From the NCBI RefSeq assembly GCF_964204865.1, contig NC_135250.1, positions 27,838,001 through 27,902,000 on the forward strand: DNA of 64,000 nt, written 5' to 3'. The stretch is from Styela clava (lineage: Eukaryota). The position numbers and the translations under genes are program-made. The notes below the pieces were generated by a model. It searched no databases and had not been told where the DNA came from. It saw nothing but the letters and a program-made list of their open reading frames with translations. Positions 1 to 64,000 of this stretch are shown in pieces (within the stretch, counting starts at the first letter, position 1; each line of letters opens with the position of its first letter).

Positions 1-130
1 ACTGACATATTGGCGCTGATTCGAAGCAAGGTGGGAAATACCAATGGTATTTTGGATGTCTTCATGATGATAAACCATTTTCAACTGACATATGGGCGCC
101 TGTTGATCGCGTCATCGTCGTATTTGTAGG
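1..130. repeat. Partial ~84-bp minisatellite at the cassette boundary
   Basis: ACTGACATAT..GGCGC motif at 1 and 84; same unit at 20690-20975, 29820-30420 and 43130-43960. Implies the array continues left of the window. Confidence 0.8.
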
Positions 131-942
131 CATTTTTACTTTATTTTTTATTAGAATATTTTTGATAGAATATAATTTCAATAGAATATTCTACGGGCAA
201 TGCTTACAACATGTTTTTTTCTATTTAACAACAAGGGTGGCATGCACTATAATGAAGGGTTACAACAGCACATATTCTTCAATAAAATACGATAATCACA
301 AAAGAGCTTCACCTACAAACAGTTCAAATTCGAATATTTGATTGTACAAGATCTATTCCAAAAATTGGAACCATTACCAGAATAAGTTTTTTAAAAGGTT
401 CAATTGGAAGCCGATCCTCGAGAAAGAAAAAAACTCTTTTATACGTCACCCACTGGCAAATATATTAAAAACAAATTAAAGCTTGTATGGGAAAAATCTA
501 AGAAAAAATAGGGTTACAATTGATAGTTCAAAGTTTTTGAGCATTCACTTGGAGAAAATATTGTGAAATATATTTGAAAATGCATATACATTGGTTGGGC
601 TAGATATTAAGATGCTCCTCGTTTTCCGCAGTAATATTGTTATACATTATAGTGTTTTTGAGATAAAACGAATGCTTTTGAATGATAAAATACAGTATAT
701 GTACGCCACTGATATAAAAAAAATAGAACTAAAGCCTAGATATCTGTACAACAGAGTTTAAAAAAAAAAAAAAAACATTTAGATAAAAGAAAACAACAGA
801 TCAAAATATTTAAAAGTCTTCAGCATTATCTAAATTACTAAAATTTGCTGTTACGTCAGTAACGCTAAATATTAAAAAAACGTATGTGGTTGTCCGAAGT
901 AATATCATCAAATCTGAGTGTTTTGAGATAAAATGAATGCAT

Positions 943-3900
943 CTACATGTTATAAAGCACGTTGTCTACCATTTTTCTTTCCAACTCAGCTTTTTTTGAA
1001 GTTTTTGCGTTTTTGTTGACCACGCTATACATATCTTCAATGTTTTTGGAGTTGTTTGTTCCATGTGTTTCCTCGTTCTCTTGATGCACCTCGTTCTCTT
1101 GCTGCGTTTCGTCCTCTTGCTGAGGTTCGTGTTGCGGACAAATTTTCGAGCTTGTAGATACTAACTTGCGATAATATGCCAGTTTACGGAGAAATCTTAA
1201 ACACAGAAGCTAAAGATAACGACCAGAGAAAAAAATCCGAATGAGTAGTAGCCTACTGGAGATTTGACAGTCGGTTGCATGAAAATATAGGCAGAATCTT
1301 GTATAATAATCTATGCTGAAAAATTGGCATGAACTAAATCAAACTTCCTACAATTTATAAAAAATAATTTTTTTTTCAAGTGTTCACTAATATTTTATAA
1401 ATTTATATTCAAATTACCTCAATGTTAGGATGATTATAAGGAGTATTGCTAAACCAAGCAAGATTCCCAGAACGATTATCAAAGTTAGAATATTCTTCGT
1501 TTTACAATTTCCACCATAACCTTTGGTTGTTTCTAGAACTTCTGCGGTCGTAGACAGTGATATTGAGGTTAAGCCATTTTGTGTATCATTCCCCAAGTTA
1601 TCAGATTCTGTTGCAGTCGGTCCATTCTCTGAATATTTTGTGTGGTAGATTGCGTTAGATGTGGTGGAAACAGTATTCCTTGTTGTAGTTTGTTTAATCC
1701 CTACAAATAAATACAATTTTGTTTTATTGGTGATTTAATTTGTTGCATTACTTCAATCAAGTTTGTTGAGGCTACTCAAATAGGTACAGTTCAACTTTTA
1801 TTACTGATTTATTTTATTTAATAAAGTTTGCTTTTTTGAAACAAAAATATCAGTAATAGAAAATTTAAGATGTCAGATCTGACGGAGTCTTTTGTGCTTC
1901 TTGCGTATTGGAATAAAACCCAAATATTTTCAGTTTTTATTGGTGTGAACTCTTTTTAAAACAAGTATGTGCATATATCAAGAAATCGCCTCTCAATTAA
2001 AAATTATTATAATAAATTATGGTATCAAATAATTAAAAATTAATTCGTATTCAATAAACTAAAATTACATTCCCTAATGCATAGGTTCTCAAAGTGCTCC
2101 GTACGGAGCCCCAGGGCACCGCGAGAGAAACCCAGGGGCTCCGCGAGCTATTCGATTACTTTTCAAAATAATAACTAGTTTTGTAACTGTTCAAAGAAGC
2201 AATAACAGCTTTGATAAAATTTGACAACAATATAGCATCGAAATATGGCAAAGAAGAGGAATTAAAAAATGACATTATTTATAAGCTGGAGCGCAGCCAG
2301 GATTCTCAAGAGGTGGGGATTTGAATCGGAAATTTCCGCGCAACATTCTTTGCGATTATAAAAAACGGATAACGAGATTTCTGTTGCGTAAAATGTATGG
2401 CCGATGCGAGCATTTAAAGGGTCTTGTCGTAATAATTCAATTGTACTCATAGTTACTCAAGTTTCATTCGAGATTTCTATTAGGATTACTAAAATGAAAG
2501 AATACTATTCTAAAATAACATAAAATACGTGATAAACTGCCAACTATAAATAAATTGGAGTCGTATTTTCGCGACCCTGGAATTTGTCAAACTTGATTTG
2601 TTCTTTTGCACTCGAGATTATTATTAAGCAAGATATCGCCGTTTAAAAAATCACAAGATCTGGGCCAAATACGATTGAAATTTATTTTAATGCATGCGGC
2701 TCCGTCGGTAGTTTCACAATAAAAAAAAGGTAATTCGCGCACACAATTAACTGTGTTCCGATTTCGCAGTTACTATACGGTGAATAACCAAAGAAAACCT
2801 AACATTACACCAAATTTTGTGATTTACAATGCCTATGAAAGCATTTTTAATCTGACGTGAGTCTTCTAAAACCAAACTTATATAGTGTGATCTTTTATTT
2901 TAAGTTTTAATATTTTAGAATGCATTTTTTCAATCAAGAAATTTGAGTTGCGGATTTACCTCTTTATTATTAATTATTATTTTTAGCATTTCGTCGCCGA
3001 TGACTATATATGGCAACATGTTTTTTACATTGAACTCATAGTTCCCCACGAGAACAAAAAAGCAATTATCGTCGCCATTGTGAAACAATACATGTATATG
3101 CCGAAGAAAATTTTTGATTTAGGGAGAATAAACACCGGCGTAAAGATGTTTAAAAACATGCCATGCTGACGAAAACTATCGGTGATTGTAACAAAATGCA
3201 ATCGCGCACGTTATCAGCGCCTTTTAAGTCTTCCGAAAATGTCAAAAGGGAAAAGATTCGACCCCTAGTTTATTAATATGTTTGTCAAGTGTCAAATTTA
3301 CAGCTTTAGTAAGAGTATATATAATTTAAATTTTGATTTATTTATGACTTGCATTAACCCATTAAAAAAGGTTTAGCATTTAATTTAGGTCAAGTACTTT
3401 TAACTTGCTCAGGAATATTTATCGGAAAGCTACAATTTTAACATTTCTTTTGGGGCTCCGCGCATATTAGTCAACCTTTTCAGGGGCTCCGCGACACCGA
3501 AAGTTTGAGAACCCTTGCCCTAATGTATAAGAGATTATTGACTAGTTGAGTATGCCAATGTACTGTATATTTAAAATAATGTATATACTTTGCTATTCTA
3601 CAAAATCGGCACATTATAATATTGTTGCAGCTCAGCAAGCATACATATTACTTCTTTGGGTAATATATGTTTACACTTTTGTATCTATGATATTTTCTAC
3701 TTCAGATTACTGCAGAATATAGTACGAAGGATTTAAGTTTAAAGAGACTAATTAAAATGGCTCATACGTAATGTGTTGCTTTTACCTGTGTTGTTTAATA
3801 TCCGGTATATTGACATTATGTTGAATTCCTGTAATTCAGAAGAGTAACCATCTCCTGTCTTATATGTTAAATTAATTGAAAAAACATTATCTCCAATGAT

Positions 3901-5338
3901 ATGACGGTATATCCCATTACATCCGTCATTAATAGATTCATCAGATATAGTTTTGAGGGAAAAAAGGAAACAGTCGTTGAGTTTGGAATGACACAGTTCT
4001 GTATCCACTAATCCAGCTGAAAAATAGTGATTAGTTGCAGCCTTTGCATTTTATTACCTCCTATAATTCACCATATACGGCACTAATATGAGTATCACGT
4101 CCTAATTTCACATATTATATCCGATATAATGGTTACCTACGTAGATATCTCGGCAAAAACAGCACAACTGAGACATTTGTAAATCTTAATTAACGCAACA
4201 GGAAATCATAAAGACAACTATTAAACTACTAAAAACTAGATAATATGCAACGTATAACACATAAACATGTTTCGAGAGAAATAACCACATGGTGAAATGA
4301 AATTACTAGTACACAAATTAATCGAAACAAGCCTTGAAGGCAGATATAAAACTCTGTTTTTATAATAAATAGAAGTTGTTTAATTGTTACAAATAAACAC
4401 AAAAAATATATTCCTCTTGATTACCAGTAATTTTCAGAGATCCAATGCACTGACTGTTTTGATTGAGAATATTTTTAGTAATCTTAACTAACAAGACGCT
4501 GTTAGCAGATATGCAACTATCGGCTTTTAATTCCCAAATAGTGTGAATATCCCATGCTTTTCTGAAAAATACAATTTAAAAATGACTATTTAAACTTTAT
4601 TTTCATGTTCAAATACGGCTGGATGATCATAAAATTTCATCATTTTTAAAAGTTCATCAAAATAAAGTTTTTCTATAATTTTCATTATTCTGTTGATTAT
4701 TATTCATGTTAAATTTTTTTTATTGGATTGAATGCTTCATTTGTATCAATTTTTATCAAAATTGAATAGAATAATAGAGAAATGTTTACGTTACACTTGC
4801 TATTGATACAGGTGTAGAACATAAATCAACGTTAGTCTGACCCAGACTAATAGATCGGTGAAGTATTGCTGCAACTATCGGTGAACAAGAAAAAATATTA
4901 GTTGCGTTTAATATTTTTCTTTAGAACTGACAAGTCGTAAATCCGCTCTAAGGGTTTGAGTTTCAAATACGCGAAATATTATTAAAGATGACTACTTTAA
5001 GTATACATAAAGTTAATATGCAAGTGTACATGTCAACTATTTTTTCCCAGTACTAATTGGTTGAATCCTTAAAAAAATGAAGTTATAAAACGTTGAAGTC
5101 ACGAATTTCTAAAAGACTCAAAACCGGGATGGAATTCCAAAATTCATATCACTCACTCTAAAAAGTTTCGGAATTATTTAAATTTGAACGAAGTATTTTA
5201 ACTCCACAACTTCATTCCCTATACATAGTGAAGTAAACAACACCTATCCGCTTATATACATTATTGAGAGTCACTAGTAGAAATGATATGAACAAATTAC
5301 TCACATATAAGTAACAAAACCCGCGCAAAGAAATGCAT
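943..5338 (-). CDS. Gene A: class I type I membrane receptor-like protein, ~350 aa, apparently intact
   Basis: Exons (minus strand) 5338-5305, 4874-4790, 4561-4425, 4101-4072 (candidate micro-exon), 4016-3786, 1700-1418, 1195-943. All introns GT-AG with matching phases; total 1053 nt with no internal stop. Signal peptide MHFFARVLLLIFAAILHRSIS; TM ILTLIIVLGILLGLAILLIIILTL; tail ...AYYRKL...DMYSVVNK...MVDNVLYNM*. Confidence 0.85.
2080..3517. mobile_element. Non-autonomous hAT-type DNA transposon in an intron of gene A
   Basis: Imperfect TIRs CATAGGTTCTCAAA / TTTGAGAACCCTTG; perfect 8-bp TSD CCCTAATG at 2072-2079 and 3518-3525. The empty site is seen in paralog D (about 22798). Confidence 0.9.
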
Positions 5339-8011
5339 GTTTTCCAAATATGTCTGCTCCCTTCTATTGCAACTACACCGAGAATCTTTATTTGGTTATC
5401 TCAAAGTTTAAATTTGAAATCGTAAATGTCGGCCAAGGCAACAGCTGTTGCGTTGCATTCATTAGAGTGTATCTATACTCATTTATTACGTGTACTAAAG
5501 CGATGAATATTACTTGCCAAATCCAGATTAGTAATTGTAAAGTACGCTCTTTGTTAATTGGTAATGTGTGAGATCACTTCCTCGTGCACAGACGATCACC
5601 TGCAACAGTTCACTAAGGTTCGTTATTTGAAATCATGATCTGACTAATGTTATTCAATGATTGAGATCGAATCTTCCGAACAAAATTTTGAATTGGAAAT
5701 ATTGCTAATTTAGTTCCTGAAAACTTTGGATATTTTTAATTTACTTAGATTACTCTTCACCCATTATGTATTTTTAAAGTGAATTGGCCAAACTATGAAC
5801 AATGCTATGAAACAAGAGAGCGATGGTCAAATATATGATCACGAAATGGTACGTGTATGCAATTTGTCACAATTTGGCGGCTGAGCACATATTTTAACTT
5901 ACGCAAAAGCGAAACCACCACAAGGAGTGCAGTTATTAATTTTGATGACGTTATCGCACACAAAAAAGGAGTTTTATAGAGGCCACACATATTTTTCAGA
6001 AAGAGCAATGCCCAAATATGTGGACGCAAAGGTCGGGCATTGGTACTGGTACGGTAAGTCTTAAGCTTAGCATGACATTGACTAAAAGATCGTCGGACAA
6101 GAGTGGCGGAATAAAGTCTCATTAGAACAACCATCTGTGCGATGTTTGGGCATATTCACTTGGTATATTATCTTCATAAAACGAATATAGAAATCCAATC
6201 AATAACTGGAGTACCCATGCAAACTAAACTAAACTAAAATATCTGATCATTCAAAAACACCAAATTGCAATAAGCATCGTTACAGGTCACGCCTTAGCTA
6301 AACAGTGATCACCAGCTGTGTTAAGTTTTGTGATATCAAAAAACCCCACAGGGCTCAAAGATATTTGATAATTTATAAAAGTAATCCTTTTCTGGAAACT
6401 ACTACCACCTTCATGTCATCAAGATTTAAAATCGATTGGTCCATTACTTTTGTTCACAACAATTTTAGGTGTGAATATTTCTTACAATTTATTTTCTGTC
6501 TTGTTGCTGCATTTTGATTTGGGTGTATATCGGCCGACGCATTTTTTTGATGAGACTCGCTAATGTTTTTGTGTTATTTTAAAGTTTTGGATACTTAATT
6601 TCCCATTGTATTTAATATTCAAGCAAAAGTATTTTCGTATTAAATTATTTTTCAATCCTCTACGATTTTACATGTCCAACTGCAGATTTTACCATTCCAT
6701 AAAAAAAATAACGTTGGTCAACTTGTGTTTGCTTAATTACAATATAACCATTGGGTCAACGGTCTAGGACCAATTGCCGAGATAAAAATCGTTAGCAAGC
6801 GATCTTTCTCTGGTGTGCTCGTGTTTCAACTTTGGAAGCTTAATCAATCAAGCCAACAAAATTATAATTGTATATCTAAGAACATACCTACAGAAAAATT
6901 TAGGTAATTGTTGATAACGATTGTTGCCATGAACTTAAACTAATATGTTTCAACATTTTTGTTTTGATTTATACAATTATAACTTGTCTCATAATTTTAG
7001 TTAAATTCTAACAGAAAGAATAGTATATTTAAGCATAATTTTACAAATAACATGTTAATAAATGTTCATGGGTAAATATTCATCACTGAATAGCCGTTTT
7101 AATTGTACTGTGGTATCTAAAGATAAAAAAATATCTTATTTATAACCCTAAATTTTGTCAATATGTTTTGAGCTAGAAGCACCTCAATTGCCTCGTCAAA
7201 GTGATCAAAAACCGAAACCATGATAACAAAATACTTTAACGTAAATTGAGAAGTCACGCAAGAATAATAAACGATCTATTACATCCTGTTTGTTGCACTC
7301 TTGTATTTCTTATCAACAAATTCTGTTGATGCAATTTATTCCTCAATAAATTATGTTCATTCTTTCTAATAATTGTTTGTTCTAAAGTTGCTCTTTTAGT
7401 TTCTATAAATTTTAATTCAGATCCGGGAAAGAAAGGACGATGTGCCGCTCTATTATTTCAGATTGAATATAAGGATCGCTTTGCAACTAGAATTTCTTTC
7501 CACTTTTGTAAATGAGCCAGCATTCGATCATGCAAACCCACAATATTCCAGATCGCCAATACATTTTATTAATATTTATTATTATGCAGTGGGATAATCG
7601 TTGCAGAAAAGCATTTATTATGCGAATAAAAATAATCCTAATCTAACGTTATGGTTCGAGATAACAATTATAATTACAATTTATAATTTATTTTTTTAAT
7701 ATCTATTTCATATAAATGAATTTATTTACTACAACAAAAAAAATTTAAAATAAATTCAGAATGTATATAGCAATTTATTTAAAAAATTGTTTGAGCCTGA
7801 ACTCGTTTTTTCTACATGTATATCAAATATATAATGATAACCCACTATACTTTCCCAAAAGTCCTCTATGTCTGCTCTAGACATTTAAGTTGGCTCATTT
7901 AAATTTCATGTTAAATGAGAACAAATATTAAATCAAAAGGCAAAATAAAATACACGAAAAAGTACATAAAACATCAAAATAGTTTATAAATTTGAAAAAA
8001 TTGAAAAAAAA

Positions 8012-8247
8012 GGTTACTCCCGTAGTATGTGCAATAAGATGGCGGACACCGGAACGTAGTATGTGCATCAAGTTAGGGTTAGGCCCTAATTGCAGGTACA
8101 AATACTACGGGAGTCACTTGGCTAGTCCACGAACTCATAATAGAACTAAATGAAGGAAATTGGAATAAATAATGGTCTAACCCTAACCTGGTACACATAC
8201 TATGTTCAGGTGTCCGCCATCTTGTTGCACATACTACCAGAGACCCC
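8012..8247. mobile_element. Fold-back MITE with long TIRs and internal GTTAGGGTTAGG motif
   Basis: CCCGTAGTATGTGCAATAAGATGGCGGACACC.GAAC.TAGTATGTG is mirrored at the other end. Lies downstream of class II genes; copies at 32823, 50918 and 56890. Confidence 0.8.
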
Positions 8248-8451
8248 AAAAATGAGTTTTTACTCAGTTTGCTAATGTTATATGTTAAATATGTGTATAA
8301 TCATTTTGTATGTCTATATATACTCTATTATAGCAAGATCTGATCACTTAATCTAGAGTGACTATACTCAATCATGTATAGTCTGGAGCAGTCAATGACA
8401 CGAAGAGAAACTGAAATTATTGTTCAACAAATAAACAGGTATAAGGTGAAG

Positions 8452-11400
8452 TCAATATTCAATATCATGATAGGGGTGAAAATTTGTCGGCTCGTATTCA
8501 GATGATCCATCAGGTTGTTGCAATGAATCGCTCGTCAAGTATTTAATCTGGTGTCTTGGATCGGGATGATAAGTCATTGCAGAATGCTCATGACAAATAG
8601 GCAATTCGTATTCAGAAGTTTCGGTAGAGCTGGTTGTCTTTGATCGTTTAATAGTGTTGTTTTCGTAGATTCCGTGTTCACATTCAAACTGAGCTTTTGA
8701 TATATTTTTCATACTTGGTTTCTCATTATTCCGGATAGCAGTTGTATTCCTGTTGTTTTTCATCCTAAAATAATGAAAAAAGTATAGATTTCCAAGCTTC
8801 GGTCGTATCTCAATGTCATGCAGGTATAAATATTTCGGCGCCTAACCGTTGTAGATACAACAGTGATGCGAACATTTCGACAATGCTAACAAAAGCGAGT
8901 TCGACAATTAATGAATTTAATGTTACTTGGAATGATTTTGACCTACTACTACCGATCCCTGATGTCGTACTAACGACTCAACCACTTTTGAATCAGTTAA
9001 AAATAATACCTCTCTAACACAGTTTATATTATTCAAAATAGAAAATCCATTCCAAATCCAAAACTGCTATTTGGATATGTGATACGAATACCCATATGGA
9101 CATCTGAAGATTCCGAGAGTTGTTCCGGCAGATTCCGATAGTTTCCGTATTTGAAAACAATAGAAAATAAAATGGACGCTAGCTCTTTTAAATCAATGCC
9201 CTTGTCTGTGCAATGTTTATTAAACATCCAATAGTGATTTGAATCTTACTTGATAGTGATGACAATAATGATGATCACTGCAATAACGAGAAGAATGCCA
9301 AGTACAATAGTAGAGATGAAAAAGATTTTCTTTGTTTCTCTGCCAAGGTCGTCGCTACTTGTAGTTGGTTTTGTTATTTTCTCAACTCCAGTTTGTTCAA
9401 CCGACGCAGTTGTTGCTTCATTTGTGGGCAGGCGCGTGTTGCTTCCAGTAGTTGCAATTTGAACATCTTTATGAGCTTATTGAAAGTTTACATAATTCAA
9501 TACATCTAAATAATACCAATTATCATAACAAGCACAATTACAAGATTGACAGCATTGAAGTTTAAGAAATTAAAACCACACTAATTTTATTTTGTTCTAA
9601 TTTTTTTTTTTTAATATGTCGTCGATTTTGGTAAAGCCCAAAAATGTGTCAAGTTATTTTGTTTATAGGATATAAAAGCAATACCTATGTCGTGCTAACG
9701 AATAACCGCTCATAAGGACATAAGTATTCAGTTCGTTCTAAATTACAATAAATTCCTTGTTCCATTAGCGTATTTGTTTGCCCTTGTTTGCTGCATGTTT
9801 TCACATAGATTAAGGGAATGCGAAAATCTTGGAAATGATCATAGAAACCATCCTCTGTCTTATAGGTAATATTTATTCTAAATGCAAAGTCTTCAATGAT
9901 GATATGAGGAAATATTCTAGCACATCCGTCAGTAACAGAACCATTAGATACATTTTTGAAGAAAAAGGAAACAGTCGTTTGATTGGGAATTACGAAGTTC
10001 TGTTCTAATTTGATAAAAAATTTGCTATTTGCTATGCGGAGCATTTCATATAAATAGATTAATAAACATTGAATACAATACGAAGAACTTAAGTTGAAAA
10101 GACTAATTATATTCGCTCATACTTTGCTGCTTTCACCTGTGTTGTTTATGATCCGGTACATCAAATGGATTTTGTATTCTTGAATTTCATGAGAGTAACC
10201 ATTTCCTGTCTTATATGTCAAACTAATTGGAAAAATATTATCTTCAATGATATGCTGGTATATCCCATTACATCCGTCAGTAATAGATTTATCAGATACA
10301 GTTTTTGGGGCAAAAAGAAAACAGTCGCTGAGTTTGGAAGCACATAATTCTGTATCAACCAATCCAGCTGAAAAATAGTGATGAATTGGCGCCCTTACAT
10401 TATAGTACATGATAATACCTCCTATAATTTACCATATACGTCACTAATATGAGTACCAGGTCCTACTGTCACATATTATATCCGATATATTGGTTACCTA
10501 CTTAGAGATCTCGGCAAAAAAACGCATATCCCTAGTAACTGCGTTTTTTTTAAGTAAAGTGATACATTCTATTACTCTTTATATGGTGAATGGTGGTTAC
10601 ATTATCGCATGTAATTTTGAGGTAAATTATTTATTTTTGCGAAGCATAACTGACACCAACACATCTGTAATTCCTAATTACCGCAACAGCAGACAACTAT
10701 TCATAGGGATAACTATTATAAACTAGATAAGTAGTGCATTTATGCAACGTATAACACATAAACATGTTTTGAGAGAAATACCCCCTTGATGAAATAAAAT
10801 TACCAGGGCACAAATTAATTGAAACAAGCCTTAAAGGCGGATACAAAACTATATTTTTATAACAAATAAAAGTTGTTTAATTGTTACGGATAAACAAAAA
10901 AAAAATGTATTCACTTTGATTACCAGTAATTTTTAGAGATCCAATGCACTGACTGTTTTGATTGAGATTATTTTCAATAATTTTAACTAACATGACGCTG
11001 TTAACAGATATGCAACTATCGGCTTCTAATTCCCAAATATTGTGAATATCCCCTGCTCTTCTGAAAAATACAATTTAAACTTAATTTTCATGTTCATATA
11101 CGGCTGGATGATCATGAAATTTCATTTCATCATTTTTAAAAAGTTTATTAAAATAAATTTTTTTTATATTTTACATCATTCTGTTGATTGTTATTGAAGT
11201 TAAAAATTTTTTATTGAATTGGATGCTTTATTTGTATCAATTTTTATTATAATTTAACCAAAAAAAATTAAGAAATGTTTACTTTACGTTTGCTCCCACT
11301 TCAGGTGTTGTACATAAATCATAGTTAATCTGGTTCTGACCAATAGATTGGTGAAGTATTGCTGCCAATATAGATGAACAAAAAAGAATATTAGTTTTGT

Positions 11401-11835
11401 TGAATATTTTCCGCAGAACCGACAAGTCATAAATCCGTTCTAAAGGTTTGAGTTTCAAATACGCAACATTTTATTCAAGATGACTTCGTTAGGTATACGT
11501 ACAGTTATATGGCAGTGCAAATGTTTACTATCTCACTCAGTACTAATTAGTTATATCCGTGTCAAAGAAAAAATAAATTTATAAAACGCTGAAGTCACGA
11601 ATTTCTAAAAGACTCAAACTCTCGACGGAATCCTATAATTCATATCACTCATTTTAAAAAGATTGGGAAATATTCAAATTTGAATGAGGCATTTTAACTC
11701 AAAAAATTCTTTCCCTGTAAGTATTGAAGTGAACAACATCTATCCGTTTATATACATTACTGAGAGTCACTTATAAAAAATGATATGAACAAATTACTCA
11801 CATATAAGTAACAATACCCGCGCAAAGAAATGCAT
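8452..11835 (-). CDS. Gene B: class II membrane receptor-like protein, open if the duplicated exon is skipped and a cryptic acceptor is used
   Basis: Exons 11835-11802; 11367/11361-11283 (canonical acceptor AG>AT at 11368, in-frame CAG 6 nt downstream); 11060-10924; 10462-10433; 10367-10137; [10031-9783 duplicated exon, donor GT>GG]; 9475-9250 (stalk plus TM IFFISTIVLGILLVIAVIIIIVITI); 8764-8452 (tail with IYENN, EYELP, EYEPT, PYHDI). Confidence 0.65.
9783..10031 (-). pseudogene. Degenerate tandem duplicate of the 231-nt ectodomain exon (exon A')
   Basis: Translation homologous to exon A (TDGC..I..HI...INITYKTEDGFY). Internal indels sum to -3 and the donor is lost. Homologs at 34504-35614, about 52591-52835 and about 58593-58838. 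Confidence 0.75.
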
Positions 11836-11883
11836 GTTTTTCAAATATGTCATCTCCCGCCTCTTGCAACTACACCGAAGAAC

Positions 11884-11897
11884 TTTATATGGTTATC
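11884..11897 (-). promoter_or_regulatory. Putative TATA box with adjacent GATA motif
   Basis: GGATAACCATATAAA on the minus strand about 49 nt upstream of the ATG. TATAAA sits at the same 48-50 nt offset in D (24773), F (37466), H (54636) and I (60703). Confidence 0.45.
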
Positions 11898-14695
11898 CCA
11901 AGGTATAAAGTTTAAAAATGTAAAAATTTGTCAGGCCAACAGTTGTTATGCATGCATTCATCAGAGTATTTATGTATCTACTCTTTTATTACTTGTACTG
12001 AAGCGATGAATATTACTTGCCAAATGTAGATACGTAATTGTAAAGTACGCTCTTTGTTAATTGGTAATGTGTGATATCATTTCCTTGTGCACAAACGCTT
12101 ACCTGCAACAGTTTACTAAGGTTGTTTATTTGTAATCATGATCTGACTAATGTAATTCAATGATTGAGATTGAATCTTCCGAACAAAATTTTGAATTGGA
12201 AATATTGCTAATTTAGTTCGTGAACACTTTGGATATTTTTAATTTACTTAGATTACTCTTCACCCATTATGTATTTTGAAAGTGAATTGGCCAAATTATG
12301 AACAATGCTATGAAACAAGAGAGCGATGGTCAAATATATGAACACGAAATGATACGGGCATGCAATTTTTCACAATTTGGCACCGTATTGCAGCTGAGCA
12401 CAAATTTTAACTTACGCAAAGGCGAAACCACCACAAGGAGTGCAATTTTTAATTTTGTGATGACGTCATCGCACACAATACACGAATCTCTTAGAGGCCA
12501 CACATATTTTTGAGAAAGAGCAATGTCCAAATATGTGGACGCAAAGGTCGGGCATTGGTACTGGTACGGAAAGTCTAAAGCCTATAATAAAAAGGCCTTT
12601 AATTAAATTATTTATTGGCAATGAAGGATCAAATGACTAAACAAGAGAGCAATGCTGAAATATAGGGACACGAACGTCAAAACCCACACCCACAATTTCT
12701 CAAAACTATATTTTGAACGCTGGAACTAGAGACGGCTGTCATAAATACTTCTAGGTGTAGTTTAGTGGGTGGGCGTGTTGTAATAATTTTTGCATTTGCC
12801 ATTCCTGAGACCCACCTGATTGCGTCATCACAGCGATACGTCACAACTACGTCATATCATGTAATGAACCTTGCCAAAGCCAGATACCTTCCAAATACCT
12901 ACCTAAACTATTGCCTCACAAAAAAGCAAACAACGACATGGTGGAGTATAGTCACTGATTACAAATAAGAATTCACTTTGCTTCTATAGTCTTTTATCTT
13001 TATTCACGATTATTCCGCTTTTAAAATATGATTACACGAGAACTCGCGCATAAAATGTTTAATAATGAGGACAGGCATTCTTATAAAATTACAATCAAAT
13101 CAAAATCTAAAATAAACCCTTACACTCTCTATATCTCTGATACATTCATACCTAAAATATTACATGTTATCTTTCACTTTTGTTCATTGGCATTTCACGA
13201 AGGTATATTACGTAGTGATTTATTATCAAAGCTTACTAGAATTTACAAGTGAACGTAAATGTTATCAATTTATGGTAATTTACTTCAGACTAATCGTTCA
13301 GAACAAAACAAAGTTTTATATATTTTTTAAATAAGTATGTTTTAATTTCTCAAAATCTTTATATGTCTTCAGATCAAATTAAACTAAAAAGTTAGAAAAG
13401 AAATAATTTGAATGAATAAAGTGAAATGACGTACAGTTGGGACGAGAATGTGTATATGTATAACATGCAAATTGTCTCTGATGTATGGCTTACAAGAGAA
13501 TAGTAAAGCATGATAGCATGCTTGTATATTTATCAGTCTGTAATGTATTTTTTTTCAATTCGTCCAGAGTAGAGGTCAAATCAAGTTTTTCCAACCAGTA
13601 AAAGACAAAAATCATGCTAAAAATATATATATATAAAAAAATGATATTTAATCACTTGGGGATTAAAGGCGCGGGGAACCCAAACTGATTATCGAGCAGC
13701 TAAACCCAAAAATAAAATCAAAAGTAAACGATGCTCGCACTTGCGCTATGTCACAATTGATCATTGACCTTGGAAAGATATATTGATGCAAAACAACTAA
13801 ATGTTATACAGTTATGTAAATATTCAATGTCTTAATAATGGTTTAAATTTGTCGGTTCATATTCAGATGATCCATCAGGTTGTTGCAATGAATTGCTCAT
13901 CAATTATCCCACTTGACGCATTGGATCGGGATGTGTAGTCGTCTCAGAATGATCGTCTGAAATAGGTATTTCGTATCCAGAGGTCGCAGCTTGTATATTT
14001 GGTTGTATTTGTTTATTGACGATATTGTTCTCATAAATGTTTCGATCATTTTGAAACTGAGCTCTTGGAAAACTTGCGTTATGCACATTTGTTTTTTCAG
14101 GGTTGTCGGAAGTTGAAGCAGTTTTGTGCAGGCTCGTCCGACTCGTGGCCCGCGGGCCACATGTGGCCAATCGAAGGTTTCCGAGTGGCCCACGCGGTTC
14201 AATTCGAATCACAATGCCTCTCACAAATCTGGGCCATTATTGAAACCTCTAATAAAAAGATTATTCCTGGTCATTCAATCGCTCGAGAAGTACCACCCAG
14301 CTATCGAAATATTTTATTTAGGTCCCTTTGTGAGCGTTATTGGTGGAGAGAGATGCCTTGTATTTTAATCTGTTTTTCCTTTTTTTTTCCTGTGAAGCTA
14401 GAAGAGGCAATTTTTATGATCCTGATATTTGACAGTAGTTATTTGTACGAGCAAGTTTTTGCGCATGAACCATGTCAAATCCCCCGCGGGATCACTAATT
14501 TTTGATAGTGAAATGAAAAATTCGGTATGCATGGCTGCATCGTCCATCGCACCGAATATTGACAAACTTACTGGACAAAAGCGGTGTCATACTTGACATT
14601 AAAATATCTATTTGTGGTAAAAACTTTTGACGTAACTGTATCTTTGTATTTCCATTGTTTTTATAATTTTGGTGTGATGGTTTTGTTTGTTTTTT

Positions 14696-15620
14696 CATTA
14701 ATCAGAAGCAATGTAGTAAATACTAGAACATAACAACCATTTCAAGTGAAATGTGGCAGAAAGTCATGCAGCACTTGCCAACATTCCGAAGAAAGAAAAA
14801 TTGCAACAAGCAGACACAAGGACGTAGAAATGAAAATTAATCAGAAAATTACTTGCAACTCGGAGAATGTCATCTACTTAATAAGCTGCAAAAAGTGTGG
14901 CATGCAATACATAGGAGAAACGGGAAGACATCTAAAATATAGAATAACTGAACATATCAGAAGTATTAAAACCCAAAACAAAGATTTAGTTGTAGGTGCA
15001 CATTTCACCCAACCGGATCATTCACTTAAAGACTTCAGTGTCATTGGCATTGAAAAACTATTCCATGACCACATGTATAGAAAAAACAAAGAATCTTATC
15101 TCATTCATCGCTTCGGGACACATGAACCACAAGGGATGAATATTAAGGAAGTTTAAAGCAATTACTAATCTTGCATTCATTGTTTAACTCATCCTTTGTC
15201 TTTAATGTTGTTCTCAGGGTTGGATCATGCATGGCCATATATGTAGTCAACAGACAAACAATCAATATATTATAATTGACTCAAAGACGCTTTTCTGGTC
15301 AGCATCATCCAATGCTGAAAAACACAAAACACCATTGTTTAATTTGAATCTCAATTGTTCAATATAAAACAAAGAGAGAGAGATCTCATCAATGTCATCC
15401 CATTTCAGCCACCAGCTGTTATTTAATCAAGAATTCACTGATTTAATTGATTATTCAACATGCCTAACTCCCATTCTCTTATAATGATTGTTTAAATATG
15501 TATGTAACCGCTTTTCTTGTTGTAGTTGAACTATGTATGTCTGAAGAAGTCTGACCTTGGTCAGACGAAACGTTACACAAATATATTTGAGTTAGTGTGC
15601 AGCAAAACTCTTGAATCACT
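14696..15620 (+). mobile_element. 5'-truncated Penelope-like retroelement (GIY-YIG endonuclease plus 3' region)
   Basis: ORF 14746-15156: CGRKSCSTC knuckle, ITCNSENVIYLISCKKCGMQYIGETGRHLKYRITEH, VGAHF...H, R..KE..LI..F.T..P.GMN. These are the conserved motifs of the PLE endonuclease (Neptune-type knuckle). Confidence 0.92.
15532..15583 (+). ncRNA. Minimal type I hammerhead ribozyme of the Penelope-like element
   Basis: TGT-CTGAAGA-A-[GTCTGACC TT GGTCAGAC]-GAAAC-GTT-ACA: CUGANGA and GAAA core, 8-bp stem II, palindromic ACGT stem III, GUU cleavage triplet, TGT/ACA stem I. Confidence 0.8.
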
Positions 15621-16785
15621 TAAGACATTTCAAGTGACCCGCTCAATCATTCGTAAATTAAATGTGGCCCTTTGGCCAAAAAGGTTGGTCAACCCTGGTC
15701 TTGTGGTTACGCTGTCTAAATCAAAATACATATATTTTGTAGTAAATATATTCACTTATAGGTTGATAACCGAATAAAATTTGGGTAGTATGTCTAAATG
15801 CATGCATACTCAGGTATCCTTGTTAATTTGCGGGTTTACCAAATCCAAGATTGTTTACGTTGGGTATAGAATAGTGCACGTCCGCTTATAGCAGGTCGAT
15901 GTAATTTTCCGACGTTTCGAATTTCTATGCAAATAGAACTTAACAATTTGATGTCGAATTTCTAAGCTGATATACTCCAGCCCACTAAGTCAGCAAATTA
16001 TATCGTTCTGGTAAAATTGTGCTCCATACCCCCGACACGAATAAAGTGCAAATCGTGCGCCATGTGTTTAGTGATTTTAACGAAACTTCTTAAAGTAGCC
16101 CAGATGCGTCATTATGTGCATTTATTATATCTGTATCCGTATTAAACCCCCCATCTCAGGCAATGTTGATACAATTTCATACATTTGGGACAAATAACTG
16201 TTTCAATATTTGAATAGGACCGGTGATGAGACTACGAGGCCGTGGTTAGTCACATAGTCAAAAGCTGGCTTCGTGACTTCCTATTTATGAGATATAAACA
16301 TGAAATACCTTGTCTCTTTCCTGTCGTATCCATGCCCCAATGAATCCAAGCCAAATAGGCTAAAGTTGTCGTCGAATTAATTACAATTGATCAACAATAT
16401 CTAATCGACACGTTTGGGTTTAGTCATTTTGAATTCGACCATTGATTAGTGCACATAGAACCTGTAAAACTGGTATTGATGGTCACGTTCAGTTGACATG
16501 ACCAAACTTTTTTGGAAAATATTTCGAATCAAAGTCGGCATCGCTCATCTAGGAATAATACAATAAGGCAAAGTTAATAGCAATCTTGGATACAACTGTA
16601 TTATGTTTAGAGCTTATCGTCCTGGTGAAAAAGATTTCACGTCCGGTTGTTGAGGGCAAAGTATTTTTAACGTGGAGCGCCTACGAATCGCTCACCAAAT
16701 CTTTGTTGTAAAAAAAAAATCGCTGTAATCTGCAACTAATATACCAATCGGTTTCAAAAATATTCAGCATCCAGTGGGTGTAAGG

Positions 16786-17576
16786 CAATGGTGCCAAACC
16801 CGCCGGACTGTTTTTTGCGGCCCGCCCAATAAATTTTGTAAGAAGATTTTTTGAATTTTTACTGTGTTATACAGGCGGAATTATGTTTCGTGATTTTGGT
16901 GTGATTATTCCATCTGATGCGCCCTGATGGACATCAACTTTATTTTTTTTTTATTCCCCGCAGAACTGTGTGTTTTGTTTGACGAACTCGAAAGATATTG
17001 TGTGATCGTTGGCGACGAACGCTGAGCGAAATTATAGTAATGAATTTGGAGCCTATATTGAAGTTTCAAATTATACGAAACCGCACTCTAAAGTTTGTTG
17101 TTCCCGCGACATTGACGCACATTACGCTCATTTTAACATTGAAACAATATCATAGCCTCTGAGAATAAATAAATAAAAAACATCATGGCTCAAATATAAG
17201 ACTCAATTTTGACGTCTTTGTTTGTTAGTAAAAACTGTGTGCAGATTCTCGCGGGGTCGTCAGGTATACACAAGTGCGTTGTGTAATGATTGATTTTTTG
17301 ATTCAGCGACCCGCGAGTTTCAAGTCCATCCCCCGTGTTACCAGATATTTGAATAGTAAACTGCTGATATTCGAATGTTTTGCCAGCACTAATCAGTAAC
17401 CAGTAAATTATTCTTAACTTGATTGATTTTATGTTACCGTAATAATCTTGCGTCTTATGTATATGTAAATTCTAATGAAATCAGGTCTTGGCTAGTATTA
17501 AAGTTTGGTACACGGCCCGTAATGAATTTCGACATGTGAAAGTGGCCCGTGAAACGAAAATAGTTGGGCAGGCCTG
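16786..17576. mobile_element. Older hAT-like non-autonomous element splitting the class III stalk/TM exon
   Basis: Ends CAATGGTGCCAAAC / GTTGGGCAGGCCTG with subterminal GGCCCG motifs and a degenerate 8-bp TSD. Same insertion at 39608-40398 and, left-truncated, at 26497-26739. Confidence 0.7.
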
Positions 17577-18823
17577 TTGTGAAGAGTTGCTTGAAGAATA
17601 TTTTCTGAAATTTTGTTGAGCTCTGTGTTTGGGCCCGAATTTGTTATGCTTTGAATATGAAACCTCCGTGTCATCTGAGCATTGACTTTTAGTTTTTATA
17701 GAATATTATTGTTGATGCAAAAAATATTACAATACACGTACTAAGGTAACTAAGCCATATTTGTATGTACTGTAATGAAGAAATCAATAGTAATGAGGCT
17801 GCATCCTTTTATTAAATTTGGATTAGCTGCTGGCGATATTTAGGCAACCGTGCTAAAAACCTTATGAAAGTAGATGATTTAAGATTATAATTTGCCCGAT
17901 GTTTTTTTGCTGACTGGTTTTAAAATCAAGCCTGGGCCTTATCTGATTGCCAAGTCAATTCAGAAAGCCTGTACCATCTTGTTAGTGTGGTTGGCGACTT
18001 TTCTTTCTTTCTTTACATTCCCTCTAGGCATGGAATAAAGAAAATGCCCTTCTCATTTGATCTCTATAGAACTTGCGTTTGAATGTCGCAGTAATTTGCA
18101 CGGTAATTTTTTACTGGTTTTACTGGCTGGACGTGAATGTCTTTCAATATATTTTTTCTGGGAATTCTAATGATGTAAATTCTCTTCCTATTTGATATGC
18201 GATTTTCATTTGAATAACGAATGTTGCAGTAATGAATGTATTTCCATATTAAAACGTTACACGGAGAAGAGACTAAGAATATACACAAGCAAAAGAAACA
18301 TGCAACAGCATTGTGCAAGTCAACGAAATGTTCATATCTATATTTGAAAAACAATTTTTTTTGGAGTCGCTTTAGCTTCTTAATCGAAAGAAAAATATGC
18401 CAAATCTTCGTCTGCAGAATCAGATAGGAATCCTGTGTATATAAACGTCAATCATGAGATACATGTTCTACATGGTCTGTCTTTAGCTAGCTCCGGCAAG
18501 ATGAATATATAGAATAAATATATCTATCACGATATTAACATTTCTAAGTTTATTTTTCTATGCGTTTTCGTTTTGCATGAGTATTTTCATGAGCACAAGA
18601 TCTATCGAGATGCGCACTCGCTACTTCGAGTTTTTCAACTCCAGATTACCATGTTCCACTGGCTCAATCTCCTAACTAAAATTATTTATTTTTGCGGATT
18701 AGTCGTCTGAAATCATTGTTTCAATTTAATTTTAAAGTTAGGCATCTTATTAAATAAATCTGTACCGACCTGGACTCCGACATCCAGGATTTCAAAAGTA
18801 TGCCTCAATGAAGCATAGATAAA

Positions 18824-18936
18824 TGGCGCCTCCGTAGTATGTGTACCAAGATGGCACACAACCCGATGGACCTAACCTGGTAAAAATACTATGTTCAGGT
18901 TGTGCGCCATTTTGGTACACATACTACGGGAGCACC
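18824..18936. mobile_element. Short fold-back MITE related to the 8012 family
   Basis: CCGTAGTATGTGTACCAAGATGGCACACAACC ... GGTTGTGCGCCATTTTGGTACACATACTACGG. Copies at 27978-28089 and 41643-41754. Confidence 0.8.
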
Positions 18937-18971
18937 AAGTAAATAATGCATTAACACACGTATAAAACCAG

Positions 18972-20336
18972 CTAGCAACTATAGATTCGGTTTCCCAATT
19001 TCGGGTCAATAGGAAAATTGGAATTTCCTTCAACGCTCTCAATTAACAAATTTAGCGGGTTGTTCTTACTCTTTACATTCCCTTTCCTTGGATGGTAATA
19101 GGTTTTCTTCACATCCCATTCCACTGATCGGAAATAGTTTGTCTTCACACCCCATTCCATTGGACTGTAATAGGTTGTTCTGAAAAATAAAATCGCTTTG
19201 AAATACAGATATCGCTCATTGTAGAACACATTATGAAGTCTGTGGTGAGCAGTGCCGGATTTACCCTTAGCATAGGGGCCCGTCCTCTAAATTGTAAAGG
19301 CTTCATAATAAAGCCTGTTTAAAATGTTACAAAACTGATATTTGTTTATTGTTTTAGCCAGGTTAATATTTCTTGTCCCAAATTAGATTAAAATAGTTTA
19401 AAACAAAAATACGGTCGAATGAATAAATTTGTTTAATTCTGAGAATCGCTACCTCTTTAATCGTTATTTTAAAATTTAAAATGACATTTCACCGTAATAA
19501 TGCCTTTTTTTGAAAAGATAAAAAAAATACCTCGACTAAAACCAATTTAAAAATTGGTATATTTATTACTATTTCGTATCGGTATACACGCTCGGCAGCA
19601 TACACCTGCTTGGGTTCGCTTGTTCAAATCCCTTGGGGGAGATAATTATGTGAGAGAGGATTCATAAACTCTTCGCTGCCGCAGGAGGCCATTGCCAACA
19701 AGTACATGCATATGAAACAAATAACTAATTAATGGGATTAATCGAGATCCGGAAAATAACTGGTAACGCGGCGAGTTCGCCATATGATTATCTTCAACCC
19801 GGGTTTTAATATGTAAAATCCTGACCTATCCAATTTTTAATAATTCAATGAACATTTTATGTATCGATAATTGGTCAATGCCCGCCTTCTATTGTGACTA
19901 TGAACAGGTCTTATAAGTAAGGGATTTCTGTTGGTCTGGTGATCTTTTAATACAGTCTTCATTTCTTAGTTTTTTTCAATTCAACTTACTATCAAATCTA
20001 CTCGTACTATCTTGTCTGCAACTAAAATTTCGTATTTCGCGCTGGTCAATATTAAAATTATGACGTCATATCACCAGAGGTAGTTTTGACTTCATTATCG
20101 CTTGAAGTACAAAGAGTAATGCATGTTTTGCATTACAGTTTAACAATTACAGAAGCTTTCAGTCGTTACCAACACAATTTAGGAAAGACATCAATGGAAT
20201 CGGCAAAAATAATAAAACTGTCCTCATTTGAATACTGTCTTCATAACCCTGATGGTATATTCACTTACCTATACCATGAAGTTGATGTTTGGATTAGAAG
20301 TCCAACAATGAAAATGAATAAAATCATTCTTGGCAT
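18972..20336 (-). CDS. Possible two-exon 91-aa secreted peptide with Tyr/Trp 12-aa repeats (5' part of C1)
   Basis: Exon 20336-20269 (MPRMILFIFIVGLLIQTSTSWY, donor AG|GTAAGT, phase 2) joins in frame to acceptor TTTTCAG|19179, giving RTTYYSPMEWGV KTNYFRSVEWDV KKTYYHPRKGNV ... RIYSC*. Confidence 0.4.
19585..19831 (+). mobile_element. Degenerate tRNA-derived SINE-like remnant
   Basis: B-box-like GTTCAAATCC near the 5' end and simple ATCCT-type 3' tail. Copies at 28730-28980 and 42395-42548. Confidence 0.45.
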
Positions 20337-20689
20337 TATGTAGCTTATGATCTAGTTAACAAAGGAATCCGAAGCTGAATTATCTCCACTAATATAAGCT
20401 AATCTTACAGTACTAAACAACGACATGAAAAAATACACTAGTTTTACTACTGCTTTATCTTCATGATTTTATTCAACATAATCGAATTTTAAAATGGGGA
20501 CCGAACCGAATCGAGTTTTTTTCTTATATGTTCTGGTTTCATTGTCTAAATATGGTGTTATTGCCAGCTCGGTCGGCTCAACGTGTCCCTAAAAAATCAT
20601 AGTCCCACCAAGGTTGTAATATATTCAGTAGCATATGCTTGACAAAAAATTCCGGAATTTCCAAAACATAGCAGATCGCTGCGTATTAC

Positions 20690-20975
20690 AAGCAAGATGG
20701 GAAATACAAATGGTAATTTAGTTGACTTAATGGTGATAAATCCTTTTCCACTGACATATTGGCGCTGATTCGAAGCAAGGTGGAAAATATCAAAGGTATT
20801 TTTGGGTGTCTTGATGTCTGATAAAGCATTTTCCAATGACATATTGGCGTTGATTCGAAGCAAGGTGGAAAATAACAATGGTATTTTTGGGTGTCTTAAT
20901 GATGATAAAACATTTTCAACTGACATATGGGCGCCTGTTGATCGCGTCATCGTCGTATTTGTAGGCATTTTTACC
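20690..20975. repeat. 84-85 bp minisatellite (about 3 units)
   Basis: TGACATAT anchor recurs at 20752, 20837 and 20921. Confidence 0.85.
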
Positions 20976-21944
20976 TCATTTTTTATTAGAATATTTTCGA
21001 TATAATATAATTTGGATGGAATATTGTACGGGCAATGCTTACAATATGTTTTTTCCCTATTTAACAACAAGGGTGGCATGCAATATATTGGAGAGTTACA
21101 ACAGCACATATTCTTCAATAAAATATGATAATCACAAAAGAGCTTCACCCACAAACAGTTCAGATTCGAACATTTGTTAACCAGCCATTATATGATTAAT
21201 CAGTCACTTGAGCAAATATGATGAATCATGCTGTTCATTCACTTTGTGATTATAACATATTTCTGCGTCACAGTTTGCGTTAATAAGTGATTGTACAAGA
21301 ATTACTCTGAAAATTGGAATCATTCCCAGAATAAGTTTCCTTAAAGGTTCAAACCGATCCTTGAACAAAAGAAAACTCATTTATGCGTCACTTACATGCA
21401 AATATATTATACAAATATAAGTACAAATAATAAGCAAATATAAGTACAAATTAAAGTCTAACTATGTATAAAAAATATTTAGGACAAAAATAGTGTTACA
21501 TTCAAAAGTTTTTGAAAATTTAATTTGGAATGATTTTGTGAAATATAAAAAACGCGTATACATCGGTTGGGCTAAATATTAAGATGCACGCTTCTCGTTT
21601 TCCGTAGTTGTATTGTTAAATTAAAGTGTTTTAGAGATAGGATGCATGCTATTGAATGATAGAATACAGTATATATAGGTCACTAATATAACACGCGAAA
21701 AGAAAACCTAGATATATGTACAATAGTGTTCAAAGAAAGAAAAAGCAATTTGATAAAAGAAAACAGTGTAACAGATCAAAGTCTTCAGCAATCTGTAAAT
21801 TGATGAAATTTGCTGTTACGCTAGGAACACTATATATTATAAGCACATTTTGTGTTGTCCGAAGTAATAATCAAATCTGAGGGTTTTGAGACAAAATGTA
21901 TCTACATATTATAAAGCACGCTGTCAATCATTTCTCTTTCCGAC

Positions 21945-24725
21945 TCAGCGTTTTTTTGAAGTTTTTTCGTTTTTGTTTACCACGCTATACATATCTTCAA
22001 TGTTTTCGGAGTTGTTTGATTCCTGGGCCTCGTCGTTCTCTTGCTGCACTTCGTTTTCTTGCCGCGGTTCAGATTCCAGAGAGGTTGTTGACAATAATTG
22101 ACGATAGTTTGCCAGTTTGCGATAAAATCTGAAACACATATGATAGTGATAACGAAGAGCTTAGAAAAATAAGAACGAGTTGTACTACTGTTTGGACTTC
22201 AATATTTTGCTTGAAAGCGGTTCAAAAGTGTGAACTGAACTATACTTCCTACCATTTATAAAAGGGTCATTTACCAAGTTACTACAATTTCCTTAAAAGA
22301 ATTCAGCGCTACATGTAAAAACTTGAGACTGGAACCATGCAGAATTGGTAAAAAATCAAGAATTGCAGATTACCTCAATGTTAGGGTGATTATGAGAGGT
22401 ACTGCTGAACCAAGCAAGACTGCTAGAACAATTATCAAAATTGAATTATCCTTTGTATTACACTTTCCATCATAACCGTTGGAATCCCTCATTGTTGCCG
22501 AATTCGGAACTGAGGTTATATCACTCTGTGTATTGTTCATCAAATAACCAGAATGAGTTTCCGTCGGTTCATTCTCTGAATATGTTGTGTGATAGTTAGA
22601 TGTGGTGGGAACGCTATTACTTTCTGTAGGTTGTTGAAGTTCTACAAATAGGTACAGTTCACTTATTATTGGCGGGAACCCTTTTTAAATCCAAGCGTAT
22701 ATATTCAAACTCGCCCCTCAATTAAAGATTTCTATAAGAAATTATGGTATCAAATATTTGAAAAGTGCGTTTGTTTCGTTAAAACTAAAATTACATTCCC
22801 TAATGTTTGAGAGATTATTGACTAGTTGAGTATGCCAATGTACTACATATTTACAATAATGTATATACTGTACTATTCTACAGAATTAGCATATTATAAT
22901 ATCGTTGCAGCTCAGCAAGCATACAAATTTCTTCGAGTAATATATGATTACACTTTTTGCAGTTATATTATTTTCTACTTCAGATTACTGCTGAAGACAA
23001 TACGAAGAACTTAAGTTGAAATAGAATAATTCAATTCGCTTATACTTAATTTGTTGCTTTTACCTGTGTTGTTTAATATCCGGTATATTGACAGTATGTT
23101 GAATTCTTGTAATTCAGAAGAGTAACCATCTCCTGTCTTATATGTTAAATTAATTAAAAAAACATTATCTCCAATGATATGACGGTATATTTTATTACAA
23201 CCGTCAGTAACAGATTCATCAGATACAGTTTTTGAGGCGAAAAGGAAACAGTCGTTGAGTTTGGAATCACACAGTTCTGTATCCACTAATCCAGCTGAAA
23301 CATGGTGATTAGTTGGTGCCTTTACATGATAATACCTCCTATAATTTATCATATACGACACTAATGTGAGTATCGGGTCCTGATTTTACATATTATATCC
23401 GATATATTGGTTACCTACGTGGAGATCTCGACAAAAAAACTGCAAATACCAAATATATATTTTTTTAAACAAACAAAGTGGTACATTCTATCAGTGTTTA
23501 TATGGTGAATGGCGGGAACATTATCGCTTGTAATTTTGAGAGAAATTGTTTATTGTTGGGAAGTTTGAAATACATATCTGAGAATAACAAAATTCCCAAT
23601 TCCCAATTAACGCAACAGAAGATGATAAAGACAACTATTAAAAACTAGATGAGTAGTGCATTTATGCAACGTATATAACACATAAACATGTTTCGAGGGA
23701 AATAATGTGTGAATAACGTGATGAAATAAAATGACTAAGACACAAGATAATCGAAACAAGCTTTGGAGGCGGATACAAAACTATATTTTTATAATAACTA
23801 AAAGTTGTGTGATTGTTTCAAATAAACACGAAAAATGTATTCATATTGATTACCAGTAATTTTCAGAGATCCAATGCACTGACTGTTTTGAGTGAGATTA
23901 GTTTTAATAATTTTAACTAACAAGACGCTGTTAACATATGTGCAGCGATCGCTTTTCATTTCCCAAATACTGTGAATGTCCCCTGTTCTTCTGAAAAATA
24001 CAATTTAAAAATGACTATTTATTCTTTATTTTTATGTTCATATACGGCTGCATGATCATGGAATTTCATTTCATCATTTTTAAAAGTTTATCAAAATAAA
24101 ATTTTTTACTCTATTTCACATCATTCTGTTGATTATTATTCATGTTAAAATGATTTTTTATTGGATTGGATGCTTTAATTGTATCAATTTTTATCAAAAC
24201 TTAATAAAAAAAAAGAGAAATATTTTACCTTACACTTGCTCTTGATACAGGTGTAGAACATAAATCAACGTTAAACTGACTCAGACCGATAGATTGGTGA
24301 AGTATTGCTGCCACTATAGGTGAACAAGAAAAGATTATTTGCGTTCAATATTTTTCTTCAGAACTGACGAGTCATGAATCCGCTCTAAGGGTTTGAGTTT
24401 CAAACACACGATATAGTATTGAAGTTGACTTCGTTAGGTATACGTAGTTATATCCTTGTTTAAAAAAAGTTATAAAACGTTGAAGTGCCAAATTTTTGAA
24501 AGACTGAAACCCTGAATGGATTTCTAGAATTCATATCACTCACTCTAAAAGTTTCGAAATCATTAAAATTTGAATAAGTCATTTTAGCTCAACAAATTCA
24601 TTTCCTATACGTAGTGAAGTAAACAACACCTATCCACTTATATACATTATTGAGAGTCACTAATGAAAAATGATACGAAGTAATTACTCACCTATAATTA
24701 ACAATACCCGTGCGAAGAGATGCAT
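21945..24725 (-). CDS. Gene D: class I receptor with shortened tail
   Basis: Exons 24725-24692, 24313-24229, 23990-23854, 23294-23064, 22641-22374, 22128-21945; micro-exon donor is mutated. A +1 A in a homopolymer ends the tail at ...YSVVNKNEKTSKKR*; the ancestral stop is at 21902. Confidence 0.75.
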
Positions 24726-25357
24726 GTTTTTCAAATATGTCAGTTCCGTCTCTTGCAACTACACCAAAGAACTTTATATATATGATTATTCCAGGGTATA
24801 AATTTTGAAAACGTAAAACTTTGTCAAAGCGACAGTTGTTACGTTGCATTCATCAGAGTGTATCTATAATCATTTAATACGTGTACAAAAGCGATGAATC
24901 TTACTTGCCAAATGCAGATACGTAATTGTAAAGTACGTTCCATGTTCATTAGTAATGTGTGAGATCACTTTCTCGTGTATAGACGATCATCATCTACAAC
25001 AGTTTACTAAGGTTTGAAATTAGGATCTGACTAATGTAATTCAACGATTGAGATCGAATCTTCCAAACTAAATTTTGAATTAGTAATATCGATCATAAGA
25101 TCCCAAACACATTTTGTGGGCTTCGTAGTTTATTTAGTATACTCTCCACAAATTATGTATTGAAAATGAAAAGATCAAACGACTATATAAGAGAGAAATG
25201 CTGAAATATATGGAAAACGAAGGCGAGAAAACTTAAAACAAAATATTTTGTCCACAATTTCCCTAAAATTACATTCCGAAAAAAGCTGGAACTATGGAGG
25301 TACTAGGTATAGTTTAGTATTCTAACTAGGTATAGTTTAGTACCACAAGTACCTCTT

Positions 25358-25578
25358 GTGGGCGTGACGTAATAATTTTTGCATATGCCATTCCTGAGAC
25401 CCACCTAACCACGTCATCCCAAACTTACGTCAGTACTGCGCCACAATCACGCAATATAGCTTGCCGAAGCCAGATATCTCTCCCGCATTGATGTGATTGT
25501 GACGTCGCAGTGACCTTTTTTTTGTATGACTTAGTGAGGTGGGACAGGAATGGAATATGCAAAAATTGCACCGCCACT
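25358..25578. mobile_element. ~220-bp fold-back MITE
   Basis: ATTTTTGCATATGCCATTCCTG..CCCACC is mirrored by GGTGGGACAGGAATGGAATATGCAAAAAT. Copies at 38043-38261 and 63612-63826; half copy at 12766-12890. Confidence 0.75.
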
Positions 25579-25589
25579 ATTGACTATTC

Positions 25590-28500
25590 CAGGTTCCGAG
25601 AATTGCTGAAAATTTGTCGGTTCGTATTCAGATGATCCATCAGGTTGTTGCAATTGCTCATCAAGTATCCCAATTGATTTGAATGAGTAGCCGCCTCAGA
25701 ATGATCGTCTGAAATAGATATTTCGTATCCACAGGTCGCGGCTAGTATAGCAGATTGTATTTGTTTATTAATGATTTTGTTTTCGTAGATGCTTGGATTA
25801 TTTTGGAACATTAGGAAAAATTTTGCGTTATGCACATTTGGTTTTTCATTGCTCTTGGGAGTAGAAGCAGTCTTGCGGTTTCACGGTCTAAATCAAAATT
25901 CATATATTTTCTAGTATGTTTACATATAGGTTGAATGCCGAATCAAATTTGGGAAGTATGTCTTGCGGGTTTACCAAATCCAGGATTGTTAACGTTGGGT
26001 TAAGAATAGTGCACATCTGCTTATAGCAGGTCGGTGTAATTTTACGACGTTTCGAATCTCTATGCGTAAACAACTTAACAATTTGATGTCGAAATCCTAA
26101 GCAGGCAAACTCCGCCCACTAAGTCAGCAAATTATATCGTTCTGCTAACACCGATTGTGCTCCATACCCCCGACTAAAGCGGCAATCGTGCGTCACATGC
26201 TTAGTAATTTTAACAAGACTTCTTAAAGTAACCCAGATGCGTCATTATGTGTATTTATCAAATTTGTATCCGTATTAAAATGCTCATCTCAGGCAATGTC
26301 CATACAATTTCATACATATGAGACAAATCACTGTTTCAATATCTGACTATGACCGGTGATGAGATTACGAGGCCGTGGTTAGTCATATAGTCAAAAGCTG
26401 ACTTCGTGACTTCTTATCTTTGAGATATAAATATGGAATAACTTGTCTCTTTATTATCGTATTCATGCCCCCAATGAATCCAAGCCAAATAGGCTTTTTG
26501 AATAGTAAACTGCTGATATTTGAATATTTTGCCAGCACTAATCAGTAACCAGTAAATAATTATTAACTTGAATAATTTTATGTTACCGAAATAATCTTGC
26601 GTTTTAGCTTTTAGGTAATATGTAAATTCGTATGAAATCAGCTTGGCTGGTATTAAAGTTTGGTACAAAAGTTTCCGGCCCGTATTGAATTTCGTTATGT
26701 GGAAGTGGCCCGTGAGACGAAAAAGGTTGGGCAGGCCTGTTGTGAGGAGTTGCTAGAAGGATATTTTCTGAAATTTTGTTGAGCACTGTGGTTGGGCCCG
26801 AATTTGTTATGCTTTGAATATGAGACCTCCGTGTCATCTGAGCATTGAATTTTGGTTTATATAGAATATTATTGTTGATGCAAAAAATATTACCATACAC
26901 GTACTAAGGCAACTAAGCCATATTGCTAAATACTGTAATGGCAAAACAATAATGATGAGGCTGTATTTGATGTTTGTCAAATTCGGCTTGGCTGATAGCG
27001 ATATTTAGGCAACCGTAATAAAAACGTTATGAAAGTAGATGAATCATTGATGATAATTTGCCCGATGGTTTGCTGGCTGGTTTTAAAATCAAGCCTTGGA
27101 TTTATCTGGTTGCCAAGTCAATTCAGAAAGCTTGTAACATCTTGTTAGTGTGGTTGGCGACTTTTCTTCCTGTCTCTACATGGAATAAAGAAAATGGCCT
27201 TCTCACTTGATCTCTATAAAATTTGCGTTTGAATGTCGCAGTAATTTGCACGATATTTTTCTGGCTGGTTTTACTGACTGGACATGAGTGTTTTTCATTA
27301 TATTCCTTCTAGGAATTGTAATGATGTAAATTCTCTTCTTATTTGATATCTATGCAATTTACACTTGAATAACGAATGTTGCAGTAATGAATGTATTTCC
27401 ATATTAAAACGTTACACGGAGAAGAGGCTAAGAATACACACAAGCAAAAGAAACATGCACAAGCATTGTGCAAGTCAACGAAATGTTCATATCTATACAT
27501 GAAACACAGTTCTTTTGGAGTTGCTTCAGCCCCTTATTCGAAAGAAAAATCTGCCAAGTCTTCGTCTGCAGAATCAGATGTGAATCCTGTGTATTTAAAC
27601 GTCAATCATGAGATACATGTTCTACATTGTCTGTCTTTAGCTAGCTCCGGCTAGATGACTATATAGATGTATATATTTATTCACGATATTAACATTTCTA
27701 AGTTTATTTTTCTATGCGTTTTCGTTTTGCATGAGTATTTTCATGAGCACAAGATCTATCGAGATGTGCACTCGTTACTTCGAGTTTTTCAACTCCAGAT
27801 TACCATGTTCCACTGGCTCAATCTCCTATCTAAAATGATTTATTTTTGCGGATTAGTCGTCTGAAAGCCTTGTTTCAATTTGATTTAAAAGTTAGGCATC
27901 TTATTAAATAAATCTGTACCGACCTGGACTCCGACATCCAGGATTTCAAAATGATGCCTCAATGAAGCATAGATAAATGAGCTCACGTAGTATGTGTACC
28001 AAGATGGCACACAACCCGATAAACCTAACCTGGTACACATATTATGTTCAGGATGTGCGCCATTTTGGTACACATACTACGGGAGCACCAAGTAAATAAT
28101 GCATTAACACACGTATAAAACCAGCTAGCAACTGTAGATTCGGTTTTCCAATTTCTGGTCAATAGGAAAATTGGAATTTCCTTGAGCGCTGTCAATTGAC
28201 AAATTTAGCGGATTGTTCTTACTCTTTACATTCCCTTTCCTTGGATGATAATAGGTTTTCTTCACATCCCATTCCACTGAACGGTAATAGGTTGTCATCA
28301 CACTCCATTCCATTGGACTGTAATAGGTTGTTCTGAAAAATAAAATCGCTTTGAAATACAGATATCGCTCATTGTAGAACACATTATGAAGTCTGTGGTG
28401 AGCAGTGCCGGATTTACCCTTAGCCTAGGGGCCCGTCCTCTAAATTGTAAAGGCTTCATAATAAAGCCTGTTTAAAATATTACAAAACTGATATTTGTTT

Positions 28501-29485
28501 ATTGTTTTAGCCAGGTTAATATTCCTTGTCCCAAATTAGATTAAAATAGTTTAAAACAAAAATACGGTCAAATGAATAAATTTGTTTAATTCTGAGAAAC
28601 GCTACTTTTTTAATCGTTATTTTAAAATGACATTTCACCGTAATAATGCCTTTTTTTGAAAAGATAAAAAAGAATACCTAGACTACAATCTATCTAAAAA
28701 TTAGTATATTTATTTCTATTTCGTATCGGTATACCCGCTCGGCAGCATACACCTGCTTGGGTTCGCTTGTTCAAATCACTTGGGGGATAATTATGTGAGA
28801 GAGGATTCATGAACTCTTCCCTGCCGCAGGAGGCCGTTGCCAACAAGTATAGGCATATGGAACAAATAACTGGCTAATTAATGGGATTAATCTAGATCCG
28901 GAAATTAACTGGTAGCGGGGCGAGTTCGCCATATGATTATCCTCAACCCGGGGATAAATATGTAAAATCCTAATCTATCTAACTTTTAATAATTTAATGA
29001 ACATTTTATGTATCGATAATTGGTCCATGCCCGCCTTCTATTGTGACTATGAACAGGTCTTATGAGTAAGGGATTTCTGTTGGTCTGATGATGTTTTAAT
29101 ACATTCTTAATTTCTTAGTTTTTTTCAATTCAACTTACTATCAAATCAACTCGTACTATCTTGTCTGCAACTAAAATTTCGTATTTCGCGCAGGTCAATA
29201 ATAAAATTATGACGTCATATAACCAGAGGTTGTTTTGACTACATTATCGCTTGAAGTACAAAGAGTAATGCATGTTTTGCATTACAGTTGAACAATTACA
29301 GAAGCTTTCAATCGTTACCAACACAATTTAGGAAATACATCAATGGAATCGACAAAAATATTAAAACTATCCTCATTTGAATACTGTCTTCATAACCCTG
29401 ATGGGATATTCACCTACCTATGCCATGAAGTTGATGTTTGGATTAGGAGTCCAACAATGATAATGATTAAAATCATTCCAGGCAT
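25590..29485 (-). pseudogene. C2: class III pseudogene
   Basis: Colinear with C1. Tail exon from 25887 is frameshifted; a ~1-kb deletion at about 26495 removes the TM remnant. Signal exon 29485-29418 is intact. Confidence 0.7.
28125..29485 (-). CDS. Possible two-exon 91-aa secreted peptide (C2 copy)
   Basis: MPGMILIIIIVGLLIQTSTSWH (29485-29418) plus exon 28332-28125; splice sites and frame are intact. Confidence 0.4.
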
Positions 29486-29819
29486 TATGTAGCTTATGAT
29501 CTAGTTAACAAAGGAATCCGCAGCTGAATTATCTCCACTTTTATAAGCTAGTGTTACAGTACTAAACAAGGACATGAAAAAATACACTAGTTTTACTACT
29601 GATCAACTTCATAATTTTATTCAACATAATCGAACTTAAATTGGGGACCGAACCCAATCAAGTTATTTTTTATATGTTTTGGTTTCATTGCCTAAAATTG
29701 GTATTATTGTCAGCTCGGTCGGCTCATCGTGTCCCTAAAAAATCACAGTTCCACAAAGGTTGTAATATATTCAGTATAGCATATGCTTGACAAAAAATTC
29801 CGAAATTTTTAAAACAAAG

Positions 29820-30420
29820 CAGATCGCTGCGTACAAGCAAGATGGAAAATGCCAATGATAATTTAGGTGTCTTGATGATGGTGAACTATTTTTCACCAAG
29901 ACATGGACGCTGTTTGAGCGCTGATTTAGGTGTCTTGTTGATGATAAGTCATTTTCCAATGACATATGGCGCTGTTTGAGCGCGTCGCCCTCCTCCCTAT
30001 TTGCAGGTAATTTGGGCATTTTTACTCTATTTTCAATAGAATATTTTGAAAAGATTAAAAATTTCGTGTGAATTGAATATGATACGGGCAATGCTATCGA
30101 CATATGTTTTTTTCGCTATTCAACAACAAGGGTAGCATATTATAACAGCTCGCTGCAACAATGGTAATTTAGGTGACTTGATCAGGATAAACCTTTTTTC
30201 CACTGACATATGGGCGCTGGTTGATCGACGATTCAAAGCAAGGTGGGAAATATCAATGGTAATTTTAGGTGTCTTGATGTCAGATAAAGCATTTTCCACT
30301 GACATATGGCACAGATTCGAAGCAAGGGGGGAAATACCAATGGTATTTTTGGTGTCTTGATGATGATAAACCATTTTCAACTGACATATAGGCAATTGTT
30401 GATCGCGTCATCGTCGTATT
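29820..30420. repeat. Expanded, diverged minisatellite block
   Basis: Multiple GGTGTCTTGATGATGATAAA..TTTTCCACTGACATATGG units in two sub-blocks. Confidence 0.8.
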
Positions 30421-31346
30421 TTTAGGTAATTTGTCGGCATTTTTACTTTAATTTTTTTAATAGGATATTTTTGATAGAATATAATTTGAAGTGAATATTA
30501 TACGGACAATGCTATCGACATGTTTTTTTCTCTATTTAACAACAAGGGTAGCATACGGTATAATGAAGGGGTAAAACAACAAATATTCTTCAATAAAATA
30601 CGATAATCACAAAAGAGCTTCACCCACAAACAGTTCAAATTCGAATATTTGTAAACCAGCCATTATATGATTAATCAGTCACTGGATCAAATATGATGAA
30701 TCATGTTTATTCACTTTGTGATTATAACATATTTCTGCGTCACAGTTTGCGTTAATAAGTTATTGTACGAGAATTATTCTGAAAATTAGAATCATTCCCA
30801 GAATAAGTTTCTTTAAAGGTTCATATGGAAACCGATCCTTGAGCAAAAGAAAACTCGTTTATACGTCACTTAAATGCAAATATAATAAGTACAAATTAAA
30901 GCCTAACTATGTATAAAAATATCTAGGAAAAAAATAGTGTTACATTCAGAAGTTTTCGAAAATTTAGTTCGAAAAGATTTTGTGAAATATAAAAAACGCG
31001 TATACATTGGTTGGGCTAAATATTAAGATGCACGCTTCTCGTTTTGCGTAGTATTGTTAAATTCAAGTGTTTTTGAGATAGGATGAATGCTATTGAATGA
31101 TAAAATACAGTATATATACGTCACTTATATAACACGCGAAAAGTAAACCTAGATATATGTACAAAAGTGTTCAAAGAAAGAAAAAGCGAATGGATAAAAG
31201 AAAACAGTGTAACAGATCGGAGTCTTCAGCATTTTGTGAATTGATAAAATTTGCTGTTACGATAGTAACACTATATATTAGAAGCACGTTTTGTGTTGTC
31301 CGAAGTAAAAATCAAATCTGAGTGTTTTGAGATACGATGACTGCAA

Positions 31347-32812
31347 CTACATATTGTAAAGCACGTTGTTTACCATTTCTTTCTCCGACTCAGCATTTTT
31401 TCATTAAGTTTTTGTGTTTTTGTTGACGACACCATACATAGCTTCAATGTTTTCGGGGTTGTTTGCTTCTTGTGCCTCTTCTTTCTTTTGCTGGACTTCG
31501 TTCTCTTGCTTAATTTCGTTCTCTTGTTGAATTTCGTTCTCTTGCTGCACTTCGTTATCTTGCTGCGCTGCCATCTCTTGCTGTGGTTCAGATTCAAGAG
31601 ACATTTTCGAGGTTGTAGACAATAATTGACGATAGAGTGTCAGTTTGCAATAAAATCTGAAACACATATGGCAGAGATACCAAGAGCTTAAAAAAATAAG
31701 AACAAGTTGTACTACTGTTTAGACTATCGTTGATATCAATCTTTTGCTTGAAATTGATTTAAGAGTCTTTTATACTCACACACTTGAAATTTGTCTTGTA
31801 TGATTGATATGAACTGAGCTATACTTCCTACAATTTATAAATGGTTATTCGCCAAGTTATTACAATTTTTCAAAAGAAGTTAGCGCTATTTGTAAAGACT
31901 TGAGGCTAGAACCATACAGAATTAAAAAAAAATCGAATGACGGCACTGTAATTTTTTATGCAAATTACCTCAATGTTAGGATGATTATAATGAGTACTCC
32001 TAAACAAAGCAAGACTGCCAGAAAAATAATCAAAGTATATATCTTTTGTTTTACAATATCCATCATGACCGTTGAGTGTTTCTAAATCTTCTTTATCCGT
32101 AGCCAGTGGAATTAAGGTTATGTCATTTTGTGTATTGTTCAACAAATAACCAGGTTGAGTAGCAGTCGATCCATTCTCTGAATTTGTTGTGTGATAGTTA
32201 GATGTGGTGGTTACACTATTCCTTGCTGTAGTTTAGGTACAGTTCAGTTTTTATTGGTGGTATCTCTTTTTAAATTCAAGTATGTGCATATATCAAAAAT
32301 CGCCTCTCAATTAAAGATTTTTTTACGAAATTAGGATATCAAATATTTGAAAATTTTCATTTAAAAAGCGCGTTTGTCTCGTTTTGAATAAACTAAAATC
32401 ACATTACCTGATGTTTAAGAAATTATTGACTAGTTGAGTATGCCAATGTACTGTTTATTCAAAATAATGTATATACTGTGCTATTCTAGAGAATTGGCCA
32501 TTATAATAAAACTCGGCTAGCATACAAATTACTTATTTAAGTAATATATGTTTACACTTTTTGCAGCTATAGTATTTCTACTTCAGAATACTGCAGAATA
32601 TAATACGAAGAAATTAAGTTGAAAGAGAATAATTCAATTCGGTTATTTCTGATTTGTTGCTTTTACCTGTGTTGTTTATTATCCCGTACATTAACTTGAT
32701 GTTGAATATTTGTAATTCAGAAGAATAACCAACCCCTGTCTTGTATGTCAAATTAATAGGAAAACCTTTATCTCCAATGATATGATGGTATATCCCATTA
32801 CATCCGCCAGTA
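31347..32812 (-). pseudogene. Gene E: 5'-truncated class I pseudogene
   Basis: Tail exon 31656-31347 has a premature TAA at 31404. Stalk/TM exon (ending 31969) has a 2-nt frameshift and a deleted acceptor. Only the 3' part of exon A (32812-32667) remains before a deletion junction. Confidence 0.85.
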
Positions 32813-32822
32813 CATCCGCGTT

Positions 32823-33024
32823 CACCGGAACGTAGTATGTTGATCAGGTTAGGGTTAGGCCATAATTTCAGATACAAATACTACGGGTGTCACTTGGCTA
32901 GTCTCAGAACTCATAATAACACTAAAATAGGGAAAATTGGAATAAAATTATGACTTAACCCTAACCTGGTACACATACTATGTTCAGGTGTCCGCCATAT
33001 TGTTGCACATACTACAGGAGACCA
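32823..33024. mobile_element. Left-truncated copy of the 8012 MITE
   Basis: Begins at CACCGGAACGTAGTATG at the deletion junction; right TIR is intact. Confidence 0.8.
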
Positions 33025-33227
33025 AAAAAACGAATCGTAACTCAGGTTGCTAAGTTATCTGTTAAATATATGTATAATCATTTTGTATGTCTATATATAC
33101 TCTATTATAGCAAGATTTGATCACTTAATCAGGAATGACTATACTCAATCCTGTCTAGTCACAAGCAGTCAATGGTATGAAAAAGAACTGAAATAATGTT
33201 CAACAAATAAACAGGTATAAGGTAAAG

Positions 33228-36200
33228 TCAATATTCAATATCATGATACGGGTGGAAATTTGTCGGTTCGTATCCAGATGATCCATCAGATTGTTGCAAT
33301 GAATCACTCGTCAAGTATTTATTCTGATGCCTTGGATCGGGATGAGAAGTCATTGGCGAATGCTCGTGACAAATAGGCAATTCGTATCCAGAAGTTTCGG
33401 TAGAGCTGGTCGTCTTTGATTGTTTAATAGTGTTGTTTTCCTAGATTCCGTGTTCACATTCAAACTGAGCTTTTGATATATTTTTCATACTCGGTTTCAT
33501 ATTCGTCTGGGTAGAAGTTGTATTTCTGTTGTTTTTCATCCTAAAATTAAAAAAATGGATGGATTTTTAAGCTACGGTAGTATCTCAATTTCTTTCAGGT
33601 CTAACTATTTTGGCGTCTGAGCCTTGGAGATACAACAGTGATGCAAACATTTTAAAAATGTAAACGGAAGCAACGAAGACAATAGAGGAATTTGATGTCT
33701 TTTGATACCTGGAATGATTTTGACCTACTGCTACCGATCTCTGTCGTCGTACTAACGACCTAACCATTTTTGAATCCGCCAAAGATAATTACTCTTCAAC
33801 ATAGTTGATATTGATCTGAATAGAAAATCCAGTTTTTAAAAAATTCAATGCCGCTATGTAATACCAATAATCATATGAACATAAGAAAGCGGACAGAATC
33901 CGAGAGGTTTACGTGTCTGTGCAAAGTTTATTTAACATCCAATAGTGATTTGAACCTTACCTAATAGCAAGGACAATAATGATGATCACTGCAATAACGA
34001 GAATAATGCCAAGTACAATAGTAGAGATGAAAAAGAATTTCTCAGTTTCTCTGCCAAAGTCGTCGCTACTTGTAGCTGGTTTTGTTATTTTCTCAACTAC
34101 AGTTTGTTCAAGCGTCGAAGATGTTGCTTCATTTGTGAGCAAGTACCTGTTGTCTTCAGTAGTTGCATTTTTATCATCTTTTTGAGCTTAAAAATTTATA
34201 TAATCCACTATATTCAAATATTAACAATCATTACAACATTCACAATTCCGATATTGACAGCATTAAAGTTTAGGAGATAAAAACAACACGAATTTCCGTT
34301 TTAATTTTGTTCTAATTTATTGTTTCCCTAAAATCTGTCGTTGAAATTGGTAAATCCCAAAAATCTGTCTAGTCATTTTTTTAAATTTTATAAAAGCAAC
34401 AACTGAGTCGTTCTAATGAATGACCGCCCATAAGGCCATAACTATCCAGCTCGATCCAAATTACAACAAAATTCCATGTTTATCATTGTCGTATTTGTTT
34501 TACCTTTGCTGCTTGTTTTTACATAAATTAGGGGAATGCGAAATGAACATAGCGTCACGCTAATAACCAAATTGAGTAAGTCATTTTTAGCAGTTTTGAG
34601 AAAAACGTAAAAAACTTCCCAATGATATTGTTATGACATTGAGAGTCAATAATTTGCCATGGTTCAATTTTTTTATCGTAGCCAGATTTGAGTTAATTTG
34701 TATGACGCACTTACGTGACGTCATAATGGCGCACTGTGACTTAGGCAGAAATGTGTCTATGAGGTGTAAAAAGCATTTTAAGCTACGGAAAATTGCTATC
34801 TATGATACAGAAAAATGATTTGATTTTTTCACATTTCAAAAGGGGGGGGGGGTTCGACCCGCGAAACCATCCCCCTGGCTACGCCACTGGGGATATACGC
34901 AATTTTGCAACTTGACTATATGCAGCTGTCCTGAAAACCAAACATTCCAAAACCGAATCTAATTCTCAGTATCTACGATGTATAATCCCCAAAATAGCTA
35001 ATCTGTTTCAATTACATTATTTTTTATGTTTAAAAATATATATTTCATCAATATAACACGCCCTGGACACCCACCAAAATAAGACTAAAATTAAATATAA
35101 AGAATAAAACAGCAATGCACCCAATATAAAAGCCAACCAAGGTGAACTGGGTTCGGACAATACTTCGCCGGGGTTATTTTGCCTCTGTGACGTCACAATG
35201 GTCCCGCGGTAACAATGATAATTCATTATGACAAAATAATTGCTCAAATGTGCATGTCATACCAAATCTCCATTTTCATGGGTTTCGGAATTCTTAAAAT
35301 AAAATCTGAGTTAACAGACAGGTGCGCAGCATTACATAAATGCCTATTTTATAAAAAAAAAATATAAAAAAAAAACTCAAAATCGCTAAAAATGACTTAC
35401 GCAATTTGGTTATTAGCCTGACGATAGAAACCATTCTTTGTCTTATAAGTAACATTCATTGTAAATATATTGCGTTCGAAGATATGAGGAAATATCATTG
35501 CACATCCGTCGGTAAGAGAATCATTGGATACATTTTTTGAAGTAAAAGGGAAACAGTTGTTTTGTTGGGAATCACAAAGTTCTGTGCTAATTCGATAAAA
35601 AAATTTGCTATTCGCTATACGGAGCATTTTATATAAATAGATTGATAAACATCGAATACAATACGAAAAACTTAAGTTGAAGGACACTAATTATTTTCGC
35701 TTATACTTAATTTGTTACTTTTATCTGTGTTGTTTATTATCCGGTGTATTAACTTGATTTTAAGTTCTTGAAGTTCATGAGAGTAACCATTTCCTATCTT
35801 ATATGTCAAACTAATTGGAAAAATATTATCTTCGATGATATGCTGGTATGTCCCACTACATCCGTCAGTAATAGATTCATCAGATACAGTTTTTGTGGCA
35901 AAAAGGAAACAGTCGTTGAGTTTGGAAGCACATAGTTCTGTATCAACTAATCCAGCTGAAAAAATAGTGATGAATTGGCGCCCTTACATTATAGTACATG
36001 ATAATACCTCCTATAATTTACCATATACGTCACTAATATGAGTATCAAGTCCTAATTTCACATATTATATCCGATATATTGGTTATCTACTTAGAGATCT
36101 CGGCAAAAAAACGCATATTCCTAGTATCGGCCATTTTATTAAACAAATAAAGTGATACATTCTATGAATGGTGGGAACATTATCGCATGTAATTTGAGGG

Positions 36201-37417
36201 AAATTATTTATTTTCGCGAAATTTAAAATACATAACTGAGACATCTCATTTGTGATTCCTAATTATCGCAACAGGAGATCATAATACAACTATTAAACTA
36301 ATAAAAATCAGATAAGTAGAGAATTTATGGTACGTATAACACATAAACATGTTTCGACAGAACTAAACACATGATGAAATGAAATTACTAGGACACAAAT
36401 TAATCGAAACAATCCTTGAAAGCGGATACAAAATTATATTTTATAATAAATAGAAGTTGTTTGATTGTTACAAACGAACACGAAAAATGAATTCACTTTA
36501 ATTACCAGTAATTTTCAGAGATCCGATGCATTGACTGTTTTGATTGAGATTATTTTTGGTAATTTTAACTAACAAGACGCTGTTAACAGATGTGCAACTA
36601 TCGGTTTTTAATTCCCAAATATTGTGAATATCCCCTGTTCTTCTGAAAAATACAATTCGAAAATGAATATTTAAACTATATTTTCATGCTCACATACGGC
36701 TGGATAATCATGAAATTTCATTTCATCATTTTTAAAACTTTATCAAAATAAAATTTTCCTATATTTTACATCATTCTGTTGAATATTATTCATGATAAAA
36801 TGATCTTTTATTTAATTTGATGCTTTATTTGTATTAATTTTTATCAGAATTTAATCAAATAAATAGAGAAATGTTTACTTTACACTTGCGCTTGATACAG
36901 GTGTAGAACATAAATCAATGTTAATCTGGTTCTGACCAATAGATTGTTGAAGTATTGCTGCCACTATAGATGAACAAGAAAGAATATTAGTTATGTTGAA
37001 TATTTTTCCTCAGAACCGACCAGTAATAAATCCGCTTAATGGGTTTGAGTTTAAAATACGCGTCATACTATTAAAGATGACTCCGTCAAGTATGCGAGCA
37101 GTTATATGCAAGTGCAGATGTCAATTATCTCACTTAGTACTAATTAGTTATATACTTGTTAAAAAAGTCAAGTTATAAAACGTTGAAGTTCGATTTTCTC
37201 AAAACCTCGATGGATTTCTAGAATTCATATCATTCACTCTAAAAAGTTTTGGATTTATTCAAATTTGAATGAAGCACTTCTCCACAAATTCATTCACTGT
37301 ACGTAGTGAAGTAAATAAAACATATCCACTTATATACATTATTGAGAGTCACTAATGAAAAATGATTCGAACTAATTACTCACCTATAAATAACAATACC
37401 CGCGCGAAGAGATGCAT
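33228..37417 (-). CDS. Gene F: class II receptor with tyrosine-free truncated tail (or recent pseudogene)
   Basis: Exons 37417-37384, 36963-36879, 36642-36506, 36051-36022, 35955-35725 (donor GT>AT, new in-frame GT 6 nt further), [A' disrupted by a transposon], 34186-33961, 33540-33228. TAC>TAG at 33441-33443 turns IYENN into I*. Confidence 0.55.
34553..35423. mobile_element. 871-bp TIR DNA transposon with 4-bp TSD inserted in exon A' of gene F
   Basis: ~48-bp TIR CGTCA(C/G)GCTAATAACCAAATTG.GTAAGTCATTTTTAGC; TSD ATAG at 34549-34552 and 35424-35427. Contains a hAT-like terminus (CCTGGCTACGCCACTG) ending at 34889. Confidence 0.85.
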
Positions 37418-38269
37418 GTTTTTGAAATATGTCAGTTCCAGTCTCTTGAAACTACACCGAAAAGCTTTATATATATATATGATTATTCCAAAGTATAAAT
37501 TTTGAAAACGTAAATCTTTGTCAAAGCGACAGTTGTTACGTTGCATTCATCAGAGTGTATCTATACTCATTTATTACGTGTACAAAAGCGATGACTCTTA
37601 CTTGCCAAATGCAGATACGTAATTGTAAAGTACGTTCTATGTTCATTAGTAATGTGTGAGATCACTTTCTCGTGTATAGACGATCATCTGCAACAGTTTA
37701 CTAAGGTTTGAAATTATGATCTGACTAATTTAATTCAATGATTGAGATCGAATCTTCCAAACTAAATTATTAATTAGTAATATTGATCATAAGATCCCAA
37801 ACACATTTTGTGGGCTTCGTAGTTTATTTAAAATACTCTCCACGAATTATGTATTGGAAATGCAAAGATCAAATGACTAAAAAAGAGAGAAATGCTGAAA
37901 TATATGGAAACGAAGGCGAGAAAACGTAAAACAAAAGATTTTATCCACAGTTTCCCTAAAACTACATTTCGAAAAAAGCTGGAACTATGGAACGACTGCC
38001 GTAAATGGGTCTAGGTATAGTTTAGTACTACAAGTACCTCTGGTGGACGTAGCGTAATAAATTTTGCATATGCCATTCCTGAGACCAACCTAACTACGTA
38101 ATCCCAAATTTACGTCAGTGCTGCGCCACAATCACGCAATATAGCTTGCCGAAGCCAGATATCTCTCCCGCATTGATGTTATTGTGACGTCGCGGTGACC
38201 TTTTTTGTATGACGTAGTGAGGTGGGACAGGAATGAAATATGCAAAAATTGCACCGCCACTATTGACTA

Positions 38270-41200
38270 TTCCAGGTCCCGAGAATTGCTGAAAATTTGT
38301 CGGTTCGTATTCATACATCAGGTTGTTGCAATTGCTCATCAAGTATCCCAATTGATCTGGATGAGTAGTCGCCCCAGAATGATCGTCTGAAATAGGTATT
38401 TTTTATCCACAGATCGCGGCTAGTATAGCAGGTTGTATTTGTGTATTAATAATATTGTTTTCGTAGATGCTTCGATTATTTTGAAACTTTCGGAAAATTT
38501 GCGTTATGCACATTTGGTTTTCCAATGTTCTTGGGAGTAGAAGCAGTCTTGCGGTTTCGCGGTCTAAATCAAAATTCATATATTTTCTAGTATGTTTACA
38601 TATAGGTTTAATGCCGAATCAAATTTGGAAAATATGTCTTGCGGGTTTACCAAATCAAGGATTGTTCACGATGGGTATATAATAGTGCACGTCCGCTTAT
38701 ACTTGGTCGGTGTAATTTTACGACGTTTCGAATCTCTATGCAAAAACAACTTAACAATTTGATGTCGAATTTCTAAGCAAACAAACTCCAGCCCACTAAG
38801 TCAGCAAATTATATCGTTCTGCTAACACCGATTGTGCTCCAAACCCCCGACACGAATAAAGCGGCAATCGTGCGCCACATGTTTAGTAATTTTAACAATA
38901 CTTCTTAAAGTAGCCCAGATGCGTCCTTATGTGCATTTATTATATCTGTATCCGTATTAAAATCCTCATCTCAGGCAATTACCATACAATTTCATACATT
39001 TGAGACAAATAACTGTTTCAATATCTGAATAGGACCGGTGATGTGACTACGAGGCCGTGCTTAGTCATATAGTCAAAAGCTGGCTTCGTGACTTCTTATT
39101 TTTGAGATATAAATATGAAATTCCTTGTCTCTCTCCTGTCGTATCCATGCCCCAATGAATCCAAGCCAAATAGGCTAAAGTTGTCGTCGAATTAATTACA
39201 ATTGTAAAAGTGGTCAACAATAACTAATTGACACGTTTGGGTTTAGTCATTTTGAATTCGACCATTGATTAGTTCACATAGAACCTGTAAAACTAGTATT
39301 GATGGTCACCTTCCGTTGACATGACCAAACTTTTTCGGAAAATACTTTCGAATCAAAGTCGGCATCGCTCATCTGGAATAATACAAGAAGGCAAAGTTTA
39401 TAGCAATCTTGGATACAACTGTATTATGTTTAGAGCTTATCGTCCTGGTGAAAAAGATTTCACGATCCGGTTATTGAGGGCAAAGTATTTTTAACATGGA
39501 GCGCCTACGAATCGCTCACCAATCTTTGTTGTAAAAAAAAATTGCTGTGATCTGCAACTAGTATACCAATCGGTTTTAAAAATATTCAGCACCCAGTGAG
39601 TGTAAGGCAATGGTGCCAAACCCGCCGGACTGTTTTTTGCGGCCCGCCCAATAAATTTTGTAAGCAGATTTTTTGAATTTTTACTGTGCTATACAGGCGG
39701 AATTATGTTTCGTGATTTTGGTGTGATTATTCCATCTGATGCGCCCTGATGGACATCAAGTTTATTTTTTTTTTATTTCCCGCAGAACTGTGTGTTTTGT
39801 TTGACGAACTCGAAAGATATTGTGTGATCGTTGGCGACGAACGCTGAGCGAAATTATAGTAATGAATTTGGAGCCTATATTGAAGTTTCAAATTATACGA
39901 AACCGCACTCTAAAGTTTGTTGTTCCCGCGACATTGACGCACATTACGCTCATTTTAACATTGAAACAATATCATAGCCACTGAGAATAAATAAATAAAA
40001 AACATCATGGCTCAAATATAAGACTCAATTTTGACGTCTTTGTTTGTTAGTAAAAACTGTGTGCAGATTCTCGCGGGGTCGTCAGATATACACAAGTGCG
40101 TTGTGTAATGATTGATTTTTTGATTCAGCGACCCGCGAGTTTCAAGTCCATCCCCCGTGTTACCAGATATTTGAATAGTAAACTGCTGATATTCGAATGT
40201 TTTGCCAGCACTAATCAGTAACCAGTAAATCATTCTTAACTTGATTGATTTTATGTTACCGTAATAATCTTGCGTCTTATGTATATGTAAATTCTAATGA
40301 AATCAGGTCTTGGCTAGTATTAAAGTTTGGTACACGGCCCGTAATGAATTTCGACATGTGAAAGTGGCCCGTTAAACGAAAATAGTTGGGCAGGCCTGTT
40401 GTGAAGAGTTGCTAGAAGAATATTTTCTGAAATTTTGTTGAGCTCTGTGGTTGGGCCCGAATTTGTTATGCTTTGAATATGAAACCTCCGTGTCATCTGA
40501 GCATTGAATTTTAGTTTTTATAGAATATTATTGTTGATGCAAAAAATATTACAATACACGTACTAAGGTAACTAAGCCATATTTGTAAGTACTGTAATGA
40601 ATAAGTCAATAGTAATGAGGCTGCATCCTTTTATTAAATTTGGATTAGCTGCTGGCGATATTTAGGCAACCGTGCTAAAAACGTTATGAAAGTAGATGAA
40701 TTAAGATTATAATTTGCCCGATGTTTTTTTGCTGACTGGTTTTAAAATCAAGCCTGGGCCTTATTTGATTGACAAGTCAATTCAGAAAGCTTGTACCATC
40801 TTGTTAGTGTGGTTGGCGACTTTTCTTTCTTTCTTTACAATCCCTCTAGGCATGAAATAAAGAAAATGCCCTTCTCATTTGATCTCTATAGAATTTGCGT
40901 TTGAATGTCGCAATAATTTGCACGGTATTTTTCTGGCTGGACGTGAGTGTCTTTCATTATTTTTATTCTGGGAATTGTAATGATGTAAATTCTCTTCTTA
41001 TTTGATATCTAAGCTATTTACATTTGAATAACGAATGTTGCAGTAATGAATGTATTTCCATATTAAAAGGTTACACGGAAAAGAGGCTAAGAATACACAA
41101 AAGAAAAAGAAACATGCACAAGCATTGTGCAAGTCAACGAAATGTTCATATCTATACTTGAAAAATAGTTCTTTTGGAGTGGCTGCATTTGTTGCTTTAG

Positions 41201-42781
41201 CTTCTTATTCGAAAGAAAAATATGCCAAATCTTCGTCTGCAGAATCAGATAGGAATCCTGTGTATATAAACGTCAATCATGAGATACATGTTCTACATTG
41301 TCTGTGTTTAGCTAGCTCCGGCTAGATGAATATATAGATGTGTATATTTATTCACGATATTAACATTTCTAAGTTTATTTTTCTATGCGTTTTCGTTTTG
41401 CATGAGTATTTTCATGAGTACATCGAGATGTGCACTCGTTACTTCGAGTTTTTCAACTCCAGATTACCATGTTCCATTGGCTCAATCTCCTATCTAAAAT
41501 GATTTATATTTGCGGATTAGTCGGCTGAAAGCATTGTTTCAATTTAATTTAAAAGTTAGGCATCTTATTAAATAAATCTGTACCGACCTGGACTCCGACA
41601 TCCAGGATTTCAAAATGAAGCCTCAATGAAGCATAGATAAATGGCGCTCCCGTAGTAAATGTACCAAGATGGCACACAACCCGATAAACCTAACCTGGTA
41701 CACATAGTATGTTCAGGTTGTGTGCCATTTTGGTACACATACTACGGGAGCACCAAGTAAATATTGCCTCAACACACGTATAAAACCAGATAGCAACTGT
41801 AGATTCGGTTTCCCAATTTCTGGTCAATAAGAAAATTAGAATTCCCTTGAGCGCTGTCAATCAACAAATTTAGCGGGTTGTTCTTATCCTTTGCATTCCA
41901 TTTCCTTGGATGGTAATAGGTTTTCTTCATATCCCATTCCACTGAACGGTAATAGGTTGTCGTCACACCCCATTCCATTGGTCTGTAATAGGTTGTTCAG
42001 AAAAACAAAATCGCTATGAAATACAGATATCGTTCATTGTAGAACACATTATGAAGTCTGTGGTGAGCAGTGCCGGATTTACCCTTAGCCTAGGGGCCCG
42101 TCCTCTATATTGTAAAGGCTTCAGAATAAAGCCTGTTTAAAATTTTACAAAACTGCTATTTGTTTATTGTTTTAGCCAGGTTAATATTTCTTGTCCCAAA
42201 TTAGGTTAAAAATGATTAAAACAAAAATACGGTCGAATGAATAAATTTGTTTAATTCAGAGAAACGCTACCTTTTTAATCGTTATTTTAAAATGACATTT
42301 CACCGTAATAATGCCTTTTTTGAAAAGATAAAAAAAATACCTCGACCACAACCAATCTAAAAATTAGTATATTTATTACTATTTCGTATCGGTATAGCAG
42401 CATACACCTGCTTGGGTTCGCATGTTCAAATCCCTTGGACGATAATTATGTGAGAGAGGATTCATGAACTCTTCGCTTCCGCAGGAGGCCATTGCCAACA
42501 AGTACATGCATATGGAACAAATAACTGGCTAATTAATGGGATTAATCTGGGGTTGTTATGACTTCATTGTCGCTTCAAGTACAAAGAGTAATGCATGTTT
42601 TGCAATACAGTTGATCGTTACCAAAATAATTTAGGAAATACATCAATGGAATCGACAAAAATATTAAAACTGTCCTCATTTAAATACTGTCTTCATAACC
42701 CTGATGGGATGTTCACCTACCTATACCATGAAGTTGATGTTTCGATTAGAAGTCCAACAATGCAAATGAATAAGCAGGCAT
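38270..42781 (-). pseudogene. C3: class III pseudogene
   Basis: Colinear with C1. Signal exon 42781-42721 has a 7-nt deletion; the next acceptor is AG>TG; tail exon from 38563 is degenerate. Confidence 0.75.
39608..40398. mobile_element. hAT-like element, duplicate of 16786-17576
   Basis: Near-identical sequence at the same insertion point. Confidence 0.75.
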
Positions 42782-43129
42782 TATGTAGCTTATGATCTAG
42801 TTAACGAAGGAATCCGCAGCTAAATTATCTTCACTTTCATAAGCTAGTCCTACAGTACTAAACAAGGACATGAAAATATACACTAGTTTTACTACTGCTT
42901 TACCTTCATAATTTTCAACATAATCGAATTTTAAATTGGGTACCAAACCCAATCGAATTATTTTTTATATGTTCTGGTTTCATTGTCTAAATTTGGTATT
43001 ATTGCCAGCTCGATCGGCTCAACGGGCCCCTGAAAAATCACAGTCCCACCAAGGTTGTAATATATTCAGTCGCATATGCTTGACAAAACATTCCGGGATT
43101 TTCAAAACATAGCAGATCGCTGCGTACAA

Positions 43130-43960
43130 GCAAGATGGGAAAAACCAATGATAATTTAGGTGTCTTGATGATGGTAAACTATTTTTCACCCAGATATGGA
43201 CGCTGTTTAATCGCTGATTTCGGTGTCTTGTTGATGATAAGTCATTTTCCAATGACATATGGCGCTGTTTTAGCGCGTCTCCGTCCCATTTGCAGGATAT
43301 TTGTAAGCATGTTTACTCTATTTTCAATAGAATATTTTTAGAAGAATATAAATTTGGTGTGGATTTAAAATAATACGAGCAATGCTATCGACATATGCTA
43401 TTGTCGCAATTTAACAAGGGTAGCATGCAGTATATTGAAGGGGAACAACAACAACAACGGTATTTCTAAATCATAACAGCTCGCTGCACCAATAGTAATT
43501 TAGGTGTCTTGATGATGATAAACTATCTTCCACTGACATAAGAGCGCTGGTTAATCGCTTATTCAAAGCAAGGTGGGAAATTTGAAAGCCATTAAGAGGT
43601 CTTGATGATGATAAACCATTTTCCACTGACATATGGGCGCTGGTTGATCGCGCCTTCGTCGTATTTGTACGTAATTTGTAGGCATTTATACTCAATTTTT
43701 ATTAGAATATAGTAATTAATGAATCAAAATTCGGTGTGGATTGAATATGCTATCGTCATAAAAAATTTTCGCTATTTAATAGCAACAAGGATGCAGTTTA
43801 ATAAAGGGGCACAACAACATCGTATTTTTATAGCAGCTCGCTGCGTATTCCAAGCAAGAGGGGAAATACAAATGGTAATTTAGTTGACTTAATGGTGACA
43901 AATCTTTTTCAGCTGATATATGGACGCCTGTTGATCGCGTCATCGTCGTATTTGTAGGCA
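43130..43960. repeat. Minisatellite block in three sub-blocks
   Basis: Same unit as 20690 and 29820, with higher-order duplication of flanking sequence. Confidence 0.75.
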
Positions 43961-44835
43961 TTTTTACTTCATTTTTTATTAGAATATTTTTGATGGAATA
44001 TAATTTGGATGGAATATTCTACGGGCAATGCTTACAACATGTTTTTTTCTCTATTTAACAACAAAAGTGGCATGCAATATAATGAAGGGTTACAACAACA
44101 CATATTCTTCAATAAAATATTATAATCACAAGAGAGCTTCACCCACAAACAGTTCAAATTCGAATATTTGTTAAACAGCCATTTTATGATTAATCATTCA
44201 CTGGAGAATATATGATGAATCCTGCTGTTTATCCACTTTGTGATTATGACATATCTCTGCGTCACAGTTTGCGTTAAAAAGTGATTGTACAAGAATTATT
44301 CTGAAAATTGGAATCATTCCTAGAATAAGTTTCCTTAAAGGTTCATATGGAAACCGATCTTTGAATAAAAAAAAACTCATTTATACGTCACTTACATGCA
44401 AATATAATATACAAATATAAGTACAAACAATAAGCAAATATAAGTACAAATTAAAGCCTAACTATGCATAAAAAATAATTAGGAAAATAATAGTGTTACA
44501 TTCAAAAGTTTTTGAAAATTTAGTTCGAAAAGATTTTGTGAAATATAAAAAACGCGTATACATCGGTTGGGCCAAATATTAAGATGAACGCTCCTCGTTT
44601 TCCGTAGTTGTATTGTTAAATTCAACTATTTTTGAGATAGGATGAATGCTATTGAATGATAAAATACAGTATATGTACGTCACATATATAACACGTGAAA
44701 AGAAAACCTAGATATATGTACAATAGTGTTCGAAGAAAGAAAAAGCAATTGGATAAAAGAAAACAGTGTAACAGATCAAAGTCTTCAGCATTCTGTAAAT
44801 TTATAAAGTTTGCTGTTACGCTAGTAACACTATAT

Positions 44836-45364
44836 ATATATATTAGAAGCACGTTTTGTGTTGTCCGAAGTAATAATCAAATCTGAGTGTTTCGGGATAA
44901 AATAAATGCAAATACGTATTGTGAAGCACGTTGTCTAGCATTTCTTTTTCCGACTCAGCGTTTTTTTAAATTTTTGCGTTTTTGTTGACGACGCTATACA
45001 TAGCTTCAAGATTTTCGTGGTACGTAAAAAGAAAGCCTAGATATATGTACGAAAGAATTCAAAGAAAGGAAAAACAATTGGATTAAAAAAAACAACAGAT
45101 ATATATTAGAAGCACGTTTTGTGTTGTCCGAAGTAATAATCAAATCTGAGTGTTTCGGGATAAAATGAATGCAAATACGTATTGTGAAGCACGTTGTCTA
45201 GCATTTCTTTTTCCGACTCAGCGTTTTTTTAAATTTTTGCGTTTTTGTTGACGACGCTATACATAGCTTCAAGATTTTCGTGGTACGTAAAAAGAAAGCC
45301 TAGATATATGTACGAAAGAATTCAAAGAAAGGAAAAACAATTGGATGAAAAAAAACAACAGATC
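44836..45364. repeat. 263-bp tandem duplication containing a class I tail-end remnant
   Basis: GGTACGTAAAAAGAAAG anchor recurs 263 bp apart (45021 and 45284). Minus strand reads ENLEAMYSVVNKNAKI*KNAESEKEMLDNVLH. Confidence 0.85.
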
Positions 45365-45501
45365 AAAATTTTTAAAAGTCTTCAGCATTCTCTGAATTGA
45401 TAAAATTTGCTGTTACGCCAGTTGCGCAAACTACTAGTAACACGTTATTTGTTGTCCGAAGTAATATTGTCAAATCTGGGTGTTTTGAGATAAAATAATT
45501 G

Positions 45502-48500
45502 CTACATATTATAAAGCACGTTGTCTACCATTTCTTTTTCTGACTTGGTGTTTTTGGAATTTTTCGCGTTTTTGTTGACGACGCTATACATATTTTCAAT
45601 GTTTTTAGAGTTGTTTGATTCTTGGGTCTCGTCGTCCTCTTGCTGCATTTCGCTCGGTTGCTGCACTTCGTTTTTTTGCTGCACTTCGTTCCCTTGTTGC
45701 ACTTCGCTATCCAGCTGCGCTTCCATCTCTTGCTGCGGTTCAGATTCCGGAGATAATTTCGAGGTTGTAGACAATAATTGACGATAGTTTGCCATTTTGC
45801 GATAAAATCTGCAACATAAATGGCAGAGATAACGAAGAGCTTAAAGACGCACGAACGAGTGGTACTACTATTTATACTAACGTTGATATCAATATTTTGC
45901 TTCAAAGTGGTTCAAAAGTCGTGTATACTTCACACACTTGAAATTTATCTTGTATGATTGGTATGAACTGAGCTATACTTCCTACAATTTATAAATGGTT
46001 ATTTAACAAGTTATTACAATTTTTCAAACGAATTTAGCGCCATTTGTAAAAAATTGAGGCTGGACCATACATAATTGAAAACAAAAAATCGAAGGATGGC
46101 GCTATAATTTTTTATGCAAATTACCTCAATGTTAGGATGATTATGATGAGTACTCCTAAACAAAGCAAGACTGCCAGAACAATAATCAAAGTTGGATTAT
46201 CTTTTGTTTTACAATTTTCACCATCTCCTGCATCCGTAGACAGTAGGATTAAGGTTATGTCATTTTGTGTATTGTTTATCGAATAACCAGGTTGAGTTGC
46301 AATCCGCCCATTTTCTGAATATGTTGTATGATAGTTAGATGTGGTGGGAACACTATTCCTTGCTGTAGTTTGTTGATGTTCTACAAATAAGTACAGTCCA
46401 GTTTTTATTGCTGGTAACTCTTTTTAAATTCAAGTATGTGCATATATCAAAAATCGCGTCACAATTAAAGATTTTTATAAGAAATTATGGTATCAAATAT
46501 TTGAAAATTCTCTTTTAAAAAGCGCGTTTGTTTCGTTTTCAATTAACTAAAATTACATTCTCTAATGTTAAACAGATCATTGACTAGATGAGTATGGCAA
46601 TGTACTGTATATTTAAAAAATGTATATACTTTACTATTCTACAGAATTGGCACATTATAATATTGTTGAAGCTCAGCAAGCATACATATTACTTTTTTTA
46701 GTAATATATGCTTACACTTTTTGCAGTTATATTATTTTCTACTTCAGATTACTGCAGAATACAATACGAAGAACTTAAGTTGAAAGAGACTAATTTAATT
46801 CGCTCATACTTAACTTGTTGCTTTTACCTGTGTTGTTTAATATCCGGTATATTAACAGGATTTTGAATTCTTGAAGTTCATGAGAGTAACCATTCCCTGT
46901 CTTATATGTCAAAATAATTGAAAAAATATTGTCTCCAATAATATGATGGTGCATCCCCCCACATCCGTCAGTAATAGCTTCCTCAGATACAGTTTTTGAG
47001 GCGAAAATAAAACAGTCGTTGAGTTTGGAATCACACAGTTCTGTATCCACTAATCCATCTGAAACATAGTGATTAGTTGGTGCCTTTACATGATAATACC
47101 TCCTATAATTTACCATATACGGTACTAATATGAGTATCGGGTCCTGATTTTACATATTAAATCCGATATATTGGTTACCTATACGTACAAATCTCGACTG
47201 AAAAACAGCATATCCCAAATATTTTTCGTTTTAAAAAAATATATAATGTGAAACATTTTATTACAGTTTATATGGTGAATGGCGGGAACATTATCGCTTG
47301 TAATTTTAAGGATAAATTGTTTATTGTTGTGAAGTTGGGAATACATATCTGATCACAACACAACTGTAATTCCCAATTAACGCAACAGAAGATGATAAAT
47401 ACAACTATTTAAAACTAGATGAGTAGTGCATTTATGTAACGTATATAACACATAAACATGTTTCGAGAGAAATAACCACATGATGAAATAAAATTACTGG
47501 GACACAGGTTAATCGAAACAAGCCTTGAAGACGATACAAAACTATATTTTTATAATAAATAAAAGTTGTTTGATTGTTACAAATAAACACGAAAAATGTT
47601 TTCATATTGATTACCAGTAATTTTCAGAGATCCAATGCACTGACTGTTTTGAGTGAGATTATTTTTTGTAATTTTAACTAACAAGACGCTGTTAACAGAT
47701 ATGCAACTATCGGCTTTTAATTCCCAAATACTTTGAGTATACCCTTTTCTTCTGAAAAATACAATTTAAAAAAGGACTATTTAAACTATATTTTCATGTT
47801 CATATACGGCTGGATGATCATGAAATTTCATTTCATAATTTTTAATAGTTTACCAAAATAAAATGTTTCCATATTTTTCATCATTCTGTTAATTATTATT
47901 CATGTTAAAATGATTTTTTATTGGAGAGGATGCTTTAATTGTATCATTTTTTATCAGAATTTAATAAAATAAAAATAGACAAATGTTTACTTTACAGTTG
48001 CTCCTGATATAGGGGTAGAACATAAATCAACATTAATCTGGTCCTGACCAATAGATTGGTGAAGTATTGCTGCCACTATGGGTGAACAAGAAAGAATATT
48101 AGTTTTGAATATTTTTCCTCAGAACCGACAAGTCATAAATCCGCTCTGGGGGTTTGAGTTTCAAATACACGTCATATTATTGAAGATGACTTCTTTAAGT
48201 ATACGAACAGTTATATGCAGTGCAAATGTCAACTATCTCACTTAGTACTAATTAGTTATATATTTGGTAAAAAAGTCAAGTTATAAAACGTTGAAGTTCC
48301 GATTTTCTCAAAACCTCGATGAAATTCTCGAATTCATATCACTCACTCTAAAAAGTTTCGGAATTATTCAAATTTGAATGAGGCAATTTAACTCAAAAAA
48401 TTCATTGAATGTAAGTAGTGAAGTAAACATCACCTATCCACTTACATTATTGAGAGTCACTAATAAAAAATGTTATGATCAAATTACTCACCTATAAGTA

Positions 48501-48525
48501 ACAATACCCGCGCAAAGAAATGCAT
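45502..48525 (-). CDS. Gene G: class I receptor, ~359 aa, apparently intact
   Basis: Exons 48525-48492, 48075-47991, 47751-47615, 47143-47114, 47058-46828, 46380-46125, 45808-45502; 1080 nt open. TM LIIVLAVLLCLGVLIIIILTL; tail NYRQL...NMYSVVNK...MVDNVLYNM*. Confidence 0.85.
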
Positions 48526-50917
48526 GTTTTTCAAATATGTCTGCTGAGGTCTCTTCCAAATGCACCGAATAAATTTATTTGGGTATCCCAAAGGTACAAA
48601 TTTGAAAACGTAAAGGTCGGCCAAAGCAACAGTTTCGACGCATGCATTCGACTGTGTTCCTACGTACCTACTCATTCATTACTTTTATTAAGCAATTGAT
48701 ATTACTTTCCAAATGCAGATGCGTAATGGTAAAGTACGCTCTATGTTCATTAGTAATGCGCGGGATCACTTCCTCGTGTACAGACGATCACCTGCAACAG
48801 TTTACCAAGGTTCGTTATTTGAAATCATGATCTGACTAATGTAATGCAATGATTGAGATTGAACCTTCCGAACAAAATTTTGAATCGGAAATATTGCTCA
48901 TTTAGTTCCTGATCACTTTTGATGTTTTTAATTTACTCAGATTACTCTCCACGCGTTAGGTATTTTTGAAGTGAATTCGCCAAATTATGATCAATACTAT
49001 ATATATAATGAAACAAGAGAGCGTTAGTCAAATATATGAACACGAAATGGTACGGGTATGCAATTTGTCACAACAGCCGTACCGGCACTGTACCGCAGCT
49101 GAGCACCATATTTTAACTTACGCAAAAGTGGAACCATCACAACGAGCTCAATTTTCAATTTTGATGACGTCATTGCACACAAAAAACGAATCTCATACCA
49201 CACATATTTTCCCAAATATGTGGAAACAAAGGTCGGGCATCGGTACCGGTAGGGTAAGTCTAAAGATTAGCAGCACATTGACTGAAAGATCGTCGGACAA
49301 GCGTGGCGGAATAAAGTCTCACGAGAACAACTATCTGTGCGTGTGATGTTTGGGCATATTCGCTTGGTATATTAACCTCAATAAACGAGTATAGAGGTCC
49401 AATAACTAACTGCGGTACACATGCAAACTAAACTAAAATTAAATATATATCTGATCATTCATAAACATCAAATCGCGATAAGCATCGTTACAGGTCATGT
49501 CTTAGCTGATCAGTGATCATCAACTGTATTAAATCCACGGGATAGCGCAATATTTGTGATATCAAAAAAACATTGGATGAAATGTAGAACCCCACAGGAC
49601 TCAAAGATATTTTTTGAATCATATAAGTAATCCGTTCCTGGAAACTATTACCAGTTCCTTGTCACCAAGATTTGAAATCGATTGGTTCATCAGTTTTGTT
49701 CACAACAATTTCAGGTGCAAATATTTCATTCAATTTATTTCAGTCTTGTTGAAGCATTTTGATTTGGGTGTGTATCGGCCGACGCAATTTTTTGATGTGA
49801 CTCGCTAACGTTTTTGTCGCGTTTTGAAGATTTGGATATTTGATAATTATTTTTTTTGATTTATTTGATATTCAAGCAAAAGTATATCGGAGTTTTTTGT
49901 ATTGAATTATTCTTCAATCCTATACGATGTTACATTTCCAACCGCAGATTTTCCAATTCCATGAAAAATGTGTTGGTCAACTTGTGTTTGCTTGATTACA
50001 ATATAACCAGGGGATTAGAGGTCCAGGACCAAATGCCGAAGTAAAATTCGTGAGCAAACGATCTTTTCCTGATGTGATCTTGTTCCAACATTGGAAGCCT
50101 AATCAATCAAGTTTTGTCATTATGTTCTGAGCAACAAGCACCTCAATTGCCTCTTCAAAGTGATCAGAAACCGAAACCACGTAAACAAAATACTTTAACG
50201 AAAATTGAGAAGTCACGCGAGAATAATAAATGAACTATTACATACTGTTTGCTGTACTCTTGTATTTCTTATCATCATTTCTAATGATACAATTTATTCC
50301 TTAATGAATTATGTCCATGCTTTCTAATAATTGTTTGTAATAAAGTTGCTTTTTGAGTTTCTATAAATCACAATTCAGATCCGGGAATGAAAGAACGATG
50401 TGCCGCACTATTATTTCAGATTAAAAATAAATATCGGTTTTCAACTAGAAGGTCGTTCCACATTTGTAATTGAGCCAGCATTTGATATGCAAACCCACAA
50501 TATTCCAGATCGCCAATACATTTTATCAATATTTTTTATTATGCAGTGGGATAATCGTTGCAGACCAGCATTTATTATGCGATTAAAAATATTCTTTATC
50601 TGAACGTTAAGGTTTGAGATTACAATTAGGAATACAAGTTTTAATTCATTTTTTCGATATCTATTTCATATAGATGAATTTATTTGAAGAAAAAAAAAAT
50701 TTAAATCCAATCCAAAATGTATATAGCAATTTACTTAAAAAATTTTTTAAGCATAAATTCGTTTTTTCTACATGTATATCAAATATATATTGATAACCCA
50801 CTATATTTTCCCAAAATTTCTCTATGTCTACAGTCTATACATTTACGGGTTTTAACTTAATACACGAAAGAGTACATGAAACATCAAAATAGTCTCTAAA
50901 ATACGAATTGAGAAAAA

Positions 50918-51150
50918 GGGTACTCCCGTAGTATGTGCAACACGATGGCGGACACCGGGACGTAGTGTGTATCAGGTTAGGGTTAGGCCCTAATTTCAAG
51001 TACAAATACTACGGGAGTCACTTGGCTAGTCCACAAACTCATAATAGAACTAAAAGAAGGAAAATTGAAATAAAATTATGACCTAACCCTAACCTGGTAC
51101 ACATACTATGTTCAGGTGTCCGCCATCTTGTTGCACATACTACAAGAGAA
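50918..51150. mobile_element. Copy of the 8012 fold-back MITE
   Basis: Same TIRs and equivalent position downstream of class II gene H. Confidence 0.8.
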
Positions 51151-51313
51151 ACAAAAAAGGAGTTTTAACTCAGTTTGCTAAAGTTATTTGTTAAATATAT
51201 GTATGATCATTTTGTATGTTTATATATACTCTATTATAGCAAGATCTTCTCACATATTCAGGAGTGACTATACTCCACCCTGTCTAATCTCAAGCAGTCT
51301 CAAACAGGTGAAG

Positions 51314-54300
51314 TCAATATTTAATATCATGATACGGAAGGAAGTTTGTCGGTTCGTATTCAGATGATCTATCAGGTTGTTGCAATGAATCGCTCGTCAA
51401 GTATTTAATCTGATGCCTTGAATCGGGATGAGAAGTCATTGCAGAATGCTCGTGACAGATAGGCAATTCGTAACCAGAAGTTTCGGTAGAGCTGGTTGTC
51501 TTTGATTGTTTAATAGTGTTGTTTTCGTAGATTCAGTGTTCACATTCAAACTGAGCTTTTGTTATATTTTTGATATTCGGTTTCATATTCTTCGGGCTTG
51601 TAGTTGTATTCCTGTTGTTTTTCATCCTAAAATTAAAAAAAAAATGTATGGATTTTCAAGCTTCGGTAGCATCTCAATTTCTTGCAGGTCTAACTATTTT
51701 GGCGCCTGAGTCTTGGAGATACAACAGTGATGCAAACATTTTACAAATGCAAACGGAGTCAACCAAGAAAATAAAGGAATTTGATGGCTTTTGATACCTG
51801 GAATGATTTTGACCTATTGCTGCCGATATCTGTCGTCGTATTAACGTTTCAACCACTTTTGAATCCACCAAAGATAATTACTCTTCAACTTAGTTGATAT
51901 TGATCTAAATAGAAAATCAATTTAAAAAAAAATTCAATTCCGATATGTAATACCAATAATCATATGAACATAAGAAAGCGGACAGAGACCGAGAGATTTA
52001 CGTGTCTGTCAAAAGTTTATTTAACATCCATTAGTGATTTGAACCTTACCTAATAGCGAGGACAATAATGATGATCACTGCAATAACGAGAATAATGCAA
52101 AGTACAAGAGTAGAGATGAAAAAGAATTTCTCAGTTTCTCTGCCAAAGTCGTCGCTACTTGTAGCTGGTTTTGTTATTTTCTCAACTACAGTTTGTTCAA
52201 TCGGCGAAGTTGTTGCTTCATTTGTGAGAAAGTACCTGTTGTCTTCAGTAGTTGCATTTTTATCATCTTTAGAAGCTTAAAAATTTATATAATTCACAAT
52301 ATTTATATAATAACAATCATTACAAAATTCACAATTTCGATATTGCTAGCATTAAAGTTTGGAAAAAAAATATCATACTAATTTTAATTTTTATTTTGTT
52401 TTGATTAATTTTTTTTTCTTAAAATATGTCTGATGTTAGTTAAGCCAAAAAATGTGTCGAGTCATTTTGTTTATAATATATAAAAGCAATAACTACGTCA
52501 TGCTAACGAATGACCACTCATGAGGCCATAACTATTCAGTTCGATCTAAATCACAACAAATTCCATGTTTATCTTTAGCTTATTTTTTACCTTGCTGCTT
52601 GTTTTCGCTTAAACAGGGGAAATGCGAAAAACTTGGAAATGATCATAGAAACCATACTCTGTCCTTTAAGTAATATTTATTGTAAATATATTGCCTTCAA
52701 TGATATGAGGAATTATCTTAGCACATCTATCGGTAATAGACTCATTAATCACATATTTGGAGTAAAAAGGAAACAGTAGTTTGGTTGGGAATCACAAAAT
52801 TCTCTGCTGATAGAATAAATCAAATTTCCCATTTGCTATATGAAGCATTTTATACAAATAGATTGATAAACATTGAATACAATACGAAGTACTTAGGTTT
52901 AAGGAGACTTATAAATTCGCTTATACCTAATTTGTTGCTTTTACCTTTGTTGTTTAATATCCGGTAATCCGGTATATTGACTGGAAGTTGAATTGTTGAA
53001 ATTCAGAAGAGTAACCATCTCCTGTTCTATATGACAAATTAATTGGAAAAATATTAACTCCAATGATATGCTGGTATATCCTATTATACCGTCAGTAATA
53101 GATTCTTCAGATACAGTTTTTGAGGTAAAAAGGAAACAGTCGTTGAGTTTGGAATCACACAGTTCTTTATCCACTAATCCAGCTGTGACATATTGATCAA
53201 TTGATGCCTTTATATGATAATACATGATAATACCTCGTATAATTTACCATATATGGCACTAATGTGATTATCGGGTCCTAATTTTACACATTATAACCGA
53301 TATATTGATTACCTACGTAGAGAACAGCATATCTCAAGTATCTTTCATTTTTATAAACAAATGAAGTGAAACATTATATGACTGCTTATATGGTGAATGG
53401 CGGGAACAATATTGCTTGTAATTTTGAAGGAAATAAAGTATTTTTGCGAAATTTGAAATACGTAACTGAGACTAACACATTTGTAATTCCCAATTACCTC
53501 AAAATAAGATGATAAAGACAACTATTAAAAACTAGATAAGGAGTGAAATTATGCAACGTTTAACACATGAACATGTTTCGAGGAAAATAACCACGCAATA
53601 AATTGAAATTACAAGGATACAAATTAATCGAAACAAGCCTTGAAGACGGATACAAAACTATATTTGTATAATAAATAAAAGTTGTTTATTTGTTACAAAT
53701 AAACACAAAAAATGTATTCACTTTAATAACCAGTAATTTCAGAGATCCAATGCACTGACTGTTTTGATTGAGATCATTTTTAGTAATTTTGACTAACGTG
53801 ACGCCGTCAACAGATGTGCAACTATCGGCTTTTAATTCCCAAATACTGTGAATATCCCCTCTTCTTCTGAAAAATACAATTTGAAAATGACTATTTGAAC
53901 TATATTTTCATGTTCATATATGGCTGGATAATCATGCAATTTCATTTCTTCATTTTTAAAAATTTATCAAAATAAATTAAGCCCATATTTTACATCATTC
54001 TGTTGATTATTATTTATGTTAAAATTATTTTTTATTGGATTGGATGCTTTATTTGTATCAATTTTTATCAAAACTTAATAAAAAAATAGAGAAATATTTT
54101 ACCTTATCATTGAGCCTGATTCATGTGTAGAACATAAATCAACGTTAATAGTACTCAGACCAATAGATTGGTGAAGAATTGCTGCCACTATAGGAGAACA
54201 AGAAGGAATATTAGTTGCGTTGAATATTTTTTCTCAGACCAACAAGTCATAAATCCGATCTTAGGGTTTGAGTTTAAAATACGGGGTTTAAGCTTTTTTT

Positions 54301-54588
54301 AAAGAAAGTATACGTACAGTTATATACAGTGCAAATGTCAACTATCTCACTTGGTGCTAATTAATTATATATCAAAAGTCAATATTGATAAATTCATATC
54401 ACTCACTCTAAAAAATTCGGGATTTATTCAAATTTGAATGAGGCATTTTAACTCAACAAATTTAATCACTGTACGTATTGAAGTAAACAACATTTATCCT
54501 GTTATATACATCATTGAGAGTCACTATTAAAAATAATATGAGCAAATTACTCACCTATAAGTAACAATACCCGCGTATAGAAATGCAT
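51314..54588 (-). pseudogene. Gene H: class II pseudogene
   Basis: -1 nt in exon 3. Exon A (53182-52945) is 238 nt (-1 plus an 8-nt duplication TACCGGAT). A' has a frameshift and a stop. TM exon 52275-52050 is open. Tail has GGA>TGA at 51533-51535. Confidence 0.85.
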
Positions 54589-56889
54589 GTTTTTTTAAAA
54601 TGTCAGCTCCCGTCTCTTGCAACTACCAGGAAGACTTTATATGGTTATCCCAAAGTATAATTTCAAAACCGTAAATGTCGGGCAACAGTTGTTACGCATG
54701 CGTTCATCAGAGTACTCATGTACCTATTTATTTATTACGTGTACTAAAGCAATGAATATTACTTGTCAAATGCAGATACGTAATTGTAAATAGGCTCTTT
54801 GTTATTTGGTAATGTGTGATATCATTTCCTTGTGCACAGACGATCTAAGGTTGTTTATGTGTAATCATGATCTGACTAATCTAATTCAATGATTGAGATC
54901 GAATCTTCCGAACAAAAATTTTGAATCGGAAATATTGCTAATTTAGTTCGTGAACACTTTGGATATTTTTAATTTACTTAGATTACTCTTCACCCATTAT
55001 GTATTTTTAAAATGAATTGGTCAAATTATGAACAATGCTATGAAACAAGAGAGCGATGAACAAATATATGAACACGAAATGATACGGGTATGCATTTTGT
55101 CACAATTTGGCACCGTATTGCAGCTGAGCACAAATTTTAACTTACGCAAAAGCGTAACCGCCACAAGGAGCGCAATTTTAAGTTTTGATGACGTCATCGC
55201 GCACAAAACACAAATCTCATAGAGGCCACACATATTTTTGAGAAAGAGCAATGTCCAAATATGTGGACGCAAAAGTCGGGCATTGGTACTGTACGGAAAG
55301 TCTAAAGCCTAGCAGGAAATTGACTGAAATATCGTCGGACAAGCGTGGGAAAATCAAGTCTCACTAGAACAACCCTCTGTTCGATATTTGGGCATATCCA
55401 CTTGGTATATAACCTTCATAAAACAAATATAGAGATCCAATAACTAACTGCAGTACCTATACAAACTAAACTAAAATTTAATCATTCTAAATCATCAAAT
55501 CGCAATAAGCATTCAAACAAAAGTATTCCGCAGTTTTTTGGGTTTATCGGTATTGAATTATTTTTCAATCCTACACGATATCACTTTTTCAACCGCAGAT
55601 TTTCCCATTTCATAAAAATTGAACGTTGGTGAACTTGCGTTTGCTTAATTACAATATTACGCCATAGAGTTAGCCGTCTAGGACCAATTGCCGAGGTAAA
55701 AATCGTTAGCAAACGATCTTTCTCTGGTGTGATCTTGTTTTATCTTTGGAAGCCTATTCAATCAAGCCAACAAAAACTATAATTGTATATCTGAAAACAT
55801 ACCTACAGACACATTAGTTAATTGATAATGATTTTTGCCATAAACTTACATTAATATGTTTCAATATATTTTTTTGATTTATACAATTATACCTTTTCTC
55901 ATAATTTTAATTAAATTCTGTCAGAAAGATAGCACATTCAAGCAGAATTTTACAAATAACATGTTAATAAATTTCCAAGGAGATTATTGAATAGCTAGCT
56001 GTACATTGTCCTGCAGGCCTGTGATATCTAAAGATAAAAAAAACCTGTCTTTATAACCTGTAATTTTGTCATTATGTTCTGAGCAATAAGTACCTCAATT
56101 GCCTCGTCAGAGTGATCAGAAATTGAAACCACGAAAACAAAATATTTTAACGTAAATTGAGAAGTCACGCAAGAATATTAAACGATCTATTACATCCGGT
56201 TTGTTGCACTCTTGTATTTCTCATCATCGATTTCTATTAAAATTATGTCCATGCTTTCTAATAATTGTATCTTATAAAGTTGCTTTTTGGGTATCTATAA
56301 ATTTCAATTCAGATCCGGGAAAGAAAGGACGATATGCCGCACGATTAGTCCAGGTTAAATAAAAATATCGCTTTTTCACTAGAATGTTTTTTTCTCTTGT
56401 TGCATTGAGTCAGCATTCGATCATGCAAACCCACAGGATTTCAGATCGCGGGTACATTTTATCAATATTTTTTATTATGCAGTGAGATCGTTGCAGACAA
56501 GCATTTATTATGCGAATAAAAATAATCTTAATCTGAACATTATGGTTTGAGATTACAATTAGAATTACAAGTTATAATTCATTTTTTCAATATCTATTTC
56601 AAATAGAATTTATTTACAAAAAAAAAATTAAATCAAATTCAAAATGTATATATCAATTTACTAAAAAAACTGTTCAAGCCTAAACTCGTTTTCTACATGA
56701 ATATCAAATATATATTGATAACCCACTATACTTTCCCAAAATTTCTCTATGTCTGCTCTAGACATTTAACTTGGCTCATTTAAATTCCATGTTGAATGAG
56801 AACAAATATCGAATGAAAAGGCAAAATAAAATACACGGAAGAGTACATGAATCATCAAAATAGTCTAAAAATACGAATTGAAAAAAAAG

Positions 56890-57118
56890 AGTGTACTCCC
56901 GTAGTATGTGCAACAAAATGGCGGACTCCGGAACGTAGTATGTGTATCAGGTTGAAGTTAGTCCAAAATTTCAGATACAGTTACTACGGAGTCATTTGGC
57001 TGGTCCCCGAACTCATATTGGAACTAAAATAAGGAAATCGGAATGAAATTATGACCTAACCTGGTACACATACTATGTTCAAGTGTCCACCATCTTGTTG
57101 CACAAACTACAAGAGAAA
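56890..57118. mobile_element. Copy of the 8012 fold-back MITE
   Basis: Same TIRs downstream of gene I. Confidence 0.8.
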
Positions 57119-57316
57119 CAAAAAAGGAGTTTTAACTCATTTTGCTAAAGTTATTTGTCAAATATATGTATGATCATTTTGTATGTCTATATAAACTCTA
57201 TTATAGCAAGATCTTCTCACATATTCAGGAGTGACTATACTCTACCCTGTCTAATCTCAAGCAGTCAATGACATGAAGAAGAACTGAAATAATGTTGAAC
57301 AAATTAACAGTTGAAG

Positions 57317-60300
57317 TCAATATTCGATATCATGATACGGGTGGAAATTTGTCGGCTCGTATTCAGATGATTTATCAGGTTGTTGCAATGAATCGCTCGT
57401 CAAGTATTTAATCTGAAGCCCTGGATCGGGATGAGAAGTCATTGTAGAATGCTCGTGACAAATAGGCAATTCGTATCCAGAAGTTTCGGTAGAGCTGGTT
57501 GTCTTTGATTGTTTAATAGTGTTGTTTTCGTAGATTCCGTGTTCACATTCAAACTGAGCTTTTGTTATATTTTTGATACTCGGTTTCATATTCTTCGGGG
57601 TAGTAGTTGTATTCCTGTTGTTTTTCATCCTAAAATTTAAAAAAATGTATGGATTTTCAAGCTTCGGTATTATCTCAATTTCTTGCAGGTCTAACTATTT
57701 TGGCGCCTGAACCTTGGAGATACAACAGTGATGCAAACATTTTAAAAATGCAAACGGAAGCAACCAAGACAATTAAGGAATTTGATGTTATTTGATACTT
57801 GGAATGATTTTGACCTACTGCTATCGATCCCTGCTGTCGTACTAACGACCCAACCACTTTTGAATCCGCCAAAGATAATTACTCTCCAACATAGTTGATA
57901 TTGATCTAAATAGTAAATCCAGTTTTTAAAAAATTCAATGCCGATATGTAATACCAATAATCATATGAACATAAGAAAGCAGGCAGAGTCCGAGAGTTGT
58001 ACGTGTCTGTGCAAAGTTTATTTTACATCCAATAGTGATTTGAACCTTACCTGATAGCAAGGACAATAATGATGATCACTGCAATAACGAGAAGAATGCC
58101 AAGTACAAGAGTAGAGATGAAAAAGAATTTCTCAGTTTCTCTGCCAAAGTCGTCGCTACTTGTAGCTGGTTTTGTTATTTTCCCAACTACAGTTTGTTCA
58201 ATCGGCGAAGTTGTTGCTTCATTTGTGAGAAAGTACCTGTTGTCTTCAGTAGTTGCATTTTTATCATCTTTGGGAGCTTAAAAATTTATAAAATTCACTA
58301 TATTTAAATAATAACAATCATTACAACATTCACAATTCTAACATTGTTAGCATTAAAGTTGGGGAAATAAAATCCATACTAATTTTAATTTTAATTTTGT
58401 TTTAATCAATTTTTTTTCTTAAAATATGTCGGATATTAGTAAAGCCTAAAAATACATCAAGTTATTTTGTTTATATTATATAAAAACAATAACTAAGTCA
58501 TGCTATCGAATGACCATCCATGAGGCCATAAATATTCAGTTCGATCTAAATCCCAATAAATTCCATGTTTATCATTGGCGTATTTTTTTTACTTTGTTGC
58601 TTGTTTTCGCGTAAACAGAGGAAATGCGAAAAACTTGGGAATGATCATAGAAACCATCCTCTGTCTTATAAGTATTATTTATTGTAAATATATTGCCTTC
58701 AATGATATGAGGAAATAACCTAGCACATCTATCGGTAATACATTTTTTAATCACATTTTTTGGAGTAAAAGAGAAACAGTCGTTCGGTTGGGAATCACAA
58801 AATTCTGAGCTGATAGAATAAAACAAACATGCTGTTTGCTATGCAAAGCATTTTATACAAATAGATTGATAAACATTGAATACAATAAGAAGAACTAAGG
58901 TTGAAAGAGACTTATTAAATTCCCTTATATTACTTATATTGTTGCTTTTACCTGTGTTTAATATCCTGTATATTGACTGGATGTTTAATTCTTGTAATTC
59001 AGAAGAGTAACCATCTCCTGTCTTGTATGTTAAATTAATTGGAAAAATATTATCTCCAGTGATGTGACTTTGTATTCCATTACATCCGTCAGTAATCGAT
59101 TCATCAGGTACAGTTTTTGTGGCGAAAAGGAAACAGTCGTTGAGTTTGGAATCACACATTTCTGTATCCACTAATCCAGCTAAAACATAGTGATAAGTTG
59201 GTGCCATTACATGATAAAACCTCCTAAAATTTACCAAATACGGTACTAATGTGAGTATCGGGTCCTAATTTCACATATTATATCCGATATATTAGTTACC
59301 TACGTGGAGATCAAGACAAGAAACAGCATATCCCAAGTAACTTTCGTTTGATAAACAAATGAAGTGATACATTCTATCACTGTTTATATGGTGAATGGCG
59401 GGAACAATATTGCTTGTAATTTTCAGGGAAATTATTTATTTTTGCTAAATTTGAAATACATAACTGGGACTAACCCATTTGTAATTCCACATTATCGCGA
59501 CAGGAGATCATAAAGACAACTATTAAACTAATAAAAATCAGATAAGTAGAGAATTTATGCTACGTATAACACATAAACATGTTTCGACAGAACTAACCAC
59601 ATCATGAAATGAAATTACTAGGACACAAATTAATCGAAACAAGCCTTGAAAGCGGATACAAAACTATATTTTTAAAATAAATAGAAGTTGTTTAATTTTT
59701 ACAAATAAACACGAAAAATGTATTCACTTTAATTACCAGTAATTTTCAGAGATCCGATGCACTGACTGTTTTGATTGAGATTATTTTTAGTAATTTTAAC
59801 TAACAAGACGCTGTTAACAGATGTGCAACTATCTGTTTTTAATTCCCAAATAGTGTGAATATCCCCTGCTCTTCTGAAAAATACAATTTAAAAATGACTA
59901 TTTAAACTATATTTTCATGTTCATATACGGCTCGATGATCATGAAATTTCATTTCATCATTTTTAAAAAGTTTATCAAAATGAAAATTTTCTCATATTTT
60001 ACATCATTCTGTTGATTATTATTCATGTTGAAATTATTTTTCATTGTATTGGATGCTTTATTTGTATCAATTTTTTTTGAATTTAATCAAAGGATATAAA
60101 AATGTTTACCTTACACTTGCTCGAAGTTCGGGTTTGGAACATAAATCAACATTAAACTGACTCAGACCGATAACTTGGTGAAGTATTGCTGTCACTATCG
60201 GTGAACAAAAATGAAGATTAGTTACGTTGAAAAATTTTTCTCGGAACTGACGAGCCGTAAATTTGCTTTGAGGGGTTTGAGTTTCAAATACGCGATATAT

Positions 60301-60653
60301 TATTAAAGATGACTTCGTTAAGTATATGTATAATTAGATGCAGTGCAAAAGTCGACTATTTCACTTAGTACTAATTAGTTAGATCCTCGTTAAAAAAAAG
60401 TCAAGTTATAAAACGTTGAAGTCCCGAATTTCAAAAAGACTCAAACCCTCAATGAATTTCTATAATTCATATCACTTACTCTAAAAAGTTTTGGAATTAT
60501 ATAAATTTGAATGAACTCAATGAATTTATTCCTTGTACGTAGTGGAGTAAACAACACCTATCCACTGATATACAATATTGAGAATCCCTCATGAAAAACG
60601 ATATGAACAAATTACTCACCGATGAGTGACAATACCCGCGCGAAGAGATGCAT
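57317..60653 (-). CDS. Gene I: class II receptor, ~350 aa, intact if exon A' is skipped
   Basis: Exons 60653-60620, 60194-60110, 59873-59737, 59264-59235, 59179-58952 (228 nt, in-frame 3-nt deletion), 58276-58051, 57629-57317; 1053 nt open. Tail IYENN, GYELP, EYEPT, PYHDIEY*. Confidence 0.8.
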
Positions 60654-62464
60654 GTTTTCTCAAATATGTCAGCTCCCGTCTGTTGCAACTACACCGAAGA
60701 ACTTTATATGGTTATCCCAAGGTATAAAATTTAAAAACGTAAAACTTTGCCAAGCCAACAATTGTTAACGCATGCGTTCATTAGAGTATTTATGTATCTA
60801 CTCTTTTATTACGTGTACTGAAGCGATGAATATGTCTTGCCAAATGCAGATACGTAATTGAAAAGTACGTTTTTGTTACTTGGTAATGTGTGATATCATT
60901 TCCTTGTGCACAGACGATCGCCTGCAACAGTTTACTAAGGTTGTTAATTTGTAATCATGATGTGACTAATGTAATTCAATTAATAATTGAGATCGAATCT
61001 TCCGAACAAAATTTTGAATTGGAAATATTGCTAATTTAGTTCCTGAACACTTTGGATATTTTTAATTTACTTAGATTACTCTTCACCCATTATGTATTTT
61101 GAAAGTGAATTGGCCAAATTATGAACAATGCTATGAAACAAGAGAGCGATGGTCAAATATATGGACACGAAATGGTACGGGTATGCAATTGGTCACATTT
61201 TGGCACCGTATTGCAGCTGAGCCCATATTTTAACTTACGCAAAAGCGAAACCACCACAAGGAGGGCAATTTTAAATTTTGATGACGTCATCGCACACAAA
61301 AAGACAAATCTCTTAAAGGCCACACATATTTTTTAGAATAAGCAATGCCAAATATGTGGACGCAAAGGCCAGCATTGGTACTGGTACGGTAAGTCTTAAG
61401 CTTAGCAGTACATTGACTGAAAGATCGTCGGACAAGCGTGGCGGAATAAAGTCACACTAGAACAACCATCTGTGCGATGTTTGGGCATATTCACTTGGTA
61501 TATTACCTTCATATACCGAATATAGAGAACCAATAACTAACTGTTGTACCCATGCAAACTAAACTAAAATATTTGATCATTCACAAACACCAAATTGCAA
61601 TGGGCATTGTTACAAGTCATGCCTTAGCTTGACAGGAAACAACAGCTGTGTCGATTGTCACGTAATCCCGCAATATTTGTGAGACATTGGTTGAAATGTC
61701 GAATCCCACAGGGCTTAAAAGATATTTGATAAAATATAAAAATATTTTCATCTTGGAAACTACTACCATCTTCATGTCATCAAGATTTGAAATCGATTGG
61801 TCCACTAATTTTGTTCACAACAATTTCAGGTGTAAATATTGGTTACAATTTGTTTTAGTCTCGTTGCTGCATTTTGATTTGGGTATGTATCGGGCAACGC
61901 ATTTTCTGACTCGGTAGTGTTTTAGTTTTGATTATTTGTTCAATATTTTCTCATCTTATTTGATATTCAAACAAAAGTATTCCGGAGTATTTTGGGTTTA
62001 TTGGTATTGTAATATTTTTCAATCCTATACAATATTACTTTTCCAACCGCAGATTTTCTCAATTCATAAAAATTGAACTTTGGTGAACTTGTGTTTGCTC
62101 AGTCAAGATGTTACACCATAGAGTTAGCCGTCTAAAACCAAATGTCAAGGTAAAAATCGTTAGCAAACGATCTTTCTCTGGTGTAATCTTGTTTCAACGT
62201 TGGAAGCCTAACCAATCAAGTCAACAAAAATTATAATTGTACATCTAAGAACACACCTACAGACACATTAGTTAGTTGATAATGACTTTGCCATGATCTA
62301 ACAGTAATATGTTTCAACATTTTTTTTATTTAAACAACCATAACTTGTCTCATGTTTTTAATTAAATTCTATTCGAAAGAATAGCACATTTAGGCGACAT
62401 TTTACAAATAACATGTTAATAAAATGTTCAAGGAGATCACTGAATAGATGTTTTAATTGTCATT

Positions 62465-62989
62465 AACATAAATCAACATTAATCTGGTTCTGACCAATAG
62501 ATTGGTGAAGTATTGCCGCCACTATAGATGAACAAGAAAGCTATATTAGTTATGTTGAATATTTTTCCTCAGAACCGACAAGCCATAAATCCGCTCTAAG
62601 GGTTTGAGTTTCCAATACGCGTCATATTAATAAAGATGACTCCTTTAAGAATGCGAGCAGTTATATGTAAGTGCAGATGTTAACTATCTCACGTGGCACT
62701 AATTAGTTATATACTCGTTAAAAAAGTCAAGTTATAAAACGTTGAAGTTCCGATTTTTTCAAAACCTCGACGGATATTTAGAATTCATATCATTCACTCA
62801 AAAAAGTTTCGGAATTATTCAAATTTGAATGAGGCACTTAAACTCAACAAATTCATTCCCTATACGTAGTGAAGTAAATAAAACCTATCCACTTATATAC
62901 ATTATTGAGAGTCACTAATAGAAAAAGAAACTGATACGAACTAATTACTCACCTATTATAAGTAACAATACCCGCGCGAAAAGATGCAT
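62465..62989 (-). pseudogene. Fragment J: orphan exon 1 and partial exon 2 of a deleted receptor gene
   Basis: Exon 1 at 62989-62953 (MHLFARVLLLII). Exon 2 from 62521 breaks at about 62465 and joins spacer sequence homologous to 7100 and 56010. Confidence 0.85.
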
Positions 62990-63834
62990 GTTTTTCAAAT
63001 ATGTCAGTTCCCGACTCTTGCAACTACACCAAAGAACTTTAGATATATGATTATTCCAGGGTATAAATTTTGAAAACGTGAAACTTTGTCAAAGCGACAG
63101 TTGTTACGTTGCATTCATCAGAGTGTATCTATACTCATTTATTACGTGTACAAAAGAGATGAATCTTACTTGCCAAATGCAGATACGTAATTGTAAAGTA
63201 CGTTCTATGTTTATTAGTAATGTGCGAGATCACTTTCTCGTGTATAGACGATCACCTGCAACAGTTTCCTAAGGTTTGAAATTATGATCTGACTAATGTA
63301 CTTCAATGATTGAGATCGAATCTTTCAAACTAAATTTTTAATTATTAATATCCATCATAAGATCCCGAACACATTTTGTGGGCTTCTTAGTTTATTTAGA
63401 ATACTATCCACAAATTATGTATTGAAAATGAAAAGATTAAATGATTAAAAAAGAGAAAAATGCTGAAATATATGGAAACGAAGGCGAGAAAACGTAAAAC
63501 AAAATATTTTATCCACAATTTCCCTAAAACTACATTCCGAAACAAGCTGAAACTATGGAACGACTGCCGTAAATGGGTCTAGGTATAGTTTAGTACCACA
63601 AGTACCTCTGATGGGCGTGGCGTATTTTGCATATGCCATTCCTGAGACCCACCTAACTACGTCATCCCAAATTTACGTCAGTACTGCGCCACAATCACGC
63701 AATATACCTTGCCGAAGCCAGATATTTCTCCCGCATTGATGTAATTGTGACGTCGCAGTGACCTTTTTTTGTATAGCGTAGTGAGGTGGGGACAGGAATG
63801 AAATATGCAAAAAATACAACGCCACTATTGACTA

Positions 63835-64000
63835 TTCCAGGTTCTGAGAATTACTGAAAATTTGTCGGTTCGTATTCAGATGATCCATAAGGTTGTTTCA
63901 ATTGCTTATCAAGTATCCCACTTGATCTGGATGAGTAGTCGTCTCAGAATGAACGTCTGAAATAGGTATTTCGTATCCACAGGTCGCGGCTAGTATAGCT
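63835..64000 (-). pseudogene. C4: 3' end of another class III tail exon, running off the window
   Basis: AATCGYEIPISDVHSETTTHPD...SSEYEPTNF, homologous to C2 and C3. Confidence 0.75.

Follow-up and report, generated by a model that had tools for sequence, protein, structure and literature searches.

A 64,000-nt window of the Styela clava genome (NC_135250.1, positions 27,838,001-27,902,000, forward strand) lies in a tandem array of receptor genes, 25 loci in 214 kb, in which one pool of ectodomains is mounted on two unalignable tyrosine-bearing tails, here termed class I and class II. Judged from its gene sequences, the array is likely a paired-receptor system that would signal through its own tail tyrosines without an adaptor, with the two tails likely forming a brake-and-accelerator pair. 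The array genes have six exons and encode single-pass proteins with a signal peptide, a six-cysteine domain, a Ser/Thr stalk and an uncharged transmembrane (TM) segment, and NCBI models exist for both tail classes. It is a birth-and-death array: at least 11 of the 25 loci were scored intact, a lower bound because diverged genes (II_w112235 and four of the five second-cluster genes), some of which have NCBI models, were missed by the exon mapper, and the remaining 14 were not scored intact. Searches of limited sensitivity found no homologue labelled as another species (P0006 and P0012 lie outside this count), and no published description of this Styela receptor family was found in the literature, mostly outside subscription journals. 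The features of one class I gene are as follows.

5305..5338, minus strand: exon 1, start of the signal peptide, with ATG and GT donor
4790..4874, minus strand: exon 2, signal peptide and ectodomain start, bounded by AG/GT
4425..4561, minus strand: exon 3, first half of the predicted CUB-fold ectodomain
3786..4016, minus strand: exon 4, second half of the predicted CUB-fold ectodomain
1418..1700, minus strand: exon 5, Ser/Thr-rich stalk and uncharged TM segment
943..1195, minus strand: exon 6, 83-residue tail; a contig from a paralog or allele shows this splice
1162..1173, minus strand: juxtamembrane YRKL (YxxL), in 12/13 C1 class I tails
1018..1029, minus strand: core YSVV, predicted Csk/SHP2/Src-type SH2 site, in frame in 10/13 C1 tails
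952..969, minus strand: terminal VDNVLY (hydrophobic-x-N-x-x-Y), predicted PTB site, in 6/13 C1 tails

The features of one class II gene follow.

11802..11835, minus strand: exon 1
11283..11361, minus strand: exon 2; usual acceptor lost (TAT), in-frame CAG 6 nt downstream
10924..11060, minus strand: exon 3, ectodomain
10137..10367, minus strand: exon 4, ectodomain
9760..10050, minus strand: dead exon-4 duplicate in an intron, a feature of class II genes (13 copies, dN/dS 1.03)
9250..9475, minus strand: exon 5, stalk and uncharged TM segment, unalignable to class I exon 5
8452..8764, minus strand: exon 6, 103-residue tail with seven tyrosines
8659..8667, minus strand: YEN (YxN), predicted Grb2-type site, in 7/7 intact young copies
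8599..8610, minus strand: YELP (YxxP), predicted Crk/Nck/RasGAP-type site
8455..8541, minus strand: C-terminal block (YLT, YEPT, YHDI, terminal tyrosine)

The tail exons of both classes join the TM exon in frame, in phase 2. In translation, the class I tail exon yields YYRKL, DMYSVV and a terminal MVDNVLYNM before the stop codon, and that of class II yields IYEN, EYELP and YEPT-NFHP-YHDI-EY before the stop. The class I exon 4-5 and exon 5-6 joints are present in contigs of probable RNA runs, and no class II joint was among those listed for probable-RNA contigs, whose tables are dominated by repeats and which cannot show absence. Among the runs listed by a run search, none from RNA contained the class II gene, a blank that does not count as evidence. 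The class II gene with its tail at 8452..8764 relies on a cryptic acceptor in exon 2, presumably the in-frame CAG. Two candidate features were discarded: the open frame at 9685-10116 is not a second ectodomain but a frameshifted exon-4 copy evolving neutrally, and the stops at the end of exon 3 are not lesions, being located beyond the main donor. The window holds further genes and remnants of both classes.

13820..14138, minus strand: orphan class II-type tail remnant containing stops (9 array copies, dN/dS 0.90)
near 25.6, 38.3 and 63.9 kb: further orphan class II-type tail remnants
21902..24725, minus strand: class I gene open through YSVV, its NxxY removed by a tail frameshift
31347..32830, minus strand: gene E, dead class I remnant with TLYRQL and MYGVV (tail 31656-31347)
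33228..37417, minus strand: class II gene interrupted by a stop at the YEN tyrosine; exon-4 donor lost
45502..48525, minus strand: intact class I gene (NYRQL, NMYSVV, NVLY)
51314..54588, minus strand: broken class II gene (frameshifts, tail stop)
57317..60653, minus strand: intact class II gene

Two of the four class II tails in the window reach their end, one of the others being stopped at the YEN tyrosine. The orphan tails were considered as alternative last exons of class I genes and rejected, the window copies having stops or frameshifts. Gene E is dead, since exons 1-3 are missing (398 bp separate the stop of the upstream gene from the exon-4 remnant) and its TM exon is frameshifted and lacks an acceptor.

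The stalk, TM and tail exons of the two classes could not be aligned (best blastp E value of 3.8 for stalk and tail), whereas their ectodomains are interleaved. On a 29-row ectodomain tree, the class label changes 9 times, against a mean of 8.8 for shuffled labels; monophyly of class I ectodomains was rejected by an AU test that left out two unclassified genes (p=5.3e-8), and ectodomains are on average 75% identical within a class and 73% across classes. Unalignable tails on interleaved ectodomains amount to a paired-receptor layout, a gene cluster in which very similar ectodomains occur with two kinds of tail. Among the 17 genes open through the tail, no activating member with a charged TM segment and a short tail was found, both tails being long.

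The ectodomain is predicted to be a single domain of 140 residues with a divergent CUB fold. Its structural model, with pLDDT mostly 80-94 over residues 21-160, matched best the CUB domain of KREMEN1 (Z 11.0, rmsd 2.4, 104 aligned residues), followed by that of TSG-6 (Z 10.2) and also by neuropilin and cubilin; the 26 chains at Z>=8 were mostly CUB. A bacterial beta-sandwich that ranked high in Foldseek (rmsd about 6) was set aside, as its Z of 7.2 in a VIA search lies below the CUB set. Pfam returned no domain for the ectodomain, and the CUB profile was not among the families listed at E<=1 for 11 proteins and 9 exon translations. Neither the class I tail nor the family profile produced a meaningful match when searched against PDB sequences, and no CUB protein was hit.

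The sequence-only reading had proposed that neither TM segment carries a charged residue, and this was borne out: the hydrophobic core was uncharged in all 17 genes open through the tail, although the 23-residue scanning window reached the cytoplasmic stop-transfer Arg in two of them. A single cysteine falls within the TM segment in 2/17 genes; none follows it, and there is no juxtamembrane Cys pair.

Both tails bear the signature of purifying selection, with dN/dS of 0.43 for class I (0.26-0.74, 3 genes, I_w99033 left out for a frameshifted stretch) and 0.48 for class II (0.26-0.89, 7 genes) in few, related and pre-selected intact copies, compared with 1.03 and 0.90 for the dead exon-4 duplicates and orphan tails. 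The ectodomain gave 0.61 over 11 genes and 0.97 for class I (CI 0.58-1.73); ectodomain-wide positive selection was not detected, dN/dS not exceeding 1. In four diverged class II tails, tyrosines were kept at 22 of 28 positions versus 193 of 351 for other residues (p=0.017), the six shared tyrosines being preferentially kept, while dead class II-type tails kept only 38 of 65. The two pairs of NCBI models that describe the same C1 loci agree exactly in YSVV and NVLY. When conservation was checked on paralogs and on such second models, the refuting outcome named in the sequence-only reading, unconserved tyrosines, did not arise.

Single-tail motifs are near chance, and the case therefore rests on conservation rather than on pattern matching. 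In 20,000 single-tail shuffles, the class II motifs gave p values of 0.48 (YxN), 0.39 (YxxP), 0.52 (YxxI/L) and 0.089 jointly, and those of class I 0.063 (YSxV-type), 0.37 (NxxY) and 0.009 jointly. Among 24 tails of distant paralogs, with ectodomain identity of about 30% where measured, YSV[VI] occurs in 15 and [VI]xNx[LI]Y in 10, counts that are inflated because most of these tails were found by a profile built from motif-bearing tails; the tally is without a near-identical inverted copy in L045 and genes without a located tail. The joint p of 0.089, the 14 of 25 loci not scored intact and the lack of a class II splice joint among those listed would fit an array of decaying recent duplicates whose motifs, above all those of class II, are chance patterns carried by duplication. 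We consider this highly improbable, given that tail dN/dS falls below 1 whereas the neutral controls lie close to it, that diverged copies retain their tyrosines and dead ones do not, that paralogs on four other contigs carry class I motifs, and that NCBI models exist for both classes.

With the motifs read in frame, the two tails do carry contrasting tyrosine sets, neither a canonical ITIM nor an ITAM, as had been claimed from sequence. The ITIM pattern (S/I/V/L)xYxx(I/V/L) has no match in the window class I tail. Of the proposed ITIM-like (D/N/A)MY(S/G)VV, DMYSVV stands in frame, but the G variant MYGVV occurs only in the dead gene E, and MYSVV is better read as a putative Csk/SHP2/Src-type site; YSVV resembles the PAG Csk site (YSSV) more closely than an ITIM. 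Distant-paralog tails include at this site one canonical ITIM and one ITSM; overall, 2/24 match the ITIM pattern and 1/24 a true ITSM (TxYxxV). The ITSM-like reading of TLYRQL had to be abandoned: it is confined to gene E, TxYRQL ends in L and is found only in three copies bearing other lesions, and no live gene among the array copies has TxYxx(V/I). The terminal NxxY is in frame, yet in only 2/4 class I tails of the window and 6/13 found on C1; YSVV is retained in tails without NxxY, which is optional in the Styela family.

The class II tyrosine pair, YEPT and YHDI, is not an ITAM, defined here as two YxxL/I with tyrosines 10-12 apart, because the spacing is 8 residues and no L/I follows the first tyrosine; the earlier judgement that the pair is too closely spaced was correct. 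YELP is in frame, with YxxP kept in 7/7 young and 4/4 diverged copies. YEN, although in frame in all young copies, is the least stable class II motif, YxN being kept in 2/4 diverged copies. The C-terminal block is the most conserved part of the tail, and the earlier list had missed both its conserved [KEGQ]Y[LM][TM] tyrosine (QIKYLT) and the C-terminal tyrosine. A hemITAM context, [E/D][E/D][E/D]xYxxL as defined in the available part of PMC12582321, is absent from class I and II tails.

The juxtamembrane YxxL of class I, also noted earlier, is real but limited to C1 clusters. YR[KQ]L lies near the membrane, 8 residues into the tail exon, in basic surroundings, which disfavour tyrosine kinases and suit a YxxPhi signal, and in the P0001 model a helix (232-272) spans the TM segment into this region; this YxxL is likely a sorting signal or part of a TM-extending helix. 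The tyrosine motifs of both classes could instead serve chiefly for trafficking, with YxxL/YxxV/YxxI read by AP adaptors and NxxY by sorting proteins of the PTB/FERM kind, the two classes being endocytic or scavenger receptors on different routes, and NxxY is used by trafficking as well as activating receptors, NPxY/NxxY often mediating internalisation (PMC8007030, in part). This is nevertheless unlikely: YxxP, YEN and YEPT do not match YxxPhi, acidic residues flank YSVV and the class II tyrosines as is typical of kinase substrates, the six shared class II tyrosines are preferentially kept, and YSVV persists where NxxY is lost.

In the model we favour, held at slightly less than even confidence, class I inhibits through Csk, plus Dok, and class II scaffolds Crk, Nck and Grb2. 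Ligand would cluster the receptors and a Src-family kinase would phosphorylate the tails. On the old, family-wide class I tail, pYSVV would be the docking site of Csk (or SHP2) and VxNxLpY that of a PTB protein of the Dok/IRS type, dampening Src and Ras signalling as in PAG and CD200R. The class II tail, found in C1 clusters only, would itself serve as a scaffold of the LAT/SLP-76 kind: pYxxP would bind Crk/Nck, pYEN, in tails that have it, would bind Grb2, and the C-terminal block would take up further SH2 proteins; YxxP is also able to recruit RasGAP. Candidate readers are present in the genome: it has SH2 exons that match Csk, CrkL, RasGAP, SHP2 and Nck best in the PDB, and seven IRS-type PTB matches. 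No Grb2 SH2 exon could be confirmed, the listed matches of the candidate being all SHP2. The available portions of the cited reports describe YSSV as the Csk SH2 site of Cbp/PAG1 (PMC3492796), inhibition by CD200R through NxxY-Dok2-RasGAP with no ITIM (PMC8007030) and ascidians as lacking LAT/SLP-76 (PMC12582321); that of PMC10016382 gives no Csk consensus, and literature searches found nothing on an extended PAG motif or a RET motif.

Both classes might instead be positive Src-dependent docking receptors for adhesion, migration or development, like CDCP1 or DCBLD1/2, a reading that we regard as rather unlikely. Src-family SH2 domains or SHP2 would then dock at class I pYSVV, and Shc/FRS2 at NxLY; the tails would differ in pathway rather than sign, or have a sign opposite to the inhibitory class I and activating class II proposed earlier. 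The predicted CUB fold speaks for it, as does the binding of Crk by the YxxP of DCBLD; however, CDCP1 and DCBLD are conserved few-copy genes, whereas 25 loci in 214 kb, over half not scored intact and with mixed ectodomains, follow the pattern of paired recognition receptors, and no PDB CUB protein was matched by sequence. In the available text, SHP2 binds CDCP1 at Y734 (YAVI), the chief Src-family site of that receptor (PMC4395315), and the Botryllus core-2 motif [A/D]VYxxV, dual in FcoR, sits on the partner of an activating receptor (PMC12582321). By analogy with these two, the polarity of classes I and II in the favoured Csk-and-scaffold model could be reversed.

Paired activating and inhibitory receptors arose repeatedly on Ig and lectin folds. 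Like the vertebrate KIR, Ly49, LILR and CD200R families, the Styela array is a gene cluster with many broken copies, in which near-identical ectodomains come with either of two tails. Vertebrate activating members combine a short tail with a charged TM residue that serves DAP12/FcR-gamma, whereas both Styela classes have long tyrosine tails and uncharged TM segments and are not Ig or C-type lectin proteins. DCBLD1/2 are CUB-domain single-pass receptors with YxxP docking tyrosines. CDCP1, as partly documented in PMC4395315, is likewise a single-pass CUB receptor with docking tyrosines, including YAVI. Both have larger multi-domain ectodomains and no tandem expansion, and no sequence similarity to the Styela receptors was detected. 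Cbp/PAG1 (PMC3492796, in part) offers YSSV against YSVV and an acidic, disordered tail, and Csk is present in the Styela genome; PAG, however, is a palmitoylated raft adaptor, whereas the Styela proteins have no juxtamembrane Cys pair and a folded ectodomain. CD200R1 shares an ITIM-less tail with a Pro-dispensable NxxY after a further tyrosine and an acidic stretch (available part of PMC8007030), and differs in its Ig ectodomain, its spacing and in the optional NxxY of the Styela family.

A broader proposal, possible but doubtful, is that these are styelid-invented CUB-fold paired receptors, neither ITIM nor ITAM, with a Csk-plus-Dok brake opposed to a scaffold replacing LAT/SLP-76, ectodomains swapped between cassettes, and core-2 as a Csk docking site. 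If true, the paired layout would be independent of ITIM, ITAM and adaptor, being realized on a CUB fold with both signs in long tails, and the array supplies candidate recognition receptors, putatively immune, in a solitary ascidian. The closest parallel is the fester coreceptors (FcoR) of Botryllus schlosseri, which in the available part of PMC12582321 likewise form multigene clusters in an ascidian and are type I receptors whose tyrosine tails vary. The Ig-like plus Sushi ectodomain of Botryllus FF/FcoR has no counterpart in the Styela array, whose receptors have one domain, with CUB the top structural matches, and a single YSVV followed by NxLY. The core-2 motif is matched exactly by 9/24 distant-paralog tails and loosely by class I DMYSVV, and the Styela tails thereby offer a direct test, Csk versus Src/SHP2 binding, of this unexplained Botryllus FcoR motif.

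The closest database protein to the receptors of the window is P0001, an uncharacterised Styela clava model (LOC144425764), and its mapping yielded a six-exon gene in which exons 1-2 encode a signal peptide, exons 2-4 a six-cysteine domain, exon 5 a Ser/Thr stalk with the transmembrane segment (TM) and exon 6 the tail. Within 214 kb around the window we detected 25 loci by exon 4, every one on the minus strand, and the exon mapper called 11 of them intact, which is a lower bound; a second cluster at 27.58-27.63 Mb of the same contig holds five more. The window itself, at C1:27,838,001-27,902,000, contains eight loci, four of class I and four of class II, as well as orphan class II-type tails.

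Receptor genes and tail remnants (window coordinates, all minus strand)
5338-943, minus: class I gene, intact
24725-21902, minus: class I gene, tail frameshift
near 32 kb, minus: gene E, class I, dead
48525, minus: class I gene, intact
11835-8452, minus: class II gene, intact provided that splicing uses a cryptic acceptor lying 6 nt downstream
37417, minus: class II gene, stop in tail
54588, minus: class II gene, broken
60653, minus: class II gene, intact
13820-14138, minus: orphan class II-type tail remnant, stops or frameshifts
25600-25887, minus: orphan class II-type tail remnant, stops or frameshifts
38283-38563, minus: orphan class II-type tail remnant, stops or frameshifts
63854-64139, minus: orphan class II-type tail remnant, stops or frameshifts

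Most class I genes have such an orphan tail 5-8 kb downstream, nine copies being present in the array. Intergenic blocks of 3-5 kb (15.8-21, 24.4-30 and 38.6-43 kb) are 90-93% identical between array units, and a short element of very high copy number, its ends inverted, occurs at about 8015-8235 and 32830-33050, one copy coinciding with the deletion point of gene E. An ORF with a GIY-YIG domain (14734-15156, plus strand; Pfam E 1.2e-5) is probably a mobile-element fragment. At the P0004 locus (G000:C1:27,918,899-27,922,203), the NCBI model skips a part of exon 4 that carries an in-frame stop, and may thus hide a broken gene.

The sequence-only reading had assigned contrasting phosphotyrosine motifs, neither ITIM nor ITAM, to the two tails, and this part of it stood. 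The class I tail carries YYRKL, DMYSVV and a terminal MVDNVLYNM, and the class II tail IYEN, EYELP and YEPT-x4-YHDI, together with KYLT and a last Tyr; no ITIM, ITAM or hemITAM is present in either tail. The ITSM-like TLYRQL did not hold up, because it is confined, like the MYGVV variant, to gene E, where exons 1-3 are missing and the TM exon is frameshifted and without an acceptor; the two other TxYRQL copies both carry lesions. Among 13 class I tails on this contig, the juxtamembrane YxxL/I occurs in 12, MY[SG]V[VI] in frame in 10 and the terminal NVLY in six. Shuffling of single tails produced the class I set in 0.9% and the class II set in 8.9% of cases, and pattern matching alone is therefore weak for class II.

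Class I tails (83-101 residues) contain a Gln/Glu-rich six-residue repeat, e.g., at 1030-1135, whose copy number varies, placing YSVV nearer to the membrane or farther away. In two otherwise open genes (21902-24725 and the P0001 locus), a common tail frameshift spares YSVV and removes NxxY; since one spliced contig resembles this subtype, a YSVV-only receptor may be a live form. Two compensating frameshifts in an otherwise open class I copy (G000:C1:27,935,277-27,935,579, minus) abolished YSVV and kept NVLY. The intact 48525 gene is followed by a tandem pair of copies of the tail's 3' portion (44918-45321, minus).

Relatives of class I were found on contigs C3, C6 and C16 (ectodomain identity 29-32%, six models measured), and further family members on C17 and farther along C1. 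In 24 located distant tails, YSV[VI] was present in 15, Y[SAC]x[VI] in 19, a [VI]xNx[LI]Y end in 10 and the Botryllus core-2 pattern in nine; these fractions are inflated because most of the tails were found by a profile built from motif-bearing tails, and those missed by it were read by eye and counted. The juxtamembrane Y[RS][QK][LI] was seen in none of the 24. The spread of motifs across distant and C1 tails points to YSVV as an old core and NxLY as old yet optional. Class II was found in the C1 clusters only. Distant members at 28.02-28.05 Mb of C1 carry sequences for other candidate tail types (L030:8668-8811, L033:4335-4484, L032:3517-3729): two have YS[ND]I, YEQP and YQN[VL], and one has an acidic YEDL/YEIY stretch. 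The sole match that may derive from another species is P0006, a Logan protein without a label, with 35% ectodomain identity and a very short tail.

In these small, related samples, tail dN/dS was 0.43 for class I (codon bootstrap 0.26-0.74; three intact genes) and 0.48 for class II (0.26-0.89; seven intact genes). Internal controls, treated by a near-identical method, gave 1.03 for 13 dead intronic exon 4 copies and 0.90 for nine orphan class II tails. Class II genes hold these exon 4 duplicates in their fourth intron, e.g., at 9760-10050, which suggests a larger former ectodomain or an old exon duplication. When conservation of the tyrosines was checked on paralogs, four diverged class II tails kept Tyr at 22 of 28 aligned positions versus 193 of 351 other residues (Fisher p=0.017), and four of the six misses concerned one Tyr present in only two close copies; class I YSVV recurs in the distant tails. 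Dead class II tails kept 38/65 Tyr versus 602/873 for all sites. YxxP, Y[LM][TM] and YEPT persisted in all four diverged copies and YxN in two; at two C1 loci that NCBI models twice, YSVV and NVLY were unchanged between the models.

In runs that we only guess to be RNA, contigs were aligned to a neighbouring class I/class II pair. One from run X9 joins the class I exon 5 end exactly to exon 6, a second links exon 4 with class I exon 5, and an X5 contig from another study bridges the same intron. The contigs differ from the reference and thus derive from paralogs or alleles. The class II tail is present in NCBI models P0004 and P0014.

AlphaFold, run on an 11-sequence alignment, returned a confident beta-sandwich (residues 21-160), for which the top matches of a wide structural search were CUB domains, led by that of KREMEN1 (Z 11.0, rmsd 2.4, 104 aligned) and followed by TSG-6 (Z 10.2), neuropilin-2 (Z 10.0) and cubilin (Z 9.8). 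The Pfam CUB profile did not match the ectodomain, whose CUB fold we therefore describe as predicted and divergent. In a phylogeny of exons 3-4 built from 29 genes, the class label required nine changes versus a shuffled-label mean of 8.8, holding class I together was rejected (AU p=5.3e-8), and one class I and one class II ectodomain of the second cluster were sisters (support 100/99). Ectodomain identity is 75% within and 73% between classes, and the stalks and tails of the two classes do not align (best E 3.8). Between the two downstream cassettes, ectodomains have thus undergone exchange or homogenisation; the tree is of poor resolution and does not show in which order the events took place. 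Ectodomain dN/dS was 0.61 overall, class I by itself giving 0.97, and neither figure is evidence for a value above 1.

The TM core has no charged residue in all 17 genes open to the tail, as the sequence-only reading had it, and signalling would thus come from the receptor's own tails. YxxP is preferred by Crk, Nck and RasGAP, and YxxPhi is a sorting signal. Basic residues flank the class I juxtamembrane YR[KQ]L, which is modelled within a helix continuing the TM and is therefore likely a sorting or structural element. Our best reading, a tentative one, is that the class I tail would act as a Csk/Dok brake and the class II tail as a Crk/Nck/Grb2 scaffold. Class I YSVV is one residue off YSSV, described as the Csk SH2 site of Cbp/PAG1, Csk being a single gene across animals (PMC3492796). 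On the other motifs, published work states that an ITIM requires (I/L/V) at -2 and that pYxN is read by Grb2/Gads (PMC2194117), that CD200R inhibits by NxxY via Dok2 and RasGAP, its Pro not being conserved (PMC8007030), and that Dok-4/5 are reported to bind RET Y1062 (PMC2150770). Among six of 40 fetched Styela SH2 stretches that were searched, the best PDB matches were Csk, CrkL, RasGAP, SHP2 and Nck, while the listed hits of the sixth, a Grb2 candidate, were all SHP2; the genome gave seven IRS-type PTB matches. The ascidian group is reported to be without LAT and SLP-76 (PMC12582321). Against a class I brake and class II scaffold stand precedents in which similar motifs serve otherwise. YAVI of the CUB receptor CDCP1 is the main Src-family site and binds SHP2 (PMC4395315), the dual core-2 FcoR1 of Botryllus is the partner of an activating receptor (PMC12582321), and NxxY doubles as a trafficking signal (PMC8007030).

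In the literature covered, mostly outside subscription journals, we found no published account of this receptor family. The layout of the array matches that of paired-receptor clusters; however, it does not belong with adaptor-coupled paired receptors, with ITIM, ITSM, ITAM or hemITAM receptors, or with Botryllus FF/FcoR, sharing with Botryllus the core-2 pattern of some distant tails. It is distinguished by a predicted CUB fold, by a single ectodomain pool shared between two long, non-homologous tails and by a conserved module of predicted Csk-type and PTB-type sites.

What the first reader, a model, noticed from the sequence alone, without database searches (positions are those of the whole stretch)
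943..64000. Tandem cluster of paired receptors: one shared ectodomain joined to two unrelated tyrosine-motif tails
Seen in sequence: at least 8 minus-strand genes plus a fragment, which share leader and ectodomain exons (34/85/137/30/231 nt; E retains only part). They end in either a class I module (Cys-bearing stalk; YRKL/YRQL, MYSVVNK, DNVLYNM) or a non-homologous class II module (IYENN, YELP, YEPT, YHDI). A, G and I splice to complete ~350-360 aa type I membrane proteins. Established knowledge: shared ectodomains with alternative signalling tails in unstable tandem clusters define paired receptors (KIR, LILR, SIRP, CD300) and invertebrate allorecognition loci (Hydractinia Alr, Botryllus fester-linked receptors). 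Inference: this is an independent paired recognition-receptor family that I do not recognise, probably immune or self/non-self.
Basis: partly seen in the sequence, partly recalled or inferred. Interest (0 to 1): 0.93.

Follow-up and report, generated by a model that had tools for sequence, protein, structure and literature searches.

The report
Sea-squirt receptor gene cluster, two tails
This stretch of the sea squirt Styela clava genome is part of a large tandem cluster of lineage-specific surface-receptor genes, in which one cysteine-rich outer domain is joined to either of two unrelated tyrosine-motif tails; it looks like a paired-receptor system, but expression and function could not be tested.

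Summary
The window carries seven minus-strand genes with a shared 5' module (exons of 34, 85, 137 and 231 nt), one 3' fragment, one 5' fragment and four relics of a third tail type. The 3' ends are two modules with no detectable similarity. A six-exon model gives 340 aa (A), 349 aa (G) and 340 aa (I). D has a shortened tail. B, F, H and E are damaged.

The window is one third of a cluster of about 190 kb with 24 genes, roughly half of them intact. More distant relatives lie on the same chromosome and on two others. The scan has already flagged similar clusters on other DNA of this genome.

The family has no Pfam match. NCBI calls its few annotated members "uncharacterized". The only member found outside S. 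clava is one transcript-like contig of unknown species. The outer domain is a six-cysteine beta-sandwich. A CUB fold is a lead, not shown.

Neither tail has a canonical ITIM or ITAM. Several exons show purifying selection, and the tyrosine motifs are conserved between old subfamilies. Class II genes look like recombinants that kept a dead copy of their original ectodomain exon.

The parts
943..5338 (-). Gene A, class I, intact, 340 aa. Exons 5305-5338, 4790-4874, 4425-4561, 3786-4016, 1418-1700 (stalk with Cys plus TM) and 943-1195 (tail).
   Evidence: Exon alignment, splice sites and phases.
8452..11835 (-). Gene B, class II. The six-exon frame is open (341 aa), but the exon 2 acceptor is AT instead of AG, so it is probably disabled. 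TM exon 9250-9475, tail 8452-8764.
9685..10044 (-). Relic second copy of the 231-nt-type exon ('ecto2') inside B's intron. It is frameshifted and its donor is lost. Counterparts lie at about 35418-35627 (F), 52591-52848 (H) and 58593-58809 (I).
   Evidence: It forms a separate old clade with support 0.97.
13820..14224 (-). Relic of a third tail type (IIb: IYENN-like, YEIP), 82% identical to the tail of LOC120326597 (P0007). No matching ectodomain lies upstream of it. Similar relics are at 25600-25907, 38283-38583 and 63854-63999.
21945..24725 (-). Gene D, class I, open frame of 312 aa. A 1-nt insertion shortens the tail after MYSVVNK, so the terminal LYNM is lost. The NCBI-annotated paralogue P0001 ends in the same way.
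31347..32826 (-). Fragment E. It is the 3' part of a class I gene: a partial 231-nt exon, a stalk exon with a deleted acceptor and a 2-nt deletion, and a tail with an early stop.
33228..37417 (-). Gene F, class II pseudogene. The donor of the 231-nt exon is AT, the relic exon is interrupted, and there is a stop after 32 tail codons.
45502..48525 (-). Gene G, class I, intact, 349 aa. Exons 48492-48525, 47991-48075, 47615-47751, 46828-47058, 46125-46380 and 45502-45808.
51314..54588 (-). Gene H, class II pseudogene. It has a 1-nt deletion in exon 3, indels in the 231-nt exon and a TGA in the tail.
57317..60653 (-). Gene I, class II, intact, 340 aa. Exons 60620-60653, 60110-60194, 59737-59873, 58952-59179 (228 nt), 58051-58276 (TM) and 57317-57629 (tail).
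62465..63004 (-). 5' fragment consisting of exon 1 and part of exon 2 only.

Best explanation
The window is part of a young, birth-and-death multigene family of single-pass type I surface glycoproteins, found so far in Styela clava and in one unidentified species. Each gene has six exons. A leader and three exons encode one six-cysteine, all-beta ectodomain of about 140 aa. Then follow a stalk/TM exon and a tail exon.

Two unrelated 3' cassettes are used. Class I has a membrane-proximal unpaired Cys, which probably forms a disulfide-linked dimer. Its tail has a YxxPhi motif (YRQL), a YSVV motif and a terminal LYNM. Class II has a Cys-free stalk and a tail with YENN (YxN type), YELP (YxxP type), YEPT and YHDI.

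The shared ectodomain is best explained by recombination. Class II genes are chimeras in which a class I-type 5' module was placed in front of a gene of the older IIb type. That gene's own ectodomain exon survives as a decaying pseudo-exon. Blocks holding IIb, II and I genes were then amplified by segmental duplication.

Most likely working (inferred, not shown): one ligand-binding domain feeds two different phosphotyrosine outputs. Class II would act as a multi-site SH2 docking scaffold. Class I would be an internalising and/or Csk/ITIM-like damping receptor. This would make it a paired recognition system of unknown ligand.
For: Cluster and exon structure.

Whole-genome census: 51 matches to the 231-nt exon, nearly all on C1 between 27.585 and 27.95 Mb. 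The main cluster has 24 genes, and about 10-11 are intact under the six-exon model.

Paralogous blocks are at most 94-96% identical, so this is not an assembly duplicate.

NCBI Gnomon models of paralogues use the same six exons: XP_077971537 is the class I gene at window coordinate -76275, and XP_077971580 is a class II gene.

Purifying selection among intact copies: the 231-nt exon has dN/dS 0.48 (bootstrap interval 0.31-0.75), tail I 0.56 (0.40-0.80) and stalk I 0.60 (0.40-0.91).

Tyr motifs are kept between subfamilies that are only 45-50% identical. MYSVVNK and DNVLYNM are in P0003, P0009 and P0010. The Tyr of YExP and the whole YEPT motif are invariant in 13 class II and IIb tails.

Both tail types occur only in this chromosome region, and both are present in the distal subcluster.

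Chimera model: homology between the classes ends about 135 nt after the 231-nt exon, where the relic exon starts. The relic exons form their own clade (support 0.97) outside the clade of main plus distal exons (support 1.0), and are closer to the IIb exon (51%) than to the live exon (43-44%).

YSSV is the Csk SH2 site of Cbp/PAG (PMC3492796). YxxP tails on a CUB-bearing scaffold receptor recruit CRKL (PMC6029619, abstract).
Against: No RNA evidence for any gene in the window. In the protein databases searched, NCBI models exist for only three of the 24 main-cluster genes and for none in the window.

Roughly half the copies are damaged.

The N-terminal half of the ectodomain evolves at dN/dS of about 0.9. 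That fits relaxed constraint as well as diversification.

There is no canonical ITIM, ITAM, ITSM or hemITAM and no charged TM residue.

Assignment of motifs to SH2 partners is by resemblance only.

One distal gene joins a main-type exon to a class II tail. The order of recombination events is therefore not settled.
Confidence: 0.55

Rival explanations
1. The proteins are real surface proteins but not signalling receptors. The tyrosine motifs are sorting signals (YxxPhi endocytosis or lysosomal targeting). The family would serve adhesion, cargo uptake, tunic biology or gamete interaction rather than immune-type recognition.
For: Class I has a textbook-like YxxPhi motif (YRQL/YRKL) about 8-10 residues from the membrane. 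YSVV and YHDI also fit YxxPhi. No canonical immunoreceptor motif is present. A CUB-like fold, if true, is common in non-immune surface proteins.
Against: Class II has five or six conserved tyrosines, with E at +1 in four of them, and YxN and YxxP patterns that are typical SH2 ligands rather than sorting signals. Two unrelated cassettes have been kept side by side in both the old and the young subclusters.
Confidence: 0.2
2. The cluster is mostly evolutionary debris. A recently amplified, fast-decaying orphan gene family has intact copies that are open only because they are young, with little or no present function.
For: About half of the 24 copies carry frameshifts, stops or lost splice sites. 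dN/dS is about 1 for exons 2 and 3 and for the class II TM exon. Few copies have NCBI protein models.
Against: dN/dS is significantly below 1 for the 231-nt exon, the class I stalk and tail I among intact copies. Motifs and all six cysteines are conserved across subfamilies of 25-50% identity, including the chromosome 6 relatives. A relative from another species is present as a contiguous, transcript-like ORF.
Confidence: 0.15
3. The two tails are alternative 3' ends of shared transcription units, produced by alternative splicing across neighbouring copies, and not separate genes.
For: Genes lie head to tail on one strand. Fragment E (class I 3' exons) sits directly downstream of class II gene F.
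Against: Every class I and class II gene has its own conserved upstream region, ATG exon and full ectodomain exon set. E is internally damaged. NCBI models are single-gene. This was not tested with reads.
Confidence: 0.05

Closest known systems
Vertebrate paired receptor clusters (KIR, LILR, SIRP, CD300)
   Same: Tandem, copy-rich clusters with many pseudogenes. Near-identical ectodomains sit on different TM and cytoplasmic modules. Ectodomains are exchanged between members by recombination.
   Different: The ectodomain is not Ig-like by any test here. There is no canonical ITIM. There is no short-tailed member with a charged TM residue for an ITAM adaptor. Both classes have long tails with non-canonical Tyr motifs.
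Botryllus schlosseri Fester family and Fester co-receptors (FF/FcoR; PMC12582321)
   Same: Same ascidian family (Styelidae; from my own knowledge, not tested here). These are large, clustered, lineage-restricted type I receptor families. Intergenic recombination mixes ectodomains and tails. The tails carry YxxI/L/V 'core' tyrosine motifs, and ITIMs and hemITAMs are swapped between variants.
   Different: FF and FcoR ectodomains are Ig plus Sushi, and FF has three TM helices. Here there is one six-Cys beta-sandwich with no Ig or Sushi signal, and no sequence match. No canonical ITIM or hemITAM is present.
CUB-bearing scaffold receptors with Tyr-motif tails (DCBLD1/2, PMC6029619; CDCP1, from memory)
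   Same: Single-pass receptors in which a CUB-type outer domain is joined to a tail whose tyrosines, YxxP among them, dock SH2 adaptors such as CRKL.
   Different: There is no sequence homology. The CUB fold is not established here. There is only one YxxP per tail. There are no LCCL or discoidin domains. DCBLD is not a tandem multigene family.
Cbp/PAG-type transmembrane adaptors (PMC3492796)
   Same: [quoted passage not shown]
   Different: PAG has almost no ectodomain and is palmitoylated. The similarity is one short motif. No Pfam PAG match was found.

Membership tests
Paired receptors (KIR/LILR/SIRP/CD300 type) | Members with closely related ectodomains but different TM and cytoplasmic modules, encoded in one tandem cluster | tested here: met
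   The 231-nt exon is 73% identical between classes and 71-76% within them. The classes are intermingled on the tree. The 3' modules are unrelated. The cluster has 24 genes.
Paired receptors (KIR/LILR/SIRP/CD300 type) | Inhibitory member with a canonical ITIM ([SIVL]xYxx[IVL]) | tested here: not met
   A regex scan of all tail types found none. The closest are DMYSVV and NMYSVV, which have the wrong residue at -2.
Paired receptors (KIR/LILR/SIRP/CD300 type) | Activating member with a short tail and a charged TM residue that pairs with an ITAM adaptor | tested here: not met
   Both TM segments are uncharged, and the intact tails are 83-103 aa (D's truncated tail is 60 aa). No ITAM or hemITAM was found.
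Paired receptors (KIR/LILR/SIRP/CD300 type) | Opposite signalling outputs; copy-number and allelic variation between individuals | not testable with these tools
This needs biochemistry and population data.
CUB domain (Pfam PF00431) | Match to the family profile | tested here: not met
   No CUB hit was found even at E up to 10, for single exons or for eight full-length family members. A profile search against PDB sequences was also blank.
CUB domain (Pfam PF00431) | CUB jelly-roll fold of about 110 aa with two conserved disulfides | tested here: inconclusive
   Model 1 (pLDDT 50.8) gave mostly CUB domains among its top hits: Z 9.1, rmsd 2.7, 103 residues aligned to Kremen, and Z 8.4 to spermadhesin 1spp. 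Model 2 (pLDDT 67.8) gave a best Z of only 6.5, to unrelated beta-sandwiches, with CUB at Z 4.4-4.8. Foldseek found nothing significant. ESM Atlas features pointed to CUB clusters at 0.85, which is a lead only. The spacings of Cys 1-2 and Cys 3-4 fit CUB, and there is a third Cys pair (read from the sequence).
Botryllus FF/FcoR | N-terminal Ig-like domain followed by a Sushi domain | tested here: not met
   No Ig or Sushi Pfam hit. There is a single beta-sandwich domain of about 140 aa. The definition is from PMC12582321.
Botryllus FF/FcoR | Tails with ITIM, hemITAM or 'core' YxxI/L/V motifs | tested here: inconclusive
   Core-type YxxI/L/V motifs are present (YSVV, YRQL, YHDI), but there is no ITIM or hemITAM.

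The most novel reading that the evidence does not exclude
This cluster, together with the related clusters elsewhere in the genome, is a self/non-self or pathogen recognition system of a solitary styelid sea squirt that is built on a non-Ig ectodomain. It would have arisen independently of KIR-like and fester/FcoR systems. Class I (YSVV; dimeric; internalising or Csk-like) and class II (a YxN/YxxP scaffold) would give opposing outputs from the same binding domain. The N-terminal half of the ectodomain would be under diversifying selection.
Probability: 0.15. Interest if true: 0.85.

Novelty: new variant of a known kind. Interest (0 to 1): 0.6.

Why it matters
Tunicates are the closest living relatives of vertebrates. 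Their only well-studied polymorphic recognition receptors, Botryllus fester and FcoR, have no known homologues outside their own small group.

This would be a second large receptor family in the same ascidian family. It is built on a different ectodomain but follows the same design: one binding domain, swappable tyrosine-motif tails, recombination between genes, and birth and death of copies. That would be further evidence that the paired-receptor design evolves repeatedly.

The locus also preserves a readable record of how such pairs are made. The dead exon marks the recombination that moved one ectodomain onto a second signalling cassette.

It offers concrete test objects: three intact genes, two tail types, and a natural tail-truncated variant.

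Tried and rejected
I did not try again, and read laying could not be used.

Sequence homology gave no family assignment:
- Pfam on the exons and on eight full-length members gave nothing above threshold.
- A profile search against PDB sequences gave nothing meaningful.
- HMMER of the 231-nt-exon profile against 1.84 billion representatives found only five relatives and one spurious bacterial repeat protein.
- Word-indexed searches with P0001, with the family alignment and with P0004 added no new members.

The CUB assignment was not reproduced by the better of the two models.

Rejected readings:
- Assembly duplication: blocks are at most 96% identical.
- The second ectodomain exon as a live exon: at its natural donor it is out of phase with the TM exon in I, frameshifted in B, stop-bearing in H and interrupted in F. 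Only truncated in-phase versions that use an internal weak donor remain possible.

Rfam found no RNA family in the window. A literature search for the locus names found nothing.

Exons were searched one by one by reference, and full-length analyses used NCBI's own models of paralogues.
Full report
**Source and scope.** Earlier notes of this scan name the genome as the sea squirt Styela clava. NCBI's names for the family's proteins confirm this. The window is G000 contig C1, 27,838,001-27,902,000.

Exons were translated and searched one at a time by reference. Whole-protein analyses used NCBI's own models of paralogues.

Yes, in its main lines. tblastn with exon translations, a repeat search and blastn with exon queries find seven minus-strand copies of a 5' module. 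Their 5' ends are near 5338 (A), 11835 (B), 24725 (D), 37417 (F), 48525 (G), 54588 (H) and 60653 (I).

Alignments with flanks show four coding exons. In the copies without frameshifts they measure 34, 85, 137 and 231 nt; I has 228 nt for the fourth, and H has 136 and 238 nt because of indels. The phases are 0-1, 1-2, 2-1 and 1-1, and the AG/GT sites are conserved.

An AG acceptor exists only in G and D. In G the resulting piece is 19 nt and would break the frame. Exon 3 ends in phase 1 and the 231-nt exon begins in phase 1, so they join directly. NCBI's models of paralogues do the same: '...QITAGLVDTE...' in XP_077971580, and a 9-nt alternative donor extension in XP_077971537.

Downstream there are two alternative pairs of exons.
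- Class I has a Ser/Thr/Asn-rich stalk with one Cys just outside the membrane, a TM segment, and an acidic, Gln-rich tail. The tail carries YRKL/YRQL near the membrane, MYSVVNK, and a C-terminal DNVLYNM.
- Class II has a Cys-free stalk and TM exon, and a tail with IYENN, YELP, YLTS, YEPT and YHDIEY.
- BLASTP finds no similarity between the two tails (E = 1.1) or between the two stalk/TM exons (E = 97).

Exon-by-exon phase arithmetic gives these open six-exon models:
- A: 340 aa.
- G: 349 aa.
- I: 340 aa.
- D: 312 aa, because a 1-nt insertion ends the tail after MYSVVNK.

The other copies are damaged.
- B has AT in place of the exon 2 acceptor.
- F has AT in place of the donor of the 231-nt exon, and a stop in the tail.
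- H has frameshifts in two exons and a TGA in the tail.
- E keeps only part of the 231-nt exon plus damaged class I 3' exons.

The window also holds a 5' fragment at 62465-63004. Four relics of a third, class II-related tail lie at 13820-14224, 25600-25907, 38283-38583 and 63854-63999.

**2. The wider locus.**

A profile of the 231-nt exon finds 51 matches in the genome. Nearly all are on C1 between 27.585 and 27.95 Mb, and four weak ones are on C6.

I fetched 217 kb around the window and annotated it with the same exon queries. There are 24 genes with the 5' module. Nine are class I and fourteen class II, one of the latter being the intact IIb-type gene at the upstream end; one has no recognisable 3' module. 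The recurring order along the direction of transcription is IIb relic, then one to three class II genes, then one class I gene. About 10-11 genes are intact under the six-exon model.

The most similar duplicated blocks are 9.3 kb at 94.4% identity and 4.4 kb at 95.6%, lying 111-114 kb apart. These are real segmental duplications, not an assembly artefact.

A more divergent subcluster at 27.585-27.62 Mb carries both tail types. Neither tail occurs anywhere else in the genome at this sensitivity.

Relatives on C6, about ten copies at 18.2-18.54 Mb, encode most of the ectodomain in two closely spaced open frames. Here exons 2 and 3 are merged, and all six cysteines are kept. These relatives hit the C1 cluster back at E of 1e-7 to 1e-4, and also hit one place on C17.

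Earlier notes of this scan describe tandem clusters of 'CUB-like, tyrosine-motif receptors' on other pieces of this genome, one with a follow-up that estimated 45 or more copies. The scan has therefore met this kind of locus before on other DNA. I could not verify that those are the same superfamily as my C6 and C17 hits.

**3. What do the databases know?**

No exon and no full-length member reaches any Pfam threshold.

HMMER against 1.84 billion representatives finds five relatives. Four are S. clava 'uncharacterized protein' entries (LOC144425764, LOC120326404, LOC120326597, LOC144425790). LOC120326446 was added by the word-indexed search.

The fifth, P0004, is a 211-aa protein on a 965-nt Logan contig. 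It has a leader, an ectodomain, a TM segment and a four-residue tail. Its best match in the S. clava genome is only 42% identical, and the match is to this cluster's exons. It therefore comes from another species. Because this cluster's genes are split by introns, the contig looks like a spliced transcript.

Three annotated proteins map inside the main cluster and none maps in the window: XP_077971537 at window coordinate -76275, XP_077971580 at 83450, and LOC120326597 at 112515.

No paper mentions these loci.

**4. The ectodomain.**

Family-wide alignment shows six invariant cysteines and a conserved motif, [FY]P.[TS]..Y.T.

AlphaFold2 predicts a leader helix, an all-beta domain of about 140 residues, a disordered stalk and a TM helix.

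With the shallow eight-row alignment (mean pLDDT 50.8), an exhaustive structural comparison listed mostly CUB domains among its top hits:
- Kremen: Z 9.1, rmsd 2.7, 103 residues aligned.
- Spermadhesin 1spp: Z 8.4, 104 of 109 residues aligned.
- MASP, C1s, neuropilin, cubilin and TSG-6: Z about 8.

With a 32-row alignment and a different family member (mean pLDDT 67.8, pTM 0.60), the best match was only Z 6.5, to an unrelated beta-sandwich. CUB domains fell to Z 4.4-4.8. Foldseek gave nothing significant for either model.

Language-model features put CUB clusters first, at 0.85. The tool itself rates that score as a lead only.

The spacing of the first four cysteines fits the two CUB disulfides, and the last two cysteines would form an extra loop (read from the sequence). 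My conclusion is that the domain is certainly a cysteine-rich beta-sandwich. CUB-like is plausible but not demonstrated.

**5. The tails.**

Regex scans find no ITIM, ITSM, ITAM, hemITAM, YxNM or NPxY in any tail type.
- Class I has YxxPhi motifs (YRKL/YRQL near the membrane, and YSVV). It ends in LYNM.
- Class II has YENN (YxN, the Grb2-type pattern), YELP or YEIP (YxxP, the Crk/Nck-type pattern), YEPT and YHDI.

YSVV resembles YSSV, the Csk SH2 site of Cbp/PAG (PMC3492796). YxxP tails on the CUB-bearing DCBLD receptors recruit CRKL after phosphorylation by Fyn and Abl (PMC6029619, abstract). These are resemblances, not tests.

The motifs are conserved well beyond the background.
- MYSVVNK and DNVLYNM are intact in distal class I proteins that are about 46-50% identical overall.
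- In 13 class II and IIb tails, the Tyr of YExP and the whole YEPT motif are invariant.

The stalk Cys of class I is kept in every intact class I copy and in the distal genes. This suggests a disulfide-linked dimer (inference).

**6. Selection.**

Nei-Gojobori counts with codon bootstraps among the 11 apparently intact genes:

| Region | dN/dS | Bootstrap interval |
|---|---|---|
| 231-nt exon | 0.48 | 0.31-0.75 |
| Tail I | 0.56 | 0.40-0.80 |
| Class I stalk/TM | 0.60 | 0.40-0.91 |
| Tail II | 0.53 | 0.26-1.22 |

These exons have therefore been under constraint.

The N-terminal half of the mature ectodomain (mature part of exon 2 plus exon 3) runs at 0.90 overall (0.58-1.43). Among class I genes it runs at 1.79 (0.98-3.80; a bootstrap fraction of 0.03 lies at or below 1). 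Both values are higher than for the 231-nt exon. This is suggestive of diversification in class I but not conclusive.

The distance for the intron between exon 3 and the 231-nt exon (0.16) lies in the same range as dS.

**7. How the shared ectodomain arose.**

Homology between class I and class II genes continues about 135 nt past the 231-nt exon. It stops where class II genes carry a second copy of that exon type.

This second copy is damaged or out of phase in every class II gene of the window. In I, its natural donor leaves phase 0, whereas the TM exon needs phase 1. B is frameshifted with its donor lost, H has stops, and F is interrupted. Only truncated versions that use an internal GT remain in phase.

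On a tree of all exons of this type:
- The live exons of class I and class II form one clade with the classes intermingled (73% identity between classes, 71-76% within).
- The relic exons form a separate clade with support 0.97.
- That relic clade lies outside the clade of main plus distal exons (support 1.0).
- The relic exons are closest to the exon of the IIb gene: 51% identity, against 43-44% to the live exon.

The class II tail is also IIb-like, at 42-49% identity.

The simplest reading is as follows. An unequal recombination put a class I-type 5' module in front of a IIb-type gene. The old exon became redundant and decayed. The I/II/IIb block was then amplified.

A tree of the whole 5' module shows partial class structure, with one class I group nested among class II genes. 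Exchange has therefore continued. One distal gene combines a main-type exon with a class II tail, so more than one exchange is likely.

**8. Verdict.**

The sequence features are real and form an undescribed family with a paired-receptor-like architecture.

The defining biochemical features of known paired receptors, an ITIM on one side and a charged TM residue with an ITAM adaptor on the other, were tested and are absent. It should not be filed as a member of that class. The claim that it works like one remains open.

Noticed in passing
window 9685-10044, 35418-35627, 52591-52848, 58593-58809: Every class II gene carries a second, older copy of the 231-nt ectodomain exon between the live exon and the TM exon. 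It is decayed or out of phase here. In one copy outside the window (window coordinate about -52100 to -52410) it is open while the live exon is broken. This hints at a former mutually exclusive exon pair.
   Followed up: partly
window 44836-45363: A 263-nt tandem duplication (2 copies, 99% identical) lies just downstream of gene G's stop codon. It carries relics of the last about 32 codons of a class I tail (tblastn 44918-45013 and 45181-45276).
   Followed up: no
window 14746-15156 (+): An ORF of 136 aa has a GIY-YIG nuclease domain (Pfam E = 1.3e-5). It is probably a transposable-element remnant, of a type I would guess to be Penelope-like. It sits next to a IIb tail relic.
   Followed up: no
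window 20597-21154, 29771-30395, 43019-43695; tandem repeat 20690-20934: Repeated minus-strand open frames have a reiterated '...HMSVENALS...' peptide over an 85-nt tandem repeat. They recur upstream of the class I genes D, E and G (downstream of the IIb relics). They are probably non-coding satellite-like sequence.
   Followed up: no
window 21945-22128, and the paralogue at window coordinate about -78000: Gene D and the NCBI-annotated paralogue XP_077971537 end with the same '...KTSKKR' because of a shared frameshift. The change removes the terminal DNVLYNM motif. This is a natural short-tail subtype of class I.
   Followed up: partly
window 57317-57629 (tail of I); the same in B: The class II tail has two Cys/His-rich patches (FECEH and PICHEH) flanking the YENN and YELP motifs. 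They are absent from the IIb tail. A metal-binding or clasp role is conceivable but was not examined.
   Followed up: no
L012-L015 (G000 C6 18.25-18.50 Mb); one hit on C17 at 11797205-11797441: Distant relatives (about 25-30% identity) have exons 2 and 3 merged and all six cysteines kept. At least one is followed by a TM-containing open frame. They may belong to the other 'CUB-like Tyr-motif receptor' clusters that the scan noted elsewhere.
   Followed up: partly
P0004 (Logan contig, 965 nt): A 211-aa family member has only a four-residue cytoplasmic tail. It comes from an unidentified species, and its best match in S. clava is 42%. It would be a tail-less third format of the receptor.
   Followed up: partly

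Follow-up and report, generated by a model that had tools for sequence, protein, structure and literature searches.

The gene described here is, with a probability that we put at roughly 0.7, a six-exon member of a family, restricted to Styela clava, whose products are small type I membrane proteins, each built from a head of predicted CUB type, a stalk, a transmembrane segment and a tail. In the layout that we propose, a signal peptide would precede an ectodomain of ~138 residues (exons E2-E4), followed by the stalk, one transmembrane helix and a cytoplasmic tail. For the ectodomain, the prediction is a CUB-type jelly roll of 10 strands, some 25-35 residues longer than a canonical CUB and with three putative disulfides. 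Since the fold is predicted to be CUB though sequence methods are blind to it, the family may represent a lineage-restricted new use of a known fold.

An intact gene for a predicted membrane protein

The window, by which we mean the whole stretch of 64,000 nucleotides that was analysed, contains an intact six-exon gene on the minus strand, from 5338 to 943 (Table 1). A sequence-only reading of this DNA had pieced together a spliced ectodomain at 3786-4874, and such an ectodomain is present there: the interval coincides exactly with exons E2-E4, E2 starting at base 4874 of the minus strand and E4 ending at base 3786. The six exons of the gene are all open, with GT/AG splice signals and agreeing phases; the two bases left over by E2 are completed by one from E3, and the single base left by E3 by two from E4. 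The motif ELCDS in the earlier reading holds as a family consensus but not for this copy, which has ELCHS.

Table 1. Family exons, paralogues and other features of the window, numbered from its first base.
Feature	Position	Strand	Content
Exon E1	5305-5338	-	ATG, 11 signal-peptide codons (MHFFARVLLLI) and 1 base; GTGAGT donor
Exon E2	4790-4874	-	Signal-peptide end and mature-domain start, Cys 1 (..NVDLCSTPVSIASV); enters in phase 1, leaves 2 bases of a split codon; translation ..AAILHRSISLGQTNVDLCSTPVSIASV
Exon E3	4425-4561	-	N-terminal half of CUB-like domain (IWELKA.., LLVKITKN.., QCIGSLKIT), Cys 2 and Cys 3; ends in phase 1; translation KAWDIHTIWELKADSCISANSVLLVKITKNILNQNSQCIGSLKIT
Exon E4	3786-4016	-	C-terminal half of CUB-like domain (GLVDTELC.., NDCFLF.., DGC.., VFSINLTYKTGDG, EFNIMSIYRI), Cys 4-6; phase 1 at both ends; translation GLVDTELCHSKLNDCFLFSLKTISDESINDGCNGIYRHIIGDNVFSINLTYKTGDGYSSELQEFNIMSIYRILNNT
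Repetitive element	1957-3617		Within the long E4-E5 intron; non-protein
Exon E5	1418-1700	-	Ser/Thr-rich stalk, one membrane-proximal Cys (..GYGGNCKTKN), transmembrane helix (ILTLIIVLGILLGLAILLIIILTL); open frame, splice signals, tblastn match of P0001 residues 182-237
Exon E6	943-1195	-	Class I cytoplasmic tail (..IEDMYSVVNKN..VDNVLYNM) and stop codon
Paralogue 11k, class II tail	10138-11062	-	E3 10925-11062, E4 10138-10371
Paralogue 24k, class I tail	23065-23992	-	E3 23855-23992, E4 23065-23298
Partial E4, truncated class I copy	32668-32826	-	Final 53 codons only
Paralogue 36k, class II tail	35726-36644	-	E3 36507-36644, E4 35726-35959
Paralogue 47k, class I tail	46829-47753	-	E3 47616-47753, E4 46829-47062
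Paralogue 53k, class II tail	52966-53868	-	E3 53734-53868; E4 in two frames, 53186-53049 and 53085-52966
Paralogue 59k, class II tail	58953-59875	-	E3 59738-59875, E4 58953-59183

The exons find counterparts in database proteins, in five of which (P0001, P0003, P0004, P0009 and P0011) their order is contiguous. E1, which lies outside the interval read earlier, agrees with the N-termini of P0001 and P0005, and by motif it has counterparts upstream both of the P0001 gene (L010) and of a further copy in the window, at 62989. Residues 11-32 of P0005 match E2 by tblastn (4878-4813). Identity to P0001 is 79.6% for E3 (residues 40-88, which in the P0001 model hold strands 46-52, 61-70 and 80-85) and 74.1% for E4 (residues 90-170, with strands 91-95, 103-108, 123-128, 136-142 and 150-161). 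The stalk of the P0001 model has a pLDDT below 50, and its transmembrane segment is helical. The E4-E5 intron is far shorter in the 24k copy, whose E4 and E5 matches lie about 420 bases apart.

A predicted signal peptide before the domain and a transmembrane helix after it would place the domain outside the cell, and the E2-E4 block is both entered and left in phase 1, a pattern usual for shuffled extracellular modules. Judged from its sequence, this copy encodes a type I membrane protein.

A clustered, unevenly evolving family

A family profile run against 1.84 billion representatives returned eight matches, six of them real: five proteins named 'uncharacterized protein [Styela clava]' and one from an unnamed transcript contig. 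P0004 derives from a 965-base contig that bears an uninterrupted (spliced) ectodomain. Within the Styela clava genome the family exons match at 50 places, of which 47 are in C1:27.585-27.950 Mb and three on C6, and the window contains seven copies, three with a class I and four with a class II tail. By these searches the family is restricted to the Styela clava lineage and clustered in tandem.

Not every copy is whole. The E4 of the 53k copy is spread over two frames and is therefore broken in the present assembly, and relic exons also occur among broken family copies.

Rates of change among the paralogues are likewise uneven. Overall dN/dS is 0.6-1.0, and along the ectodomain it is patchy, at 1.1-2.0 for residues 40-69, 0.12-0.34 for residues 70-100 and 1.17 for residues 151-160. 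The presumed fast-varying surface comprises the region of strands 2-4 and every other residue of the last strand, in which conserved and variable residues alternate, while the core at 70-100 is kept.

It could be argued from such data that the array is mostly decaying DNA and that the copy at 5338-943 yields no functional protein. The broken copies (the 53k E4, the partial copy near 32.8k and the relic exons) and the overall dN/dS fit that view, as does the failure of any of nine database proteins to reach at least 85% identity to the window copies across their exons. Moreover, among the contigs of four runs guessed to be RNA, none falls on the exons of this copy, the many short contigs found there lying only in the repeat at 1957-3617; such contigs, however, show presence and not absence. 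Against decay stand the six open exons with their splice signals and agreeing phases, the retention of six cysteines and of the slowly changing core, the RefSeq models for paralogues and the contig with a spliced homologue. We consider decay extremely unlikely.

A predicted CUB-like fold

The fold was modelled on P0001, a natural paralogue that is 74-80% identical to the exons of this gene and stands in for it. In the AF2 model its ectodomain is all-beta, with 10 strands within residues 24-161 and 10-residue pLDDT block means of 65-91. Compared exhaustively with 48,161 chains by VIA-align, this model has 20 neighbors with Z of at least 8. CUB domains occupy 21 of the 25 leading rows, aligning over 102-116 residues at an rmsd of 2.4-3.2 A with Z from 8 to 9.8, and include those of Kremen1, cubilin, Gpr126, enteropeptidase, neuropilins, TSG-6, C1s, MASP, spermadhesin, PCPE-1 and meteorin. 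The best score, 9.8, is only about 2 over the tool's stated background of 7-8. A re-ranked Foldseek list likewise has CUB in 41 of its 47 top rows. In the Foldseek search itself the TSG-6 CUB had the highest TM by target, 0.64, and no match of the P0001 model was obtained at E <= 0.001.

Two further members point the same way. The model of P0004 is poorer, with an ectodomain pLDDT of about 36-81 and a best Z of no more than 5.9; CUB holds its top five rows and 17 of the first 25. The three highest-scoring named ESM Atlas clusters for P0011 are CUB (0.90-0.91), with 22 of 30 matches in that set, and CUB appears in five of 10 structure rows (TM 0.58-0.63); the closest named clusters for P0001 are CUB and CUB_2 (0.81-0.84). 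The look-alike clusters of both P0001 and P0011 include the CDCP1 CUB family (PF23665).

Because the alignment beneath the P0001 model is shallow (36 rows, mostly exon fragments of one genome and nearly all from one species), the predicted fold may be unreliable, and the real domain might be, for example, a small Ig-like or another Cys-rich one. Mean pLDDT over the five P0001 models is 58-69, and residues 16-44 of P0004 fall below 50, as this view would expect. However, the AF2 models of P0001 and P0004 share top neighbors at about 30% identity, the Atlas ESM model of P0011 also has CUB-bearing neighbors, and the block means of the P0001 ectodomain are 65-91. No Ig or FN3 title occurs among the best 50 rows of either VIA-align search (P0001 or P0004), and the lone Ig-like Foldseek entry ranks 33rd, with a TM by target of 0.31. 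The alternation along the last strand, moreover, suits a genuine beta-strand of a sandwich. We therefore regard an artefactual fold as very unlikely.

Sequence comparison tells a different story from the models. Neither the five exon peptides nor the six family proteins have a Pfam CUB-clan match at E <= 10, and the ectodomains of all six proteins lack any Pfam match. As a positive control, the same Pfam model gives 137 CUB matches elsewhere in the Styela clava genome, none of them within C1:27.58-27.95 Mb. When the family alignment was set against 15 Styela clava CUB domains, hhalign returned a probability of 0.1% and E = 0.56 over 50 columns, and a sequence profile search of the PDB produced matches only in the stalk and transmembrane region, with none in the CUB-like domain. 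The parallel to the CUB consensus that had been drawn by eye is thus at chance level as sequence. The CUB-like jelly roll proposed in the sequence-only reading is nevertheless borne out on predicted models: structure prediction and structure search put CUB first, a jelly roll was modelled, and no confident match to Ig, FN3 or another fold emerged. The support comes from structure prediction, and what the models support is a CUB-like fold by structural likeness, which is distinct from demonstrated homology with CUB.

Cysteines, introns and the question of descent

The earlier claim that six ectodomain cysteines are conserved holds across copies, with one in E2, two in E3 and three in E4. The bases at the E2 cysteine, GATTTATGT (coding for D-L-C), are unchanged in all seven window copies, in which both E3 cysteines are also invariant, and the three of E4 are present in each of the six full-length copies. 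Five cysteines are invariant in the database proteins, and the sixth is absent only from P0005, the model of which skips the end of E4. The 'extra disulfide loop' suggested from sequence is consistent with the cysteine count and with the length of the domain, the pairing being putative.

A comparison with the CUB domains of PF00431 (spermadhesins, C1r/C1s/MASP, neuropilin a1/a2, cubilin, Kremen1 and TSG-6) yields likenesses and differences. The family shares with them a predicted extracellular 10-strand jelly roll, a third strand with a conserved Trp, a Cys pair around strands 5 and 6, and phase 1 block ends. The spacing of Cys 1 and Cys 2, 26 residues, is that of one Styela CUB, and the spacing of Cys 3 and Cys 4 (16-19), which flank a strand pair, is also CUB-like, resembling CUB's C..YD..FCG disulfide. 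Unlike CUB, the family has no Pfam or profile-profile match, has six cysteines rather than four, and spans ~138 rather than ~110 residues. Nor can the acidic residues of the Ca2+ site of many CUBs be made out in it by eye. Cys 2 follows the conserved Trp in the family, an order that is reversed in the alignment of the 15 Styela clava CUB domains. Finally, the intron within the domain lies in phase 1, seven residues past Cys 3, whereas in both Styela CUB genes examined it lies in phase 0, six residues past Cys 3: a near position in another phase.

These differences, together with the lack of sequence signal in Pfam and hhalign, could mean that the domain does not descend from CUB and is a generic small jelly roll that converged on CUB topology, either as kin of SID1 ectodomains and GOLD domains or as a lineage-specific invention. 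SID1/SIDT sandwiches score Z 8.0-8.9 against the P0001 model, level with many CUB rows (within 1 Z unit), GOLD domains 7.4-7.8, and the enterotoxin C-domain and PliG about 7.2-7.3. Such convergence would have to accommodate the predominance of CUB in the P0001 lists and its top ranks in two models, as well as the structure-free language-model look-ups, which name CUB first for P0001 and P0011 (<30% identity). It would also have to accommodate the CUB-like Cys 3-Cys 4 spacing, the module-like phase 1 block ends and a genome as rich in CUB domains as that of Styela clava. We think convergence unlikely. Gene structure, cysteine conservation, lineage restriction, clustering, the sharing of ectodomains between tail classes and the predicted fold with its closest structural neighbors are directly shown, whereas descent from CUB, the way the cysteines pair, binding of a ligand, signalling and any part in immunity or self-recognition are inferred.

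Two tails on one type of ectodomain

Two unrelated, tyrosine-bearing tails are attached to one type of ectodomain. Class I tails carry YSVV or YSVI and a C-terminal LYNM; class II tails carry YENN, YELP or YEIP, YEPT and YHDIEY. Mean ectodomain identity barely tracks tail class, with values within and between classes of 81 and 79% for E3 and of 79 and 76% for E4. Canonical ITIM, ITSM and ITAM patterns are absent from all seven window tails, and the transmembrane segments that were read contain no charged residue for an ITAM adaptor. The description of the family as a paired-receptor system is thus sustained in part, by gene clustering and by ectodomains common to both tails, but not with respect to canonical opposing motifs.

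Vertebrate paired receptors such as KIR, LILR, Ly49 and SIRP similarly form tandem clusters in which near-identical ectodomains sit on two cytoplasmic ends, and their ectodomains also evolve fast in patches. The Styela family differs in having a CUB-like head rather than Ig or C-type lectin domains and tails without canonical ITIMs, and opposite signalling by its two tails is only putative.

Discussion

In the mechanism that we envisage, the disordered Ser/Thr-rich stalk would raise the CUB-like domain above the membrane, the domain would act as a ligand-binding head, and binding may be reported inside the cell by tyrosine phosphorylation of a class I or class II tail. Any function given to the family is a guess. 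CDCP1, DCBLD2/ESDN, the neuropilins and NETO1/2 cross the membrane once and combine a CUB or CUB-like ectodomain with a tyrosine-bearing tail; they are single- or few-copy, conserved and multi-domain. The Styela proteins share with this type a type I topology, with a CUB-type head outside and tyrosine motifs inside. They differ in that their head is a single small domain carried by a mucin-like stalk, their genes number dozens in a tandem array confined to one lineage, and their tails come in two alternative forms.

Botryllus and Styela belong to the same ascidian family, the Styelidae; Styela clava is solitary, so colony fusion is irrelevant to it. The allorecognition proteins of Botryllus schlosseri, the Fester family (FF) and FcoR, have Ig-like plus Sushi ectodomains, FF proteins having three transmembrane helices and FcoR tails canonical ITIMs or hemITAMs (PMC12582321). 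They resemble the Styela family as large, clustered and fast-diversifying groups of membrane receptors with tyrosine motifs in their tails, with exon-level recombination between genes and without homologues beyond close relatives (PMC12582321). The Styela family is unlike them in its one CUB-like domain, its single transmembrane helix and its lack of any canonical ITIM or ITAM. A tentative proposal, which we think unlikely, is that a solitary styelid might have built its own large and fast-evolving system for recognition of non-self, gametes or microbes on a CUB-derived head in place of Ig or lectin domains, with the tails as a signalling pair and class II as a LAT-like scaffold (YENN, YELP, YEPT), in parallel to the Ig/Sushi-based Fester/FcoR of Botryllus. 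The lineage is reported to be without LAT and SLP-76 (PMC12582321).

Families of recognition receptors have arisen repeatedly in invertebrates from differing domains, and descriptions of them from tunicates other than Botryllus are few. Standard domain annotation misses the present family wholly, and its five named members are each an 'uncharacterized protein'. If our reading is true, the fold of complement proteases, neuropilins and spermadhesins would here have been shrunk to a single head unrecognisable by sequence, and that head copied into a cluster of dozens of receptors that bear one or the other of two interchangeable tyrosine tails. The family would then serve as a testable example of the origin of new receptor repertoires, through exon-level exchange, tail swapping and diversification of a surface on a fixed disulfide core.

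Gene structure and conserved cysteines

The feature at 3786-4874 coincides exactly with exon boundaries of a six-exon minus-strand gene (the 4k copy): it opens at 4874, the first base of E2, and closes at 3786, the last base of E4. The gene lies in AT-rich eukaryotic DNA with a GC content of about 0.30-0.38 across the window. All six exons are open with compatible splice phases, and their summed length is 1020 bases, or 340 codons. We analyzed this gene one exon at a time, and the fold of its ectodomain was approached through natural paralogues in the databases. Read exon by exon, E2-E4 contain the motifs that had been listed by a sequence-only reading, the sole difference being ELCHS here in place of the family consensus ELCDS, and the observation made on the sequence of 3786-4874 is confirmed.

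Coordinates of the window gene and of related features in the window and the genome
Feature	Position	Strand	Content
E1	5338-5305	minus	ATG and start of signal peptide
E2	4874-4790	minus	remaining signal peptide, start of mature domain, Cys 1
E3	4561-4425	minus	N-terminal half of domain
E4	4016-3786	minus	C-terminal half of domain
E5	1700-1418	minus	Ser/Thr-rich stalk and TM helix
E6	1195-943	minus	tail and stop codon
Repeat in E4-E5 intron	1957-3617		about 1.6 kb
E4 of 53k copy	52966-53186		split between two reading frames
Second C-half exon	9805-10009	minus	class II gene
Second C-half exon	35427-35591	minus	class II gene
Second C-half exon	52612-52811	minus	class II gene
Second C-half exon	58596-58814	minus	class II gene
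Family cluster on C1	C1:27.585-27.950 Mb		47 E4 profile matches
Sub-cluster on C1	G000:C1:27.585-27.620 Mb	plus	loci L026-L028 and L034-L038
Family cluster on C6	G000:C6:18.26-18.45 Mb		loci L031-L033, including P0008 and P0011

E3 occurs seven times in the window, each copy at E <= 2e-18, and E4 six times in full, besides one partial and one frame-broken copy. The proposed conservation of six cysteines holds across these copies, with the D-L-C codons of E2 and two cysteines of E3 invariant in 7/7, and three cysteines of E4 present in 6/6 full copies. The 53k copy, whose E4 is split either by a frameshift or through a misassembly, is otherwise complete and belongs to class II, one of two classes set by the cytoplasmic tail.

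A second, divergent exon for the C-terminal half, lying downstream of E4 by 140-350 bases, is confined to the four class II genes. Its identity to E4 is 42-49%, versus 52-54% to the corresponding E4 of P0009, a family protein with a class II gene at locus L025. Three of these four exons are broken (one by a frameshift, one by an in-frame stop and a frameshift, and one by a diverged 3' end), while the fourth is open with a donor that would be out of phase. The second exon looks like a relic of an original class II exon that was replaced by a class I-like E4.

Within the 4k gene, the repeat in intron E4-E5 is covered by many short contigs from four runs at 90-99% likeness; the same intron in the 24k copy is about 420 bases long. 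These runs are guessed to be RNA, and within the window gene their contigs fall on the repeat only, with none on the exons, a result that contigs, by their nature, cannot turn into evidence of absence.

Relatives and genomic clusters

A profile of E4 searched against 1.84 billion representative proteins gave eight matches at E <= 0.001, six of which are members of the family: five entries annotated 'uncharacterized protein [Styela clava]' and P0004, encoded on an unnamed 965-base contig. The remaining matches, a He_PIG protein and a kinase, are repeat proteins that have no relation to the family. Word-based homologue searches returned P0004 alone when started from P0004, and P0001 and P0005 alone when started from P0001. 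Of nine database proteins compared with the window, none reaches 85% identity across its exons there, and the closest full model to the window gene is P0001, with 79.6% identity to E3 and 74.1% to E4.

In the genome, the E4 profile has 50 matches, 47 of them in the cluster on C1, the sequence on which the window occupies 27838001-27902000, and three on C6. The C6 cluster is more divergent: P0008 and P0011 are 24-28% identical to P0001, the intron between the domain halves is very short, and there are one or two additional cysteines. Ectodomains of the C1 sub-cluster are 42-60% identical to the main type, and P0003, whose gene lies there, combines tails of both classes. P0005, a class II RefSeq model of a gene outside the window, exits E4 after ..ITDG and is joined directly to the stalk; the resulting domain would lack its final three strands, and the model reflects either alternative splicing or a misprediction.

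The ectodomain in sequence and predicted structure

The domain is invisible to sequence methods. Pfam gave no match for five exon peptides and none for the ectodomains of six family proteins, with the CUB clan silent at E <= 10, and a PDB sequence profile search matched only the stalk and TM region (best match CD166, E = 0.014, profile positions 164-262). Of 137 matches to PF00431 in the Styela clava genome, none falls within the family cluster, and hhalign placed the family against 15 real CUB domains of the same genome at a probability of 0.1%, which is chance level. The CUB assignment made by eye finds no counterpart in Pfam or in profile-profile comparison.

The proposal that the ectodomain is a divergent CUB-like fold fares better in predicted structures. 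An AF2 model of the paralogue P0001, built on a 36-row alignment that was checked by eye, has an all-beta ectodomain whose 10 strands lie within residues 24-161 (means of pLDDT over 10-residue blocks, 65-91), a disordered stalk and a helical TM segment. The family alignments A7 and A9 draw on six divergent E3 fragments of 32 listed and on 24/32 E4 fragments, and leave out P0005 (truncated E4) and the near-duplicates P0002 and P0010. Foldseek against the PDB returned no match to the P0001 model at E <= 0.001; the best TM-scores by target are those of CUB domains, TSG-6 at 0.64 and meteorin at 0.59. The top E-values belonged to the Clostridium perfringens enterotoxin C-terminal domain, whose TM by target is low (0.43-0.48).

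VIA-align, run exhaustively over 48,161 chains with the P0001 model, placed 20 chains at Z >= 8, with Kremen1 at the top (9.8), and the best 25 rows comprise 21 CUB entries and four SID1/SIDT ectodomains, followed by GOLD domains at Z 7.4-7.8. With this tool, background commonly reaches Z 7-8 and rows less than one unit apart count as ties, so the domain may be a SID1-type or generic sandwich, the former being represented by those four rows. CUB entries take 41 of the best 47 rows when the top 993 Foldseek chains are re-ranked, and CUB is named in most titles of the structural matches. The aligned ranges in Kremen1, Gpr126, enteropeptidase and TMPRSS6 are assigned to the CUB domains of those proteins. 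P0004, the other modelled paralogue, which shares about 30% identity with P0001, gave a poor model (best Z 5.9) whose best five rows are CUB, as are 17 of the best 25. Look-alikes in the ESM Atlas, which are independent of the AF2 models made here, put CUB clusters first for P0011 at scores of 0.90-0.91 (22/30 matches and 5/10 structure rows) and point to it less strongly for P0001, with scores of 0.81-0.84. Taken together, these results support a CUB-like jelly roll, in the sense of a fold likeness between predicted structures.

The canonical CUB has four cysteines and the family domain six, and of its approximately 138 residues only 102-116 align to CUBs; both the cysteine number and the length fit an insertion relative to CUB, in which the extra disulfide loop that had been proposed is putative. 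Strands 5 and 6 are bracketed by Cys 3 and Cys 4, whose spacing resembles that in CUB. Cys 2 follows a conserved Trp, which is not so in CUB. The E3-E4 intron lies one codon from the intron in the two Styela CUB genes compared, in phase 1 versus phase 0.

Tails, selection and possible function

The family has type I topology and joins one type of ectodomain to two unrelated tails. Class I tails (4k, 24k and 47k copies) carry YSVV and LYNM, and class II tails (11k, 36k, 53k and 59k copies) carry YENN, YELP, YEPT and YHDIEY, while ectodomain identity is about equal within and between the classes. The class I stalks of the window gene, P0001 and P0003 have one conserved membrane-proximal cysteine (..G-N-C..) immediately before the TM helix, which is absent from the class II stalks read and could permit disulfide-linked dimers in class I only.

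Crude pairwise dN/dS values among 18-21 paralogues, possibly distorted by gene conversion and dead copies, vary along the domain: residues 40-69 give 1.1-2.0, the core at residues 70-100 gives 0.12-0.34 and residues 151-160 give 1.17. In this last segment every other position tends to be a conserved hydrophobic residue, with the most variable sites in between, a pattern that would suit the outward-facing side of a strand.

In the literature listings searched, we found no description of this family, nor any CUB-based paired receptor. The nearest known system is that of the Fester/FcoR families of Botryllus, which have Ig/Sushi heads (PMC12582321), in contrast to the predicted CUB-like head in Styela clava. 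The suggestion of a paired-receptor system stands for the layout, one ectodomain type with two tails, but not for the signalling motifs: canonical ITIM, ITSM and ITAM patterns are absent from all seven tails, and the likeness to paired receptors is confined to layout. From the type I topology, the two tyrosine-bearing tails and the patchy dN/dS, we read the family as probable surface receptors, in which a diversifying CUB-like domain would serve as the binding head for a putative ligand and tyrosine phosphorylation of the tails would be the signalling output.

What the first reader, a model, noticed from the sequence alone, without database searches (positions are those of the whole stretch)
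10137..59179. Ectodomain variants do not track tail class, suggesting exon exchange between classes
The exon A motif GNGYSHE.QE.KI is shared by class II B and F and class I G, while GDGYSSELQE.NI is shared by class I A and D and class II I. In exon 2, LSQFNVDL is shared by D (class I) and I (class II), while Q(N/D)QIN is shared by B, F, J and G. Gene conversion or unequal crossover homogenising ligand-binding domains across opposing tails is a known hallmark of paired receptors.
Basis: partly seen in the sequence, partly recalled or inferred. Interest (0 to 1): 0.7.

Follow-up and report, generated by a model that had tools for sequence, protein, structure and literature searches.

The report
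Sea-squirt receptors swapping sensor halves
A sea squirt carries a tandem array of look-alike cell-surface receptor genes with two unrelated kinds of inner tail, and recombination has repeatedly moved the front, outward-facing parts of these genes between the two kinds, a pattern known from vertebrate immune receptor pairs, though here the two tails are only predicted to send opposite signals.

Summary
'Exon exchange' is too narrow, and 'opposing tails' is untested. The window is part of a Styela clava array of six-exon type I membrane receptor genes. Each has one predicted CUB-fold domain (Z about 10, no Pfam match) joined to one of two non-alignable stalk/TM/tail cassettes. Across 22 array genes (9 class I, 13 class II) no site from promoter to exon 4 is fixed between classes. 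These ectodomains form one clade (100/100) apart from older class I and II genes nearby, while tails keep class affinity. PHI and triplet tests exceed non-recombining simulations. The best breakpoints lie inside exon 3 and in introns 1-2 and carry the promoter along, so they are unequal crossovers, not exon-sized swaps. No tail has a canonical ITIM or ITAM. Class I ends in MxxNxLY, a CD200R/Dok-like motif; class II carries YEN and YELP. Verdict: a known evolutionary process in an apparently undescribed CUB-fold receptor family; the paired inhibitory/activating function is plausible but unshown.

The parts
943..5338 (-). Gene A, class I, six exons (E1 5305-5338, E2 4790-4874, E3 4425-4561, E4 3786-4016, stalk/TM 1418-1700, tail 943-1195); open frame, canonical splice sites
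8452..11835 (-). Gene B, class II (E1 11802-11835, E2 11283-11367, E3 10924-11060, E4 10137-10367, stalk/TM 9250-9475, tail 8452-8764); open frame, but the exon 2 acceptor reads AT rather than AG
9690..10010 (-). Intronic relic copy of exon 4 (E4'); frameshifted in most copies; marks class II intron 4 in the main array
13805..14067 (-).
21902..24725 (-). Gene D, class I (E1 24692-24725, E2 24229-24313, E3 23854-23990, E4 23064-23294, stalk/TM 22374-22641, tail 21902-22128); a tail frameshift removes the C-terminal NxLY motif
24658..24676 (-). Cross-class breakpoint in intron 1 of D: promoter and exon 1 are like class II F/r3/l1 (93-96%), the body is like class I; 3 kb of upstream DNA is shared with class II l7 and l3
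31347..32812 (-). Gene E, class I fragment: 3' part of exon 4, stalk/TM and tail; 5' exons missing; broken
33228..37417 (-). Gene F, class II (E4 35725-35955, stalk/TM 33961-34186, tail 33228-33540); exon 4 donor reads AT and the tail has a premature stop, likely a pseudogene; itself a mosaic
45502..48525 (-). Gene G, class I (E2 47991-48075, E4 46828-47058, stalk/TM 46125-46380, tail 45502-45808); intact, with YRQL, MYSVVNK and MVDNVLY motifs
51314..54588 (-). Gene H, class II; frameshifts in E3 and E4 and a stop in the tail; 5' part like class I l8 up to a breakpoint near 54066 in intron 2
57317..60653 (-). Gene I, class II (E2 60110-60194, E4 58952-59179, stalk/TM 58051-58276, tail 57317-57629); intact; 3' half of exon 4 like class I A/D
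62457..62989 (-). Gene J fragment: exon 1 and part of exon 2 with stops; no tail, so no class

Best explanation
This is a tandem array of sea-squirt membrane receptor genes, each with one predicted CUB-fold outer domain and one of two unrelated tail cassettes, in which recombination has moved promoters and outer-domain halves between the two tail classes, likely by unequal crossing-over, and the two classes likely work as a damping/triggering receptor pair. Shown: the two classes share homology only from the promoter to about 70 bases into intron 4, and that region is mixed across classes while stalk, membrane anchor and tail stay class-specific. Inferred: misaligned pairing in the shared region gives crossovers anywhere in it, including mid-exon, and occasional short conversion tracts. 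Each sensor variant and promoter is thereby re-attached to either tail, alongside gene birth and death. Predicted: class I tails (xMYSVVNK and C-terminal MxxNxLY) recruit a Dok adaptor and perhaps Csk and dampen signalling without an ITIM, as CD200R does. Class II tails (YEN, YELP, YEPT) recruit SH2 adaptors and activate. Odds: cross-class recombination about 0.93; crossover rather than exon-sized exchange about 0.8; opposing paired function with this polarity about 0.4.
For: Gene model matches two independent NCBI models, P0001 = l11 (class I) and P0002 = r2 (class II). No fixed class difference in the 2190-column alignment of 22 genes; between-class identity is 0.79-0.89 per segment, against 0.78-0.90 within class. 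In the exon 3+4 tree the 22 main-array ectodomains of both classes form one clade (100/100) apart from 6 outer genes. Main I versus main II is 0.873, main I versus outer I is 0.626, yet class I tails are 0.792 to outer class I tails; outer c2b(II) and c2e(I) are sisters (100/99). Class I monophyly is rejected in 6 of 7 overlapping segments of the 22-gene set. PHI p=0.001, with 0 of 20 simulations significant. 364 of 4602 non-independent triplets exceed the maximum of 40 simulations. r1b(II): 127 vs 39 sites favour class I l2 before a break inside exon 3, and 124 vs 6 favour class II l5 after it. D(I): 47 vs 2 sites favour class II r3 before a break in intron 1, with shared upstream DNA. Fold: pLDDT 80; CUB domains fill the top of both searches, Z 10.0-10.3, rmsd 2.1-3.0. 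NxLY recurs in 4 of the 6 distant relatives found. The genome has a Dok1-like gene. Dok PTB plus G tail scored 0.51 against best control 0.01, with runs agreeing in at least 90% of contacts and partner pLDDT 46-59. The tool calls this weak: 51 of 78 solved and 2 of 108 mismatched pairs reach the mark, but at 0.60 or under only 5 of 78 solved and all 4 passing mismatches; Dok PTB structures are solved, so the pass may reflect likeness.
Against: Window genes alone reject class monophyly in only 2 of 8 segments; exon 4 plus the start of intron 4 does not reject it even with 22 genes (p=0.096). Some class structure remains: 3 of 11 sliding windows have permutation p<0.05, Fst at most 0.11. Only one between-class identical tract reached global significance in the 20-gene scan (r4/l7, 106 columns, p=0.047), and one in the window set (D/F, p=0.039). 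No excess of amino-acid change is shown: dN/dS 0.89, 0.97 and 0.62 for exons 2, 3 and 4, with intervals 0.49-1.64, 0.59-1.73 and 0.40-0.97. No canonical ITIM, ITAM or hemITAM in 24 tails. The class I motif EDMYSVV resembles Botryllus FcoR core-2 and hemITAM-like motifs, and dual core-2 FcoR1 is the partner of an activating receptor (PMC12582321), so polarity could be reversed. Only A, G and I of the nine window genes are fully intact; only 4 of 10 main-array class I tails keep MxxNxLY.
Confidence: 0.6

Rival explanations
1. Neutral by-product. Two tail types are interleaved in a repeat array and the 5' half is their only shared homology, so ordinary unequal crossover mixes it. No selection for matched sensors is needed, and the tails need not oppose each other.
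For: Introns and upstream DNA are mixed as much as exons. Breakpoints ignore exon edges. Exon 2 and 3 dN/dS is near 1. Many copies are broken. Shuffling also occurs within a class: tails pair D with l11 and A with r4, while exon 3+4 pairs D with A and l11 with r4.
Against: Both tail types are older than the main array and kept in the outer genes. The class II tail is under purifying selection (dN/dS 0.41, interval 0.22-0.74). A second independent I/II sister pair exists in the outer group.
Confidence: 0.3
2. One ancient chimera gave the main-array ectodomain both tails; later similarity is homoplasy at variable sites on a star-like tree.
For: Deep branches of the ectodomain tree are short and weakly supported. 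The exon 4 sites that define the two motif types are mostly amino-acid-changing.
Against: This predicts class monophyly, which is rejected in 6 of 7 segments. The intron-only PHI signal and long runs of linked sites in r1b, D and H are not explained by protein convergence.
Confidence: 0.04
3. Assembly artefact: collapsed or switched haplotypes create false mosaics.
For: No listed independent read or contig spans a breakpoint; run X1 covers r1b only in short pieces and may be the assembly's own sample.
Against: Mosaic parts are 90-98% identical to their nearest donors, not 99-100%, and many different genes are involved. Proteins from a second NCBI record version of outer genes match this assembly closely.
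Confidence: 0.03
4. Non-immune role: a CUB-fold cell-recognition family (gamete, self/non-self or adhesion) in which both tails are trafficking or adaptor modules.
For: CUB folds occur in spermadhesins and developmental receptors. NxxY motifs often serve trafficking (PMC8007030, abstract and passages). Class I also has a juxtamembrane YxxL.
Against: The array shows rapid birth, death and shuffling, and several tyrosine motifs per tail are conserved, as in Botryllus recognition receptors.
Confidence: 0.15

Closest known systems
Merohomogenization of paired opposing leukocyte receptors (KLRC/NKG2, Ly49, PIR; PMC3210942, abstract and Discussion part 1 of 2 read)
   Same: The ligand-facing part is homogenised between genes with different tails; stalk and tail stay distinct; partners shift along the gene.
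   Different: CUB fold instead of lectin or Ig; no ITIM, ITAM or charged transmembrane residue; tracts include the promoter and break inside exons; one genome only, no cross-species test.
Xenopus and mammalian CEACAM paired receptors (PMC5112662, abstract read)
   Same: Clustered type I receptors with similar outer domains and two tyrosine-motif tail types.
   Different: There the tails are ITIM/ITSM versus ITAM-like and conversion is recent; here cross-class tracts are mostly about 90-96% identical.
Botryllus schlosseri Fester family and fester coreceptors (PMC12582321, passages and section 13 read; supplements not seen)
   Same: Tunicate receptor clusters that mix ectodomains and tails by intergenic recombination; the core-2 motif [A/D]VYxxV resembles the class I xMYSVV and the AVYSVV of a distant relative (P0008).
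   Different: FF and FcoR are Ig-superfamily, encoded as gene pairs, some with canonical ITIM or hemITAM; 'Styela' does not occur in the main text.
CD200R-Dok2 inhibitory signalling (PMC8007030, abstract and passages read)
   Same: ITIM-free tail with NxxY after an acidic stretch; outside mammals the Pro is often Val, Ser or Thr, as in the class I NVLY.
   Different: No sequence or fold relation (CD200R is Ig-type, recalled); Dok binding here is only predicted.
CUB domains (Adgrg6, Kremen1, TSG-6, MASP, C1r/s)
   Same: Same predicted beta-sandwich, about 100-110 aligned residues, Z about 10.
   Different: 4-16% identity, no Pfam CUB match, six conserved cysteines, sole domain of the receptor.

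Membership tests
Paired opposing receptors | Closely similar ectodomains on genes with different tails | tested here: met
   0.873 between classes versus 0.878 within, exons 3+4
Paired opposing receptors | Genomic clustering of both types | tested here: met
   Classes interleaved over about 190 kb
Paired opposing receptors | Homogenisation restricted to the ligand-facing part | tested here: met
   No fixed class site up to intron 4; tails not alignable between classes; the promoter is included too
Paired opposing receptors | Canonical ITIM on one type; ITAM, hemITAM or charged transmembrane residue on the other | tested here: not met
   0 of 24 tails match the ITIM, ITAM or hemITAM patterns; transmembrane segments uncharged
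Paired opposing receptors | Opposite signalling output | not testable with these tools
   Only a weak predicted Dok PTB-tail complex
Paired opposing receptors | Shared ligand and co-expression on immune cells | not testable with these tools
   No ligand data; see Tried and rejected for RNA
CUB domain | CUB beta-sandwich fold | tested here: met
   Model of P0005, pLDDT 80; top 16 VIA rows are CUB-bearing proteins, Z 9.0-10.3; Foldseek best hit C1r CUB2, E 2.4e-4
CUB domain | Pfam CUB profile match | tested here: not met
   No CUB family among those listed (one search shows 25 of 38 families; none for P0005)
CUB domain | Calcium-binding acidic residues | not tested
   Not examined
Botryllus FF/FcoR | Ig-superfamily ectodomain and FF-FcoR gene pairing | tested here: not met
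   The best fold match is CUB and each gene has one such domain; both gene types here carry tyrosine tails

The most novel reading that the evidence does not exclude
An independently evolved paired-receptor system in a solitary tunicate, built on a single CUB-fold sensor. It uses an ITIM-free Dok/Csk brake (convergent with CD200R and PAG) against an adaptor-type activating tail, and crossover keeps re-dealing sensors and promoters between brake and trigger.
Probability: 0.35. Interest if true: 0.75.

Novelty: new variant of a known kind. Interest (0 to 1): 0.5.

Why it matters
Ectodomain shuffling across tail types is well known for vertebrate lectin and Ig receptors and is reported for Botryllus Ig-type receptors. 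Here it occurs on a CUB-fold scaffold with tails that lack ITIM and ITAM. If the tails oppose each other, paired-receptor logic arose again in chordates with different parts, and an NxxY/Dok brake is older or more widespread than CD200R suggests. The array also offers a clean test of an open question: whether such homogenisation is selected or simply follows from shared homology. If the tails do not oppose, this is an ordinary recombining gene cluster.

Tried and rejected
Chromosome painting: 234 donor switches observed versus 212-263 in 10 non-recombining simulations. The switch count, the donor-class gradient and the exon-edge test built on it are therefore not used as evidence. E4' as a second coding domain: rejected, because frames break differently among the 12 main-array class II copies printed and no shared in-phase acceptor was seen. 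Expression: no RNA holder listed; RNA-like contigs laid on window 1-20000 were dominated by repeats and gave nothing on r1b, so no conclusion. Run X5 (another sample, about 1,890 million letters read) laid 1 read on r1b at 96% likeness; no control stretch was laid, so copy-number variation is not claimed. A single-sequence fold of P0001 failed (pLDDT 42). Pfam and PDB sequence searches found only transmembrane-type weak matches. The protein Atlas gave no result, so that look-alike search is open. Homologue searches found only Styela clava proteins plus one unnamed protein, P0006; other tunicates are not excluded. Literature: no paper held all terms for 'Styela clava + paired receptor', 'ascidian + ITIM + receptor family + gene conversion', 'Styela clava + CUB domain + receptor + expansion' or 'tunicate + CUB domain + immune receptor + tyrosine-based'. 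The Dok PTB consensus Y/MxxNxLpY and the Csk-binding role of the PAG1 tyrosine are recalled; searches did not yield the consensus, and PMC6277618 (passages) shows only the PAG1 peptide EEISAMYSSVNK and that PAG binds Csk. Rows left out: 5 of 27 modelled loci (r6, r5, J, E, l9) lacked exons or a tail; r3 and l10 were also dropped from the 20-gene PHI and tract scans; one gene each was dropped from the E2 and I3 trees; dN/dS used only equal-length, stop-free exons (9-22 genes per exon). Earlier-finding look-ups by place and by sequence returned nothing.
Full report
Setting. The window is G000 C1:27,838,001-27,902,000 of a 377-Mb animal genome. NCBI names of the closest proteins identify Styela clava. 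Exon 4 homologues lie in a main array at about 27.76-27.95 Mb and an older group at 27.585-27.618 Mb; all 42 matches were in these two places, a lower bound. Both tail types were likewise found only there. I fetched both regions and modelled 27 loci in the main array.

Anatomy. The model matches NCBI's P0001 (l11, class I) and P0002 (r2, class II) apart from local splice choices. The classes align up to about 70 bases into intron 4 and then diverge; their tail exons gave no BLAST match to each other. Class II intron 4 holds a frameshifted relic of E4. In the window, A, G and I are intact; B has a non-canonical exon 2 acceptor; D has a truncated tail; F and H are broken; E and J are fragments.

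Fold. Pfam names nothing relevant. A model of array member P0005 from a 15-row alignment reached pLDDT 80. CUB domains lead both fold searches: Z 10.0-10.3, rmsd 2.1-3.0 over 99-109 residues, and C1r CUB2 at E 2.4e-4. Distant relatives at 27-36% identity were found, five of them on other S. clava contigs and one unnamed.

Observation. Support is strong for I(II) grouping with A/D(I) in the 3' half of exon 4, and modest for G(I) with B/F(II) and for D with I in exon 2. With only the seven usable window genes, recombination is clear (PHI z -11.6; introns alone z -5.9; 0 of 20 simulations significant). Class monophyly, however, is rejected in only 2 of 8 segments, exon 2 and the 3' half of exon 4.

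Whole array. Among 22 genes (9 class I, 13 class II), no column is fixed between classes and every segment has polymorphisms shared by both. Identity between classes is about equal to identity within. Class I monophyly is rejected for the whole alignment (p=0.017), promoter-E1-intron 1 (1.5e-4), E2-E3 (3.5e-5), intron 3 (0.008), E2 (1.4e-5) and E4 (0.048), but not for E4 plus the start of intron 4 (0.096). Adding the outer genes gives the key contrast. Main-array ectodomains form one clade regardless of class (100/100). Class I ectodomains are 0.873 identical to neighbouring class II but 0.626 to outer class I, whose tails are 0.792 identical to theirs. Both tail types therefore predate the main array's ectodomain radiation, and at least one class acquired its present ectodomain from the other. 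Direction cannot be told.

Mechanism of exchange. A triplet statistic calibrated on simulations flags 364 of 4602 triplets. The clearest cross-class cases follow. r1b(II), outside the window, is class I-like (0.91) from the promoter to a point inside exon 3 and 0.977 like class II l5 after it. D(I) is 0.93-0.96 like class II F/r3/l1 in promoter and exon 1, breaks at about window 24675 in intron 1, and shares 3 kb of upstream DNA with class II l7 and l3. H(II) is like class I l8 up to about 54066 in intron 2. These are long one-sided tracts, typical of unequal crossover; 9.3-kb and 4.4-kb block duplications show the same process at larger scale. Short identical tracts between classes are few. 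'Exon exchange' is thus not the right unit. A painting analysis failed its control and was discarded.

Selection. dN/dS is 0.89 (E2), 0.97 (E3), 0.62 (E4) and 0.41 (class II tail); none is significantly above 1. Selection for matched sensors is not demonstrated.

Tails. None of 24 tails has a canonical ITIM, ITAM or hemITAM, and the membrane anchors are uncharged. Class II carries YEN, YELP, YEPT and YHDI; reading these as Grb2- and Crk/Nck-type sites is recalled knowledge. Class I carries YRQL, xMYSVVNK and C-terminal MxxNxLY, the last intact in 4 of 10 main-array tails and echoed in 4 of 6 distant relatives. CD200R inhibits through an NxxY motif and Dok2, with Val common at the second position outside mammals (PMC8007030, passages). 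The genome has a PH-PTB gene closest to Dok1, whose own linker reads LTDNVIY. A predicted Dok PTB-tail complex scored 0.51 against a best control of 0.01, with runs agreeing in at least 90% of contacts and partner pLDDT 46-59. The tool rates this weak: 51 of 78 solved and 2 of 108 mismatched pairs pass, but at 0.60 or under 5 solved pairs and all 4 passing mismatches; it may reflect likeness to solved Dok structures. MYSVVNK resembles the PAG1 peptide EEISAMYSSVNK (PMC6277618 table); that this is the Csk site is recalled. Against this polarity, the same motif resembles Botryllus FcoR core-2 and hemITAM-like motifs, one of which goes with an activating receptor (PMC12582321).

Comparison and verdict. 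The pattern is what PMC3210942 calls merohomogenization; that paper itself notes it may be the default where only signalling must be preserved. Botryllus FF genes also mix ectodomains and tails. The process is therefore known. The family was not found in four literature searches, within a library that lacks most subscription journals. It fails the canonical-motif test for paired receptors but may work like them. Recombination across classes about 0.93; paired opposing function about 0.4; interest 0.5.

Noticed in passing
window 14734-15153 (+): Open frame with a GIY-YIG domain (Pfam PF01541, E 1.2e-5), likely a mobile-element fragment between B and D.
   Followed up: partly
window 25607-25790, 38290-38468, 63855-64000 (-), and four places outside the window: A decayed class II tail exon sits about 1 kb upstream of exon 1 in D, F, J, r3, l1, l3 and l7 and marks one upstream haplotype; D is the only class I gene with it.
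   Followed up: partly
L017 and L018 (outer group, about 27,592,500 and 27,603,000): Two outer class II genes carry a class I-type stalk exon relic just ahead of their class II stalk exon, hinting that class II arose by adding a new cassette behind a class I gene.
   Followed up: no
window 31478-31583 and 45639-45736: An 18-bp coding repeat (QQENEV-like) varies in copy number in class I tails and changes the spacing between the membrane and the tyrosine motifs.
   Followed up: no
window 21902-22128 and gene l11 (L002): D and l11 share the same tail frameshift that removes the terminal NxLY motif; NCBI models l11 with this short tail, so it may be a used variant.
   Followed up: partly
window about 32820: Fragment E begins at a high-copy repeat directly behind F's tail, consistent with a deletion that removed its 5' exons.
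   Followed up: partly
L021:1033-2382 (G000 C17): Single-frame PH-PTB gene closest to Dok1 (E 5e-17); its linker LTDNVIY resembles the class I tail end.
   Followed up: partly
window 44904-45280 (-): Two extra partial copies of the class I tail end lie behind G, within a 263-bp tandem repeat.
   Followed up: no
class II stalk/TM exon, e.g. window 9250-9475: dN/dS 1.37 (interval 0.85-2.71), the highest of the six exons tested, not significant.
   Followed up: no
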